Source of the DNA: Macrostomum hystrix
Taxonomy: Eukaryota; Animalia; Platyhelminthes
Length of the DNA: 64,000 bases
NCBI GenBank assembly: GCA_950097015.1
Contig: CATNEN010000009.1
Span: 620,001 to 684,000 of the forward strand
Direction: 5' to 3'
Part shown: piece by piece, positions 1-64,000 of the stretch
Position numbering within the stretch: the stretch's first letter is position 1
Layout: each line of letters begins with the position of its first letter
Notes under the pieces: generated by a model
Told to the model about the DNA's origin: nothing
The model's input: only the letters and a program-made list of their open reading frames with translations
Database searches by the model: none
Translations under genes and position numbers: made by a program

Positions 1-83
1 AGACTGGAAAGAGGAAAGAGGAAAGAGGATATAGCAATATGCTGCAGGTTTCCAACATTAACTTGGCCAAAGTTGAGTCTTAC

Positions 84-426
84 CGCCAGTGCCGTAGACC
101 CACTTGCTGCAGACGCCCAGGCACTGCACGGAGGGCAGCAGGCCCTGCTTGACCAGCGCCATGTTGAATGGGTCGCCGCAGTTCGGGTCGGTTGAAGTGT
201 CACACTCGATGCAGTTCACGTTTTGCTCTGCGGGCCACGGTAAACCCGTTTTATTCAAGAGTCTATGATCGGGAGAAGGATCAGCTAATTTACACTATAG
301 GACATATGTACAGCATGAATTGCTCCACATGCACCAACCTCGACAGAAGTCTGGGTCCGAGCTGAACCCGAACCTGCCCAAAGAGCACTGGCAGGTGAGC
401 ACCAAGAACCAGAGTTGCCACTGCAT
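84..426 (-). CDS. Quiver/sleepless-like Ly6/uPAR three-finger protein, 5' two coding exons (continues beyond window start)
   Basis: Exon 426-374 encodes a signal peptide (MQWQLWFLVLTCQCSLG). GT..AG intron 373-263. Exon 262-84 is in phase and reads RLLNKTGLPWPAEQNVNCIECDTSTDPNCGDPFNMALVKQGLLPSVQCLGVCSKWVYGTG, ending at a GTAAG donor. CxxCx7CxDPF is the quiver/UPAR-Ly6 N-terminal signature. Confidence 0.7.
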
Positions 427-2267
427 GCCTGAAAAGCAGGGCATCATTTCGCCACAAAAGCATCTGCATGAAGTATCGACTGTATAATTTCATAAGTCCA
501 TAGTTACTCAGTATTAATAATCACCAAATCAATTTACAAAAGTGCATGCTGCCTTTATTTACTTAAAAACTTAAAAACTTACTTAAAAGTAGATAAACTT
601 AAAAAAGCCATGGTCACACGAGGAAATGAGTAAAAATAAGCAAACAATTACGCTCGTGGCTAGTATTTAGGTTCATTTCAGCTGCATAGTTTTTATATCG
701 AATTAATAAGTCAAACAGATAACAGCATTTCACTAAAGCCGTTGTCAACAGACTGAAAACCAAAAAACATTTTGTCTACGTGAAACATAATATTTTAAAT
801 ACGCCTGCCACAACTATTTTATCTCTAAAAAATCTTGATGAGCTGAAAAGTTTATCGAGTCATATGAACATGTAATATATATTTTTAATGTTTCGATTCG
901 TGCAACTGTTGACAGCCATTTAAGGCATATTGACTTTTTACAGTCATTGGCGGCTTAAAATATCCTAAATGCCCTCCACTAAAAATAATATAATTTTTTA
1001 CTGATAACTGCTGCCATTAAATATAGCTTTTTAAAGCTAAATACAAAGTGATAAAACAATTGATTATGTATTTTTGGATGTGTTAATACACGATAAAGTG
1101 ACTTGCGATCATATTTTCTACCAAAAGCATGAACTAAAAGCAAAATACCTGGATTCCAATAAATATTAGGTTTTGAGATAGAAAGAATAAAATAATGACT
1201 GAATATTAGCCAGTAGTAAGCAATTCCTGAAAAAATTTTCAAGTTATTAGACAGCGTTGAAGGTCTGATGTCTAAATTAAATTCCACGAAGATTAAAAAC
1301 AACATTTAAAAATCTGCGCATTATTAAACTATAAGAAAAAACCCAAATAAATCCTTTGTTCTGCCTGTCGATTTATTAAGAAACCAAATAGTAATGCTTT
1401 ATAATCATAAAAATTTACTGTCAACTTGCTTTGATCTCATTACTTCAAAATTTTCGCATTTAGAAAGCTTTTCAATTTAGGGACATTCACTCACGACATA
1501 TAAACGGAATTTTTTTCTATAAATTTTTATGTTTAGAATTTAATATACAGAACTTATTATACATTATGTGGTATTGATTGCTACCTCTTATGAATAAAAT
1601 ATATACAAAAGACTGAATTTATATCTATGTGACATTTTACTTAAATCAGAAATGTGTTCGAATCTTAAAATATTTTAGTACAGTAATTAACACATCATAT
1701 CTTTAGTGTTTTTTGACAGTACTAAGTATATGCATTCCAGAATGACTAGTGGCGAGTAAGTTCATGTTTCTATATTATAAACATATAATTCAAGTACAAA
1801 TATTTCATAGATGTTTTGATTTTGTACAATCTATTTTCTCCTAAATTTGTACTTTTCTTTATTTGTGCATTTACAAAGAGCAAGTAGGTTTTGGGCTTCA
1901 CAAAATATATTTCCTTGATTAAAAAGCAATGTTTACTTTGTAAATATAAACTATGACTTTACTTTTAAAGAATCTGAAAAAGCATTTGTGTATAGTTTTC
2001 ATAATTTATGTAACAAAGTGATATTGTAAAAGTAAATGTAAAAGTAGGATACCTATAAGTTGACTAGTTATTTAGAAGAGTGGTGACCAAAACTATTGTC
2101 TTTTATAAATTTTTCTTAGCTATTAAATAAGCTAGCCATGCATAGTTTTTTATCTGTGCAATAGGCTGTGCAATTAATATTTAGTAAGGTGAAAGCCATT
2201 ATATGACTAGCTAGTGTTTTACACAACACCATCTGTCCTCAGCAGCTAGTGCCCAGGGCTGCAACTG

Positions 2268-3595
2268 ATGCGCAGCTCAACCCTGCTGAAATTTCCCAGT
2301 GGTGTTGCCGCCACCCTCACAGTCACTGGTGGCCAGCCTGAAGGCATTGCTGCTACCATTCTGGTGGTCAGAGCTGGAGGTACTGATGAGGCCTGGTCGA
2401 CAGCTTTCACAGCTAATTATGTTGCTCAGCTGGTCGGCACTTCCACAATTTCGTTTTCCGAGTTCCTGGCAGGAATTCGTGCCGCTGCCACTGCTGCTGC
2501 TGCTGACAGTGGCTCAGCAAACCTAAGCGATGGGACCTCTTGGCAGTTGGACCTGCTAACTATGGCGCAGTTGCTGCAACTTCGAGCAGCAAAAACTGGT
2601 GATGCTGCCTCTTCGGAATCTATTGGCGATGGTTAGTTTTAGATTTGCCTACACCGTACTGTAAAATGACATCACAAAGAGGCGTTCGATACTTTTAGAG
2701 AGAAGGAATCGGGAGAGGGCGATTGCACATTCTTCCAACTGTTTTGGCATAACCTCACCGATTGATTTCAAATGGTTTATGTTCCCAGATCCATGACGCA
2801 AACAAGCTTTTCAATTTTCACTCTTCACGCCCTGCCCGCCCAGCAGCAAAGGACAGACTGCAGCAGAGACGCTTTCTCATTGTGACGCGCACACAAGGCG
2901 CCGACCGCGTGCATTTTCCATTGCCGCTTGATCTTGTTGTTGCGCCCAATCGAGGTACCAAGCCGAATACAGCTGAGCACAGAGCCACTGAGAGGGACCG
3001 TGGCAGTGTAGGTAACGGCAGCAGACTGCGCAGGCTGCGGGCCCGAGTTTTGCAACTGCGCCAGGAGAACAAGCGCTTGGTTGACGAAAACTACCGCCTG
3101 ACCGCCTGCGTCGAAGAAGCGGCTTCTCTGCAGCGTGAAGCCTCTGAGCTTGGCACCGTGGCACGGCGCGCGCGTGCTAGCCTGGATCAGCGACGCAGAC
3201 GCCAATGCGCCGTCTCCGCTGAGCTCTCCGAATTGCGAGCCCAGGTTGAGGCGTTGAGAAGCGAAGAGCGCGAAACGCGGCGTCGGCTAACTGAAGCGGA
3301 ATCGGCACTTGCCGCTCAGAGAGCCGGGCTGCGAGTGCGCTCAATGCGTCGTCGTGCGCTCTCGCTTGAACGTTCGAACCCGACATCACCGCGGACGCTG
3401 CCGACACAGCTTCCGCTGCCCCTGCCGAAGCGGCAACCACGATCCAGCACTCGTCCAGCCTCTTCAACGAATCGGTTCTCCAACGGACCGCTTAGCCCAA
3501 TGCCATATCAGGAGGACATTGCGGACATTGACAAGCGTCTTGAGCAGCTACGGTGTGCCCTGGACCAGGCATTGCTGTTGCCGGCACACAGCTAG
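2268..3595 (+). CDS. CCDC61: Coiled-coil domain-containing protein 61 (VFL3), centriole/basal body protein; 2 coding exons (2268-2631, 2844-3595), ~370 aa
   Basis: A phase-1 intron (G|gttag..cccag|CA) joins the two ORFs in frame. Motifs match CCDC61: EAWSTAFTANYV (~DQWRGEFDAGFI), WQLDLLTMAQLLQLR (~VTLDLLTYTDLESLR), RRFLIVTRTQGADRVHFPLPL (~KRYLILIYSVEFDRIHYPLPL), a coiled coil, and C-terminal DIADIDKRLEQL (~MADIDARLKAL). Confidence 0.85.
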
Positions 3596-4669
3596 ACTAG
3601 ATAAAGCCCTCCTACAACTTGCACACTGAATGTTTGTCTTTTTCTTCCAGCATTTGGCATATGTGTGATTGAATTTTTCGCTTGCTAGAAACTTGCGAAC
3701 TACTTTTAGATCAGTGATGATTCATTTGTGCCCGAGCTTGGCTTCGGTATCCCCATATTCTGATGCCATTTATATATACAATTCTATATAAATTCAATGA
3801 GCGCTATTTGCAAAATTACCAAATAGAGATAAGCTCCTAACCACTCATTGAGTTCATCACGCTCTGGCCCAAGAAATTTGAGCGGAAGCACTCATTTTCT
3901 CAGGTTTCACTTTTGATATTTTGTTATTTTAGTCTGTAGAGAGTATTATAGGCTACTGATAGGATTGTTAGTACCTTGCTAAGTGTGTTGTTACGTATTT
4001 GCTTGCCAAAATATCAGACATTTCCGGATGTTGTGCGAACCAGGTGCGAAATGAGCTTTTCATAACAATTGTTTCTTATGGCACTGTTAGCTTTTTAAGC
4101 GAGACTTGATTTCAGCTCGATATTGCTGGTTTTTGCTTTCTTGGTTAGTGATGATAATCTCCTGCCTATGCTAAAACGTAACTCTGAGCAGCTCTAATAT
4201 CCGATGCATTAACACCTGAAACATATCGTCAATATTGTCCCATTTCCGTTACTCGTTTGTGCTTGTGATTGTACTATAGCTCCTGCTCACCATTTCCAGT
4301 AAGGTATAAGAATTAGCTTTATGAATTGTAAAATATATGTTGCTGACTTTTGAACATTCAACCCGCATTGAAAAATGCAATACATTCATTAACAACTGAC
4401 TGGGTTAAGTTGTTAGTAATTTCATCATCGATAGTCCATTCCCAATTGCCCCGAAGCATTAGACACATGTAAGCTCGAATTTTTATTGCAAAAAAATAAT
4501 TGCCGAAAAATTGCGATGCCTAGAACACAAAACTGTGCGGCAAAATTACTACAAAATTATATATACTATTTTTAATCCTTCTGAATTCACTATCAGATAT
4601 AGTAGCCAAATAGTCTCAAATCCGTCGTATTTATCAGCAGCTGAGTGAGAAAATTGCACTGCTGATTTC

Positions 4670-6895
4670 TCATGTACACAATGTCACATTTGCTGCAGCA
4701 GCTGCCGCCTCGGTGTTGTTGCCAGCAGGCAAACACAACTGAACCCACCTCAGCGGTAAGTACTTATCCTGGAACGACCTCAGAACGATAGCCGCGGTGA
4801 GACAGACGGCCAGACAGAGCCAGGTGACAAGCCGCTGCCTCAGGACTGGTCGCAGTGGCGGCAGACTCTCCGGCTCAGACACGTCCAGCTCGACTTCGCT
4901 TTCATACGGCGTTGAGTAGACTTTCGAGGCAGACCGGACATGCAAGCGCCGGCCAGTTGTCGGTAGCAGAGGCTCCGTTTGATCGTCGCCTTTGTTCGAT
5001 GCTGGCTTTCCACCGAGAACGCCGGCTTGGAAATCCATCGGATGACCGGACGCTCTCAGCCGAGCACTATCGACCTCCTTCTGCCAGTCGGTCCGCCAGA
5101 CGATGCCCCAGAAGATGATCGTCTCGATGCTGATGCCAACTAGAATTCCGATCCAAAATCCCTTCATTTCCAACCAGGTCAGCAGACTGAGCGGCAGTCC
5201 GATCGGCAAAGCAATCAAGTCATAGGCGATTATGTTGACGAAGGCTCCAATCAGCTGCCGTCCACTACCCTTCAGCACACCAGACGCGGTAGCAGAAAGA
5301 CCATCGACGAACGGGAAGGGAGCGTAGACCGTCAGCAGCTCCGCGGTGGCAGCTTTGACCTCTGGGTCACTTGTGAAGATGCTCGCGATCGGCTCCTTGC
5401 ATGTCACGAAGAACACACAGATAATTGTGGAGGTGAACATAATGATTGTGAACGCAACCTTGCAGGTGTGCTTGGCTTGCTCGACCCGTCCGGCGCCAAG
5501 ATGCTGACCCACACGGATGTTCACAGCAATGGACATGCCGAGGGACACCATGTAAAGTAAGGCGGAGCTCTGGAAGACTATCGCCTGCGCAGCCAGCTGA
5601 AGAAGACTGATGTTGCCTGCCACGAAGGTTCCGATCTGAAATGTTTCCGGTCAAATATGAAAATTTCGCTTTAACGAGCTATAGCACATTTACTATTCGA
5701 TAATTCTACCTCAAAACTGATATTTTCCAGAGATACAAGCAAAAGACCCGGTACAGCAAGTTTGATGAAGCCTCCGATTTCGTACAGTGCCTCGACCTTC
5801 CAGCCGTCCCAGGTGTCCTCAAACACGCGAGACACGCGGATGTACACGATGATGCAGACGCACATCACAAACAGGGACGCGGCCTGACATGCAGCCGACG
5901 CCTCGAACTCGAAGCCCATCACGTAGATGGCGATGTACTGCGAGACCGCGTTGAACACATTGCCGATCACGGCGCACACGAGCGGAGGGTTGACGCGGTT
6001 CTGAGTCTGCAGGTACCTTGCCAACACCAGGAATGTGTAGTCAAAAAACACTCCTGGCATGAAGATGAGAATGTAGCGAGCAGTCATGTCGCTGATGATC
6101 GGATCCTGACCCAGCAGCAACAGCACGGGCTTGATGTTGAGGTGCAGGCAGTACACGGGCACCAGGAACATGTACATGACCAGCAGGCTACGCTGCAGGT
6201 ACAGTCCGACTCGCTTCTTGTGCCTGCTGCCGAATGTCTGCGCAAAGTAGGTGTCGCATCCGGTGGACAGTCCGAGACCAATGCTCAGCGCGGCCACGTT
6301 GATGAGGGTGCAAGCGAGAGCGACCGCATCCAGCTGCTCCTTTGACAGGTGACCGCACATGATGACGCTGACAGTCTGGAGCAGAAACTGGAAGAAGCAG
6401 GTGAGAAAGGCAGGCAGATGTAGTCTGGCGATCTCTCCGAACTCTTTCCAGTAGCCCAGCGGGAAGTACTTTTCTCCGAAGCGGTCGGTGGCGCCCAAGA
6501 GGCCCTTTCGGTGAGCGACATTATGCGACATCCTTTTGGAGTGGTCCCTGATAAGTTAGCAAAAAGACTAAGCAAAGTAAGTTGCTCGCACTATGAAAGA
6601 AAGCTGTTCAGTGTAACACAAGTCGCCCTGAATTCGGGCTTATCTATCTACAAGTACTTTATCGCATCTGGTTTTCTGTAGGATAAATCATGATATCACT
6701 TAATCTCTAGTATCTTCAAGCCTTATGTCTCGATTGGGCGCAAATATGATATACGCTCTGTGCTCTGTGCTACACTGCTTACCTGAACTCAAGTACAGCG
6801 CCATCCAGTGCTCCGTACGCCGCAGCATTTTGCTGCTTGTCATAGGGGGGGAAATTGGCGTCATCGAAATGCTGCTCGCCGCCTCTTTGCGCCAT
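4670..6895 (-). CDS. SLC47A: MATE (SLC47-like) multidrug and toxin extrusion transporter, paralog 1; exons 6895-6783, 6547-5710, 5635-4670; 638 aa
   Basis: Introns are phase-consistent (AG|gtaagc..tcag|G; GAG|gtagaa..ttcag|ATC) and the total of 1917 nt is divisible by 3. MATE motifs: SIGLGLSTGCDTYFAQTFGS, RVGQHLGAG, DGLSATASGVLKGSGRQ, GFWIG. There is an extra C-terminal TM as in SLC47A1. Confidence 0.9.
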
Positions 6896-7714
6896 TTTCT
6901 GAGCTATTTCAAGAAAAGTGACCGTTTGTGCGGTATTTAATGAGCAGCGTATGCGCTGCAGCTTAGATTCATGGCTGAATTGTTGGATTAGGCCCAGTTT
7001 TGTCAAACTCATCTTATCTTTCGAATTTCATAGTCGTAAATATTGTAAGCACAACAGATAAGCACAGCTGATTGCGGTGAAACATTTCTAGCGGTACTGC
7101 GGCATGATTGGCATGAAACTGAGCGAATCAGCCCACCAGGTTACACTTGCTGCTATTCAATTAGAGAAATTTTACTTTGAAGACGAATTTTTTTAATCAA
7201 ATTTTTAACCTTTTTCTCTACTAGATAGCAGGGCTTTTGCTTCATTGCGAAATATTAGTCGTGACGCCTTTAGTCGTCAATGCAGGAGCAGGTCAAGAGA
7301 GTTGGTCGATGAATGACCAACTTTACTGCAGATTTTTTCTCAAGAAATGTGGCATTGGTAGAAACTAGTGAACTTGTGAGCACATTAATGCAATCATGTT
7401 TCCTAACCATTTTTCTGCTTTGAAAATGCGGGAAACATTTTAACTGCTGTGTTCAGTCAGTCCAACAAGTAACCGAAAATAAAATTTCTTGCTTATCAGA
7501 ACAAGTCGCACTTATAGAAAAAATGCAAAAACTAATAGTAGTTGGCAGTTGTTTTTAGTTGCATTTGTAGGTGAAAACTGCTTCAGCAATTTGTTGATCG
7601 GTATTTTGGAGTTAAAGTCGCACTGCTGTTTATACACAATGCGCGTTCGCGCCAGCTGAGCCTTGGGCTTGAAGGGCTGCCCAACAATCTCCTAAATTGA
7701 TGCTTTACGCAGCA

Positions 7715-8560
7715 ACACTACTGACAGCCATTGACACCACTTTGCTGACCGCACCGACACTGTCAGCTTAGATGACCTCGAGATAAGCTCCTGAAGCAGG
7801 CTCTCAAGCATGGCGCGGTTTTCCATCGTTTGCCAATCAGAAGCTCCTTGAACTCGCTGCATGACTACAATTCGTGCTCACCAACACACACAGTGCCTGG
7901 GTTTGCTCGAGCTTCTTGTCACTGGCGCTCCTGCTTTAAGCACTCCGACTAATTCTGACGTCATGGCGACGCCCTGTTCAATCTCACAACGTTTCTGTCT
8001 GAAATTCGACCTCGTGCATTTCCCATATTTGTAGGTTTTTTATATTTTCCTGCCTTCTTCCAGGATGACCACTGCTAAATCTAACAGATTTTCGTTACTT
8101 TCAGTTTTTTTTAAACTTTACGGAGAACAGATTTCAGGTAGCGAAACTTTACCACAGGTTGCTGTACCATACTTCCGTGGAGCTATCCGGTTTCTCCCAG
8201 TTTTAAGGCGAGTTTTCAAGGCTTACCTCTGAATTCTTCAACCAGTCTGTCTCTAACAGCCTCGTACGCAATTGCAGAGCGTCCAAGATCTTCAACAACA
8301 TTCAACGCACTGCCGCCTTAGCTGCAGCAACTTGAACTCAGGCGCAATCGCAGGCCATCAGTGCAGTTGAAAAGATTTGCTTGCAATTTTGTTCTGCTAC
8401 TTATCCCATTTAATGCCGGTATTTCAATACGCCTCAGTATCCTCCATAAGTCCTTGGGCAGATTCCTGGTCCGCTCGACGCGGTCCTTGATTCTGGCGTA
8501 GCCTTCATTATGTTCTTCACAAATCGCAGGCCTCTTCATCAAAGGCGCACTTCTGTTTGG
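7715..8560 (-). mobile_element. Decayed BEL/Pao LTR-retrotransposon gag remnant
   Basis: Minus-strand translation with stops gives RIEIPALNG...LRLSSSCCS*GGSALNVVEDLGRSAIAYEAVRDRLVEEF (gag core). At ~7900-7720 it gives CVGEHEL*SCSEFKELLIGKRWKTAPCLRACFRSLSRGHLS*QCRCGQQSGVNGCQ, matching the BEL/Pao triple zinc-knuckle pattern. Confidence 0.6.
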
Positions 8561-8844
8561 ACAGCTTGCTCTTGAACATGACATGCGGCCGAGTGAGTGC
8601 TGCATTCGTCCTTGACATCTCGACAAGCAACTTTTCTATGCGCAGCACGACAGTATATTATTTGGCGCCCTGTCGACGAAAATTGACCTCTCATTTTCCC
8701 TCCAGATCACCCAGTAGCACATTAGATCTCACTTGAGTTCAATTCATAAGGACAAATAGACTAAACTAAAAAATATAACAAAGCTTTCATGTGGTCCTTG
8801 TGCCGAGCCGATTAAATGGGAGTTCAAACCTTAGAAACGCCATT

Positions 8845-9383
8845 AAGTGACGTCTGGCAATCTGTCTGAACTCTTTCCAGTAGCCCAGCGGGAAGTACTT
8901 TTCTCCGAAGCGGTCAGCGAAGCCCAAGAGGCCTTTGAGGTGAGCGAAATGTTGTCGAGGCCTCTGTGAGTGGTCCCTGATTGTGTGAAATGCTGCGTTC
9001 AGTGAGAGGTAATTTTATAATTTAGTTTTTCCACTTGATTTTTTATTATGATTGTGCTCTATGGACATGTTTGTTCTTACGATTTATTTTTGCGTTATTT
9101 CCATTTTTTATCTTGATAATTATTGATTAGTCAAGCCGTACACGGAATTATATAATTTTTGCGTATAGGTTTACGGGGAATTTCGCAAAAAATAGCTTGC
9201 TGTGTATTTGAGTCTTACTATTTTCGAAAAGCAACTGAAATTACCTTCTGCTCCGAGATACTTTGCTTACCTGAACTCAAGTACCTCGCCATCTTGAGTA
9301 CCATAGGCAGCTGCATTCTTCTGCTTCGCTCTGGATGACAAATTGGCCTCATGCAGTAACTGCTGGCTGCCTCTTCGTGCCAT
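8845..9383 (-). pseudogene. 3'-truncated third MATE paralog (exon 1 and start of exon 2 only)
   Basis: Exon 9383-9271 (113 nt, MARRGSQQLLHEANLSSRAKQKNAAAYGTQDGEVLEFR, gtaagc donor) is the same length as MATE-1 exon 1. The acceptor at 8977 leads into DHSQRPRQHFAHLKGLLGFADRFGEKYFPLGYWKEFRQIARRHLMAFL, after which homology is lost. Confidence 0.85.
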
Positions 9384-9929
9384 GTTTCAGCAGTCTTCGC
9401 GAAGCCGTAGCGATTGTGTTTAAGCGTGCGGCTATTGCTGTGTGCTACAGAAGAGTATACCGATAGTCTGAGGTGGCTTTGTCATATCTGGTCAGGGTCG
9501 TTTTTTGCAGTGTCCGTCTAATCTTTTAAATTTTACATGCAGTAAGTGGTGTTGATATGGATAGACTTCGCTGGAAATCTACTTCTAGCAGCATGCGTGA
9601 AACTCCAGCAGAACAGCTGTAGAAGTTAACGGGCTGCTAATCGTGAGTAAAGGCTGGAAGTTTTGATAAACAAATTTAGAGAATTTACGAGAATGCAATC
9701 GTAATTTCTCTCTAAAAAGCAGTGGACTTTCGCAGCAACACACTTGGTAGTGTAAGCTAAGAAGCCATATAAACCCAAATATTCTGCTGATTGATATTCC
9801 ACCACCAAATAAGTCATAAACTGAAGATCTTCTGTTTGTGTGATTCCTGCTTCTATGTGTAAAAATGTATGTTTTGCTTGCAGGTGTTTTACCCTAAGTG
9901 AGATTTTATTGAGATTAGAAAGACACTTT

Positions 9930-12102
9930 AATTTTAATACACTACCCTGCTTGGGCACTCTTCCTGAGCATTCAGCTGGAACAGCCGGTCAACAACACAT
10001 GGAACCAATTTTAATACACTACCCTGCTTGGGCACTCTTCCTGAGCATTCAGCTGGAACAGCCGGTCAAAAACACATGGAACCAATTTTAATACACTACC
10101 CTGCTTGGGCACTCTTCCTGAGCATTCAGCTGGAACAGCCGGTCAAAAACACATGGAACCAATTTTAATACACTACCCTGCTTGGGCACTCTTCCTGAGC
10201 ATTCAGCTGGAACAGCCGGTCAAAAACACATGGAACCAATTTTAATACACTACCCTGCTTGGGCACTCTTCCTGAGCATTCAGCTGGAACAGCCGGTCAA
10301 AAACAGATGGAACCAATTTTAATACACTACCCTGCTTGGGCACTCTTCCTGAGCATTCAGCTGGAACAGCCGGTCAAAAACACATGGAACCAATTTTAAT
10401 ACACTACCCTGCTTGGGCACTCTTCCTGAGCATTCGGCTGGAAAAGCCGGTCAAAAACACATGGAACCAATTTTAATACACTACCCTGCTTGGGCACTCT
10501 TCCTGAGCATTCAGCTGGAACAGCCGGTCAAAAACACATGGAACCAATTTTAATACACTACCCTGCTTGGGCACTCATCCTGAGCATTCAGCTGGAACAG
10601 CCGGTCAAAAACACATGGAACCAATTTTAATACACTACCCTGCTTGGGCACTCTTCCTGAGCATTCAGCTGGAACAGCCGGTCAAAAACACATGGAACCA
10701 ATTTTAATACACTACCCTGCTTGGGCACTCATCCTGAGCATTCAGCTGGAACAGCCGGTCAAAAACACATGGAACCAATTTTAATACACTACCCTGCTTG
10801 GGCACTCTTCCTGAGCATTCGGCTGGAAAAGCCGGTCAAAAACATATGGAACCAATTTTAATACACTACCCTGCTTGGGCACTCTTCCTGAGCATTCAGC
10901 TGGAACAGCCGGTCAAAAACAGATGGAACCAATTTTAATACACTACCCTGCTTGGGCACTCTTCCTGAGCATTCAGCTGGAACAGCCGGTCAAAAACACA
11001 TGGAACCAATTTTAATACACTACCCTGCTTGGGCACTCTTCCTGAGCATTCAGCTGGAACAGCCGGTCAAAAACACATGGAACCAATTTTAATACACTAC
11101 CCTGCTTGGGCACTCTTCCTGAGCATTCAGCTGGAACAGCCGGTCAAAAACACATGGAACCAATTTTAATACACTACCCTGCTTGGGCACTCTTCCTGAG
11201 CATTCAGCTGGAACAGCCGGTCAAAAACAGATGGAACCAATTTTAATACACTACCCTGCTTGGGCACTCTTCCTGAGCATTCGGCTGGAACAGCCGGTCA
11301 AAAACACATGGAACCAATTTTAATACACTACCCTGCTTGGGCACTCTTCCTGAGCATTCGGCTGGAAAAGCCGGTCAAAAACACATGGAACCAATTTTAA
11401 TACACTACCCTGCTTGGGCACTCTTCCTGAGCATTCAGCTGGAACAGCCGGTCAAAAACACATGGAACCAATTTTAATACACTACCCTGCTTGGGCACTC
11501 TTCCTGAGCATTCAGCTGGAACAGCCGGTCAAAAACACATGGAACCAATTTTAATACACTACCCTGCTTGGGCACTCTTCCTGAGCATTCAGCTGGAACA
11601 GCCGGTCAAAAACACATGGAACCAATTTTAATACACTACCCTGCTTGGGCACTCTTCCTGAGCATTCAGCTGGAACAGCCGGTCAAAAACAGATGGAACC
11701 AATTTTAATACACTAACCTGCTTGGGCACTCATCCTGAGCATTCAGCTGGAACAGCCGGTCAAAAACAGATGGAACCAATTTTAATACACTAACCTGCTT
11801 GGGCACTCTTCCTGAGCATTCAGCTGGAACAGCCGGTCAAAAACACATGGAACCATCACGGCATCAGCATATGTAGGGCACTCTTCCTGAGCATTCGGCT
11901 GGAACAGCCGGTCAAAAACACATGGAACCATCAGGGCCTCAGCAGATGTAGGGCACTCTTCCTGAGCATTCGGCTGGAAAAGTCGGTCAAAAACACATGG
12001 AACCATCAGGGCCTCAGCAGATGTAGGGCACTCTTCCTGAGCATTCGGCTGGAAAAGCCGGTCAAAAACACATGGAACCATCACGGCCTCAGCAGATGTA
12101 GG
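9930..12102. repeat. Tandem array: ~25 x 77-bp units followed by ~3.3 x 75-bp variant units
   Basis: The unit ttttaatacactaccctgcttgggcactcttcctgagcattcagctggaacagccggtcaaaaacacatggaaccaa recurs every 77 nt (9931, 10008...). From 11856 a 22-nt segment is replaced by the 20-nt tcagggcctcagcagatgta. Confidence 0.97.
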
Positions 12103-12555
12103 ATGTGGGGCTGATCATGCAAGCCGAAAGTCAGGCTAGCTAATGAGTCACGAGAGCGGCGAAGTCTAGCAGTAGAATTGTTGCTTAAGATAATCTACTA
12201 GCGAGAGTATATTTCTGTGATGAGCACGGACGAGAGCAAAGCGCAACACATTCTACGAGTATTTGGCTTCAGCCGATATATAAGTAACACACGCAGAGCC
12301 AGACGCGATTACATAATATGGTAGCATGAGAGAGAGAACGCTATTGCATGTACACTTAGACTGGTGTACAAACTTGTGCACAAACGCTATACTCATGACA
12401 ATTTCGAATGAATGTTGTAAAACTGCTCCGACTCATAAATAGAAACGCCAGAATGTTCCGAAAATAGCCATTTTTGTACAGATACGCTTATAAATTTATA
12501 GTTATTGAATACACAATAAGTTTGCAGTTCCGCTTCACAATCCATTGCCAAGTGG

Positions 12556-14631
12556 TCAACTGCAAAGCGTAATGTTGAGTTCAGCGGTTTTCGTTTCAGA
12601 GCCATTTCCGGCCGGTAGGCACAGCCGCATCCACCTCAGTGGCAGATATGTGCCCTGAAAGGACCTTAACACAATCGCGCCAGACAGACAAATGACCAGA
12701 CACAGCCAGGTCGTTAGCCGCACGATCAACACAGGTCGCAGTGGCGGCAAGTGTTGAGGTTCAGCCACGTCCAACTCGACTTCACTCTCGTACGGTGACG
12801 AGTAGACTCTTGAAACCGACCTGGAATGCGCGCGTCGGCAAGTTGATGACAGCAGCGGTTCCCTTTGATTGTCGAAAGATGAATTTGGCGCAGGTTTGTT
12901 TTTATCGGCACTCGACTTCAAAGTTGGGTTATCTCCAGCAGCTCGAGCGAACGCAGCGGCAGTCTGCCTCTCCCAGTTAGTTCGCCAAACGATTATCCAA
13001 AAGATGCTGCTTTGCAGAGCGCTGCCAATCAGCATTGATAGCCAGAATCCCTTCATTTGCAGTGGGGTGAGCAGGGTCAGCGGTATTCCGATTGGCAGCG
13101 AAATGAAGTCATACGCGATAATGTTGACTATGGCTCCGAGCATCTGCTGCCCACTACCTTTCAGGACGCCTGAGGCTGTGGCAGAGAGGCCATCAAAGTA
13201 AGGATAAGGTGCGTACACAGCCAACAGATCCGCAGCCACCGCCGTGACCTCAGGGTCGCTTGTAAAGATACAAGCAATCTGTTCACGGCAAGTAGCAAAA
13301 AGTAAGCTGATAACAGTCTCAATGGCAAGAATGATGGTCACGGCCACCTTGCAGGTGTGCTTCGCCTTCTCGATGTTGCCTGCGCCAAGGTGTTGGCCAA
13401 CTCTGATGTTCACCGCAATGGACATCCCAGCACACACCATGTAGAGCAGAGTGGCGCTTTGAAACAGAATCGCCTGCGCCGCTAACTGCAGCTGGTTGAG
13501 GTTTCCAGCCAGGATTGTTCCAACCTGCGGGGCGATGTATTGCCGCAAATTACAATTGTGAAAAGGCAAAGAAGTGCAGGCGAGTGAGGGCCTTCCCTTA
13601 AAAACAATTAAACAATCGACTGACCGAGACAGACAATCAAAGCACAACATACCTCGAAGCTGGCGATTTCTAGTGCAACGAGGAGAAGACCCGGGACAGC
13701 AAGCCTAATGAAGCCTCCGATGTCGTACAGTGCCTCGACCTTCCAGCCGTCCCAGGTGTCCTCAAACACGCGAGACACGCGGATGTACACGATGATGCAG
13801 ACGCACATCACAAACAGGGACGCGGCCTGACATGCAGCCGACGCCTCGAACTCGAAGCCCATCACGTAGATGGCGATGTACTGCGAGACCGCGTTGAACA
13901 CATTGCCGATCACGGCGCACACGAGCGGAGGGTTGACGCGGTTCTGAGTCTGCAGGTACCTTGCCAACACCAGGAATGTGTAGTCAAAAAACACTCCTGG
14001 CATGAAGATGAGAATGTAGCGAGCAGTCATGTCGCTGATGATCGGATCCTGACCCAGCAGCAACAGCACGGGCTTGATGTTGAGGTGCAGGCAGTACACG
14101 GGCACCAGGAACATGTACATGACCAGCAGGCTACGCTGCAGGTACAGTCCCACTCGCTTCTTGTGCCTGCTGCCGAATGTCTGCGCAAAGTAGGTGTCGC
14201 ATCCGGTGGACAGTCCGAGACCGATGCTCAGCGCGGCCACGTTGATGAGGGTGCAAGCGAGAGCGACCGCATCCAGCTGCTCCTTTGACAGGTGACCGCA
14301 CATGATGACGCTGACAGTCTGGAGCAGAAACTGGAAGAAGCAGGTGAGAAATGCAGGCAGATGTAGTCTGGCGATCTCTCCGAACTCTTTCCAGTAGCCC
14401 AGCGGGAAGTACTTTTCTCCGAAGCGGTCGGCGACACCACGGAGGCCGTTTCGGTGAGTCACGTGCTCAAATTCTGTTGATCCATCCGCTCTGCTAAATG
14501 GTTCATATTTTAGTGGTGAAACATTTATATCAAATACGGAATGAAGGGTGTCAGGCTGGGCGCAGCAAAATCTGGCCTTCTCACCGCATTATGTCGAGAG
14601 TTGCTCCGTAGTTTGGCTTTCGTTGGTCCAT
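12556..14631 (-). CDS. SLC47A: MATE (SLC47-like) transporter, paralog 2; exons 14631-14585, 14493-13653, 13524-12556; 618 aa
   Basis: Exon 1 MDQRKPNYGATLDIMR shares the YGA motif and phase-2 intron with paralog 1. Splice junctions: CG|gtgaga..tttag|C and GAG|gtatgt..ccgcag|GTT. Total 1857 nt in frame, with the full MATE motif set. Confidence 0.88.
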
Positions 14632-15483
14632 CCTCTGTGTGATCTATTTCACTCTGCTTTATTCGTAGTGAATAGATTTTTAGATTGTAGAAAAGCTCGA
14701 TAGCCGATCCTGTGCTGCAGATTATATCAAAAGTCAAGAGAAGACACCGTTTATTAAGTCAGCAAGTCTGAGGCGTGGCCTTATCTATTGAGAATTTTAG
14801 TCTTTAGTAAGAATGTTTTTGTGTAAGTAAAGTACTGCGTTTTCTGTCTATTCGATAGCGACTTGCTGCAGGTGACACTGTAGCACAATGCCCTGGATAT
14901 CATTGTTTTAGCATGCACGAGTTTGCAAATTCTGCAATGCACCGGAATAAAAATGATCCATTGCAAGCAACTTGCCAATTACACAGACGAGCCGTGGGCT
15001 TTAATAGCTACTTTAGCTTGAAGCCTTTAGTCATTTCAACAATAGCGACAATAGCAGCAATTCTACCTACTTTAAGGGTCCGACGTCACTCTTGAATTCC
15101 AACTCAGGTACGCTATCAGGTAACGATTTAGCAGCAAATGCTTAATTATTTAGCTACACAAGTGCCTCTCTTCTTCGCAGTTTGGACTCCTGGGGCTTGC
15201 AGAGCTCCGTGACGGCTGGCTTCGTGGCAGCACCTGCTGACGGCTTCGCAGAGTAGAAGGAAAATAAAAGATGTCAGCCTATAAATAGATGCGTTCCCAT
15301 AAGCAACGCCGATTCTCCCAAGCAGAAATACAGTCGATAATAATTTTGCTGAGTAGGTCTCCACTCCGTTGAAAATGTTTCAACAGTCAATTTTGAGTCC
15401 TTGCAATGCTCCTTGAAAATTAGGAATAAAGCCAAGTACCAAATAGAGAGGCGTGTGAAAAATTAGAGACAGAAAATTTTAGG

Positions 15484-16239
15484 ATGTGTGTTAGATACTT
15501 CTACGCGCTTTTCATCTTGGCTGTTTCTGCTTCACTAGCAACAGCCCAGAGCGGCCAGCAGTGCCCCACTGGATTCAGGCAGCTCAGCAACGGCTCCCTC
15601 TGCATTCACAGTGACTTCACGCGCACGCTGAGTGACATTGTCTCGGAGCTGCAGTGCTCCTTCGAGTGCACCAAGGAGCCGCGCTGCCAGGCCTTCACAA
15701 CCCAGGATGGACCGTGCCAGCTGTTCGTGTTCGACAAGTGCAGCAAGTCGGTGAGGAGCTGCAGCTGCTCAAGGAGAGGCCGAGTGTTCGTGAAGCGTCA
15801 GCCGGGACTCGAGCCTGGAGCGCTGTGTCCTTCTGGCTACGGTGACGAGCTGTGCGGAGTGAAGTACCGGCTGGTAAACGACTTCGCCGTCTGGCAAACT
15901 CAAAGACAGCGGTGCGAGTCGGAGCCGGGCCTGGTCATCATGGCAGATGTGATGAACATGACGGAGATGACTCACATTGATCAGATCTACGACAAGTACA
16001 ACCCGGGTTCCTTCTATTTGGGTGGCTTCCAACCGGCTGGCAGCTCTGAGAATGCGGGCGGCTGGCAGTGGATCAGCTGCAACATCAGCATGGTTGCTGG
16101 GTTATGGTCTACGGGTGAACCTAATGGAGGAGTTTCTGAAGACGTAACTGCGAGACACCAGACTATCCGCGGCGTCGTTGATATTTCGAAGTCGGATACT
16201 TTGCCTGCACTGTGCGAGTGTGTGTCTCCTTTTAACTAG
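15484..16239 (+). CDS. Secreted PAN/Apple + C-type lectin domain protein, copy 1 (intronless, 251 aa)
   Basis: Signal peptide; PAN-type CSFECTKEPRCQAF...CQL; CTLD with W..QRQRCESE, YLGG, GGWQW, W..GEPN and LCEC. Confidence 0.85.
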   Translation: MCVRYFYALFILAVSASLATAQSGQQCPTGFRQLSNGSLCIHSDFTRTLSDIVSELQCSFECTKEPRCQAFTTQDGPCQLFVFDKCSKSVRSCSCSRRGRVFVKRQPGLEPGALCPSGYGDELCGVKYRLVNDFAVWQTQRQRCESEPGLVIMADVMNMTEMTHIDQIYDKYNPGSFYLGGFQPAGSSENAGGWQWISCNISMVAGLWSTGEPNGGVSEDVTARHQTIRGVVDISKSDTLPALCECVSPFN

Positions 16240-16298
16240 CTGTGAAAGTGCGGTCCATTTCTAATACGTTCGGAAAACATCCTACAAAAAACCTATAG

Positions 16299-17351
16299 AT
16301 ATAGCATTTTGCAGGCTAGTAGAGAAAACAAGCAAGCAATTAAATAATCGATGACAAAGTCAGTGGAATTTTTTACACTCTATGGTCAAAGCCATGTGCA
16401 TTCCTGCAACCAAATAAATAATGTGAGCACGCAATTCATAAGAGTCATCAGTTCTTGTGTTTCTTCAGCTCGAAATGGACGCAATCGACATCGAGGAAGA
16501 TGACATTTTTAAGGAGGATGGAGACAGCTTTGTCACAGCGGAGGACGCAGTTCAGGCGGCGGCAGCACGTGGTCCGTACTCCAAGATAAGCAACGAAAAA
16601 TATGAACTGATAGTCAGTGCGCTTGAGCGAGGGGACAGTGCTGTGCAGATTTCGAGGTTTTTTAATGTAAAGGTACCAACTGTGTATACTATCCAACGGC
16701 GCTACGAGCTGACGGGACGTCGTGATCGACTTAAGTCATGCAGCTGCCGCCGTACTCACCATTTTTGAATCCGACTGAGAGTGCGCACTCCTGTCTGAAG
16801 GCGACAATAAAACCTCAGTTGTCTTTGCCCCAAGTTCAGCTCGAACTTGACAATCCCTCACCACAGACAAAACTATGCGAGTGGCGAATTCTTGTTCTTC
16901 AGAGAATCACAGAGGAAGCAACTTCTGAAATCACACCGGTCAAATGTGGAGGATGGTTTCGGAATGCACCCCGCTTCATCCCTAGATGTGTCGCGGGAGA
17001 AGACATCGTTTGATTTCTGCCATATATCGGACAGCTTCACTGAAGGAAATCTTTTTCGAGTTTCATTTTGTACTTTTCCCTGGGTTTTGCGTACTAGTTT
17101 TTCGTATGTTTCGTCATATTAAATAGTCACTTTTTGTACCACACCATTTAGCTTCTTAAATATACAGCATCACAGTTAGCTGTCGAATGTTTGCTAAGCA
17201 TTGAGAATTGATGAATTGCGTGCTCACATTATTTATTTGGTTGCAGGAATGCACATGGCTTTGACCATAGAGTGTAAAAAATTCCACTGACTTTGTCATT
17301 GATTATTTAATTGCTTGCTTGTTTTCTCTACTAGCCTGCAAAATGCTATAT
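16299..17351 (+). mobile_element. IS630-Tc1-mariner DNA transposon, internally deleted non-autonomous copy
   Basis: 141-bp terminal inverted repeats (16299-16439 / 17211-17351, one mismatch seen) with TA at both ends. An N-terminal HTH ORF (16457-16768, KISNEKYELIVSALERGDSAVQISRFFNVKVPTVYTIQRRYELTG) is fused out of frame to the transposase C-terminus LPPYSPFLNPTE. The central DDE core is missing. Confidence 0.9.
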
Positions 17352-17698
17352 TAAAACTATATGAACAGATTTCTGTACCCTTTTCTCTTCAATTATCTAT
17401 TTTTGCATTCAAAATAAAAACTTTCACCACTCAAGATCAAGGACTAGTTAATAAATTAAGTCGATTGATTTACTGATTCGATTATGATTGATAATCCTTA
17501 ATAGATTGATGAGTCATGCTCATGACGAGAATGGCATAGAGCCTTATGCTTTCTGACTGAGGCAAGGCGCACAATTATTCAATCTGTCGATAGGCAAATA
17601 GAAATTCAAAACTAGAATAGGCCAATCAAACTGAGAAAGTAAAGGTACTGCTCAGAATCAAATATCGCAAAGGATGCGTTTCCGTTGATGTATGGCAA

Positions 17699-17908
17699 AG
17701 GATACATTTCTATGGATATATACCATGCAATGGATACATTTCTATGGATATATAGCATACAAGGGATACATTTCTATGGATATATAGCATACAAGGGATA
17801 CATTTCTATGGATATATAGCATACAAGGGATACATTTCTATGGATATATAGCATACAAGGGATACATTTCTATGGATATAGGATACAAGGGATACATTTC
17901 TATGGATG
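17699..17908. repeat. 32-bp minisatellite, ~6.5 copies
   Basis: gggatacatttctatggatatatagcatacaa repeats with period 32 (17761, 17793...). Confidence 0.93.
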
Positions 17909-18238
17909 CATAGTGAAACCGCGTGCTTTTAGAGCCACATGTTATGCTCGAGCTTCGCTTGCAGAAAACACATTTTTCGTCGTCAATTCAAGTCTCCCTT
18001 CCATTTGATAGGCTTTCACAATTTGGCATGAATTGGGCACAAGCACTTGCACTATTTTGGCTGCCTCCTTTCGTGACCAACCCTGCAGTCAATAGCGGAG
18101 ATCAGATGTCCTCTGTCAACAGTGAATATCGTTGGTGCCATGGGATTGAGCGGAAGGACACTCAAGAAGGAAAATAGCGACGTAAATAAACGAAGGAAGC
18201 AACGAGCGAGCGAACGGGAGGGAAGGGTCAAGGACCAC

Positions 18239-18843
18239 TACAGTATAACTTCAGTTATATACTATAGCTATACTGTACTACAGTTATACTGTACTTCAGT
18301 TATACTGTACTTCAGTTATACTGTACTTCAGTTGTACTATACTTCAGTTATACTGTACTTCAGTTATACTGTACTTCAGTTATACTGTACTTCAGTTGTA
18401 CTATACTTCAGTTATACTGTACTTCAGTTATACTGTACTTCAGTTATACTATACTTCAGTTATACTGTACTTCAGTTTACTATACTTCAGTTATACTATA
18501 CTTCAGTTATACTGTACTTCAGTTATACTGTACTTCAGTTATACTGTACTTCAGTTATACTATACTTCAGTTATACTGTACTTCAGTTATACTATACTTC
18601 AGTTATACTGTACTTCAGTTATACTGTACTTCAGTTATACTGTACTTCAGTTATACTATACTTCAGTTATACTGTACTTCAGTTATACTATACTTCAGTT
18701 ATACTGTACTTCAGTTATACTATACTTCAGTTATACTATACTTCAGTTATACTGTACTTCAGTTATACTATACTTCAGTTATACTGTACTTCAGTTATAC
18801 TGTACTTCAGTTATACTATACTTCAGTTATACTGTACTATACT
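18239..18843. repeat. 16-bp minisatellite, ~37 copies
   Basis: Units are cttcagttatactgta / cttcagttatactata. The array generates the spurious ORFs 18122-18880 (+) and 18396-18998 (-). Confidence 0.95.
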
Positions 18844-19496
18844 CGCGTATCTCACGGCGATTGCGGGATGCATTCCATAGAAATGTGAAAGGAACTACTA
18901 AGTGTAGTGGTCGGCTAGTCCGTACCGGCCTCTTAACTTCTGATATTACGTTGCTGGAGTCGATTTTCGCATACTCAAATTTAAATACATTATTTTAAAT
19001 GAGCATATTCTAACATCTATTCTAACATGAGCATATTTATGGCATAATTATGTGTTCACAATCAACAAAGCTGCGCCAAGAAAGCTATTGTTTTGAGGAT
19101 TGTTGCTTTGTTGTTTACTTCATCTCACTAGTGGTGCATGAAGCAGACGTTGACTATTGGTGCAGACATTTCAATTCATGTGGACCAATGATGCATTTGA
19201 TTATTCGACTTTTACTCCTTCTCTGCACCGTGGCACCACTTTTTGCCGATTAATGGATTTTATCTAGTTTTAACCTAGGGCAGTAGCTGATAAAGCTTTT
19301 TGTATTTGAATTCTGTTTCATTTCTATTTTTACTGCATTCTTTGTCTGATTATTGAATTCGGCATTGTATGAATATTTATGATAGAACTACAGTTCTTGA
19401 TTATTGAATTTTGTCAAAAAAAAATTTGTTTCGCTAAGTGTTGCTTGAAGCTAGAGATGATCCACAGCTGGTTGTAGCCGGTGATGCCTTTGACGG

Positions 19497-21587
19497 CTAG
19501 TAAATATTCAACTTTCGGAGGACCAGGTACAGAAACATCAGACCAAAGTGTCTGAACCAGCTTGATAAGTCCTTTAGGCTGAGAGCATTGTTGGTGAGCA
19601 TCAAATTCATGAACGCACTCGTGCCGTTGTTAGGCTGCGGCCAGATTTTGAGCAAGAAGCACATCAGCTGGTAGATGTCCACTTGACGTATGCCTTCCAC
19701 ATCACCTTTGATCAGAACGTTTTTCTTAAAGCTCGGCCCCACGGCGAACATTGGTACGCGCATGTCGCTGTAGTGGTTGTTGAAGCCGTGGTGACCCATG
19801 GCGAGCGGCTTGGTGTCCCTACTGGTTAGCACCAGGTAGCCTTGGTTGGGAAGCACGATCACTTCCGGAGTTCTGCGGTTTTTGGCGTAGTGGAATTGGT
19901 CTGGCATTGAATTCGTATCGTATGTGCGAAACGTATGGTTGTGAATCTCCTGCTGCTTGACCAGGTATTCCAGCAGCTCCTTCTTCTTCCCTTTTTTGGC
20001 GTTCATGGTCAGCAGAGGCCCGCTGTCCAGCACGCGGTCCACAAGCTCGTCCATGTCGCTGTGCAAGCGGATCACTTTTTCGTCATCCTTGCCCATCACG
20101 CCTGTGTCAGGGTGGAAAATGTAGAACTGATATTATTGTCATTCTAGTCATGGTTCTCAAGCATTTTAATAAAAGCTCATCAAGCGCTTCGCCTCTGCGT
20201 TTCAGCCACCATTTTTGCTCTTCATTTTGGTTTCGAAAAGCACTGATAGTGTCGGTGGGATACGGCAGTGCAGAAACGAAAACACGCCTGCTCATAGCGC
20301 AGCTTGGACAGGACAGACGCACGCAGGCCGCATCTTTTGCTGTGCTCTTCCACTTGGACGGTACAAAATGCCTTCGCTTGTTAAAGGCACTGCAATTCAC
20401 GACTTTTTTCTCATTGCGATCTAAGCCAGGTCAAATAGGACGAGCCTCTGTGGCAGCGCTCCCGCACTTGACCTATTGGTAAGAACAGATAAGCGGCCAT
20501 CGCACAGCCAATTGCAACCTGCGACAGCGGAGCCCTTGTAGCCCCTCCGGCTAGCTGTGTGGAAACAAGCAAGAGACAAAAAATAGAATAAAACAAGCAA
20601 AAATTTCTTGCCTAGAGTGGTTCAAAGTTATCTAACTGAAGCCAGAAACCTTTCATTCGTAAACAAAATTGATGGGATGAGCTTTGTTTTTTTCCTTTTA
20701 GTAGATTGAATAAAATGCAAAGTGAAAAACACTAGTTCATTTAGAAACCAAAAGAAATCCACTTAAGGTAGGGGTTAGATCTCTTGTTTTCCGCGTAATT
20801 TAAACTTTAAAAAGAGCTTTGATTGTCTGTATTCGAGCTTTTCAGACTTTAAGACTCTTTTTTTAATTGTAACCCAAATACTTTACGGCCCCTACTCACC
20901 GTGGTCCGACACGATCAAGATGTTCACCTTATCCAAGAAGCTCTTCACCTTCAGCCCGTCAAACAAGAAGCGAATCGTATCGTCAACCTTCTTGAGAGCC
21001 TGTCGCACCTCCTTGGACTTTGGACCGTATCTGTGACCTGCTTTGTCTGGCTCATGAAAGTACATGGTGGTCATTTGAACTCCTCTCTCTGTGATCCATT
21101 CCAGCACAGTTTTCACACGTTGCTCAAATGGGACGGTCTCATTGTATTCAAACCAGAAGTCCTGGCGCAGGCCTCCAAGCTCGACTTCACTTCCAGGCCA
21201 GAAGTAGGTGGCTGACTTGAGGCCGTGCTTCTTGGCAGTGATCCAGATTGGGAGGGAGGCGTTCCACCAGCGCTCTTCCCGGGTTCCCTTGTTGAAGGTG
21301 GCGTTGAACACCGGGTCGTACATGTTGTTGCTTAGGATTCCGTGGCTTTCCTGGTAGAGTCCAGTAGCGATGGTCCAGTGGTTCGGGAAGGTCTTGGTGG
21401 CGAAGGCTGGCAGCATGTGCGAGACGTGCACGCCCTTTGGAATAAGACTTCGTAAAAACTCCGTCTCATCCGGGTACCAGTCGATATAGTCGTAGCGAAA
21501 GCCATCACAAGAGATCAGGAGTAACGAGTGGTTACCGGCATCAGCGGCGCAGAGCATAGCCAAGATGACAAGGTGCAGCAGGAGCAT
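19497..21587 (-). CDS. ENPP: Ectonucleotide pyrophosphatase/phosphodiesterase, ENPP4/5/6-like; exons 21587-20900 and 20101-19497; 430 aa
   Basis: Signal peptide; DGFRYDY; catalytic TKTFPNHWTIATG; YFHEPDKAGH; SDHG split by a phase-1 intron (G|gtgagt..acacag|GC); GHHGFNN; hydrophobic C-terminal tail. Confidence 0.92.
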
Positions 21588-22317
21588 TTTCCTAAGCTTG
21601 GCTTTGAAGCTGCCGCTTTACAGGAATGTGCGTTGCATACTTTTAGCCTCAGCGCGTTAGCACTGCACTGGGGCGCCCGAGCCGATTGGCTCGTAGCATT
21701 TTATAAAAGCTCGCGGTAAACTGCGCAGCGCAACAACACGAGAATGTGTACAGGTCCTCGCGGTCTCGCTGCAGACTACGTCTTCTCTGGTTTACGATTC
21801 ATTTCATTCCTCCTGCAATCTCTACGACTGAGTGCCTGAACCATGAAACCCATTTTTTCACTGCAAAGTCATACCCGAATCGGGTACAAAATTAAGCGTA
21901 GTACCCCATTTTCACGGACTTTTACCACATCCAACAGTTAAAAAAATAACGCAATTTGTTATGCGTGAACTCAGAAATAATATTTAAAATAATATTCTTC
22001 ACTTAATAAGTTGGTATCATCGTTCTATAAAGAATTTTAAACTCCCTCCCACCCTTTAGCAGTAGAAAAACCACGGAGGCATTTTAAACGCCCACATTTA
22101 TAAATTTTCTGTATCTCCTAAATTATTCAACCACTAGCCATGAAAACTCAGAACATGGGCGAAACTTTTCCGCTCCATTCGATGAGACAACTTCCAGAAT
22201 CACAACATTGGCATTGGATTCTCGTCGGAATGCCTAAAATTGCAAAGTTAGGCAAACATTTTATTTCACAAAATTTCATCACGTAACCATGTCGGCTATC
22301 GTTGTTGACTATTTTGG

Positions 22318-25300
22318 ATTGATTCAATGGTTTAACATGGATTCGCCAAAGAGGTTTATGCAGAACACTGTTATTGATTCAATGGTTTAACATGGATTCG
22401 CCAAAGAGGTTTATGCAGAACACTGTTATTGATTCAATGGTTTAACATGGATTCGCCAAAGAGGTTTATGCAGAACACTGTTATTGATTCAATGGTTTAA
22501 CATGGATTCGCCAAAGAGGTTTATGCAGAACACTGTTATTGATTCAATGGTTTAACATGGATTCGCCAAAGAGGTTTATGCAGAACACTGTTATTGATTC
22601 AATGGTTTAACATGGATTCGCCAAAGAGGTTTATGCAGAACACTGTTATTGATTCAATTGTTTAACATGGATTCGCCAAAGAGGTTTATGCAGAACACTG
22701 TTATTGATTCAATGGTTTAACATGGATTCGCCAAAGAGGTTTATGCAGAACACTGTTATTGATTCAATGGTTTAACATGGATTCGCCAAAGAGGTTTATG
22801 CAGAACACTGTTATTGATTCAATGGTTTAACATGGATTCGCCAAAGAGGTTTATGCAGAACACTGTTATTGATTCAATGGTTTAACATGGATTCGCCAAA
22901 GAGGTTTATGCAGAACACTGTTATTGATTCAATGGTTTAACATGGATTCGCCAAAGAGGTTTATGCAGAACACTGTTATTGATTCAATGGTTTAACATGG
23001 ATTCGCCAAAGAGGTTTATGCAGAACACTGTTATTGATTCAATGGTTTAACATGGATTCGCCAAAGAGGTTTATGCAGAACACTGTTATTGATTCAATGG
23101 TTTAACATGGATTCGCCAAAGAGGTTTATGCAGAACACTGTTATTGATTCAATTGTTTAACATGGATTCGCCAAAGAGGTTTATGCAGAACACTGTTATT
23201 GATTCAATGGTTTAACATGGATTCGCCAAAGAGGTTTATGCAGAACACTGTTATTGATTCAATGGTTTAACATGGATTCGCCAAAGAGGTTTATGCAGAA
23301 CACTGTTATTGATTCAATGGTTTAACATGGATTCGCCAAAGAGGTTTATGCAGAACACTGTTATTGATTCAATGGTTTAACATGGATTCGCCAAAGAGGT
23401 TTATGCAGAACACTGTTATTGATTCAATGGTTTAACATGGATTCGCCAAAGAGGTTTATGCAGAACACTGTTATTGATTCAATGGTTTAACATGGATTCG
23501 CCAAAGAGGTTTATGCAGAACACTGTTATTGATTCAATGGTTTAACATGGATTCGCCAAAGAGGTTTATGCAGAACACTGTTATTGATTCAATGGTTTAA
23601 CATGGATTCGCCAAAGAGGTTTATGCAGAACACTGTTATTGATTCAATGGTTTAACATGGATTCGCCAAAGAGGTTTATGCAGAACACTGTTATTGATTC
23701 AATGGTTTAACATGGATTCGCCAAAGAGGTTTATGCAGAACACTGTTATTGATTCAATGGTTTAACATGGATTCGCCAAAGAGGTTTATGCAGAACACTG
23801 TTATTGATTCAATGGTTTAACATGGATTCGCCAAAGAGGTTTATGCAGAACACTGTTATTGATTCAATGGTTTAACATGGATTCGCCAAAGAGGTTTATG
23901 CAGAACACTGTTATTGATTCAACGGTTTAACATGGATTCGCCAAAGAGGTTTATGCAGAACACTGTTATTGATTCAATGGTTTAACATGGATTCGCCAAA
24001 GAGGTTTATGCAGAACACTGTTATTGATTCAATGGTTTAACATGGATTCGCCAAAGAGGTTTATGCAGAACACTGTTATTGATTCAATGGTTTAACATGG
24101 ATTCGCCAAAGAGGTTTATGCAGAACACTGTTATTGATTCAATGGTTTAACATGGATTCGCCAAAGAGGTTTATGCAGAACACTGTTATTGATTCAATGG
24201 TTTAACATGGATTCGCCAAAGAGGTTTATGCAGAACACTGTTATTGATTCAATGGTTTAACATGGATTCGCCAAAGAGGTTTATGCAGAACACTGTTATT
24301 GATTCAATGGTTTAACATGGATTCGCCAAAGAGGTTTATGCAGAACACTGTTATTGATTCAATGGTTTAACATGGATTCGCCAAAGAGGTTTATGCAGAA
24401 CACTGTTATTGATTCAATGGTTTAACATGGATTCGCCAAAGAGGTTTATGCAGAACACTGTTATTGATTCAATGGTTTAACATGGATTCGCCAAAGAGGT
24501 TTATGCAGAACACTGTTATTGATTCAATGGTTTAACATGGATTCGCCAAAGAGGTTTATGCAGAACACTGTTATTGATTCAATGGTTTAACATGGATTCG
24601 CCAAAGAGGTTTATGCAGAACACTGTTATTGATTCAATGGTTTAACATGGATTCGCCAAAGAGGTTTATGCAGAACACTGTTATTGATTCAATGGTTTAA
24701 CATGGATTCGCCAAAGAGGTTTATGCAGAACACTGTTATTGATTCAATGGTTTAACATGGATTCGCCAAAGAGGTTTATGCAGAACACTGTTATTGATTC
24801 AATGGTTTAACATGGATTCGCCAAAGAGGTTTATGCAGAACACTGTTATTGATTCAATGGTTTAACATGGATTCGCCAAAGAGGTTTATGCAGAACACTG
24901 TTATTGATTCAATGGTTTAACATGGATTCGCCAAAGAGGTTTATGCAGAACACTGTTATTGATTCAATGGTTTAACATGGATTCGCCAAAGAGGTTTATG
25001 CAGAACACTGTTATTGATTCAATGGTTTAACATGGATTCGCCAAAGAGGTTTATGCAGAACACTGTTATTGATTCAATGGTTTAACATGGATTCGCCAAA
25101 GAGGTTTATGCAGAACACTGTTATTGATTCAATGGTTTAACATGGATTCGCCAAAGAGGTTTATGCAGAACACTGTTATTGATTCAATGGTTTAACATGG
25201 ATTCGCCAAAGAGGTTTATGCAGAACACTGTTATTGATTCAATGGTTTAACATGGATTCGCCAAAGAGGTTTATGCAGAACACTGTTATTGATTCAATGG

Positions 25301-26052
25301 TTTAACATGGATTCGCCAAAGAGGTTTATGCAGAACACTGTTATTGATTCAATGGTTTAACATGGATTCGCCAAAGAGGTTTATGCAGAACACTGTTATT
25401 GATTCAATGGTTTAACATGGATTCGCCAAAGAGGTTTATGCAGAACACTGTTATTGATTCAATGGTTTAACATGGATTCGCCAAAGAGGTTTATGCAGAA
25501 CACTGTTATTGATTCAATGGTTTAACATGGATTCGCCAAAGAGGTTTATGCAGAACACTGTTATTGATTCAATGGTTTAACATGGATTCGCCAAAGAGGT
25601 TTATGCAGAACACTGTTATTGATTCAATGGTTTAACATGGATTCGCCAAAGAGGTTTATGCAGAACACTGTTATTGATTCAATGGTTAACATGGATTCGC
25701 CAAGAGGTTTATGCAGAACACTGTTATTGATTCAATGGTTAACATGGATTCGCCAAAGAGGTTTATGCAGAACACTGTTATTGATTCAATGGTTTAACAT
25801 GGATTCGCCAAGAGGTTTATGCAGAACACTGTTATTGATTCAATGGTTTAACATGGATTCGCCAAAGAGGTTTATGCAGAACACTGTTATTGATCAATGG
25901 TTTAACATGGATTCGCCCAAAGAGGTTTATGCAGAACACTGTTATTGATTCAATGGTTTAACATGGATTCGCCAAAGAGGTTTATGCAGAACACTGTTAT
26001 TGATTCAACGGTTTAACATGGATTCGCCAAAGAGGTTTATGCAGAACACTGT
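22318..26052. repeat. 55-bp satellite, ~68 nearly identical copies
   Basis: gattcaatggtttaacatggattcgccaaagaggtttatgcagaacactgttatt recurs with period 55 (22321, 22376...). Confidence 0.98.
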
Positions 26053-27050
26053 CACCACTGACTGCCACCACTGACGACTGGCTGCTTCGTGACTGTATCT
26101 TCGTGAGAAATTTATTTTTTGTCTATGGTCGGAATCAAGTGGTCTAAACCTATATGTCTATCAAGCAGATGGGATGCCCCCCGAAAATAAGCATCGCTAT
26201 TTCTCGATGAACATTAAACGCTGCCTCGGACATTCTAACCACAGAATGTGAATGAAACTGCGTTTATTATATATTTTATATATATATTATATAAAATATA
26301 TATTATCCAATATATATTATATTTACTTAGATTCAAAGATTAGAGATCTGAATCGATCCCTGGGCTAGCAGTAGTCTAAATAGCGATTTCTGTGGAAATA
26401 TCATTTCGCAAGTATATCCGAACCATTATCGAATACGAAGAAAATAGGTGGTGATTGTTATAACTTCAATCAACTCAAATATCCTTATAGTTAAACGAGT
26501 CCTGCCTTTGACAGGAGTCACAAGTGCAAGCAAGCTAAAATTGAAAATCACCCACCTACTAGTAAGCTAAATTTCAGCTGTTACGGGCTTACACCTGGCG
26601 ACATAAATGCAGGCGCAAACAATAAAAAAGTCAGCTTCTAAAAGACATCCTAAAGTGCATATCCTTCCAATCATAAGGCACCTACGTTAATGGGTTAGGA
26701 TAGGTTAAAACACTAAGTGAAGGCACCATGAAAGTAAGTAACTCCTTGAAAGAACATAGAAAATGACTTTGACAGGTCGCAAAGGCTCAAAACGCATTAG
26801 CTGGCGCTTTGACCGTAAAAGTCCTCCAAAACAAGTCAGCTTGCTGGGCATCTGGTCCCTCCATTGTCAAGGACGGATCCGAGAGGTAGGAAAGATGGAT
26901 TTAAAGCTTAACTGGACGAGCCAGAAAGCGAAAGCAGAGAGACAGAAGACGAGACAGATGGCTGCCTGTGCAATTATTAGTGCGTGTTGTTTCGGCTCCG
27001 GATTTTGCCTTGTTGGGCATTGAAAAGGAAGCCTTAGAGGCACGTCTACG

Positions 27051-27418
27051 AGCTCTTGTTACACTAATCTCGTGTAATCTGCTCGTAGAAGGTCTGGTGT
27101 CAGTCTTCGGGCTCTTGTTACACTAATCTCGTGTAATATGCTCGTAGAAAGCCTGGTGTCAGTCTTCGCAGGCTCTTGTTACACTAATCTCGTGTAATCT
27201 GCTCGTAGAAAGCCTGGTGTCAGTCTTCGGGCTCTTGTTACACTAATCTCGTGTAATCTGCTCGTAGAAAGTCTGGTGTCAGTCTTCGGGCTCTTGTTAC
27301 ACTAATCTCGTGTAATATGCTCGTAGAAAGCCTGGTGTCAGTCTTCGCAGGCTCTTGTTACACTAATCTCGTGTAATCTGCTCGTAGAAAGCCTGGTGTC
27401 AGTCTTCGCAGGCTCTTG
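27051..27418. repeat. 59/61-bp minisatellite, ~6 copies, upstream of lectin copy 2
   Basis: gctcttgttacactaatctcgtgtaatctgctcgtagaaagcctggtgtcagtcttcg(ca)g; starts at 27052, 27111, 27172... Confidence 0.93.
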
Positions 27419-27609
27419 CCAGAAATTTTAGCTCACGAAGACGTAAAATTGACTGATCATCGAAGGGCTAAACTACATGAAACAATTTTTTACACTGGGA
27501 TTCCACATCAAGCCGTTCACCTTACGCTCCCTACACAAAACGTTGCTTAGAACAGAAACTAGAAGCGATTCGATGAGCTCAGCATCAACAAGTTTCGGAC
27601 AGTGAAGTC

Positions 27610-28345
27610 ATGCAGCGGCGACAACTTTTGCTTGTTGTTCTGCTGACACTCCTGACCGCGCCGTTTTCCTCAGCTCAACTGCATCTGTTTGACGCGATCG
27701 ACTGTCGGATGTGCATTGACCGAAACTTTGCGATGGCCATCCAGACAGTCAAATCAGTGGTTTCCTGGGCAGCTCTCTGCGGCCAGAACCGGCGCTGCCA
27801 GGCCTTCACAACTCAGGACAGTCCATGCGTGCTGTTTGTGTTCGACAAGTGCAGCAAGTCGGTGTGGAAATGCAGCTGCTCAAAGAGAGGCCGAGTGTTC
27901 GTGAAGCGCCAATCGGGACTCGAGCCTGGACCATTGTGTCCGTCTGGCTTCGGTGACGAGCTTTGCGGAGTGAAGTACAGAATTCTGCGCGGCACTGGCA
28001 GCTGGTCAGCCAGCAGGCGGAGATGCGAGTCCGAGCCTGGTCTTGTTCTCATGTCCGATGTGACAAGCACTGCTGAGATGGCGCATATTCAGGCTCTGTA
28101 CACTAGCAGCGCGAGTCAGGCAATGTGGCTTGGAGGCTACCAGTTGCCAGGCAGTCCGGAGCCGTTAGGCGGCTGGGTCTGGGCGAGCTGTAGTCAGCCC
28201 TGGTCTGTGGCGAGACACTGAGCCAGGGAGCTCAAATGAGAATGCGACCGTCCTGTATAAGATGTATCCTGGCATGTGTGACATTCTGGCCTCCTATCCA
28301 GCTACTAATGACGTAATGTGCGAGTGTGTGTCGCCGCTTGAATGA
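27610..28345 (+). pseudogene. PAN + C-type lectin copy 2, frameshifted in the CTLD (pseudogene or assembly indel)
   Basis: The ORF stops at 28221. Shifting frame at ~28201 restores GLWRDTEPGSSNENATVLYKMYPGMCDILASYPATNDVMCECVSPLE*, collinear with the paralogs. A few codons before GLW are missing. Confidence 0.8.
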
Positions 28346-29432
28346 TTGAAAGAAGGTTATCCGATCAGAAAATCGGATCAGATCGCGAGCCAAATCAGTT
28401 TTTAGTCTCTTTGTCAGGCAATCGACTATGTTATAAGATGGAAATTAAATAAAATTGCCACTATGTCGAAGTGGTCTAGAAGCAAAAAAAGATTCGCCTG
28501 TCTTGAGGATTTTGCTACGCTTACTTACTTATTACTGACCTGATCAGAAGTGAAAATTGTTATTCCTTCAACCGACTTACCCGTTATTTAAAGATTTCAA
28601 TTTTTCTGGCCAAAATTTATCTTGCCAAAATGTGCAGTTAGAGTTTGTAAAGTGAAGCCAGTTTACAAAACAGCAAAGATGCCCGGATGGCTCCTTTGAT
28701 GAAAACTTTAGGCAGAAATCTTCACAAGATAACTAAACAAACTGCGCAGATTACAATGCACCAATTTTCTATTCTCAAAACTCCATAAGGAGAAAGTGCA
28801 GCTGGTCTAGCATTTTCTCTCTCGAGATCTTGAGTGTGCTTAAAAGCAAAAGGCATCAGGTCATGTGTTTTCATGTCAGTCGGTTCACGTGTGAAACAAG
28901 AAAATGTTCTCACTGTGAGAACTAAAAGCAAAGCATGATTGGCTGTTTATAACAAGCAACTTAAAGCAGAATAAATCGAAATGGACAAACTGATTTAGTA
29001 AAAGAGCAGAAGCTTTTTAAGTATAACCAATTTCGCATCTTATAATCAAGAGCTAGGTCTAGGTCGTTTGTAAATTTATTTCTAAGATTTGCAGTGACAT
29101 CAAGGATACATTTGACAGTGCTGCACGTTAATGAAGTCTTCTTCTCAGCAAGCACATTGTTGGGGATAAAAATGAATGCACCTGATGCCTCAGCAGCCCG
29201 ATTTCATTCCAACTTATGGTTTTACGCAAGAATTATTCTTCAAGCAGGCTCGGCCCATTCAGCTCACGGTTGCTATGATAAGTGAAACACTTGAAGAAAG
29301 CTGCAGGCAAACAATTAGCCAAATCAAGCCAAATATTTCAATCTGCTTCTCAAGGCCTATATATCTTAAGCTTCCTGTGAAGCACGGTTTCTTCCAAGGC
29401 ATCACATTCTGGGATCTCAAGGTTTCTAAAAA

Positions 29433-30197
29433 ATGTTTAGCCTCTTCGCATCCGTAACGCGGTTCTTGTGGATCGTCGCATGCATTTTTCACCAACGTGT
29501 GGATGCTGACTGGTCCCAGCAGTATCATTGCGTCACTGGCAGTCTCTGCATCGACAGCCACTTTATTGAAACACAGAGCGCCCCGCACTTAAGCGTCTGC
29601 GCAACGCTGTGCAGCCTCAACCAGCACTGCCAGGCTTTTACGATTGAATACGGTCCGTGCCAGCTGTTCGTTTTCGACAAGTGCAGCAAGTCGGTGAGCA
29701 GCTGCAGCTGCTCAAAGAGAGGCCGAGTGTTCGTGAAGCGCCAATCGGGACTCGAGCCTGGCGCATTGTGTCCATCTGGCTACGGTGAAGAGTTGTGCGG
29801 AGTGAAGTACAAAATTCTGCGCGACACTGGCAGCTGGTCAGCCAGCAAAGAAAAGTGTGAGTCGGAGCCTGGTCTGGTGCTCATGACAGACGTGGCAGAC
29901 GTGGTCGAAATGGACCATGTGGAGATGCTGTACAGACGCAGCAGTGCAGGCAAGGCTCTCTGGCTTGGAGGCTACCAGTTGCCAGGCAGTCCGGAGCCTG
30001 CAGGCGGCTGGATGTGGGCCAGCTGCGGTGGCGACGTTAGCGCCAGTCTGTGGGCCACTGGCGAGCCGACAAATTCCTACAATGGAGGCGAGAACGTGAC
30101 AGCGAGATGGACTGTGAAACCTAGGATTACTGATTTTTTGGCCTTCTCAACAGCAGCAAACGACGTCCTGTGCGAATGCGTGTCTCCATTCACTTAG
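29433..30197 (+). CDS. Secreted PAN + C-type lectin protein, copy 3 (254 aa)
   Basis: Signal peptide, CATLCSLNQHCQAF, the shared core FVFDKCSKSV..GVKY, and a CTLD with GEPT and CECVSPFT. Confidence 0.85.
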   Translation: MFSLFASVTRFLWIVACIFHQRVDADWSQQYHCVTGSLCIDSHFIETQSAPHLSVCATLCSLNQHCQAFTIEYGPCQLFVFDKCSKSVSSCSCSKRGRVFVKRQSGLEPGALCPSGYGEELCGVKYKILRDTGSWSASKEKCESEPGLVLMTDVADVVEMDHVEMLYRRSSAGKALWLGGYQLPGSPEPAGGWMWASCGGDVSASLWATGEPTNSYNGGENVTARWTVKPRITDFLAFSTAANDVLCECVSPFT

Positions 30198-31710
30198 CTG
30201 ATAATGAAGTAAAAACTTGCGCAATCACTTCAAAATCGTCCTTTACTTTCGTACTGTTGTCTCCGTTGCCTGGCTCGATTATGGAGTAAAGATTTTATAT
30301 GCCTGGCAAATAACTTTTTAAATATTTGCCTTCTAGAATGATGCTGAAATTCTGAAGATTTTAGAGTTGCGAGCTGACTTTTGCCATCGAAATTAATTAA
30401 AAGTTCATACTACTGTCAGTAGAATGTTGAGCACAATGCATCTAAATCAAAAGCAGAAGTGAGTATCATGATGCTTTATTAAAAAGCCTTCATTCTTCAT
30501 TCAGTACTTAACTCAAACATTCGGGAATCAAGTGTCTTATTCGTTGAAAGCAGGCAACTCTAAGTTGGGCTGTGAAAATGTACGCGGAAATCATTTTTCA
30601 CACAGGCTGCTTGCAAAAAATCGTATGCAGACGAAATCTTGAGCCTTCACGTTTAGTTAGCATTGACTAGTCCCGGTGGAGCCATGAAAGCGTCGTTAAT
30701 TAGAGGCCGTTAGACACAAGCTGGCCGCTGGACGGTGGCCCAATCTAATTTTTCCCCTAGCACTGTCTAGCAGAGCAGACCAGCCTCTTCCCTACTCTGC
30801 CACCTGCTCCTCTTCGCATTGTTTTGCCCGGTCGGGTGCAGCCAAGGTCACTTTGACTCATGGCGCCATTGATATGACAGCAGCCGGTGGCAGCCCCGAT
30901 CAGCCCATCGTCCGATCCCAGTCTCCAGAGCCGCTAATAATTCATGAGCTGCCTTTTTATTGCGTCAATACGAGAATGGCAGACAAATATTTCTCGCTTG
31001 ACAACAACGGAATGCTAACTCTCGTAGATTGGAAATTAGACGTAGGACCATTGTGGCGTGTGCGATGCGTTTATTAGCACAATATCCAGACATTCCCCAC
31101 GGTCCAGGCAGAAATGCTAAAGAAATAGGGGTTTCGGAAGTAAGTCACATGAGGCATGGGCATTAAGTCTCAGCAGCAAACGTGACTGGTCCAAAAATGC
31201 ATGCCCGCTAAAAGGACACTCTTCAAGCTTTGGAATTGGGAGTCAAATTTATCATATTTAATGTTGTTTCAGATTAGGCCGCTAAAATAAAAACCTGACT
31301 TCGAGCGTTTAATGAGGAGACTATTTCATTATTCTCATTATTCTAAAAGCATAAACGAACAAGTTTGAATTAAGAATCGTTTTTTATCGCCGTGTCGTGC
31401 CTTGCTTCTTAATTTGCCGTAAATAAAAAACAACTACAATAAATACTTAGGCACAATATTCTCAATGCAGAAAATGTACTTCGTATTAATTTGACCTACA
31501 GAACTATTTCCAGCAATAAAAATTAATCTGTCCAAAAACAGCTAAAACTAAAAACTCCTATTAATCTAATTGGTTATAATTTTTTGAACCAACCAAAGAG
31601 CTTGCCCGTGTGGGTAGTGCGTCTGCATATAGAACTTTGCATATAGAACTATTCACAAATATCAGCATTCGACTCTTGAGCAGTTCGGTTTTTCCAGAAC
31701 AATCAGCGCA

Positions 31711-32457
31711 ATGCATCCTGTCGACCTCTTATTCCTGGTCATCTCAGCTTCACTAGCAACAGCCCAGAGCGGTCAGCAGTGCCTCACTGGATTCTGGCAG
31801 CTCAGCAACGGCTCCCTCTGCATTCGCAGTGACTTCACGCGCACGTTCAGTGACATTGGCTCGGAGCTGCAGTGCTCCTTCGAGTGCACCAAGGAGCCGC
31901 GCTGCCAGGCCTTCACAACCCAGGATGGACCGTGCCAGCTGTTCGTGTTCGACAAGTGCAGCAAGTCGGTGAGGAACTGCAACTGCTCCAAAAGAGGCCG
32001 AGTGTTCGTGAAGCGCCAATCGGGACTCGAGCCTGGCGCACTGTGTCCATCTGGCTACGGTGACGAGCTGTGCGGAGTGAAGTATCAGTTCATGAATGAC
32101 TTGAAAACGTGGGCGAATCAGAGGCTGAGATGCGAGTCCCAGCCGGGCCTTGTGATCATGGCCGATGTGACGGACGATGCTGAGCTGAGCCATGTGAATG
32201 CCATGTACGTCGCTCACAACCCGGGAATACCTATGTACCTGGGCGGCTACCGGACATTTACCGGCAGCGCGCAGACGGATGGCTGGTTTTGGATCGGCTG
32301 CAATGGCACTGTCGGAAACTTTGTATGGGCTCCAGGTGAACCAAATAGTTTTGAAGAGAAGGCCACTGCTCGTTACACGAGCATCGAGAAAATTGTTGAC
32401 ATCACTGACACCGGGTTGTATGGCGTAATTTGCGAGTGTCTTTCACCCTTTGCCTGA
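31711..32457 (+). CDS. Secreted PAN + C-type lectin protein, copy 4 (248 aa)
   Basis: Same architecture; GEPN; AATAAA at ~32529. Confidence 0.87.
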   Translation: MHPVDLLFLVISASLATAQSGQQCLTGFWQLSNGSLCIRSDFTRTFSDIGSELQCSFECTKEPRCQAFTTQDGPCQLFVFDKCSKSVRNCNCSKRGRVFVKRQSGLEPGALCPSGYGDELCGVKYQFMNDLKTWANQRLRCESQPGLVIMADVTDDAELSHVNAMYVAHNPGIPMYLGGYRTFTGSAQTDGWFWIGCNGTVGNFVWAPGEPNSFEEKATARYTSIEKIVDITDTGLYGVICECLSPFA

Positions 32458-32930
32458 TTCACCGAGGCGGCCGAACTTCAAGAAGACAAATGAAGAAAAC
32501 TTGCGCGAAAGGCAAAAATTAGTCGCTTAATAAAATATATGTACTTTACTCAAGGTCTTTTTTGGAGTGTCGGCCACTTTCTGCTTCAGACCGATCGATA
32601 CTATGCTATCTTCTACGCACACTAGATTGCCCAACCGTGCGGAATGAACGATACTCATATCTATATTAGATTCAGATAGATTCTAGTAGTTCTAGTAGTT
32701 CTAGTAGTATCTGAATCTAGTAGTATCCATCTATCGCTTTGGTTGCTGGATTTCCACTTTGTAAACTTGTAATATACAGTTATAAGCGATCACTACAAAA
32801 ATAGTTTTTTCGTTTTTGTAAATATATACTAGCTCTGAATAAGGCCCAGTTTTGGCCAAAACTTTGGTCCATCGCTTAAAACAGAAATCTGCCGCTCGAA
32901 CTGTGTGCGTGGCGCGCCTGTAGGTGACAT

Positions 32931-34423
32931 GAATCTATCTATCTATCTGAATCTATCTGAATCTATCTGAATCTATCTGAATCTATCTGAATCTATCTGA
33001 ATCTATCTGAATCTATCTGAATCTATCTGAATCTATCTGAATCTATCTGAATCTATCTGAATCTATCTGAATCTATCTGAATCTATATGAATCTATCTGA
33101 ATCTATCTGAATCTATCTGAATCTATCTGAATCTATCTGAATCTATCTGAATCTATCTGAATCTATCTGAATCTATCTGAATCTATCTGAATCTATCTGA
33201 ATCTATCTGAATCTATCTGAATCTATCTGAATCTATCTGAATCTATATGAATCTATCTGAATCTATCTGAATCTATCTGAATCTATCTGAATCTATCTGA
33301 ATCTATCTGAATCTATCTGAATCTATCTGAATCTATCTGAATCTATCTGAATCTATCTGAATCTATCTGAATCTATCTGAATCTATCTGAATCTATCTGA
33401 ATCTATCTGAATCTATCTGAACCTATCTGAATCTATCTGAATCTAACTGAATCTATCTGAATCTATCTGAATCTATCTGAATCTATCTGAATCTATCTGA
33501 ATCTATCTGAATCTATCTGAATCTATCTGAATCTATCTGAATCTATCTGAATCTATCTGAATCTATCTGAATCTATCTGAATCTATCTGAATCTATCTGA
33601 ATCTATCTGAATCTATCTGAATCTATATGAATCTATCTGAATCTATCTGAACCTATCTGAATCTATCTGAATCTAACTGAATCTATCTGAATCTATCTGA
33701 ATCTATCTGAATCTATCTGAATCTATCTGAATCTATCTGAATCTATCTGAATCTATCTGAATCTATCTGAATCTATCTGAATCTATCTGAATCTATCTGA
33801 ATCTATCTGAATCTATCTGAATCTATCTGAATCTATCTGAATCTATCTGAATCTATCTGAATCTATCTGAATCTATCTGAATCTATCTGAATCTATCTGA
33901 ACCTATCTGAATCTATCTGAATCTATCTGAATCTATCTGAATCTATCTGAATATATCTGAATCTATCTGAATCTATCTGAATCTATCTGAATCTATCTGA
34001 ATCTATCTGAATCTATCTGAATCTATCTGAATCTATCTGAATCTATCTGAATCTATCTGAATATATCTGAATCTATCTGAATCTATCTGAATCTATCTGA
34101 ATCTATCTGAATCTATCTGAATCTATCTGAATCTATCTGAATCTATCTGAATCTATCTGAATCTATCTGAATCTATCTGAATCTATCTGAATCTATCTGA
34201 ATCTATCTGAATATATCTGAATCTATCTGAATATATCTGAATCTATCTGAATCTATCTGAATCTATCTGAATCTATCTGAATCTATCTGAATATATCTGA
34301 ATCTATCTGAATCTATCTGAATCTATCTGAATCTATCTGAATCTATCTGAATCTATCTGAATCTATCTGAATCTATCTGAATCTATCTGAATCTATCTGA
34401 ATCTATCTGAATCTATCTGAATC
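32931..34423. repeat. 10-bp satellite (atctatctga)n, ~149 copies
   Basis: Perfect 10-nt period with sparse variants (atctatatga, acctatctga, atctaactga, atatatctga). Confidence 0.98.
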
Positions 34424-34779
34424 ATAATTTATTTTACTGATTAAAACTTTTACTTGAGGGATCATTACTTTGTATTGGCTACACTTAGGCTACGCTTCTC
34501 GTCTTTGCGAGAAAACTTCCGCTGGTCATGCAAAGCAGCAGAAATTCACAAACATTTTTCAAGTTAGAACTGTATTCAGATTCAAACGTGGTCTGCTCGG
34601 TCTTCAAGCAGCCAGTATGAGTTGATCCAGAATCACCTGGTCGAATGGTTCCACGCACTCGCAAAGAGCGCCCCGGGTCGTGTCGAGCTCACGGCTGTCA
34701 GAAAGCTTGCCTACCGAGTTGCCTCGCATAACGATGCCGTCACCGTCAAGGCGGTTGAGCGGCTCACACTGGACCTGCT

Positions 34780-35400
34780 GCCCATCAAGGAGAAATGAGA
34801 CTCCTTACTTACTATTGAGTATGGCATATACAGCCATGATAGAAAGCATAGTCCTGTACGTCTGAGAGGCCTGGGCGCCTTGTTTCCTGGAACTTGGGAC
34901 CCTGGAATAGAGAGAATTAACTTTAAGAACTGCAAGGCAATACTACAACTCAGTCAAAATACTGACAGCAATGGGGCCCGATCAGAACTTTTTCGACTGC
35001 CTCTATTGTATGATAGACAGAAAAGAAGATTCCAGTTCCGGTCATCCCTATCTCATCGCCCAGACTCCATTATATCTAAGCTTATACGGGACCCGGAATA
35101 CAGCGAAGTAGGCATTGCAACAAAAAATGAGAAGTGTACTGCGAAACTGTTCACTGAGCTCAAAGACAAAGTCTGCTAAAATTCACAGGGAAAACTTTCA
35201 ATGGGATTTTCTAGGACACTGGAGACAGGCGAAATTCTGCAAAGCTCAGCAATTTCTACTTTAGTTACAAAAGAGATTTCTGCCGTGAAAAATATCTATC
35301 AAAGACCCAGCATTCTGTGTCAAATTTTCGCAAATCACAGACTTTCCTATGAAACGATGCGTTCTGTGCGCCCGAAAATCCCTTAAAAGGTGGTCACGGA
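34780..35400 (+). mobile_element. Decayed non-LTR retrotransposon fragment (RT thumb/C-terminal region)
   Basis: Across a stop and a frameshift it reads AYTAMIESIVLYV*EAW...IERINFKNCKAILQLSQNTDSNGARSELFRLPL, matching the LINE pattern Y..P.LLYG.E.W..LE.....K.ILG........V..ELGR.PL. Confidence 0.55.
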
Positions 35401-35804
35401 AGATTTCGTTGGAGACACTTCATCCATTAGTAAAGAACTTTCGTAGTCAGAAGAAGAAGACAGCAGAAGACAAAAGCCTTTTTTATGGTTCAAGAAAATA
35501 CAAAGGTAGCAGGAAAGCTAGCAAAGTACAAGAATTGCGAGACTGCAGCTGCCCTAGAAATATCATAACATGGCAAAAATATGCGCGCCAAGCTCGCTTT
35601 CCGCATTTTTTCTACCTTTTCTTCCTCTCATTTATGCACTGCCAATATGATTCACTTCGATCCATCCGATTGAAGTAAATTTTACCCTTACTATTGTTAC
35701 TATTGTCATGTGTGTATAATGTTTAACTTGATCGAATAACTATTCGCTGAATATAAAAAATCAGCAACTTTGAAGCGTGCGCAAAAAATATATAATAAGA
35801 AGGA

Positions 35805-36092
35805 GTGAGTCCACATGCGCCATCTCGGCGGAGTCAGTCACCTCTCAGCCATGATCGCAAGCCCCGCGTCCGGCTCACAATTCTGATTGTGCACAGACCA
35901 CATGAGAGTCTTCCGAAATGTTTCTGTACTTTACTCCGCACAGGTCGTCACTCTAGCTAGGCGGGCACAGCGCACCTGGCTTGAGTCCCGGCTGGCCTCT
36001 CCTTGAGCAGCCGCAGTCTCTCACTAACTTGCCGCACTTGTCGAACACGAAGAGCTGGCAGTGCCCGGCGTTCATGTTGAAGCCCTGGCAGC
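35805..36092 (-). pseudogene. Decayed PAN + C-type lectin copy (remnant)
   Basis: SCQGFNMNAGHCQLFVFDKCGKLVRDCGCSRRG[deletion]QPGLKPGALCPPS*, then DDLCGVKYR and a frameshifted CEPDAGLAIMA..VTDSAEMAHV. Confidence 0.8.
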
Positions 36093-36588
36093 TAGTAAGG
36101 TCTGTATACGAGTACAGACCCTGAATCTCATCGTTAGGGATTTAACACTTTTAAAGTGCATGGAGGTTGGCCCTCGAGGACGGACATTGCATAGTAAGCC
36201 ACCAAGGCTAGTTTTTTCGGCTGCGCCCCAAAATGAACGTAGCCTAGCTCACACGCCGAATCCATATCTCAGGAATCTTGCGCGACAGACAAACGTGTTA
36301 GACCATTGTTGGACTTTTTGCTATATTTTTTCATAGAATAGAGGTGGAACTTCTGAGAAGCAAGCCGAAGCACGCTCAAACTCATCGTTTTTCGCGCTTG
36401 CCGAGGCATTGACAGTAGGCGGAGGGAGCCGAAAATAATTTTGTGGGGGTGGGGCCAGAAACGAGACACAACACATCTGAAGCATTTCCCAACCATGATG
36501 GTACCCGTAAGTCTCAGAAAACCTCAGTAGAAAAATGTCAGGTGAATAACCGTCGCACTATCCTGTGGCGCAAGAGTGGCTCAATCAA

Positions 36589-37386
36589 TCAATCGAATGG
36601 GGAGACGCACTCGCAGATGGTGCCACCGAAGGGGGTCAGCCAGAAAGCATCGTACAAGCCGACGGCGCCATAGTACTGCTTCACTGCGTTCTCGCCAAAG
36701 TTACCAGCGTTATTTGGCTCTCCAGAAAGCCAGAGACCGATGTCCACAGGTAGGCCACAGGAGACCCACTGCCAGCCGCCAGCAGGCTCAGGACTCCCTG
36801 CAGTCTGGAAGCCGCCAATCCAGACCTCTCTGTTTGCGCTCCCAGACAAACTTGCCAGGTGGCTGAGCTCAGCTGAGTTCGTCACGTCAGCCATGATGGT
36901 GAGGCCAGCCTCCGACTCGCACTTCTGCCTGCTCTGTTCCCATGCTCCGGTTCCGAAGTGAAGTAGGTACTTCACTCCGCACAGCTCGTTACCGTAGCCA
37001 GATGGACACAGTGCGCCAGGCTCGAGTCCCGATTGGCGCTTCACGAACACTCGGCCTCTTTTGGAGCAGTTGCAGTTCCTCACCGACTTGCTGCACTTGT
37101 CGAACACGAACAGCTGGCACGGTCCATCCTGGGTTGTGAAGGCCTGGCAGCGCGGCTCCTTGGTGCACTCGAAGGAGCACTGCAGCTCCGAGCCAATGTC
37201 ATTCAGCGTGCGCGTGAAGTCGCTGCGAATGCAGAGGGAGCCGTTGCTGAGCTGCCAGAATCCAGTGGGGCACTGCTGACCGCTCTCGGCTTTGAGTACA
37301 AGACTTAAAATTAAAACTAAAATCAAAAAACTTTTTAGGCATTTTTCTATCTGTGATGTAAGCTTGCTTGCCTGTAATGCTTGCAT
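36589..37386 (-). CDS. Secreted PAN + C-type lectin protein, copy 5 (265 aa), inverted relative to copies 1-4
   Basis: SGQQC..GVKY is 102/106 identical to copy 4. CTLD has GEPNN, LYD and ICECVSPFD. The leader differs from the paralogs, so the start codon is less certain. Confidence 0.82.
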   Translation of the reverse strand: MQALQASKLTSQIEKCLKSFLILVLILSLVLKAESGQQCPTGFWQLSNGSLCIRSDFTRTLNDIGSELQCSFECTKEPRCQAFTTQDGPCQLFVFDKCSKSVRNCNCSKRGRVFVKRQSGLEPGALCPSGYGNELCGVKYLLHFGTGAWEQSRQKCESEAGLTIMADVTNSAELSHLASLSGSANREVWIGGFQTAGSPEPAGGWQWVSCGLPVDIGLWLSGEPNNAGNFGENAVKQYYGAVGLYDAFWLTPFGGTICECVSPFD

Positions 37387-39183
37387 TCCAGAAAAATGTA
37401 TGAAATTATTCGTTTATGAAAAGGAACTGCTCCTATTTTTCAGGTAAAATTCAATACAAAATCACCTGAAATAGCTTCCACGGCGCTTTTATTTCTCTTT
37501 TGATGCTTGCCGAAGGATCGTGGATGTCACACAATGTGGCCATCAGTGCGGAACGATGCTGGAATTTTCAGGTATTTGCCATAAAATGCATTTTTGAGCC
37601 AAAATCGCTCGCTGGGATAGCACGAGGCTCGTCAGTTTCATTGAAACTGGCTTCAGCCTCTGCAAGCACAGCCAGTTCAGGCGATAGTCAGAGTGGCTCC
37701 CCTGCCTTGCCTTGCTTGCATGACTGAGCAGCGGCGGAACAATGCCTCGCCATCCCTCCTCATCGCCACCGATCGGCCTCGCTGCACAGGCGGCACCTGA
37801 TCCGACGGCAAAGACTTTGAATTCGACTCGGGAGCTTGTAGCCTAGCAGTAATTTTTTAAATCATTTTCATCCCTGCACGATAGCTCCACTTCCTTTTTA
37901 GCAGTAACTGTGGATTCATTCAATACGTTTGAAATGCATTCACCATTCTAGTAAAATTAATATTAGAATTTATATTTACAGGAGTGCTGTGGGCGCTGGT
38001 GACAGTAGACTTCTAGCCGTCGAGGAGGCAATTCTGTCCATTGTGAAAAAACCTGAGCACACACTTGCACACAGATACTGTACACAGGCTCACAATCACA
38101 CAGGCGCACACATCTATTTGACTTTGACCTTGGTGCGAGAGGCAAATTTACGAATAGTAACTCGCAATGCTTTTGACAATTTTTCGTTAAGTTGTCATGG
38201 ATTTCCAATCGATTCAGAATGGTACATTGTATTAAAAATATATTAGTGTGAATGAGACAAGAGTTTAAGCTGTTCGAAATCCGAACCATCTTTGGTTTGC
38301 GTGTTGCTGTAAAGGCACAATAGTATCTCAAGAGGTTTACTCTATGTTAATTAGAGCTCTTCGTCGAGGTCCTGCAAGCAGTCAGTTTAGTCCTGAAACT
38401 TAAAACGCAAGCAAAGTCTGGGAGTCCCTATGCTTCTATCGACAAAGTTGCTGGATCTTTCCCGCTAATTAGATAATGTAAGCTAGAGTGAATCCTTTAG
38501 TTCACTATACGGCCTGGAACTATAGCCTAAATTGACTGGAACGAAACGAAAGCTTTGGCCATAGAACCTCGGGCTTTATGTGACTTCGTGTAGGCTTTTT
38601 CACGCTATCATTAATTTGACTGCTTTCAGGATTAAATTGACAGGACAATGCGATATTAAAAATAAATTAACGGTCATAAGTAATAGGCTCAATGGCCAAC
38701 ACAGGGGCTATTATCTGATATACGAGTAAAAATCGCTATTTTTGTGTCAACGTAAAAGAATTCGTACCTTGAAAATTGTTTCTGGCCTTGATAACTGGTA
38801 TTTGTGACAGTAGTGAATAGACAGTACAATAAGAAAAAAAGAGTAAAGTGAATAAAGGAAATAAATAACTGGCGAATAAATGAATTATTCAAACCAAAAG
38901 AAAAAGAAATATTGTCGTGCTCTTACAGAGAAGGCTGAGTTACGTAGCCGAATTGCTTTCAATGTGAAATCTCTCTCACTTATTTCAGATGTCGAGAGAG
39001 ATATCTAAACTCGAAGAATTGAACGCTATAGTACTCCGTGAATAGTTCTTACTTAAATATGAACTACAGAAAACTAAATTTAAACTTTAAGCAAAATTTG
39101 CATTTTGTGATACAAAAAGATTGTTTCTAAAGTAACTTCGCCTTCAAATCTGACAAAAACTATCCGACCATGTAAAACTGTCA

Positions 39184-42100
39184 TCACTGAACGCTGCACA
39201 CTTTGCTCCGATTCTTCTTCAAGGACACCTGGCTGGCCGTCAAGACCTCGGCGTCAGCCTTTGCAGCTGCCGAAGCTCCGCTTGTGTCTCGGCGCCGAGG
39301 CTTCGGCACTTTCGCTGCAGTGTTGCCGTCGCCTGCTGCAGCAGCGGCCGCCGCTTCCAGCTGACCAATGGCCACCGAAGTCCGGTGCCGATGCAGTTTC
39401 GGCTTCGCTTCCTCAGCGCCGCCACGTGCCTTTCTGCCTGTCAGGTGCTTTCCAGAGGCAATGTACTTTTCCTGCTCATCCAAATAGTTCTTGTACTTTT
39501 CGATTGCATCCGCAGACTTTTTGAAGTTTGCTTCACTGGTCAGCCGGGACCGCAGGAATACGTCTCCGTTCGTGAAGAAGCGCTCCGGAGCTCCCGAGCC
39601 GGCTGACTCGTTGGGCAGCACCGTCACCCGGCCGTTGCCGACTTTCTGGTGCTCCGGGCACAGCCACAGAATCTTGCCGCTGCCCAGCGCGCACTTGGAC
39701 AGACCCGAGTGACGCTGAGAGGAATCTGCGTCGTAATTAGAGGTTGGCTTCGTGGGATGCTCAGGACTTACTGATGCGCTTGCTTTGCTTGTATTGAGCT
39801 GATGCTCACGATTTGTTTAGCTTCATGGCTGCATCAGCTATATATCATATGAACTTACTCACTAGTAAGAAAGTACTCACTAGTGGCCCCGATAAAGAGC
39901 TGCTGCACAGCCTGATAGGCGTCTGCGAAGGACTTGGCTGAGACCGAAGCCTCGCTTCTGACTACCTGCATGAAATCTTCAGCTTGGACTCCCGACAGGC
40001 AGTTCAGCTGGATGCCGCTGGCCTGCAGCAGCGAGCAGATTCGTAGCAGGTAGACGGAGGCGGAGGACAGCAGGGAATCTAACTTTGATCGCGATTCGTT
40101 TTTTAGGCTCACGGCTGGTCCATAGACGTGCCAGCCCTACAAAGTGGTCGCACAAACTTCTGTTGTGTTGCGTTCCTTATCGATTCCGGGCACAAGCTTA
40201 GTACTTATTGACAGGGTTAATAGGCATGTACGAGGCAGGGGTCTGGCCATTCATATTACCACATCTGTATTATCGTGCATCTCATCCATTAAAATCTAGA
40301 AAACAGGCTCAAATTTTATTTCAAAACTTCTGGGATCTCAAAAATTATAAAACTACAAGGTTGCTTGTTAGAGAGAAACAAGCAGATACGTTGCACTGAC
40401 GGGTGGCAACTGCCAGATGTCATATTCTAGTTTCTCAGTAGAAGTCGCTGTTGAAAATGTCCTTCAGTAACGGAGTAAAACTTAATATTCTAGAACATAA
40501 GGGTCTAAAAAAATCTGGACTCACCCGCTGATTCTCACAGAAGACTTTGATGAGCAACTGCGGGACAATAGAGAGAGAGACGATTGTGAGCATCATTTTA
40601 TACATAAAAAGCTTCTGTAAATATAAGTAAGGCAACTTATTGACGCTATTATTCGATCTCAGCACAACGCACCAGGTCTTCCAACTTTTCTTGCTTAGAA
40701 ATGTCGCCGCGCCTGTCATCATTGAAGTCGGTGACGTCATTAAAGTCCGGCACCAGCAGCCTCGGCAAGTCGCTGTGGCTGAACTGCTTCAGGAATCGGC
40801 GCTGCGCCAGCTCGGCTTCCTCTCGGAACAGGCCCGGCTGGCTCGGAGCCGGAATGGCAACGGTGGTCTTGCGACGCACCAGCGGCTTCTCGGCCTTCCG
40901 GTTCTCTGCCTCACTGGCCAGGATACTCTTGACTCGGTTCACGAGTCTCTTGAAATCCGCATCCGGAACGTCCTTGCGAAAGTCGAACTCCTCGTAGCTC
41001 ATGCTGAGCATTCCCAGCTCCTGGGTTTTAAACGCCTGCGTTTGGCCGACTACGACAGTAACGATCGGCTTGCGCAGGTTCTTTGCTGCGAAGCGGAATT
41101 CCATCATGCAGTTGGCGCTATGCTGGTACTCGTCGCTTACGAAGGCTAGGACCAACGGGCAGCGGCCAAGGCCGGAGCTGATGTCTTCGAACAGGCTGCG
41201 CTGCAGGTGACGAAGAAATAAGAACGATCGCATTGTAACAGAAAGGAAAACATAATAAAAATGTATATTTAGGATTGTCCTCTTCAAGGCGTAATTAGCA
41301 ATTGGTTCGGAAACGGGACTGGAAAGACTCACAGCACCAGTGTCCTTTACGTCCAGCCAGCATCGAAGCCCTTCAGCCTCTAGCCTTTCCTTCAGCCGAC
41401 GAGGATCGCTGCCCTCGCATCCAAGGACTCCGTTTCGAGTTCCCTTGGCAACAGCATCGTGCGAGTTCGCCCAGCAATAAGAGATGAAGACGTCCCTGGA
41501 GTCACCCATGGATGACTGCGAATAAGACTGCTGAGTGGCTGCTTCAACCGCAGCTGTGGCGTCCTGAACAACTTCCGCGAGCTTCTCGTCGACGACAGAT
41601 TTTTTCGCATCCGTTATGTCAATGTATTTGTCCGTGCCAACGAGAAAAGCCAGCTCATGGCACTCTCTCCAAGACTTGTCTGCACCAACGCTCAAATAGA
41701 CGAGCCTCTTGCGTAGATTGTTCTTAGCACTGAAGAGTGAGTTCAGACAGGCCTTGTCGGAACCGAAGTACTTACTGATGAACACAAGCACAGCACTGCA
41801 GTCACTTAAATGCAGCTGCTTGTCTTCTCGCTGCTCCGGGTACGGTGGGTAGCTAAAATGTAGTTAAGAAAAAACTATTTTCTACTATAATTATGACTTC
41901 GAATTTTGCAAACGTTTCCCAACATTCGGAACGAGCATACACAGAATACTTCCTCACCAGCTAAGTCCGTTGGCCTCCAGTTTCTTTGTCACAGCCTCGG
42001 GACATGCTGGTCCTTTGTCGTTTTCGTTGTTTGGATAGTCATCAGGGGCAAAAAGCAGACAGACATCCCGAGTCATTTCAAGTCGAGCTCTCCTGATTCG

Positions 42101-45100
42101 CAGCAGGCTCTGCTCCAGCTGGTGGTCGAACTCAGTCAGGTTGGATGGCCGGATGTTGGCAAGCAGCTGGCTCAGGTTCAGGATATGGAACTCGAACGGG
42201 CACTGCAGAAAAGCAACCTGGCGACTGCTAGCCTTACGAATCATCGCGACACGAATGACGCTAAGCTCGCTGTCGCCCGATGAAGAATTCAGACATTCTG
42301 GACATGGCAGGATCTCCTCGTAGTGAACTCCATGGAAGGTCTCTTTGATCAGGCTGTCAAACACGTCATTGATCATGAAGAGTACATTCTCGGGCCTTGG
42401 CCCGAACACCGTCGCGATCAGCCGCTGTCGTTCGTCCATGGTGATGACGGCGATGTGACCATCCTTGCGGAGCAGCGAGCCCCGCTTCCAGATGGTGTTT
42501 CCGTCAGTGAACTCAAACAGCCGAACCTGCGCTCTGTTGAAAAGACCGGCTGGCAGGTAGTCAAACTGGTAGATGAACCTGGCCAGTGTGTTTCCCTCAC
42601 CATCCGCCTCTTGTGGGAATGAGTACTGTGGGTGTCAGTTTGAGATGCACTTGAAATTCTGTGTGCGAAGTAGAAAGTATCTCTATCTAAAGTGGGAGGA
42701 GTAAATTACTCTACCTCTGGTACATCTTCAGGTAGCAGACAGGGCACGATGTTGCAGTCATCCTTCATTGCGTAAGTCAAGTCGAAGGCCTCGGTTAGCT
42801 TCAGAAGCCATTCGTGCAGCTCCGGGTCGAACTTGTTCCAGATCGCTGGAATATCGGACCTCTTAAGCTGGCCATTCTGAAATGATTTTCAAGCCCTTTT
42901 TGTTATTTACTCAGCCCCAGTGGCGCTTCATTTCCAGTATGCTCTAATTGTCCTGGAAAGAAAACCTCCTTTATGAATATTATATTTTGTGAAATTTTAA
43001 ATTTCTATCGAAAGTACGCTCGTAAAAAAGTAGCACTGAAATTTCTACTTGCTACTTAAAAAATTAAAAATAGTAATCTGACTAGCATAATCATTGTCCA
43101 ACTTATAAAACTTACCTGAATGGGAGAGTTCTTGACGCTGACGACACAGGCCATAACGTCCACTATCCATTTCGGATTGATGACCACTTTTTGCCTGAGG
43201 TACTCGGTGTCGAAGTACTGCACTGAGCCGATGTCATTCAAGAAGCTCACAGCCTGTCTCACGTGCTTATCCTCGTAGAGGCCCTGCGACTGGGCAAGAC
43301 TCGTCACTTCCTGCCAGTCTAGAATGTTGATACGGTCCCGGGTTCGCTTCTCGATCAGGCGGTCTTCAAAGTCCAGGAAGATTCGAGGAAGCCGCTCACT
43401 CATGTACGGCTGCTGATGAGCGACTTCCACGAGTTGCTTGCGCAGGTCGCTCACTCCCTTGCCTGGAGATGAATAGGGAGGTCACTTAGCCTGCTCAAAC
43501 AAACTCCTATGTCAGTTCGTGGAAATATTTGTCCTACGGAGTGAGAACGCACCATTTTGAGACGAGACGATGTGAAATCCGCAGATCTGAGGATACCGCG
43601 ATCTGAACATCGACATCGGAATTTTGTCCGGCTTCTCAACCTGAAAATTTAGAAAAAACTGCCTTAGACATGCTACATAAATTTGTGCAACTAATGGATA
43701 TTTGTTTGACATTTGTCCCACCTGATCAGCGTGGGTGCCCACCACCAGAATCGGGGCTTTCGGTGCGTGGCTGGCGATGGAGCTAAGCCAGAAGTCCAGG
43801 CCAGCATGCTCGTAGCCTGTCCTCACGGTGTACAAAAGCAAATACACGGCCCTGTGCGTCAGGAAGAACTGGTGTGTGTTGTAGTACACCCGCTGTCCCG
43901 CAAAGTCCCACGTGCTGAAGTGCAGTGGAGCACTTCCGTCGCCAATGTCGATCTGCCAATCGCCAATGTCGATGCCGTCCGTGATCTCCTCGACGCTGAG
44001 TGTCTCCGTTGTGCCGGTCGGGCTTCGAAGAGCTCGCAGAAGGCTCGTTTTGCCTACTCCACCTAAACGCAAGAATATTTCGGCAAACGGTGCAAGTCTT
44101 CTTGTGCCCTTGAGCAGGCTTGTTAATGATTTTATCCGGTATGAAAACTAGCGTCTTCTAAATTAATCGCTTACCCAGACCAACAAACATTAGCTTCGTT
44201 CGCTTGCACTCCACTTGGTCGGATAAAAGAAATTTCAGATAGCTCAGCATGGCCGCTGATCCACGCATAGCAACCTCTACTGGTGGATTCTTCAAAGACG
44301 GGCACCTAGACACGTCCACATGGCTGAAGTGTGGCAGCTCGGACAGGCGTGGAGACAGCGACTCCAGGAGGGGATTGTGGTCCAGTGTCAGCCTGCGCAG
44401 CTTCTTCAACTGCCCGATCTTGTCTGGCAGTTGGCTGAATGCCTGCAAATCAAAGTGAATTTTGAGATGGTCGATCGCTGCGCACTTATTTCAAAGTCAA
44501 AGTATACTCAGAGCTTACGTGATGGGAAAGTCTCAGCTCTCGCAGATTCTTCAGCTCAAACAGGCAGGGTGGAAAGCCGCCAAGAGGATCACTGTCAGGA
44601 CTATCCAGCCCGAGCCGAGGGACATCAGTCACAAGCCGCCAAAACTCCGAGAGTTCCATTTTCTGCATGCGTTCGGACTGCTCGCTTGTCAGCAGGAGAT
44701 TGAAAAAGTTTTGCTCCGGTGGCAGAGGTTCAAGCCCAGCTAATGTGACTTCTGGCTTGAGCAGCTCATCGTCAACAAAGCGATGTCCGGGAGTAACGCC
44801 AGACTCTTCGATGGCCTGTAAAGCTTCGTCTGGCCATGCGATGCCGTCAATAGTGAGTTCCTGCAGAGCGCGCAGGTTGGCGAACTCCGGTGGCAGAGAG
44901 CGAATCGGCAGCTGCAGCAGGTGCAGCACGGTCAACCTGTCCAGCTGACCGATGGATGCTGGAAGGACACTGATGGGGCACCTGTCCAGTGTCAGCGACT
45001 CCAGCTTAGTGCTGCAGGTCTCAGGCACGCTGGTCACTTTCGCGATGCTGACTGTCAGATCCCGCAGATTCGGGGCATTGCAGTCAGTGCTCTGAAGGTC

Positions 45101-48100
45101 CGACTGTGTCACCGTCAGGCTACGCAGCCGTTGCATCGGCCAGGTTTTGTCCAGACTCCGCATCTTCTCTATCCTGTGCAGCTGGAGTGACTCCAGGCCA
45201 GACAGCGCGGCCAGGCAGGAAGCGTTGCTGATAAGGCGTGAGCTAATTATGGCTGCGCGAACACAACTGCCAAACGTGGCCAGGGCGGTGGCAACAACAT
45301 TCTCACCTTCACCAGCAGCAGCTGAGCTCACCAGCTCGTCTATGCAGCTCGGATGCGCGCCGCTTGTTAGCTGGTGAGCGCGGCAAACCGGCCGCATTTT
45401 CTCGTTATCTTGCTGCTGCTGCTGTTGCTGAGCTGACGAAAGGATCAGTGGTCCGTTTGGTATATTAGTGAACTCTTTGACCAGACTATTCTTGAGGTCC
45501 TCAAGTCCCTCTGGATGCTCTGCAGTGATAGCTGGTGCCGCGAGACTGCGCCAGTGCGAGAGGGCAGCTCCGAGCAGCAGCTGTCGCCTCACGGCTGTCT
45601 CCACGGCTGGGCGATAGAGGCCTGGACCCGCCAACAGCTCATGGGATGGCAGCAGCAGCTGTGGGATGAAGCAGGTCCACACATGAGGTGTCCGGTCTGA
45701 TGGAACACAACGCAATATTTTGTTCTATTCTTCCACCTACTCACCCTGTGCTGCATGAGAGACCTGACGGCGGCCTGAGCAGACAGGTGGCAGTCCAAAG
45801 CCGATGAAAGCGGGCTTTTTACTCCGTTTGAGTCTACCAGGTGCACATCAGTCGCAGATCCTGAAAGATTTTGTAAGGCAGCTCCAATGTGTCGAAGTTC
45901 TTGTGAATTAACTGAATAAACAATGGTTTTATGCAGCCTGCATGAGCGCAACTGGTGCATGACGCAGACCCACTAACCACTGTTGCACAGCAGGTGCGCC
46001 CTCAGTTTTCCAGCATCAGCAACATCCAGGATGCTGGAGTGTCGCAGAGAGCGGCCGTCCTCGCTGGTGAGGTCAGGCAGGAAAGCCCACAGGATGCCGT
46101 GGCCGATGGCAGTTTTTTTAGCCAGAGACGCCTGCAAGCTCCGCCCAAAGCCAGTGGAGATTCGGAACCCAGCGCACCGGCAGGACTGGCCATAGATATT
46201 TAAACCGTCCGTTAAATCGGTGTACTGACGCCAGTCTGGCAGCACATTTGGACTGGGGAACTTTGGTGTCGTGATCGCTGGGTCCCCAATCGCAACGGCT
46301 GAAGTGGATAGACAGACGTAAAAAAGTAGGCGAAAAATTGCTTTCAACCCATTATTAAAACTAGAGTAGGTAGTTTTGAACTCTGACGCTTATAGAACTC
46401 CCCAGTTAGCTAATAAAATTAGCGTCTGCCTTTTGTACCAAGGTCCCTGAGCTCGAATCTGAGGCGAGGCCCCTTAGAGAAGGCTTGGGGGCTTGTCGTG
46501 CAGTTTGCGCCATTGAGGGCCAACGTCCAAGGCACAGTGAGAGTGCACACTGCCTGACGATGAGAAAGTCAGGGCAGATGTAAACCTGCGTGAGAGTGTG
46601 CCTGCATACGATATCTGTGTGCGTGTGTGCTCAGGAGTCAGCGAAATGGTCAGAATCGCCTCTTCGCTGGCTGCGGGTCTACTCTAACCAATGATTGTAG
46701 TATGATAATAAGTTTATTACCGCTGATACCATTGCTTTGAAAACATACCGCTAAAGTTGGCGCGTTCCTGCCCATTCGGAGTAAAGAGACCGCCAGCGCT
46801 AAGGTCCACCGAGACGGCTGCTGAGGAGGCATCCATCGGCTGCAAAGTGACGGATTTGGCGTCCGCCTTGATGACCCTCATGAGGTCAGCGCTTGGCTTG
46901 TCCGATTTAACTGGCTCGTAACGCAGCCAGTCACCTGGACTCAGTTTTCTCGAGTATTTGATGGCCTGTGAGAACATTTTGCAGATATAGACAAGCCATT
47001 TACAGCCGTGGTTGAAAGACTAGCAAAATATTCACACACTCACTGGAAAATTTGGGGCTCTGACACAAACCCCTACACCGGCGGAAGCATTGAACACCCA
47101 GCTGTAGTTTCTGCGGGGCACGAACGCCTTCCGGACCAAGACTCCGCTCTCGAACACCTCAAGCAGGTCACACGAACCGCCCAGCTTCCTCCGGTTCTCC
47201 TTGCTGGCCTCCACAGCAATGAGTGGAGCCGAATTGCTTCGCAGCTGCTCCTGCTGAATGTCGAACTTTAGTCTCTGTGTCTGGCTTCCGACGGACTTGT
47301 TGCTCAGCACGATTTCCAGGCTGCACTCCTTGCGAAGAAATTCGGAGAACTCCAGCGGCTGGTGTTCTTGCCCTGCGCCATTCCATTCTTTCGGGTACTC
47401 AACCAAAACGTTGAGCAGAATGAAGTTCTCCTGGTCTTTTGGCGAAAATCTGAAAAATGCTGTCCGATTCATTGTCCCAGAGACTTCAGACAGTTCCGCG
47501 TCAACTGCTGCGGAATTGGCGTCTATGGTCGAACTGTCACAGATCACATGCCTCGGTGATGTCACCTGCATTGAAGGGTGTCCGAACGTAACTTGCTGTT
47601 ATAACGCGCTATGCATGATTACATGGCAAAAATTATGAGCATCTAAATTTCTGTCACCTTTATTTCTGTCTGGCCAGGAGCCAGAAGCTGTAATACAACG
47701 ACACCAGCGAATGTGGTCTTCATATAAGTCAGCTCCCTTAGGCAATCAAGACAGGTCTCTGGGAATATTCGGGCAATGCTCTGCGCACCAACAGCGGTCT
47801 CTTCCTCTTCTTTGTCCAGCGCTTCCACCAGCAGACTCTCGTGATATGTCGCTGGCTGCCAGGGAATTCGGCTGGTCAGACGGACGGCCTCCCTTGGCGA
47901 CTGCATCGCAACGCAGGGATACAGACCGCCAGGCGGAATGTCAAAGGGCTCGCTGAGATGACAGTCCTCGAACGATCCGTTGCCGAGTTTGTCAACTGAG
48001 AACAGGACTCGAGCTCGACTGGGAGCCACGAACTGCAGCTGGCAGCGAACATGGCAGCCCGGAGCGGCTTCGGGACCCGAGAACTGAAATCCAGTCTCAG

Positions 48101-51100
48101 ACGGCGCGCTTCCATTGCCATTGAAGACTCTGCAGTTTCAAACCAGATTTAAAAATGAAAATTGAAGCTCGAACAATGGAGCATATAGAGTTCCTGACTA
48201 CTGAAATAGTAAGGAAGATTGCAGGTAAGACTTCCTCACCGGCCATCCTTGCCGCAAAATCCAATCGAACCCGGCAGCATCCCGGGCTGGGACATGACGG
48301 GGTAGCCAGCTGGCACGGCACCAATGAAAATCTTTCCCTTGGTTCCCTTGCTCACAACGCCTGCAAGTCAGCAGATGGTTATTCAAATTTTGGTCTCTCT
48401 GCACAGAAAGACAATCTCCAAGCAGCATGAGCTACTCACAAATCTCAAACGAGTCATTTCGCTTAGTGAGGCTTCGCTCGCCAATCAGACTTCCAACTGG
48501 CAGAGAGACCTTAGAGACTACGGACTCTGTCCACTCCTTCTGCGTGTTGAATGAGTAGATGGCGAGCCCGGTTGTCTGCCAGACGGTGCAGAATGACTGC
48601 AAGGCGAAGCTGTAGCGCTGGCTGTTCGCACTGCTGCTCAGGACGTCATCGATAGGCTGAAACACGAATTTTATGCGATGCATGGAAACCATTGATTTTT
48701 TAACGCTTTGCTTGTTCGATAATACGAGCTAATATTGCCGAAAAAAAATAATTAGAAAGGGCGAATTAAGCGAAATCCCGAGCCTCACACTTAGAGCCGA
48801 CAGTCTGAAGCTGATGTCGATCGGCCGCTGTGCCATCGCAGGGAAGACCTCAGTTGAGAACACCGGCTCTGAGAATTTTTTCAACGTTGCTGAAGCCTCT
48901 GTAACCAATCACAGAAAAAGTAATTTTAATTCTCACCTGTTTGACTTTCCGATAGATTTGGATAAATTTCCAGGTATCCCTCGGCATGCTGCCTGAAACG
49001 CAAATTGGGCATAAATATCACAGGCAGACAGCCAGCAGTCGAATCAGCCATTTTATAATTCACTGCGACCACCACTCACTCCCAGAGTAAGACCTTCAGC
49101 TTCGGCTGGCTAGATTCCAGGGGAGCCACACTGAAGGTCACCTCCGGTGTCAATGCGGACTGCAGCCGGGCGCTGGGGCAGAGCCGCACGCAGCGGCTGC
49201 TGTCGCCGATGTCGCCGTCGTCAATGTAGCCGGGCAACGCGCAGTTGGGCCGCACGGCGCTGGCCACCGCCCAGAGGCGGGAGGCGCAACGGAAGCAGAT
49301 GCCGCAGGAGTCACAACTGGCCCCGGCTAGAGAGCCGCACAGGCAGCGACCTGGAGCGCCGGAATCGATCCTGTTGAAGCTGCACTGCACGCCGCTAGCT
49401 GAGCAGCTGCCGCACAGAGAGCATACCGACTGTTGCTGCTCCGCACTCACCTGCTGCGATTCCCACGAATGCTCGCTGTGTACGGAGTCGTTCTCTGAGA
49501 TGCGTTTCATGCGATGAGAATTCGTTTAATGTGCGCTCGTATTGCGTACCCCATTCTTCTCTGCCATTCTCTTGGGTGTGAGTGGCAGAGCAGTCTAACG
49601 CGCTTGCTTCTGGCACCAAGGTCCCGGTGTTCGATTCTGTGGCGAGGTCACATTTATTTAGGTCGCAGTCGCTAAGAAAATGCTGGGCGCGATTTACGCC
49701 CGTGAGGGCCAACTCACAAGGCACAGTGCCTAACGATGAAAAATTCTGGGCATATTACACCTATCCTGGGATTCTACTATCACCAAAAGATTGGGTCATT
49801 GCCCACAGTCCTGCTAAAAACTTTTTTATTTACCTCATTCTTGATAAGTTTGCAGTCAACCGACTTCCGTGTCGTTTATTCTTGACTTTAAAATTACTAA
49901 ACTAATTTTCCTTTACAGTCATTTGAGAACCTAGCATGCAAGCTAGAAGCTTCCCTGATCCCAGAGCTAACCAAGCCAGACCCTCACCGGGTTCACCCTC
50001 CGAGGCCCCAGTTTCCACAATGACGCCATGCCTCATCATGAGGCAATCCACGCAGTCTGTGAACAGGTGCAGAGCCGACCATAATAGTCGCCGAGTGGCT
50101 TCAGCCGCGCTGGTCTTGGCACCGGGATCCACAGGCCTGTAGGCAGTGAGCCGGAGACACCGGCTCTCATCGTCAAAGTGTACGCACACCTCAGCGCCCC
50201 AAAGGCTCCGGACGAAGCCGCGGGCAGATAGGCAGCAGAGAGACCCGAGGTGAGACGTCAGCGAGCTGAGGGCCGGGAGAATTCGGTCCGCGCTCAGGTT
50301 AATGCCGCGGTACCAGCGGTGGGCAGCCTCGAGGCCCAGGTCGGACGCGTCCTTGTCGGACCTCACGGGCCAGTCCAGCTGCCGGGCACTGGCACAGAAC
50401 ATGTTCGTGTAGAGCAGCTTGTCGTCGCTTGGCGACTCGCGAATAGGAATCACCTCGAGCAGCGCACCAGAGTCTTTGAAAATGCTGATGATATGGTCCA
50501 TCTGAAAGGAGTTCATGACGAATTGCACATGGGTCTCTTGAACCTGGAATATGTGTCAATGATTCAGGTGGCCCACCTCTTGCACCGACAGCCCCGCTTG
50601 CTGCAGTGACTTGTCCAGCTCTAGTTGGCTCCACACTCCCGCTTCGGGGCTCAGTCCGGGCAGCAACGGCCCAGCAACCAGCGGTGGCTCGAAGGGAAGC
50701 GACTCCAGTAGGGCAAAGAACCAGGTCGGGTCGGTCACGACGATGTGGAGGCGCTTGAGAAATATGATGATACCCTGAAAAGTGTTTTTGCACGAACGAA
50801 GTTAGTTAAACGATAGGAAAAATAGGCTCTATTATAAATCAGTCATTCAGTTCACGGCAAGGAACTCCATTAGGGTTTTTATTAGCAGTCCGCATAGATG
50901 CTCACTCTTTCATGCATCCAGTCCAAGTCGCGAATCAGGAAGGTTCGGTTGATCTCCTTGTCGTCTGCCAGACGGTCAATTGAGATTAGACGGCCGCCAA
51001 ATTCAGCGGTCGCTGCTTTGTGGCAAGCTGAAATGACGGCCTCACAGGTCTCGGCATACGTTGAAGCAATAGGTGACAAAGCGGAAACTGCAGCTGCGGC

Positions 51101-54100
51101 GGTCTCAGTCAGTGACTGTTGAAGTTCTCGGAGTCCGCCGCTGTCGCCTTCAACCTCGGCATCGAACACGTTGAGTTCGCTGTCGAACCGACTCTCTAAG
51201 AAGCGCCGAAGTCGTTCCGCAGCAGCTAGCGATTCCGCGGCGCGCCGCTCCGTGTTCAAAATTGGTAGTGATGCAGTCTCTGACAACATCTTCTTTGATG
51301 CCGCTGACGCTGCGGCTTCCAACAAAGCGACATTTGCCGCCAGAGCCTCCTTAACAGCTGTGCGCAGCCGCTCAGCTCCTCCCCGTTGTCGGTCGATTTT
51401 GCGGCAAAGAACCCGAAACTTTGTCTGATGCAGGAAGTCGCCTTCCTTCACCGCTTCCTCAAACTTCTCCACTTTGGCCGGGCCGGTTTTCAGCATTTTC
51501 GATGGCACTTGTGAAGCCGCCTCTATCGGGCAAAATCCCATTGTCTCAGTCACATTGTCGGCTGACCAGGAAACAAAGCCATGCGTAAGCTCCGACGAAT
51601 TTTCGCTGAACAGGGCACTTCTGCTGACTTGAACTTGCTTGACCAACCTTCCTTCTATGAAGATGCTAACCATGCAGACATTGCGAGAGTCTGACGCATC
51701 GGCGGCCACCTCCAGTGTGAGCTGGAATTCGCTGGCCTCCGGCACGGGAACATTTTCAGAGGCCTTTGGTTCCTTGCTGTTCGGTGGCGTGTGGATGCAA
51801 AGCACCCTGTCGAAGGCAGAGTTTCTGGAATGGAATTAATACGTTTGTATATTTATCATCAAGATTGCCTCAATTACAAAAGAATTAGGACAGCTTACAG
51901 GTCTTTTGAAGCATTTTTTTGGAAAGACAGCACAAGTCCAGCCGAGTGGTCGAATAATTCCTGCAGCCTGGCGAGCTGCGGCGCCTTGAGCAACTCCGCA
52001 GAAATTTTCCCAATTCCCATCGAAAACGGAGTGGAGCTCAAGATTTGCACGGAGAAGCTGCACGGCAACTGCGAGTTTGGAAACTTCAGGTCTCGCTTGC
52101 TCAGAAAAGCCCCGCTTCGACTGAGCAGCGGGAGTCTAGAAAGTATAGAAAGTAGGTTTGATCGTCTACGAGCGTATAAAGTGCTCAGTGGATTTTCCAC
52201 GGCAAAAATGTGAGCATGTCTGAACTCAAGTGATCGAGCGGATAGGTCATTTTGAAATTCCGTCAGAATGAATGATGCTTTGAAGTGAAATTATCCCAAA
52301 CATAGGTTAAGTTTTCATAAGGATCACTAGGATGTCCGTATTAGTAGTTCTAGTCTAGTATTCATGAGGACCACTAGGATGCCCGTATTAGTAGTTCTAG
52401 TCTAGTATTCATGAGGACCACTAGGATGCCCGTATTAGTAGTTCTAGTCTAGTATTCATGAGGATCACTAGGATGTCCGTATTAGTAGTTCTAGTCTAGT
52501 ATTCATGAGGACCACTAGGATGTCCGTATTAGTAGTTCTAGTCTAGTATTCATGAGGATCACTAGGATGTCCATATTAGTAGTTCTAGTCTAGTATTCAT
52601 GAGGACCACTAGGATGCCCGTATTAGTAGTTCTAGTCTAGTATTCATGAGGACCACTAGGATGCCCGTATTAGTAGTTCTAGTCTAGTATTCATGAGGAC
52701 CACTGGGATGTCCGTATTAGTAGTTCTAGTCTAGTATTCATGAGGACCACTGGGATCTTTGAATTAGTAGTTCTTGTCAAGCCTCTCTTAAGCTTCAGTT
52801 CAAACTTCCCGGCAAAATCAATGAAAATTTCAGAGATCAGTGAGCATGAGCACTTACACCCATCCCTGCTCGACTCGGGCTCCTATGCAAAGGCCAGCAT
52901 CCGTGAGCTCCAGCAGCGTTGGCTCCTGGACGAGCTCTTCCTGGTCCTGGTACTCCGTCTGCAAAGCCTCCATATCCATCTGCGCCTCCTCAAGCATGCC
53001 CGACTTCTTCTTCGCCTTGGCTTTCGTGGGCGCTTTCTTCAGCATAGTCTTCGACTTCTGAGGAGCCGCCTTCAGCTGGATAAGCGCTGCTCGGCTGACC
53101 ACCGGCATCGGACGGGCGACCGGCTTCAGAGCCTGCTTCGTGATCTTCCTTCGCAGCAAAGGATTTTCCTGTGCGGTTATTTGTAGCATGAAACGGTGTA
53201 TACAATACACTTTATAGCTGGTGGCTTCAATCTAGAATGTACTGATTAAAACAATGGAGACTGACCCGAGCCACAAAGTTGGTTAGACAGGCCGTCACGT
53301 GAGCCACTGCGCTATCGAAATCGTTCTCAACGGCAATCACAACCTGGTCCGGCTGGCTAGTGAAGTACTGAATGTTGTAAGCCTGTGTAATTGGTTTCCA
53401 TTTTGTGATTCATGTAGTATGTCTTTTCTTAAAAAAGCGTACTGATAACAGGCTAGATTAGCAATACTAGTAGTGAATTTAGTAATAGGGTCTGTGGGCA
53501 CAGGCTAGATTAGCAATAGTAGTAGTGAATTTAGTAATAGGGTCTGTGGGCACAGGCTAGATTAGCAATAGTAGTAGTGAATTTAGTAATAGGGTCTGTG
53601 GGCACAGGCTAGATTAGCAATAGTAGTAGTGAATTTAGTAATAGGGTCTGTGGGCACAGGCTAGATTAGCAATAGTAGTAGTGAATTTAGTAATAGGGGC
53701 TGTGGGCACAGGCTAGATTAGCAATGGTAGTAGTGAATTTAGTAATAGGGTCTGTGGGCACAGGCTAGATTAGCAATAGTAGTAGTGAATTTAGTAATAG
53801 GGGCTGTGGGCACAGGCTAGATTAGCAATAGTAGTAGTGAATTTAGTAATAGGGGCTGTGGGCACAGGCTAGATTAGCAATAGTAGTAGTGAATTTAGTA
53901 ATAGGGTCTGTGGGCACAAGCTAGATTAGCAATAGTAGTAGTGAATTTAGTAATAGGGGCTGTGGGCACAGGCTAGATTAGCAATAGTAGTAGTGAATTT
54001 AGTAATAGGGTCTGTGGGCACAAGCTAGATTAGCAATAGTAGTAGTGAATTTAGTAATAGGAGCTGTGGGCACAGGCTAGATTAGCAATGGTAGTAGTGA

Positions 54101-57100
54101 ATTTAGTAATAGGGTCTGTGGGCACAGGCTAGATTAGCAATGGTAGTAGTGAATTTAGTAATAGGGTCTGTGGGCACAGGCTAGATTAGCAATGGTAGTA
54201 GTGAATTTAGTAATAGGGGCTGTGGGCACAGGCTAGATTAGCAATAGTAGTAGTGAATTTAGTAATAGGGTCTGTGGGCACAGGCTAGATTAGCAATAGT
54301 AGTAGTGAATTTAGTAATAGGGGCTGTGGGCACAGGCTAGATTAGCAATAGTAGTAGTGAATTTAGTAATAGGGTCTGTGGGCACAGGCTAGATTAGCAA
54401 TAGTAGTAGTGAATTTAGTAATAGGAGCTGTGGGCACAGGCTAGATTAGCAATGGTAGTAGTGAATTTAGTAATAGGGTCTGTGGGCACAGGCTAGATTA
54501 GCAATGGTAGTAGTGAATTTAGTAATAGGGTCTGTGGGCACAGGCTAGATTAGCAATGGTAGTAGTGAATTTAGTAATAGGGGCTGTGGGCACAGGCTAG
54601 ATTAGCAATGGTAGTAGTGAATTTAGTAATAGGGTCTGTGGGCACAGGCTAGATTAGCAATAGTAGTAGTGAATTTAGTAATAGGGGCTGTGGGCACAGG
54701 CTAGATTAGCAATGGTAGTAGTGAATTTAGTAATAGGGTCTGTGGGCACAGGCTAGATTAGCAATAGTAGTAGTGAATTTAGTAATAGGGGCTGTGGGCA
54801 CAGGCTAGATTAGCAATGGTAGTAGTGAATTTAGTAATAGGGTCTGTGGGCACAGGCTAGATTAGCAATAGTAGTAGTGAATTTAGTAATAGGGGCTGTG
54901 GGCACAGGCTAGATTAGCAATAGTAGTAGTGAATTTAGTAATAGGGGCTGTGGGCACAGGCTAGATTAGCAATAGTAGTAGTGAATTTAGTAATAGGGGC
55001 TGTGGGCACAGGCTAGATTAGCAATAGTAGTAGTGAATTTAGTAATAGGGGCTGTGGGCACAGGCTAGATTAGCAATGGTAGTAGTGAATTTAGTAATAG
55101 GGTCTGTGGGCACAGGCTAGATTAGCAATAGTAGTAGTGAATTTAGTAATAGGGGCTGTGGGCACAGGCTAGATTAGCAATAGTAGTAGTGAATTTAGTA
55201 ATAGGGTCTGTGGGCACAGGCTAGACTAGCAATAGTAGTAGTGAATTTAGTAATAGGGTCTGTGGGCACAGGCTAGATTAGCAATGGTAGTAGTGAATTT
55301 AGTAATAGGGTCTGTGGGCACAGGCTAGATTAGCAATAGTAGTAGTGAATTTAGTAATAGGGGCTGTGGGCACAAGCTAGATTAGCAATAGTAGTAGTGA
55401 ATTTAGTAATAGGGGCTGTGGGCACAGGCTAGATTAGCAATGGTAGTAGTGAATTTAGTAATAGGGTCTGTGGGCACAGGCTAGATTAGCAATGGTAGTA
55501 GTGAATTTAGTAATAGGGTCTGTGGGCACAGGCTAGATTAGCAATAGTAGTAGTGAATTTAGTAATAGGGGCTGTGGGCACAAGCTAGATTAGCAATAGT
55601 AGTAGTGAATTTAGTAATAGGGGCTGTGGGCACAGGCTAGATTAGCAATGGTAGTAGTGAATTTAGTAATAGGGTCTGTGGGCACAGGCTAGATTAGCAA
55701 TAGTAGTAGTGAATTTAGTAATAGGGGCTGTGGGCACAGGCTAGATTAGCAATGGTAGTAGTGAATTTAGTAATAGGGTCTGTGGGCACAGGCTAGATTA
55801 GCAATAGTAGTAGTGAATTTAGTAATAGGGGCTGTGGGGGCACCGACTCAAAAATTGCAACACTCAGCATACAGCCATGCAGTGAGTAGGCGATTTCGCG
55901 TGCACATTACGCTGAAGCTTGAGCTCACGGATACGAGAAGCAGGCCCTGACTTAATAGGATACAAAATGGGATAAAAGCACTTACAGGCAAGCAGAGTTC
56001 AACAGCAGTGACTTTTGTCTGTCCGGCAGCTTCCAGGAACTGCGAGTCAGCTACCGTACCCCTCACAGCGGGTCTGAGACGGCCTTCTTTCACAGTCCGC
56101 AGCGGGCTGTACTGCAGCTCCGGGCTCGTCAGGAAGAGCAAGCTGGACACGGCTAGAACAGCGGGAGTGCTTGCTGGCTTCGATGGGTTTGAAGTGGACA
56201 GGAGGAGGTCACTCCGAACAGAGGAGCTCGGGCCAAATATGTTGAGCGGCAGAGTGACCGAGTTGAAAGTGAGTCCGGGGCACTGCCGAATGTCCAGGTC
56301 TAATTCCAGAGACTGAAGCGGTGGCATGGCTCAATGGTACTCTGCTGGAACTCTGCTGGGAATTTCAAAACAAAAGGCTTGACTTTGCTGGCATTACCTT
56401 GGCCCGAATGGCATCACCGGCTGCCAGGGTTTCACAGAGCCAGCGAATTCCAGTGTCAGTGATGTGGCTCTCGCCTCTAAATGACAGGCGAAAGCGCTTG
56501 GCATCCGATTTGCTCGCCTGGATTGGATGGGAAATAGCGATAGCGACTTTCGTGAAAACTGATAGAGAGAAATCAAGTCTCTTGGATTACTGGCAAAATC
56601 AGCTTACCAGAGTGCTGGACAGGGACCTCAGGGTAAGGTCTGTCATTAGGCTGGACCAAACAGATATTTTTTCTTTCCCTTCACCACGGCCATCTGAGCT
56701 AAAGTATACTGTCGAGCCTTTGACTTCGAGATTGCTGAAGGTGCCCTGAAATAGCAGAAAATCATAACTGCTGCCTGATTCGACCACAAGACAAAGCAAT
56801 GCTTCGTAATCAATGCATAGCACACAAATTCTTACCTCAAGCAAGCTTTCTTTCAGTAGATGGCGCTCATACACATCAACCACAGTTTCTTCTTTAGTGG
56901 CCCTTCGAAGGGTCACAGGAGATGTGTCTCGCGACTCGTAAGTCGGTGAATTCACAGATGCGGATGGCGGGCCCGCCTTCCTGGCAAGCTGCAGATCGCC
57001 GCTGCCGAAGAGTTCGTCCTCATCGTCTCCAAAAAGGTTGCCGTAATTTTCGTTCGCTGTGGGAGACGACACGCTGTACGCCGGACTCGAAGCTCTTTTT

Positions 57101-57303
57101 TCAGTTCTGAGCCGTGTCGATGAGTAGTCTGCACTATCAAAAGGTCTTGAAGCCTTGCGATTCGGGAGAACGTTTGGTAACTGCGGTAAAGCTTTTTGTG
57201 GCAACTGCGGTGGTGGGGCTTGCTTTGACACCTGTTGGAGAGACCTGTTGAAGTCTCTCGAAGGGCCCTTTTTAGATTGAAAAGTGAAGTTTGAATTCTG
57301 CAT
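39184..57303 (-). CDS. Giant kinase-less Roco-family protein (~3,600 aa, ~32 exons): SPRY-like / degenerate ROC-COR / Cys-rich / SPRY repeats / LRR / ROC / COR / TIR / TIR / CaaX
   Basis: Phase-consistent GT-AG exon chain: 57303-56836, 56745-56608, 56558-56418, 56312-55986, 53168-52858, 52135-51899, 51824-50906, 50774-50577, 50543-49988, 49570-49451, 49398-49080, 48992-48937, 48898-48789, 48656-48440, 48360-48240, 48129-47658, 47565-47044, 46965-46749, 46298-45978, 45911-45745, 45658-44519, 44442-44175, 44062-43722, 43640-43553, 43462-43116, 42876-42715, 42625-41958, 41852-41333, 41200-40673, 40557-40525, 40136-39881, 39725-39184 (sum 10,830 nt). The junctions at 56418/56312, 50577/50543 and 49988/49570 are the least certain. 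Confidence 0.75.
40673..42100 (-). other. Tandem TIR (TIR_2-type) domains of the Roco protein
   Basis: TIR1: DVCLLFAPDD...VTKKLEANGLSC...SDCSAVLVFISKYFGSDKACLNSL. TIR2: DVFISYCWANS...PRRLKERLEAEGLRCWLDV...LFEDISSGLGRCPLVLAFVSDEYQHSANCMMEFRFA..LRKPIVTV. Confidence 0.85.
41958..44210 (-). other. ROC GTPase + COR domains
   Basis: G1 RTKLMFVGLGGVGKT (split by an intron), G2 ITDGIDI, G3 WDFAGQ, G4 VGTHAD, G5 VSS. COR motifs: FLNDIGSVQYF, VVINPKWIVDVM, VPCLLP, FDYLPAGLFNR, WKRG, CPEC. Confidence 0.93.
44210..45230 (-). other. Leucine-rich repeats preceding ROC
   Basis: LxxLxLxxN/C-type repeats (LESLTLDRCPISVLPASIGQLDRLTVLHLLQLPIRSLPPEFANLRALQELTI; LKNLRELRLSHH; LKKLRRLTLDHNPLLESL) ending in NPPVEVAMRG. 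Confidence 0.9.
46430..46590 (+). mobile_element. tRNA-derived SINE-like copy (5'-truncated)
   Basis: Shares ggtccctgagctcgaatctgaggcgagg, ggggcttgtcgtgcagtttgcgccattgagggccaac and aaggcacagtg..tgcctgacgatga with the copies at 49575 and 61573. Confidence 0.6.
47044..48898 (-). other. SPRY/B30.2-like domain(s), SPRYD3/RanBPM type
   Basis: The spliced sequence is SFEICVVSKGTKGKIFIGAVPAGYPVMSQPGMLPGSIGFCGKDGRVFNG...GCHVRCQL...RVLFSVD...GGLYPCVAMQSPREAVRL, which follows the SPRY pattern FEV..I.IG...PGW..SIG.H..DG..F..LYP.V. Confidence 0.8.
49574..49760 (+). mobile_element. tRNA-derived SINE-like copy in a Roco intron
   Basis: Head gagtggcagagcagtctaacgcgcttgcttctggcaccaaggtcccggtgttcgattc has Pol III A/B boxes. 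The body (aggtcacatttattt..gagggccaactc..) is shared with 61573-61735. Confidence 0.7.
52313..52774. repeat. 47-bp minisatellite, ~9.5 copies, intronic
   Basis: catgaggaccactaggatgcccgtattagtagttctagtctagtatt recurs with period 47. Confidence 0.95.
53448..55837. repeat. 52-bp satellite, ~46 copies, intronic
   Basis: cacaggctagattagcaatagtagtagtgaatttagtaatagggtctgtggg recurs with period 52 (53499, 53551...). Confidence 0.97.
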
Positions 57304-57496
57304 AGTTTAGGCTTTTTGCCTAGTCGGATGATCTAGTTCGACTTTGGTTCAGTCCCTGAAAAAATCGAAGGTAAAGTCGTATACTTGTGCAATGTGCAAA
57401 CTTGCATTGTAACATCGGAACCATTGCTAGTTTATTTTCGCTAGTGATCATTTTTTTCGTTTATTTTATTTATTTTAAATAATTTTATGGACTAAC

Positions 57497-57572
57497 GGTA
57501 TTGTAGCCTAGCGGTTAGATTGACAGACTCACGACTTTAAGGTCGGAGGTTCTATTCACGACTCCAATGGAA
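57497..57572 (+). mobile_element. Degenerate tRNA-like/SINE head
   Basis: tgtagcctagcggttag (A box) ... ggttctattc (imperfect B box); no intact acceptor stem. Confidence 0.4.
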
Positions 57573-59699
57573 CAATTTATATAATTTGGCAAGACACTTA
57601 ACTTCTGCATTGCTTCAGTCATAGAATTCCATACCTTTGAATCTAAGATTTCCACTTGTAAGGAAAGTAGAACTTGTTTCACATCTTAGGAAAAATCCAG
57701 TCCGAAAAAATCGAAGCACGCTCAGGCTGGATTCGCCAGCTCAGTAGCAGCAACTCTTTATATCCATGCGCCAACTGACAGAGAGCGATAGCGGTAAATA
57801 AATAAAAATTTACTTTGCAACCTTGCCTCACAGATCTAATAATTTCTACTCATTTAGTAAACCGGAGTTTAAAGTGTCCATACCAGATGCTAAGGTTTAG
57901 AATTTATGCATCAGTTCACCCAAACTAAACTAAAACTAATTAAGCTGTTAAATGGGTAACCAGCATGCCACGCAATAGCTGCGCCTGACGAAACAAATAA
58001 GTTATAAATCATTCGCAATATGCTTTACTATTTTTAAGTGTACACGAAATACGCGTAGAATATGAAAAGAAAACTAGACAGACCACATCGTTGATTTCAC
58101 AAAGACATGCTGACATGTAGTGTCGCGGTTATTTCCTAAATTACATTGCAGCGAATACACGTAAATTTGCTTTCCATGCGTCTCAAAACTTTAAGCAGTT
58201 AAAAAGTACTTAAAAATATGCAACCAAAAATTTAAGTGCAGAGCAGCATTGACAAAACTGGAAACAAAAGAAATATTCATGAATTTATATTATGAAAAAA
58301 CATATTCTAAAAAACATACCAATGTAAATACAATACAACAGATAAAATGATATTGGTTACTGCTATTGAGATCCTAATAGGCTAGCAACAAGTAATTGTC
58401 ATAAATTATGTTTAAAGTTGAGTTTCTCGAAACTCCCATGACGAACTAAATTTATGCTGATGTTTGGACCTTACAAACTGTGAAAATTATTTTTTTTCTC
58501 TGGTGTGCAATTTCACTGATATTACCGAAAAAGTTTGATAACAAAAATATTTTATCACACGAGTCTAGCGTTAAGAAAGTATAAATTATGAGCATTGCTT
58601 GCGTAAAAACAAGATTAACTTATTGTATTGATTATAAGAACAACTTGAAGTTAAAAACGGTAAGCAGTAACTATTTCACCCGTGTTACGCTCCGTAAAGG
58701 GGGAAACTACACACACTCCCAATGGTGTTAATCGGGGAAACTACATGTATAAATGTAGCGTTGCATGTAGTTTCCTCGAGTGTCATGCAATGCATATAAA
58801 ATTCGTTGGATAAAACAAAGTTGTATTTAATAATGTTTGCAGGCATCTAAACATGTCCTTCTTTTCCTTACAACTGAAACTAAGCTAGGCCTATCGAAGT
58901 CGAAGTTAAGGAAATAAAAACGAATTTTTGACAAACGTAAAATTGAATTTAAGAATAAAAAAATAATGGCGAGCAGTGTCAAAATCCATTGATAAAAATG
59001 ACTACTCTATTGAAAATTGAAATTATTGGTAGGCTAGTACTTATAGCTAATTACTTATTTATTTTGATTCAGAGAGCCTTTGAACCTGTTATAATGGCTT
59101 ATGCAGTAGGTCATCTGTGTATGTTTATAAAACCAATTGTCACCAGACAAGAAATTGGGCTTAGGCTAGCTTGCAAAATGCTGGTTGAGTCTATATTTAT
59201 CTTTATTAAATGTGTTATGCTTAGGCCTGGCTTTGGTAGTTTTGTGTAGTTTAATGTTAATGTATAGGCCTGGTCGTAACATGTATTGTATTTGTTAACT
59301 GACATTTTTTCTTTCTATTAGGATTTAGGCCTAGTCATAATTATTCCACAATTGTTCACTATATCTAATATACAAAAAATGATGAAATATGCCAAGCAAA
59401 TAAAATATGGTTGTTATATTTATGTGCTTATTGATTATTTTATATAATATAGGCCTAATGCAAAAGCCTGTATATAATATTTGGGACTAGGCCTAGCTAG
59501 GGCCAAATAATAGCATATAGGCTAATAGGACAGAAAGTAATAAAATCTAGCTATATAAAAACCTATTCTTTATATTTAATAAGATGCCTGTATATAAGCC
59601 AATACATAAAGCAATGTGTAAATATGCTTTAAGTCTAGCTTATCTATGTTCCAACCCCTTTTTTAATATTCTATCCTAGTCTTTTCTTTAGCTAGCATT

Positions 59700-61100
59700 T
59701 TTCCATAGCCGTTTTCCCCTAGGTATCCTAACCCAGCCTCCTATCCTAGCCTCCTTTACCTCCTTCCTCATATCTTTCCCCTAGCCTTCTATCCCCTAGC
59801 CTTCTACCTCCCTAGCCTACTTCCCTTTCCCTTTTGCCTCCCTCCCCTAGGCCCCCCAATCCTAGCTTCCTATCCCAGCCTCCTATTAGCCTGTTTCTTC
59901 TAGTCTCCTTCCTTAGTATCCTTTGCCTATGCCACCTAACCCTAGCTTCCTATCTTTAGCCTCCTACTACCCTAGCCTTCTACTCTAGCCTCCAAGCCTC
60001 CTAACCTAGCCTACTTTGTCTCCATCACCTTGGTCTAATTCCACTTCTCTCTTTCCTCCAGCCTCCTTCTATTAGCCCCCTACCCCAGCTTCCTACCCCA
60101 GCTTCCTTTGCCTAGCCTCCATCCTCTATCCCCATAACCCCAGCTTCATTCCCAATACCTGGCCTCCTACTCCTTGACTCCTACTCCAGCCTCCTACCCC
60201 TTGTCTTCTTCCCCTAGCCTCCTTGTTTCTGTCTCCTTAAATCCTTATCTCCTTCCCCTAGCCTCCTTCTATCCTACCCCTTGTCTTCTACCCCAGCCTC
60301 CTTCCCCTAGCCTCCCTCGCCAAGCCCCCCATCACAGCTTACCTTCTCTACACTCCTACCCATTGTTTCCTTCCCCTAGCTTACTTCTTGATTCCTTTCC
60401 CTTGTCTCCTTCCCCTAGCCTGCTTCCCAGGGCCTCCTACTTAAGCCTCCTTCCCATAGCCTCCATCCCCTAGCCCCCAACCCCAGCCTCCTTTCCTAGC
60501 CTCCATCCCCTAGCCCCCAACCCCAGCCTCCTTTCCCTAGCCTCCATCCCCTAGCCCCCAACGCCAGCCTCCTTTTTCTAGCCTCCTTCCCCTAGCCCCC
60601 AACCCCAGCCTCCTTCCCTAGCCTCCTTCCCCTAGGCCTCAACGCCAGCCTCCTTCCCCTAGCCCCAATGCCAGCGTCCTTCCCCTAGCAACCTTCTCCT
60701 TGTCTCCCTCTCCTGGCCCCCACCCCAGCTTCGTACCCTAGCCTCCTACCTCTAGCCCCCCAGCCCAGCTTCCTACCCCAGCCTCCTTTTCTACCCTAGT
60801 AGAAGGGTACCCTTCTACCCATCTCCCTCCTTCCCTTGCCTACTTTTCCTGTCTCCTTCTTCAGGCCCTTAATTCCAGCTTCTTTTCATTAGCCTTCAAG
60901 CCTCCGGAAGGGTGCAAAGACGGTTCCTGATCCTCGCCTAACCCCAGCCTCCTATTCTCGCCCCTATCTTCGCCATAATTCACTCCCGATCCTTGTTATA
61001 ATCCTCGCCCAGATCTTCATCATGATCCTCACCATGATCCTCACCCGATCCTGGCTCTGATCCTGACTCTGATTCTCACTCTGATCTCTGATCCTCACCA
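59700..61100. repeat. C/T-rich degenerate low-complexity tract including ~40-bp repeats at ~60450-60700
   Basis: Recurrent cctagcct / ccccagcct / cccctagcc motifs with strong pyrimidine strand bias. Confidence 0.85.
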
Positions 61101-61120
61101 CAACGTTCAACATATGTCAT

Positions 61121-61343
61121 GTGTTGTTGGAGTATTGGAGGGTGTTGGATAATTGGAGGGTGTTGTTGGAGTATTGGTGGGTGTTGGATAATTGGTGGGT
61201 GTTGGAGAATTGGTGGGTGTTGGAGTATTGGTGGGTGTTGGATAATTGGAGGGTGTTGGAGTATTGGTGGGTGTTGGATAATTGGAGGGTGTTGGAGAAT
61301 TGGTGGGTGTTGGAGTATTGGTGGGTGTTGGAGAATTGTTGGG
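61121..61343. repeat. 18-bp minisatellite, ~12 copies
   Basis: Variants of gtgttggagtattggtgg; explains the overlapping repetitive ORFs at 61107-61476. Confidence 0.9.
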
Positions 61344-61572
61344 TGATGAAGTTCTCATTCATGTTTCTGAATATATTCGTAGTCACTTTAACTAAATCAA
61401 ATGCACTTATCTTGATTTCAGAGACAGAACTAAATAAGTACTTGGGTAGGGTATAGTAAAAGAGATTCAAATCCAAGTATTTAAGATATTTATAGGTTAT
61501 CAGAAGTGGGTATAGTGGGTATATATTGCAGGTATATCAGAATTGGATAAAATAGCATCATGTGATACCATG

Positions 61573-61735
61573 GGGTGAGTGGCAGAGCAGTCTAATGCAT
61601 TCGCCTCTCGCACCATCGTCTCTGAGCTCGATTCCGCGGTGAGGCCACATTTATTTGAGGCGCAGCCACAGAGAAAAAAGGCTGGGGGCTTGTCATGCAA
61701 TTTAGCCCATGAGGGCCAAACTCAAACTGTGCATT
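61573..61735 (+). mobile_element. tRNA-derived SINE-like copy
   Basis: gtgagtggcagagcagtctaatgc..gagctcgattccgcggtgaggccacatttattt..gagggccaaactc is collinear with the 49574 copy. Confidence 0.7.
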
Positions 61736-61941
61736 GAAACAAATAAAAAACACGTTTAAGTTCTTGTCTATTAAATCTGTACTGTAAATATATATTTGAA
61801 TATCAGATGCTTTGTTTGTTTTTCTTCTACGAGCTATTTAGCATCTTACCTATGCTAAATATTTTATTTCTAAAACGATGGACGTACGAGTAATTTCTCG
61901 TACTTCTTGCATTCATTATTTTTTTCAGAACTTTTTCTACG

Positions 61942-63986
61942 ATGAGTCGTCGAACAGACGCATGGCACGTTTTACTGGAGGAGTTCCAGTTTGGTGGTAA
62001 TTTCAAAGGTAAGACTGTTCATGTTAGTTTTTGTTGCGGCGTATGTGCTCAAATGGCTGGGGTAGCTCTACCCTCGTCGTGCTCTCTGATTTGTTCAGGG
62101 GTAGGAGCAGCTTTGCCTGAATACTCTGAGGTGGATCCCATCTTGCGTGCTCGTTCGGTCTCACCAGTTGTGTGCTTCGCCTCCACTGAGCCCTTGCTCT
62201 ACTCTGCGCATATTTAAAGCACCGCACTAGTAAAGGGCGGTGCCGGTGCCGGTCCTACTCCGTACGAGAACTCTGCGCACTCTTTAGTGTCTGCTTATTC
62301 AGTATTTTCCCGGCGCGCATATCGCCCAGCCTGCGAGACAACATAACCAATTCGAATGGTGCTTTTCGATTGAACACATTGTTAACTCGTGGTCAGCAAA
62401 AGTCTGAATTTAGGTTAAGAACACGGGTTATATGACTTATTTCAGTGATCTGGATTCATCAATATTTTCAATCATTCAATATTAATTACTCAATAAAATA
62501 CTCAATCGCCCAAATGTTGGCTACTTCTGCAGTTCATATAAACAATGCAATACAACATGCGTTCACACATGATGAAATAATAGACACGAATTCATTAAGC
62601 ATGCCGCGTAATTAAATACATTTTAACTTCTAACAAAAATTTTCTGTATCTTGCAGACGAGCTACCATTTTTGGAAGCCATTTATAAAAATTTGCCTGAC
62701 GATGAGCGCCAGCGGCTACAAGCAAAAGCCGCACAATTAAATCGTGAAAAAGAGGAAGCTATCGGATGCGCAAAACTACGGCGTTCTGCACAAGATTTGG
62801 TGAGAAAAATGTCGCTTGGATATGCATTGAATTTGTTTTCGAATTATAAGTGTTTAGACTGTTTCGATAACTATCAATAACAGGTTTAGTAAATCCCTAA
62901 AGATTCTTTAAACTAAAGTAAAAATCCAATCAAACCATTTGTTAGATTCGGCGAGTAACTTCGGCAGGTGGTCAAGCCACGATCATCCTGAAAGTGCCTG
63001 AATTGCCCGAAATTCAAGTGTTCGAGACCCCTGAATGGGCGGGGCTCGTGGCTCGAAGCCAAATTACTGACGTGAGAGTTTAGTTTGTAATGTTATTATA
63101 ACAGTGATGCTGATACAGCATTTTTATTGGCGAAACCCTAGGAAACACCTGACCGTCTCTATTGGTTACGCAAGTTTTTATTGCGCCATTGGACAAAATC
63201 ATACCAGTCTGAAGGTCCGTCAGGGGGAGCACGACATTTTACTTCTGACATTTGATTACCGGCGACATTAGACTTCCAACAATTTGACATCCAGCAATTT
63301 GACAACCAGAAAAATTTAATGGCCAGTGTCGTTTGACAAAACAATTGACTAAATTATATATATTTAACTCATATAAAAACAAAAGTTAAAAGACAAAATC
63401 ATAAGTTTTTAATGATTTTTATGACTGGGTAAACTTTCAACGTTGTGAAGTTTCGAGTTTGTGAATTCCCCCCCCGTAAACAAAACTTATGATTTTGCTT
63501 TTATATCACTGGCCATTAAGCTTAGCTGGCTGTCAAATGTCGTAGACCCTCCTTCGGGTGAACCTCAAACCTTTTTACGGTTAACCTGGCTGCTATCTTT
63601 CTCAGCCAGGTGTGTCAGATCTCTTTTCACGAGCTAGGTACATCCTTCTGCTATTTAAATGATCAATTTTGCTTGCTTTATCGCGATGTCAGTCTTAAAA
63701 AGTGTTTCGTTGCGATAAAATAATGTATACATTTTACTATATTTTAGCTTGCCCTTCATCGGAGCACCGATATAGACGACATGAGTGTTGTCGAACTAAG
63801 GAAAGTGGTCGCCAAGCAGTTACAAGCCAAATTTCGTAAGTTTCTTGTTGCCACAGCTATGAGTGTGTTTATTCAGCCAATTACGAACATTAAAGATTTA
63901 AAAAATCAGAACTCGATCAAATATAATAGTTTTAATTGCTCATGCCTACTTTCTGTTTTTCTAATTAGGCGCCGCAAACGGAAAAG
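61942..63986 (+). CDS. Uncharacterised multi-exon gene with an N-terminal HMG-box-like segment; continues past window end
   Basis: Phase-consistent exons 61942-62008, 62657-62799, 62946-63071, 63748-63835 and 63969-63986 give MSRRTDAWHVLLEEFQFGGNFKDELPFLEAIYKNLPDDERQRLQAKAAQLNREKEEAIGCAKLRRSAQDLIRRVTSAGGQATIILKVPEL...DMSVVELRKVVAKQLQAKFRAANGK. All donors are GT(A/G)(A/G)G. Confidence 0.65.
63224..63548. mobile_element. MITE/foldback-like element in an intron
   Basis: Nested inverted pairs: cgacattt / aaatgtcg at the ends, ttaatggccagtg / cactggccattaa, and aaaatcataagtttt / aaaacttatgatttt. Subterminal caatttgaca repeats. Confidence 0.55.
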
Positions 63987-64000
63987 GTAGGCTTATTTAT

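Follow-up and report, generated by a model that had tools for sequence, protein, structure and literature searches.

In the flatworm Macrostomum hystrix, a tandem array of small lectin genes carries front halves that are nearly identical in several copies, followed by lectin domains with little in common. We consider it probable that patchwise non-allelic gene conversion of the front half has been superimposed on old lineages of CTLDs (C-type-lectin-like domains), in a process reinforced by the constraint on a conserved core. Gene conversion of the front half, which the initial annotation of this DNA had proposed, is well supported by sequence comparison: synonymous divergence is non-uniform along the genes, the tracts end inside the coding sequence, the flanks are unrelated, and the trees of the two halves are incongruent. 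The CTLDs, which had been regarded as hypervariable and diversifying, appear instead to be old paralogous lineages with recognisable counterparts in Macrostomum lignano. Neither uniform dS, nor congruent trees nor mis-assembly, the three contrary outcomes named beforehand, was found.

Lectin gene copies and their predicted products

In the window (i.e., the whole 64-kb stretch of DNA analysed), tblastn revealed exactly six loci with PAN-like and C-type-lectin-like sequences, five single-exon genes (c1 to c5) and one remnant (Table 1), as had been read from the sequence initially. An ENPP exon neighbours the lectin genes. RNA-like contigs from runs X5-X7 are colinear with c4, with no mismatches and no joints, and the c4 coding sequence is therefore intronless. 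c1 is apparently transcribed, because loose ends of RNA-like contigs from run X7 correspond to its signal peptide and to where its CTLD begins. Note that no single contig covers an entire gene. No RNA contig was found on c2, and none on c3 except a 35-nt piece within the shared core.

Table 1. Lectin-family loci, their segments and the recent conversion tracts (positions within the window)
Feature	Position	Strand	State or remark
c1	15484-16239	+	Intact single ORF, 251 aa
c1 signal peptide	15484-15549
c1 N1	15550-15684
c1 core	15685-15867
c1 remaining CTLD	15868-16236
c2	27610-28345	+	Frameshifted, frame 1 to frame 2 near 28200
c2 core	27796-27978
c3	29433-30197	+	Intact single ORF, 254 aa; EPT in place of EPN
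c3 core	29628-29810
c4	31711-32457	+	Intact single ORF, 248 aa; transcribed
c4 signal peptide	31711-31767
c4 N1	31768-31902
c4 core	31903-32085
c4 remaining CTLD	32086-32454
c5	36589-37386	-	Intact single ORF, 265 aa; inverted orientation
c5 N1	37150-37284
c5 core	36967-37149
c5 remaining CTLD	36592-36966
Remnant	35797-36132	-	Decayed copy; core and first half of CTLD
c4-c5 recent tract	31766-32084	+	c4 nt 56-374; c5 counterpart 36967-37284
c1 recent tract common with c4 and c5	15550-15757	+	c4 nt ~58-265

c2 is probably a pseudogene. The five sugar-binding loop strings quoted in the initial annotation are all present, with the qualification that EPGSSNE of c2 is readable only after a 1-nt frameshift; a DNA contig of the independent run X1 (covering 28139-29732) gives the same reading, with no indel at this place, and has further indels at 28080 and 28330. 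When translated, the remnant (41-45% identity in tblastn) is interrupted by stops and frameshifts and has a 6-codon deletion. Its core differs from those of the other copies with pS of 0.32-0.47 and pN of 0.15-0.20, and it appears not to have been homogenised recently. Each copy has a signal peptide and none a membrane segment, which makes the presumed secretion plausible.

The CTLD double-loop alpha/beta fold is predicted to be present. An AlphaFold2 model of c5 built from a 25-sequence alignment reached pLDDT 91 and pTM 0.81 (a model from an 11-sequence alignment, with pLDDT 50, was discarded), and Foldseek matched it in the PDB to the CRDs of langerin, CD23 and DC-SIGN (E 3e-9, TM by target 0.8-0.85). 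Furthermore, the family profile matches solved CTLDs with E from 3e-31 to 6e-15. With Pfam Lectin_C, the window copies give no match or 16.5 bits, under the gathering cut-off of 22.6, and more distant family members score above it (25-45 bits). In an HMM alignment with CTLD2 of Endo180, C1 (alpha1) and C4 (beta5) are kept; the C2-C3 disulfide is absent, because there is no Cys at either of the aligned positions (the C of 'EDC' and the C after 'WND'). Of Ca2+ site 2, EPN and the downstream Glu are found in c1, c4 and c5, with EPT in c3 and EPG in c2. At the WND position, Asp is kept and V, T, Y or C takes the place of Asn (VVD, ITD, IVD, LYD, MCD); xND is retained in distant relatives. No copy has a complete calcium/sugar site, and canonical Ca2+-dependent sugar binding appears doubtful.

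The N-terminal module was not matched by the Pfam PAN models in the window copies at E 0.1. PAN_1 was matched by 8 of 25 family members, and its cut-off was passed by four of the ten tested; hhalign connected the Macrostomum-type N-modules to those of the PAN_1-matching relatives (probability 79%, E 1.6e-5, 39 columns). Residues 43-116 of the c5 model form a beta-beta-alpha-beta-beta-beta arrangement compatible with a PAN fold, and no PAN domain was returned by the structure searches of the PDB, AFDB clusters and the ESM Atlas, all of which were dominated by the CTLD.

Probable conversion tracts in front of old lectin lineages

The nucleotide sequences of c1, c4 and c5 are 93-100% identical starting at the end of the signal peptide; the identity of c4 and c5 continues until the GVKY codons and that of c1 only to c4 nt ~265. 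At the protein level, c4 and c5 differ at 4 of 106 residues between SGQQC and GVKY (96% identity), and c1 is 91% identical to both over this segment. The remaining CTLDs of these three copies are only 36-44% identical. Both the closeness and the low lectin-domain identity had been recognised initially; the idea of a near-constant N-module, however, holds for c1, c4 and c5 and not for c2 and c3. In the latter, divergence is large over the module's first 45 residues (pN 0.5-0.6) and only the 61-residue core (CQAF...CGVKY) is near-constant, with a mean identity of 90% in all five copies; the 183 nt encoding it are 85-98% identical across all five, c2 included. Outside the shared tracts, the flanks and the remaining lectin domains are unalignable or ~50% identical in sliding comparisons, and flanking DNA is 20-40% identical between copies, i.e., at the random level.

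The c4-c5 tract contains 6 differences in 319 nt, none of them in nt 150-351; from nt 375 onwards, nearly all codons differ, and the break is confined to the uninformative interval c4 nt 352-375. The tract common to c1 and c4/c5 has four c1-specific differences, none in nt 150-265, and a dS of 0.07; the identity of c1 and c4 also takes in the end of the signal peptide. In nt 266-339, c1 has 12 differences, whereas c4 and c5 have none. The runs of consecutive matching polymorphic sites comprise 68 (c4-c5) and 44 (c1-c4/c5) sites (global permutation p 2e-4), and a GENECONV-like permutation test gave global p <= 4e-4 for c4-c5, c1-c4, c1-c5 and c2-c3. The tracts are internal, with both ends within the coding sequence and otherwise unrelated DNA around them. 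The homogenised block is more than the 'PAN stalk' of the initial annotation: it also takes in the N-terminal CP..C..Y hairpin that belongs to the CTLD, and it breaks off midway through strand beta1 rather than at a domain border.

Synonymous divergence (estimated by NG86) follows the same partition, with dS of 0.02-0.07 in the shared tracts. In N1, dS is 0.07 among c1, c4 and c5; in the core it is 0.02-0.5 (0.024 for c4-c5); in the CTLD, pS is 0.56-0.83, i.e., saturated. GC3 is 0.84-0.87 in the converted N1 versus 0.63-0.67 in the CTLD, which is consistent with GC-biased conversion. pN is lower than pS in every pair compared. Positive selection in the CTLD cannot be claimed, because pS is saturated and the sequences are too few, and the divergence is distributed across helices and strands as well as loops.

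In the CTLD tree, c4 groups with M. lignano P0001/P0002 (support 100/99; the comparison with P0001-P0003 is at the protein level), and their EPNSF.EKATARY loops are nearly identical. AU tests on the CTLD rejected a clade of c1, c4 and c5 (p 1.8e-4) and a clade of the five window copies (p 8.6e-5). For c3, N1 and the CTLD are both nearest to a copy of M. lignano at L001 6196-6962. When the window was compared with the M. lignano loci L001 and L004 for synteny, nothing but the lectin genes matched. In the core tree, the five window copies form one clade apart from the M. lignano copies (75/80), and AU tests rejected the CTLD-lineage groupings (p 0.016 and 0.037, for groups named after seeing the data). 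With moderate core-tree support (75/80; AU p 0.016-0.037), homogenisation of the core in all five copies is less decisive than the c1/c4/c5 tracts. Core pS is 0.02-0.37 within the window versus 0.34-0.45 to the M. lignano copy, and core pN between the species is 0.06-0.12, indicating strong conservation. Protein constraint explains part of the core similarity, because the core is strongly conserved between species as well.

These data suggest the following course. The tandemly arrayed genes, a family common to M. lignano, would encode small secreted two-module proteins whose CTLD lineages diverged before the front halves grew alike. Non-allelic gene conversion would then overwrite the front half repeatedly, in patches starting and ending within the coding sequence. 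A very recent tract would have united c4 with c5 (N1 and core) and another recent one c1 with c4/c5 (N1 and the first third of the core), and older or recurrent events would keep the 183-nt core similar in the whole set of five, the probable pseudogene c2 among them. A loss of usable nucleotide homology at the GVKY codons may be what ends the tracts there. Constraint on the core protein would preserve enough identity for heteroduplex formation and conversion would homogenise the core further, closing a self-reinforcing loop. The conserved block may serve a function common to all paralogues (folding, oligomerisation or docking), with CTLD heads differing in ligand.

Weighing other explanations

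A constant prefix, a variable suffix and an abrupt break between them would superficially also fit a recent duplication of whole units, with subsequent very fast divergence of the CTLD by positive selection or focal hypermutation and an unchanged front half. Focal hypermutation has been proposed for conotoxins and some antimicrobial-peptide genes. Here, however, CTLD synonymous sites are saturated while the front half is nearly unchanged, the unalignable 5' and 3' flanks mean that the copies are not young duplicates, the CTLD lineages are represented in M. lignano too (that of c4 by P0001/P0002), and pN stays below pS in every pair; this explanation is largely refuted, and we regard it as hardly credible. 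An artefact of assembly by collapsed or chimeric repeats is the least probable explanation of all. De Bruijn contigs do break within the shared block, where summed depth is very high, but each front half is marked by SNPs of its own and continues into unique flanking DNA; in contigs of another study, the passage of c4 from the unique 5' end to N1 and that from the core to the unique CTLD are both free of mismatches, and the junctions of c1 and c5 recur in loose ends.

Single unequal crossovers, or recombination of the exon-shuffling type at an ancestral junction intron, could have produced chimeric genes as well, and we consider this unlikely. In its favour, a phase-2 intron of M. lignano P0006 interrupts the codon immediately before CGVKY, a position that lies inside the c4 nt 352-375 interval, and P0005 and P0006 show a similar contrast (99% identical N-modules, 80% identical CTLDs). 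But a crossover would bring its flank along, whereas the tracts end 5' inside the coding sequence with unrelated DNA upstream, and the c1 tract ends at nt ~265, away from the junction. An ancestral junction intron is not established, since introns are absent from the window copies as well as from L001 6196-6962 of M. lignano, and P0017 has its intron at another position; equating the break with an ancestral intron was down-weighted for this reason, L001 6196-6962 being the nearest M. lignano copy. Selection at the nucleotide level, for instance on an RNA element within the block or an antisense frame overlapping it, could keep the sequence identical with no exchange at all. Core pS is low even between species (0.34-0.45, against 0.6-0.7 in the CTLD), the TGC GGA GTG AAG TAC codons are identical across species, and a long antisense ORF covers the front half of c4 (31753-32217). 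Nevertheless, such an ORF is to be expected in GC3-rich coding DNA, the core groups window copies against M. lignano copies rather than lineage by lineage, the N1 identity is limited to c1, c4 and c5 with c2 and c3 far diverged, and the 12 differences in nt 266-339 are confined to c1 among the three. Selection of this kind is very improbable, and patchwise gene conversion is the explanation that we retain.

Relation to known families and implications

Small secreted proteins combining PAN/apple and C-type lectin modules are encoded by gene models 41/42 in the LG11L schistosome-resistance region of Biomphalaria glabrata (PMC13712769), and PAN-CTLD combinations occur in nematodes (PMC5297725). 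Like these lophotrochozoan and nematode proteins, the window copies have two modules, ~230-260 aa and a signal peptide, but they fall under both Pfam thresholds and lack the C2-C3 disulfide and the WND Asn. Feature matches in the ESM Atlas (0.96) were mostly to molluscan clusters with PAN_1 and Lectin_C, and both Pfam thresholds are exceeded by some of the more distant relatives that the profile search recovered. The window CTLDs share the fold of langerin, DC-SIGN, CD23 and mannose receptor CRD4 (TM 0.8-0.85), including the long-form N-terminal hairpin, and c1, c4 and c5 have EPN and the downstream Glu in common with mannose-type CRDs. Unlike the latter, they carry V, T or Y in place of the WND Asn, no C2-C3 disulfide, an extra Cys after W.W and a C-terminal CEC. 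Our literature search found neither a published report of region-limited conversion in PAN-CTLD genes nor a published description of this lectin family in flatworms.

Region-limited concerted evolution is known from NK-cell lectin-like receptors, MHC, globins and snail FREPs. In those families, as here, one part is homogenised by ectopic conversion and the other is lineage-specific, with incongruent trees and non-uniform dS; in the window genes, however, the patch is internal to a single exon, ends inside a CTLD beta-strand and involves a pseudogene. The family also resembles FREPs, VCBPs and CTLD expansions as a secreted multigene set with one conserved and one divergent module, but differs from them in that the variable module is anciently diverged rather than hypervariable and bears no sign of ongoing diversification or positive selection (pN below pS, pS saturated).

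The mechanism is a familiar one, and this is a clean but ordinary case of region-limited gene conversion. It offers a compact and well-resolved example of patchwise conversion inside single-exon genes, with sharp ends, tracts of differing age and a pseudogene as participant. A more far-reaching idea, to which we give a low probability, is that the homogenised block is maintained as an oligomerisation or docking platform for a large repertoire of old heads with different ligands, in immunity or mate/gamete recognition, with pseudogenes as donors; the depth spike over the core would hint at tens of copies genome-wide. In any case, a lectin family may look 'constant plus variable' without being a recognition system in rapid diversification; of the two parts, the variable one is old here and the constant one young. 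Should the family turn out to be large, with expression in a defined cell type, it would provide a tractable entry to the secreted lectins of flatworms, with Macrostomum as a laboratory model.

A clustered family of single-exon lectin-like genes

The region from 15.5 to 37.4 kb carries one gene type in five full-length copies (c1-c5) and a decayed remnant, a count made in the initial annotation and borne out by ORF listing and tblastn. Each full copy is one ORF that opens with a signal-peptide-like sequence and closes with the motif CEC.SPF at the C-terminus; in c2 this end can be reached only across a frameshift of 1 nt near 28200. The cluster is interspersed with unrelated genes and satellite arrays. 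The ENPP exon used as query best matches molluscan ENPP5-like proteins (45-50% identity), with no flatworm orthologue among the matches of this search, and for the neighbouring genes of the window neither an M. lignano orthologue nor synteny was found. Long spurious ORFs at 18122-18998 are due to the 16-bp array. Note also the strong local GC-skew excursions in the window (+0.50 at 54001-56000, -0.28 at 60001-62000).

Lectin-like gene copies, interrupting genes and satellite arrays in the window
Feature	Positions	Strand	Evidence or description
c1	15484-16239	+	ORF listing, tblastn
c2	27610-28345	+	ORF listing, tblastn
c3	29433-30197	+	ORF listing, tblastn
c4	31711-32457	+	ORF listing, tblastn
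c5	36589-37386	-	ORF listing, tblastn
Remnant	35797-36132	-	Stop codons, frameshifts, six-codon deletion
MatE transporter exon	13608-14462	-	E 5e-31; interrupts lectin cluster
ENPP-type phosphodiesterase, two exons	19497-21587	-	E 5e-71; interrupts lectin cluster
Satellite	17696-17907		32 bp x 7
Satellite	18269-18838		16 bp x 36
Satellite	22318-26052		55 bp x 68, 99% matches, 3.7 kb
Satellite	27044-27418		59 bp x 6
Satellite	32930-34423		10 bp x 150

By themselves, the window copies fall below Pfam thresholds. A family profile matched 1990 proteins, among them proteins of ~250 aa that share the two-module layout and lie above the PAN_1 and Lectin_C cut-offs, and it matches solved C-type-lectin-like domains (CTLDs) with E values of 3e-31 to 6e-15. 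In an AlphaFold2 model (25-sequence alignment; pLDDT 91, pTM 0.81), the C-terminal half superposes on the CRDs of langerin, CD23 and DC-SIGN (TM 0.8-0.85). For the front part (N-module), a PAN-like fold is supported but not proven: hhalign relates it to PAN_1-positive relatives (79%, E 1.6e-5, 39 columns) and its predicted order beta-beta-alpha-beta-beta-beta fits PAN; no PAN domain was among the matches of the structure searches. The matches by ESM-Atlas features are mostly molluscan PAN_1 + Lectin_C clusters (score 0.96). Gene models of this type have been noted, without functional study, in nematodes (PMC5297725) and in a resistance region of Biomphalaria (PMC13712769).

Contigs from a DNA run (X1) and from runs of a different study returned as RNA (X5-X7) were placed on 27400-32600. 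The X5-X7 contigs covered c4 alone; they are colinear with it, free of joints and at 0 mismatches, which shows that c4 is transcribed and that its coding sequence is intronless. Loose ends in X7 match the signal peptide and the start of the CTLD of c1, which thus appears to be transcribed as well. No RNA contigs were found for c2 and c3 in this placement. The c2 frameshift recurs in a DNA contig across the gene, other contigs have extra indels at 28080 and 28330, and c2 is probably a pseudogene; its core is homogenised to the same degree as that of the other copies. Summed X1 contig depth, which is not a copy number, reaches ~3475 over the core (31924-32097) versus 80-200 nearby, and the loose ends include sequence of at least three paralogues that are absent from the window (e.g., RSDCHCTKRG and VRDCSCSRRG variants). 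This is suggestive of a core common to many more copies and of a much larger family genome-wide.

Mosaic structure and probable gene conversion

The five genes were aligned together with 600-bp flanks and scanned with a sliding 60-nt window (positions counted from the ATG). The flanks show 20-40% identity, i.e., the random level. From ~+50, c1, c4 and c5 are 93-100% identical, for c4-c5 up to ~+350, while c1 drops to 86-91% against c4/c5 beyond ~+227. Across all five copies, identity is 85-98% from ~+190 to ~+350 and then falls sharply to ~50%. Site by site, the 319 positions of nt 56-374 contain 6 differences between c4 and c5 (none in nt 150-351), and nearly all codons differ from nt 375 on, the third base of the GVKY Tyr codon. 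The near-identity of c1 stops sooner, at ~nt 265, followed by 12 differences in nt 266-339, several of them common to c2 and c3. The family gene is a four-segment mosaic: a lineage-specific signal peptide; N1 (45 codons), where homogenisation is limited to c1, c4 and c5; a 61-codon core (CQAF...CGVKY) with near-identity throughout c1-c5; and the remaining CTLD, again lineage-specific. The near-constant N-module of the initial annotation thus holds for N1 and core of c1, c4 and c5, but in c2 and c3 only for the core.

Synonymous divergence, the uniformity of which would speak against the proposed conversion, is clearly non-uniform along the gene (Nei-Gojobori estimates per region). In N1, dS is 0.07 among c1, c4 and c5, and against c2 or c3 pS is 0.66-0.77 and pN ~0.6. 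In the core, dS is 0.024 for c4-c5, ~0.2 for c1 versus c4/c5 and 0.3-0.5 for c2 or c3 versus the others. In the remaining CTLD, pS is saturated in all pairs (0.56-0.83) and pN is 0.26-0.44. In a GENECONV-like test that shuffled the 413 polymorphic sites, runs of 68 (c4-c5) and 44 (c1-c4 and c1-c5) consecutive matches were significant (each global p <= 4e-4), as was a c2-c3 run of 25 matches within the CTLD (nt 527-563; global p <= 4e-4). Furthermore, GC3 is 0.84-0.87 in the converted N1 versus 0.63-0.67 in the CTLD, consistent with GC-biased conversion.

The closest public proteins are 'C-type lectin domain-containing proteins' of Macrostomum lignano (39-56% identity), and no identical protein is recorded; two short Logan contigs match as well. 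One M. lignano locus (NIVC01001023.1) holds two family members: the annotated P0006 and, 3 kb upstream of its gene, the unannotated, frameshifted and intronless MligB (6196-6962), which is closest to c3 in N1 and CTLD. Its GSPEP..GGW motif carries the frameshift and a small deletion, and MligB is either a pseudogene or affected by an assembly indel error. In the CTLD, c4 is 58% and 56% identical to the M. lignano proteins P0001 and P0002, respectively, versus 36-44% to its window neighbours; in the N-module it is 72-77% identical to these proteins versus 96% to c5 and 91% to c1.

Maximum-likelihood trees with AU tests, computed separately for CTLD and core, are incongruent, as expected under conversion. 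The CTLD tree unites c4, P0001 and P0002 (100/99). Monophyly is rejected there for c1+c4+c5 (p 1.8e-4), for all five copies of the window (p 8.6e-5) and for the M. lignano trio (p 0.0012). The tree of the 61-residue core joins c1-c5 in one clade (75/80) and places the M. lignano trio together; groupings of c4+P0001+P0002 (p 0.016) and of c2+c3+MligB (p 0.037) are rejected. Diagnostic core residues are FDK / SKRGRV / QSG in the window copies (c1 retains SRRGRV and QPG) and FDR / SRRGRL / QPG in M. lignano copies from two CTLD lineages. Tree conflict and residues together give the signature that is classical for concerted evolution, with the front half following the host genome or cluster and the CTLD an older paralogue lineage. 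As the N1 of c1, c4 and c5 groups with P0001/P0002 (85/95), a c4-type gene may have been the donor.

Block border and the lectin domain

The initial annotation had placed the homogenisation in a 'PAN stalk'. The front half is indeed homogenised, but the block does not end at a domain border. CPSGYG.ELCGVKY aligns to the 'CPxGW...CYxF' hairpin that starts long-form CTLDs, and strand 138-147 of the AlphaFold2 model crosses the break without interruption; the block therefore takes in the first 14 CTLD residues, and the break lies within a beta-strand.

The window copies retain EPN (as EPT in c3 and EPG in c2) together with the Glu and Asp that follow it. In contrast to a canonical CRD, the WND Asn is replaced by V, T, Y or C in all of them and the C2-C3 disulfide is absent; the sugar site is incomplete. 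CTLD divergence is not centred on loops (identity 29% in helix alpha2, 20% before beta5, 43% in the EPN loop), and no test favoured the hypervariable, diversifying lectin domain proposed before; nor is an immune recognition repertoire supported by anything tested here. Bacterial PEP-CTERM lectin-like proteins (P0009, P0012; Atlas matches) contain LGG.QP.GSPEPAGGW.W almost exactly as in the flatworm CTLDs (64% identity over the stretch).

Alternative explanations and strength of the case

Mis-assembly of the front halves is unlikely, because the front halves carry SNPs of their own and each sits between unique flanks; moreover, one contig links the unique 5' end of c4 with N1 and another the core with the unique c4 CTLD. 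A minor rival is recombination at an exon junction as the source of the front-half/CTLD break. In P0006, a phase-2 intron interrupts the codon right before CGVKY, within the uninformative stretch that must contain the end of the c4-c5 tract, and P0005 versus P0006, both from M. lignano, repeat the contrast of the window (N-module 99%, CTLD 80% identical). However, the intron of P0017 is at another place, MligB and all window copies are intronless, and the c1 tract ends elsewhere than the c4-c5 tract. A further small intron of the P0006 gene (10001-11240 of NIVC01001023.1) lies close to the signal peptide. P0013 (3072 aa), a read-through gene model from public data, contains three to four units of a more distant subfamily in tandem, with SVYKM in place of GVKY and, again, N-modules nearly identical among units.

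There is good support for conversion of the front half, which we consider quite likely. The conclusion would hold even for copies from M. lignano itself, in which case the lineages would predate the separation of the clusters rather than a species split. The evidence is decisive for the c1/c4/c5 tracts and moderate for five-way homogenisation of the core. The core is strongly constrained between species (pN 0.06-0.12 and pS just 0.34-0.45 versus MligB; within-window pS 0.02-0.37), and the five-way similarity therefore owes part to constraint. Region-limited conversion is a known kind of evolutionary pattern, of which these genes are a clean new case in an undescribed flatworm gene family.

What the first reader, a model, noticed from the sequence alone, without database searches (positions are those of the whole stretch)
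39184..57303. Single ~3,600-aa kinase-less Roco protein with SPRY, LRR, ROC-COR, tandem TIR and CaaX
Seen: the many ORF fragments across 39-57 kb splice into one frame through ~32 exons, spanning two satellite-filled introns. Known: Roco proteins (LRRK1/2, MFHAS1, DAPK1) carry ROC-COR; LRR, SPRY and TIR are sensor and effector modules of innate immunity. Invertebrate LRR-ROC-COR-TIR proteins exist but are essentially uncharacterised and often mislabelled as kinases. No kinase domain is present here. Inference: an NLR-analogous switch in which SPRY/LRR sense, ROC-COR gates oligomerisation through GTP, and TIR is the output at a membrane.
Basis: partly seen in the sequence, partly recalled or inferred. 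Interest (0 to 1): 0.85.

Follow-up and report, generated by a model that had tools for sequence, protein, structure and literature searches.

The report
Giant prenylated Roco GTPase with TIRs
One expressed 32-exon flatworm gene encodes a 3,592-residue kinase-less Roco GTPase with SPRY, LRR, two TIR domains and a lipid-anchor signal. It belongs to a conserved but unstudied animal family that could be a GTP-switched innate-immune device in a phylum lacking Toll-like receptors.

Summary
On the minus strand, 57303-39184 is one gene of 32 canonical GT..AG exons: CDS 10,776 nt, 3,592 aa, no internal stop. Spliced RNA contigs prove 13 junctions, including both satellite-filled introns, and their lengths fit exons 1-25.

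Domains shown:
- LRR, an intact Roc GTPase, COR-A and COR-B.
- Two TIRs. TIR1 is degenerate. TIR2 is highly conserved and has an invariant Glu.
- A divergent SPRY of the SPRYD3/RanBP9 type.
- C-terminal CSVQ. A CaaX box is kept in 11 of 19 relatives from flatworm, nemertean, annelid, molluscs and amphioxus.
- No kinase, NACHT or membrane-spanning segment.

Added here: a winged-helix, weakly COR-like region; a Cys-rich cluster; and a conserved Cys/His domain after the TIRs with no solved fold match.

The closest protein is the Macrostomum lignano orthologue (73% identity), whose public model lacks about 670 N-terminal residues. The NLR-like switch reading is reasonable but untested. LRR-ROC-COR-TIR proteins were noticed in Aplysia, but I found no description of the full architecture.

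The parts
39184..57303 (-). Whole coding gene: ATG 57303-57301 to stop TGA 39186-39184; 32 exons, 3,592 aa. The RNA contigs start near 57383.
56836..57303 (-). Exon 1 (aa 1-156), Ser/Pro-rich and low in complexity. An in-frame TAA lies just upstream at 57309-57307.
56608..56745 (-). Exon 2 (138 nt; same size in M. lignano)
56398..56517 (-). Exon 3 (120 nt; same size in M. lignano)
55986..56312 (-). Exon 4. Its last 30 nt are the loose end that RNA contigs carry beyond 53382.
53383..55985 (-). Intron 4 (2,603 nt), filled by a 52-bp x 46 satellite at 53448-55838
53266..53382 (-). About 85% identical at protein level to M. lignano.
52858..53168 (-). Exon 6
52136..52857 (-). Intron 6 (722 nt) with a 47-bp x 10 satellite at 52310-52778
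51899..52135 (-). Exon 7
50906..51824 (-). Exon 8. The public M. lignano model starts at a Met that matches window 51541 inside this exon.
49988..50774 (-). Exons 9 (50774-50577) and 10 (50501-49988)
49988..51202 (-). aa 781-1117: winged-helix region with a weak COR-A-like signature (IIIFLKRLHIVVTDPTWFF). No GTPase motifs lie upstream of it.
49080..49494 (-). Exon 11. It contains a conserved Cys-rich cluster (aa 1140-1200, window 49244-49426).
48789..48992 (-). Exons 12 (48992-48937) and 13 (48868-48789)
47658..48656 (-). Exons 14 (48656-48440), 15 (48360-48240) and 16 (48129-47658)
47808..48509 (-). SPRY domain, aa 1350-1520, split over exons 14-16. It is of the SPRYD3/RanBP9 type and divergent in Macrostomum.
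45745..47565 (-). Exons 17 (47565-47044), 18 (46965-46749), 19 (46298-45978) and 20 (45860-45745). This is a region of unknown fold, aa 1571-1962.
44519..45658 (-). Exon 21 (1,140 nt). The LRR region begins near 45124.
44194..45124 (-). Leucine-rich repeats, aa 2141-2425 (exons 21-22; exon 22 = 44442-44175)
43386..44193 (-). Roc GTPase, aa 2426-2600 (exons 22-25: 44062-43722, 43640-43553, 43462-43116). Motifs GLGGVGKT (K2436), DFAGQ (D2484) and THAD (D2544) are intact.
42071..43385 (-). COR-A and COR-B, aa 2601-2929 (exons 25, 26 = 42876-42715, 27 = 42625-41958). 94% identical to M. lignano.
41555..42070 (-). TIR1, aa 2930-3066 (exons 27-28; exon 28 = 41852-41333). Divergent, with Ser3005 where TIR2 has Glu.
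40904..41500 (-). TIR2, aa 3085-3239 (exons 28-29; exon 29 = 41200-40673; in-frame intron 41332-41201). Glu3174 (41101-41099) is invariant in the family.
39523..40675 (-). Post-TIR Cys/His domain, aa 3316-3480 (exons 29 end, 30 = 40557-40525, 31 = 40136-39881, 32 = 39725-39187). Motifs FCENQRGWH and WLCPEH.
39187..39198 (-). CaaX box CSVQ (Cys3589) after a basic stretch KKNRSK, followed by TGA TGA

Best explanation
Shown: this is one transcribed gene for a 3,592-aa (about 395 kDa) soluble Roco-family protein. Its order is: disordered N-terminus; winged-helix (weakly COR-like) region; Cys-rich cluster; SPRY; unknown region; LRR; Roc; COR-A/COR-B; TIR1; TIR2; Cys/His domain; basic tail with CaaX. 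The GTPase motifs are intact, there is no kinase, and the gene has orthologues in several spiralian phyla and in amphioxus.

Inferred mechanism: the CaaX tail is prenylated and holds the protein on the cytosolic face of a membrane. The Roc-COR unit works as in other Roco proteins, as a nucleotide-dependent conformational and dimerisation switch. The N-terminal SPRY and LRR surfaces bind a ligand or partner. The switch then releases or assembles the tandem TIRs. The conserved TIR2 would be the active face, and the degenerate TIR1 a partner or regulator. Output would be TIR-TIR scaffolding or NAD+ cleavage, most likely in innate-immune or stress surveillance. In function it resembles an NLR or a bacterial LRR-Roc-COR-effector conflict protein. 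In membership it is a Roco protein, not an NLR or a TLR.
For: Gene structure:
- Spliced RNA contigs are absent from DNA.
- The frame stays open through 32 exons.
- Word shares and contig lengths fit the model.
- Orthologous upstream exons are present in M. lignano.

Domains:
- Pfam finds Roc 9e-18, COR-A 3e-16, COR-B 4e-28 and TIR_2 1e-13 on the window's own exons.
- The G1, G3 and G4 motifs are intact.
- The nearest solved relatives are LRRK2 Roc-COR (6e-39) and C. tepidum Roco (3e-30).
- SPRY: E 1.9e-15 to a Pfam-positive SPRY, and the family profile against SPRYD3 gives 6.8e-36.
- TIR2 is 55% column-identical across phyla, with an invariant Glu aligned to the catalytic Glu of plant and Cat1 TIR NADases.
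- CaaX is kept in 11 of 19 relatives in at least 5 phyla.

Context:
- Roc, COR and TIR2 are the most conserved parts between the two flatworms, at 88-94%.
- Bacterial LRR-Roc-COR-TIR proteins exist, and the TIR of one matches defence effectors.
- TLRs are absent from Platyhelminthes, including M. lignano (PMC8609888).
- LRR-ROC-COR proteins with variable effectors are described as conflict systems (PMC8195603).
Against: - There are no functional data of any kind. Immune role, ligand sensing, GTP-gated assembly and prenylation are all inferred.
- The LRR is not unusually divergent between the two flatworms (70% against 73% overall), and the gene looks single-copy here. That does not resemble a fast-evolving receptor.
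- The TIR2 Glu is shared with the non-enzymatic TLR1 and TLR6. The Trp four residues before it in NADase and TLR motifs is Asn here, so enzyme activity is open.
- No PADLOC defence model matches the animal protein.
- About 1,600 residues (aa 1-780 and 1521-2140) have no assigned fold.
- Junctions of exons 26-32 lack read evidence.
Confidence: 0.5

Rival explanations
1. The protein is as described, but its role is not immune. It would be a membrane-bound regulator of trafficking, cytoskeleton or signalling in the manner of LRRK2 or MFHAS1. SPRY, LRR and the TIRs would serve as ordinary protein-interaction modules.
For: The closest solved relative of the Roc-COR core is LRRK2. The protein is strongly conserved between flatworm species and across phyla. 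It is single-copy in the window and expressed in apparently unchallenged animals. The SPRY is of the RanBP9/SPRYD3 scaffold type rather than the TRIM/PRY-SPRY type.
Against: Tandem TIRs are otherwise found almost only in immune or cell-death signalling. The same LRR-Roc-COR-TIR order occurs in bacteria, where the TIR matches defence-type models. No kinase or Rab-directed output is present.
Confidence: 0.25
2. It is a SARM1-like executioner. TIR2 would be an NAD+-cleaving enzyme held inactive by the N-terminal half and the GTPase, and released by metabolic or injury cues rather than by pathogens.
For: An invariant Glu sits at the position of the catalytic Glu of plant TIR and Cat1 NADases. The best PDB profile hit of TIR2 is the NAD-cleaving Cat1, at 1.7e-7. 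The long auto-inhibitory-looking N-terminal region resembles SARM1 logic (general knowledge).
Against: The same Glu is present in TLR1 and TLR6, which are not known as NADases. The conserved Trp of the W-x-x-x-E motif is replaced by Asn. No structural model of the TIR pocket was made here.
Confidence: 0.17
3. The region holds two or more genes, for example an upstream gene at 57.3-52 kb and a Roco gene starting at the Met used in the M. lignano annotation. The contigs would then be assembly chimeras.
For: The M. lignano public model starts inside exon 8. Logan contigs are short-read assemblies and break at several places. Distant relatives show no detectable similarity to aa 1-870.
Against: Three runs from two studies give the same joints. 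One contig spans about 57383 to 51205. The frame stays open across every junction. Exon sizes and splice sites are conserved upstream of the M. lignano start, also in frame.
Confidence: 0.03

Closest known systems
Macrostomum lignano hypothetical protein BOX15_Mlig008399g1 (PAA58707.1; 2,913 aa)
   Same: It is collinear with window 51541-39187 at 73% identity, with the same domains, the same intron positions and a terminal CNIQ box.
   Different: It is a different species or a deep paralogue. The public model lacks the first ~670 residues, whose exons are present upstream in its contig. Its introns lack the two satellites.
Uncharacterised 2,800-3,300-aa proteins of Tubulanus, Ylistrum, Pecten, Haliotis, Sinanodonta and Branchiostoma (the last labelled 'MFHAS1')
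   Same: They have SPRY, LRR, Roc, COR-A/B, TIR-TIR, the post-TIR Cys/His domain and CaaX in the same order.
   Different: The core is only 25-45% identical. No similarity to window aa 1-870 was detected except the 871-1201 block. Their SPRY passes the Pfam threshold, whereas the flatworm one does not.
LRRK2 / LRRK1 (human Roco kinases)
   Same: LRR-Roc-COR core; the best solved sequence relative (6e-39). Large multidomain proteins that act on membranes.
   Different: The window protein has no kinase and no WD40, and no ARM or ANK repeats were detected. TIRs stand where the kinase would be. Membrane attachment would be by its own CaaX rather than by Rab binding.
Aplysia 'TLRs' and MyD88-like proteins with ROC and COR domains (PMC9334734)
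   Same: LRR, ROC, COR and TIR occur in one invertebrate protein. The authors suggest a novel GTPase-linked TIR cascade.
   Different: That paper describes them only by InterPro domains, with Mbt, EF-hand or Death accessory domains. It does not mention SPRY, tandem TIR, the C-terminal domain or CaaX.
Bacterial LRR-Roc-COR proteins with variable C-terminal effectors ('AP-GTPase' conflict systems; PMC8195603), including LRR-Roc-COR-TIR (P0270, P0276)
   Same: The core order is the same, and identity is ~27-34% over 81-100% of the LRR-Roc-COR query. A TIR sits in the effector position.
   Different: They are about 900 aa, with a single TIR and no SPRY, CaaX or post-TIR domain. The animal protein matches no PADLOC model.
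NLR / STAND receptors and SARM1
   Same: The logic is alike: repeat sensor, then nucleotide switch, then death-fold or TIR output. SARM1 is an auto-inhibited TIR enzyme.
   Different: The switch is a Ras-like GTPase, not a NACHT or NB-ARC ATPase. There are no ARM or SAM domains. This is analogy only.

Membership tests
Roco proteins | Roc (Ras-like) GTPase domain with nucleotide-binding motifs | tested here: met
   Pfam Roc 9.1e-18, 65 bits against a cut-off of 27, on window 43515-44147. GLGGVGKT, DFAGQ and THAD are present.
Roco proteins | COR domain directly after Roc | tested here: met
   COR-A 60 bits and COR-B 98 bits on window exons. LRRK2 and CtRoco are the best PDB matches.
LRRK / DAPK subfamilies | Protein kinase domain | tested here: not met
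   No Pkinase hit at E<=0.01 on any window ORF piece or on P0001, P0008 or P0045.
MFHAS1 orthologues | Closest vertebrate relative is MFHAS1; LRR-Roc-COR only | tested here: inconclusive
   One amphioxus relative is labelled MFHAS1. MFHAS1 did not appear among 120 listed relatives of the core, and no tree was built. The extra SPRY, TIR and CaaX parts differ from MFHAS1.
TIR-domain proteins | TIR profile match | tested here: met
   TIR_2 scores 52.2 bits against a cut-off of 28 on window 40652-41863. Each exon alone scores 27.9 and 27.8 bits. Profiles hit Cat1, TLR1/6, plant TIRs and MyD88.
TIR NADases (SARM1, plant TIR, bacterial TIR) | Catalytic Glu in the alpha-C motif and a competent NAD pocket | tested here: inconclusive
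   Glu3174 is invariant and aligns to the Glu of WCLDEL / CWDEL. TLR6 has it too, and the Trp at -4 is Asn. TIR1 has Ser instead. No assay or model was made.
SPRY domain | SPRY profile match | tested here: met
   Window aa 1349-1519 matches the Pfam-positive SPRY of P0045 at E 1.9e-15. Family profile A3 against SPRYD3 2yyo gives 6.8e-36. Caveat: Pfam on the M. lignano orthologue alone gives 16.7 bits, below the 26.3 cut-off.
CaaX-prenylated proteins | Cys four residues from the C-terminus | tested here: met
   The protein ends ...KKNRSKVCSVQ followed by stop. 11 of 19 relatives end in C-x-x-M/Q/S/L.
CaaX-prenylated proteins | Actual prenylation and membrane binding | not testable with these tools
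   This needs a labelling or localisation experiment.
Toll-like receptors | Signal peptide, ectodomain LRR and a transmembrane helix before the TIR | tested here: not met
   The N-terminus is hydrophilic. The best 19-residue hydropathy window scores 1.67 and contains Arg and Ser. Roc-COR lies between the LRR and the TIR.
NLR / STAND | NACHT or NB-ARC ATPase | tested here: not met
   No such Pfam hit on window pieces or on relatives.

The most novel reading that the evidence does not exclude
This family is a third, Roco-based class of animal intracellular immune receptor, alongside NLRs and TLRs. It would be a prenyl-anchored, GTP-gated machine descended from bacterial LRR-Roc-COR-effector conflict proteins. 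Its tandem TIRs would assemble on membranes to signal or to cleave NAD+. In TLR-less flatworms it would be a main entry point of TIR signalling.
Probability: 0.25. Interest if true: 0.85.

Novelty: new variant of a known kind. Interest (0 to 1): 0.6.

Why it matters
Roco GTPases are studied almost only through LRRK2, and TIR signalling almost only through TLRs, SARM1 and plant or bacterial TIRs. Here both are joined in one conserved protein with its own membrane anchor. The host phylum is reported to have no TLRs, and its genus can be manipulated by RNAi and transgenesis. That makes two questions directly testable. What does a Roc-COR switch control when the output is not a kinase? Do animals use GTPase-gated TIR devices like those of bacteria?

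The work also corrects a public gene model, which lacks about 670 residues, and shows that the 'serine/threonine kinase' names of the family are wrong.

Tried and rejected
- Pfam on all large ORF pieces of 46-57 kb found nothing.
- A word-index search with exon 4 found no protein. One with the N-terminal region found only the M. lignano paralogue cluster.
As the tool advised, I laid the part beside it (47470-53460). Exons 1-4 and 17-32 therefore have no laid reads.
- A second, hidden ROC-COR (note s1-258471) is only partly supported.
  - For it: Atlas features point to COR (0.94, but recognition is below the trusted level), and hhalign gives 28% probability, E 6e-4, on the COR-A winged helix.
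  - Against it: the AF2 model is poor (pLDDT 49); Foldseek is not significant, with the CtRoco COR at rank 14, E 0.19; VIA-align shows a generic winged helix, with LRRK2 COR-A at Z 8.5, no better than unrelated winged helices; and no G motifs lie upstream. I report a winged-helix, possibly COR-derived region and no second Roc.
- The post-TIR domain has no PDB fold match and no Atlas lead. aa 1527-1967 also has no lead.
- phmmer of the TIR pair against PDB found nothing. Profiles were needed.
- PADLOC gave nothing for the animal protein.
- MFHAS1 orthology could not be established.
Full report
**Observation**

The region 39-57 kb carries dozens of minus-strand ORF fragments. Pfam on the fragments themselves finds the following:
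- LRR at 44489-45724;
- Roc at 43515-44147, 9e-18;
- COR-A at 43059-43481 and 42709-42888;
- COR-B at 41957-42634, 4e-28;
- TIR_2 at 40652-41863, 1e-13.

Nothing was found in 46-57 kb, and no kinase anywhere.

**RNA evidence**

Four runs of one study hold 0.76-0.77 of the sampled words of 40652-45724. Runs of two studies hold 0.67 of 55851-57400. As the tool advised, I laid the stretch beside it, 47470-53460.

Contigs of X1, X7 and X9 show twelve joints, all with CT..AC ends on the + strand (GT..AG for a minus-strand gene). None is present in the DNA run X5. They include the 722-nt intron 52136-52857, which carries the 47-bp x 10 array.

All three runs also have a loose end at 53382. Its 30 letters are identical to window 55986-56015, the end of exon 4. 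So 55986 is spliced to 53382 across the 52-bp x 46 satellite. The frame is unaffected because 117 is a multiple of three.

**Gene model**

With the RNA joints and canonical sites for exons 1-4, the first 16 exons give 1,570 codons without a stop.

For the remainder I wrote a spliced protein-to-DNA aligner and guided it with the M. lignano protein P0151. It reproduced all nine RNA-proven junctions between 47.6 and 50.9 kb, and it gave 16 further exons ending at TGA 39186-39184.

The full model has 32 exons, 10,776 nt and 3,592 aa, all with GT..AG borders.

Independent checks:
- The expected 31-mer share of 55851-57400 is 0.666 if exons 1-4 are spliced as modelled and 0.899 if unspliced. The observed value is 0.67.
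- For 40652-45724 the expected share is 0.752. The observed value is 0.76-0.77.
- Contig X1-4 (2,417 nt) then starts near 57383, about 80 nt upstream of the ATG. That ATG follows an in-frame TAA.
- Exons 17-25 sum to 3,360 nt, against the 3,366 nt that contig X9-18 extends below exon 16.

**Comparison with M. lignano**

The closest protein is M. lignano PAA58707.1 (P0151, 2,913 aa). It aligns from window 51541 to the stop at 73% identity.

Its contig (L001) is collinear with the window upstream of the annotated start as well. A spliced alignment of the window's N-terminus to L001 finds in-frame orthologues of exons 1-8, with identical 138- and 120-nt exons. The public model is therefore truncated, and the 5' exons belong to the gene in both species. 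The M. lignano introns lack the satellites.

**Domains**

*Roc.* It has GLGGVGKT, DFAGQ and THAD. Its best solved relatives are LRRK2 (6e-39), C. tepidum Roco (3e-30) and LRRK1.

*TIRs.* The two TIRs align to each other (30% identity, E 2e-9), and each matches TIR_2 at about 28 bits. In an alignment of 17 relatives, TIR2 is very conserved, with an invariant Glu in the C-x-M-E-F motif, while TIR1 is divergent and lacks the Glu. This agrees with note s1-258499.

The TIR2 profile hits the NAD-cleaving Cat1 best (1.7e-7), then TLR6, TLR1, plant TIR NADases and MyD88. The Glu aligns with the catalytic Glu of the NADases but also with the Glu of TLR6. The Trp usually found four residues earlier is Asn. 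Enzyme activity therefore cannot be read from sequence.

*SPRY.* Pfam fails on the window exon and gives only 16.7 bits on the M. lignano orthologue. However, window aa 1349-1519 aligns at E 1.9e-15 to the Pfam-positive SPRY of a scallop relative. The family profile also matches SPRYD3 at 6.8e-36 and RanBP9/10 at 1e-18.

*CaaX.* The protein ends KKNRSKVCSVQ followed by stop. Eleven of 19 long relatives from flatworm, nemertean, annelid, bivalves, gastropods and amphioxus end in a CaaX box after a basic or Ser-rich stretch. Most of the others look truncated or mis-extended.

*No membrane segment.* There is no convincing transmembrane segment or signal peptide.

**Further conserved modules**

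1. aa 871-1201 is shared with nemertean and bivalve relatives (E 1e-17 to 1e-19). It contains a winged-helix part with a weak COR-A-like signature and a Cys-rich cluster. I found no second Roc.
2. aa 3316-3480, after the TIRs, is shared by about 35 proteins, with invariant C, E, W, H ... W, L, C, H. AlphaFold gives pLDDT 79. There is no PDB fold match. In AlphaFold DB it recurs only in other Roc or TIR proteins.

Regions aa 1-780 and 1521-2140 remain unassigned.

**Family and literature**

Relatives of 2,000-3,300 aa with the same order occur in Tubulanus, Dimorphilus, several molluscs and Branchiostoma. Fragments occur in rotifers, Capitella and a nematode. UniRef names many of them 'non-specific serine/threonine protein kinase', although none has a kinase domain.

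Beyond animals, the LRR-Roc-COR core is ~27-34% identical to cyanobacterial and myxobacterial Roco proteins. Two of these carry a C-terminal TIR, and that TIR matches defence-system models in the one tested, P0270.

In the papers I could search:
- An Aplysia immunome study notes LRR-ROC-COR-TIR proteins and suggests a new GTPase-linked TIR cascade (PMC9334734).
- Bacterial LRR-GTPase-COR proteins with variable effectors are described as conflict systems (PMC8195603).
- TPR-ROCO-TIR is mentioned for a red alga (PMC11378527).
- TLRs are reported absent from Platyhelminthes, including M. lignano (PMC8609888).
- I found no description of the SPRY ... TIR-TIR ... CaaX architecture.

**Interpretation**

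Shown: one expressed gene; the architecture; intact GTPase motifs; conservation of TIR2, of the post-TIR domain and of the CaaX box.

Inferred: prenyl anchoring, a nucleotide-driven switch, and TIR assembly or catalysis as output, probably in immunity or stress surveillance.

Points against a classical fast-evolving receptor: the LRR is no more divergent than the rest of the protein, and the gene is single-copy in this window.

The main rival readings are a non-immune membrane regulator and a SARM1-like NAD+ executioner. A multi-gene artefact is unlikely.

**Verdict**

The gene is a member of an unnamed, uncharacterised Roco-TIR family that is a new variant of known kinds. Interest is moderate to high, because the full architecture appears undescribed and the host is experimentally tractable.

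Noticed in passing
window 4673-6555 and 12559-14588 (minus strand): Two tandem MATE-family transporter genes. Each has two MatE halves, at Pfam E 1e-28 to 1e-31.
   Followed up: partly
window 49470-49669 (inside intron 10 of the Roco gene): A short element repeated in the genome. DNA run X5 depth is 473 there against about 99 elsewhere, with several loose ends at 49570-49611.
   Followed up: no
window 52310-52778 and 53448-55838: Both intronic satellites (47 bp and 52 bp) are over-represented in the DNA run, at depth 165-545 against about 99, so they also occur elsewhere in the genome. The 52-bp array has a strong GC skew of 0.5. The orthologous M. lignano introns lack them.
   Followed up: partly
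L001 6648-10000 (M. lignano NIVC01002342.1): The public protein PAA58707.1 starts at an internal Met. In-frame orthologues of exons 1-7 lie upstream, so the model lacks about 670 residues.
   Followed up: yes
P0001, P0015, P0017, P0027, P0034, P0151 (UniRef names): Family members are named 'non-specific serine/threonine protein kinase'. No kinase domain was found in the two of these scanned with Pfam (P0001 whole, P0151 in part) or in relatives P0008 and P0045.
   Followed up: yes
P0270, P0276 (bacterial proteins): Bacterial LRR-Roc-COR-TIR_2 proteins of about 900 aa. The TIR of P0270 matches PADLOC TIR effector models.
   Followed up: partly
runs X9, X10: Both are labelled 'DNA?', but X9, the one that was laid, gives only spliced contigs over this gene, so it behaves as RNA.
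   Followed up: yes
window 41201-41332: Intron 28 (132 nt) is in frame and has no stop. If retained, it would insert 44 residues into TIR2. The word share cannot tell 0.752 from 0.784.
   Followed up: partly
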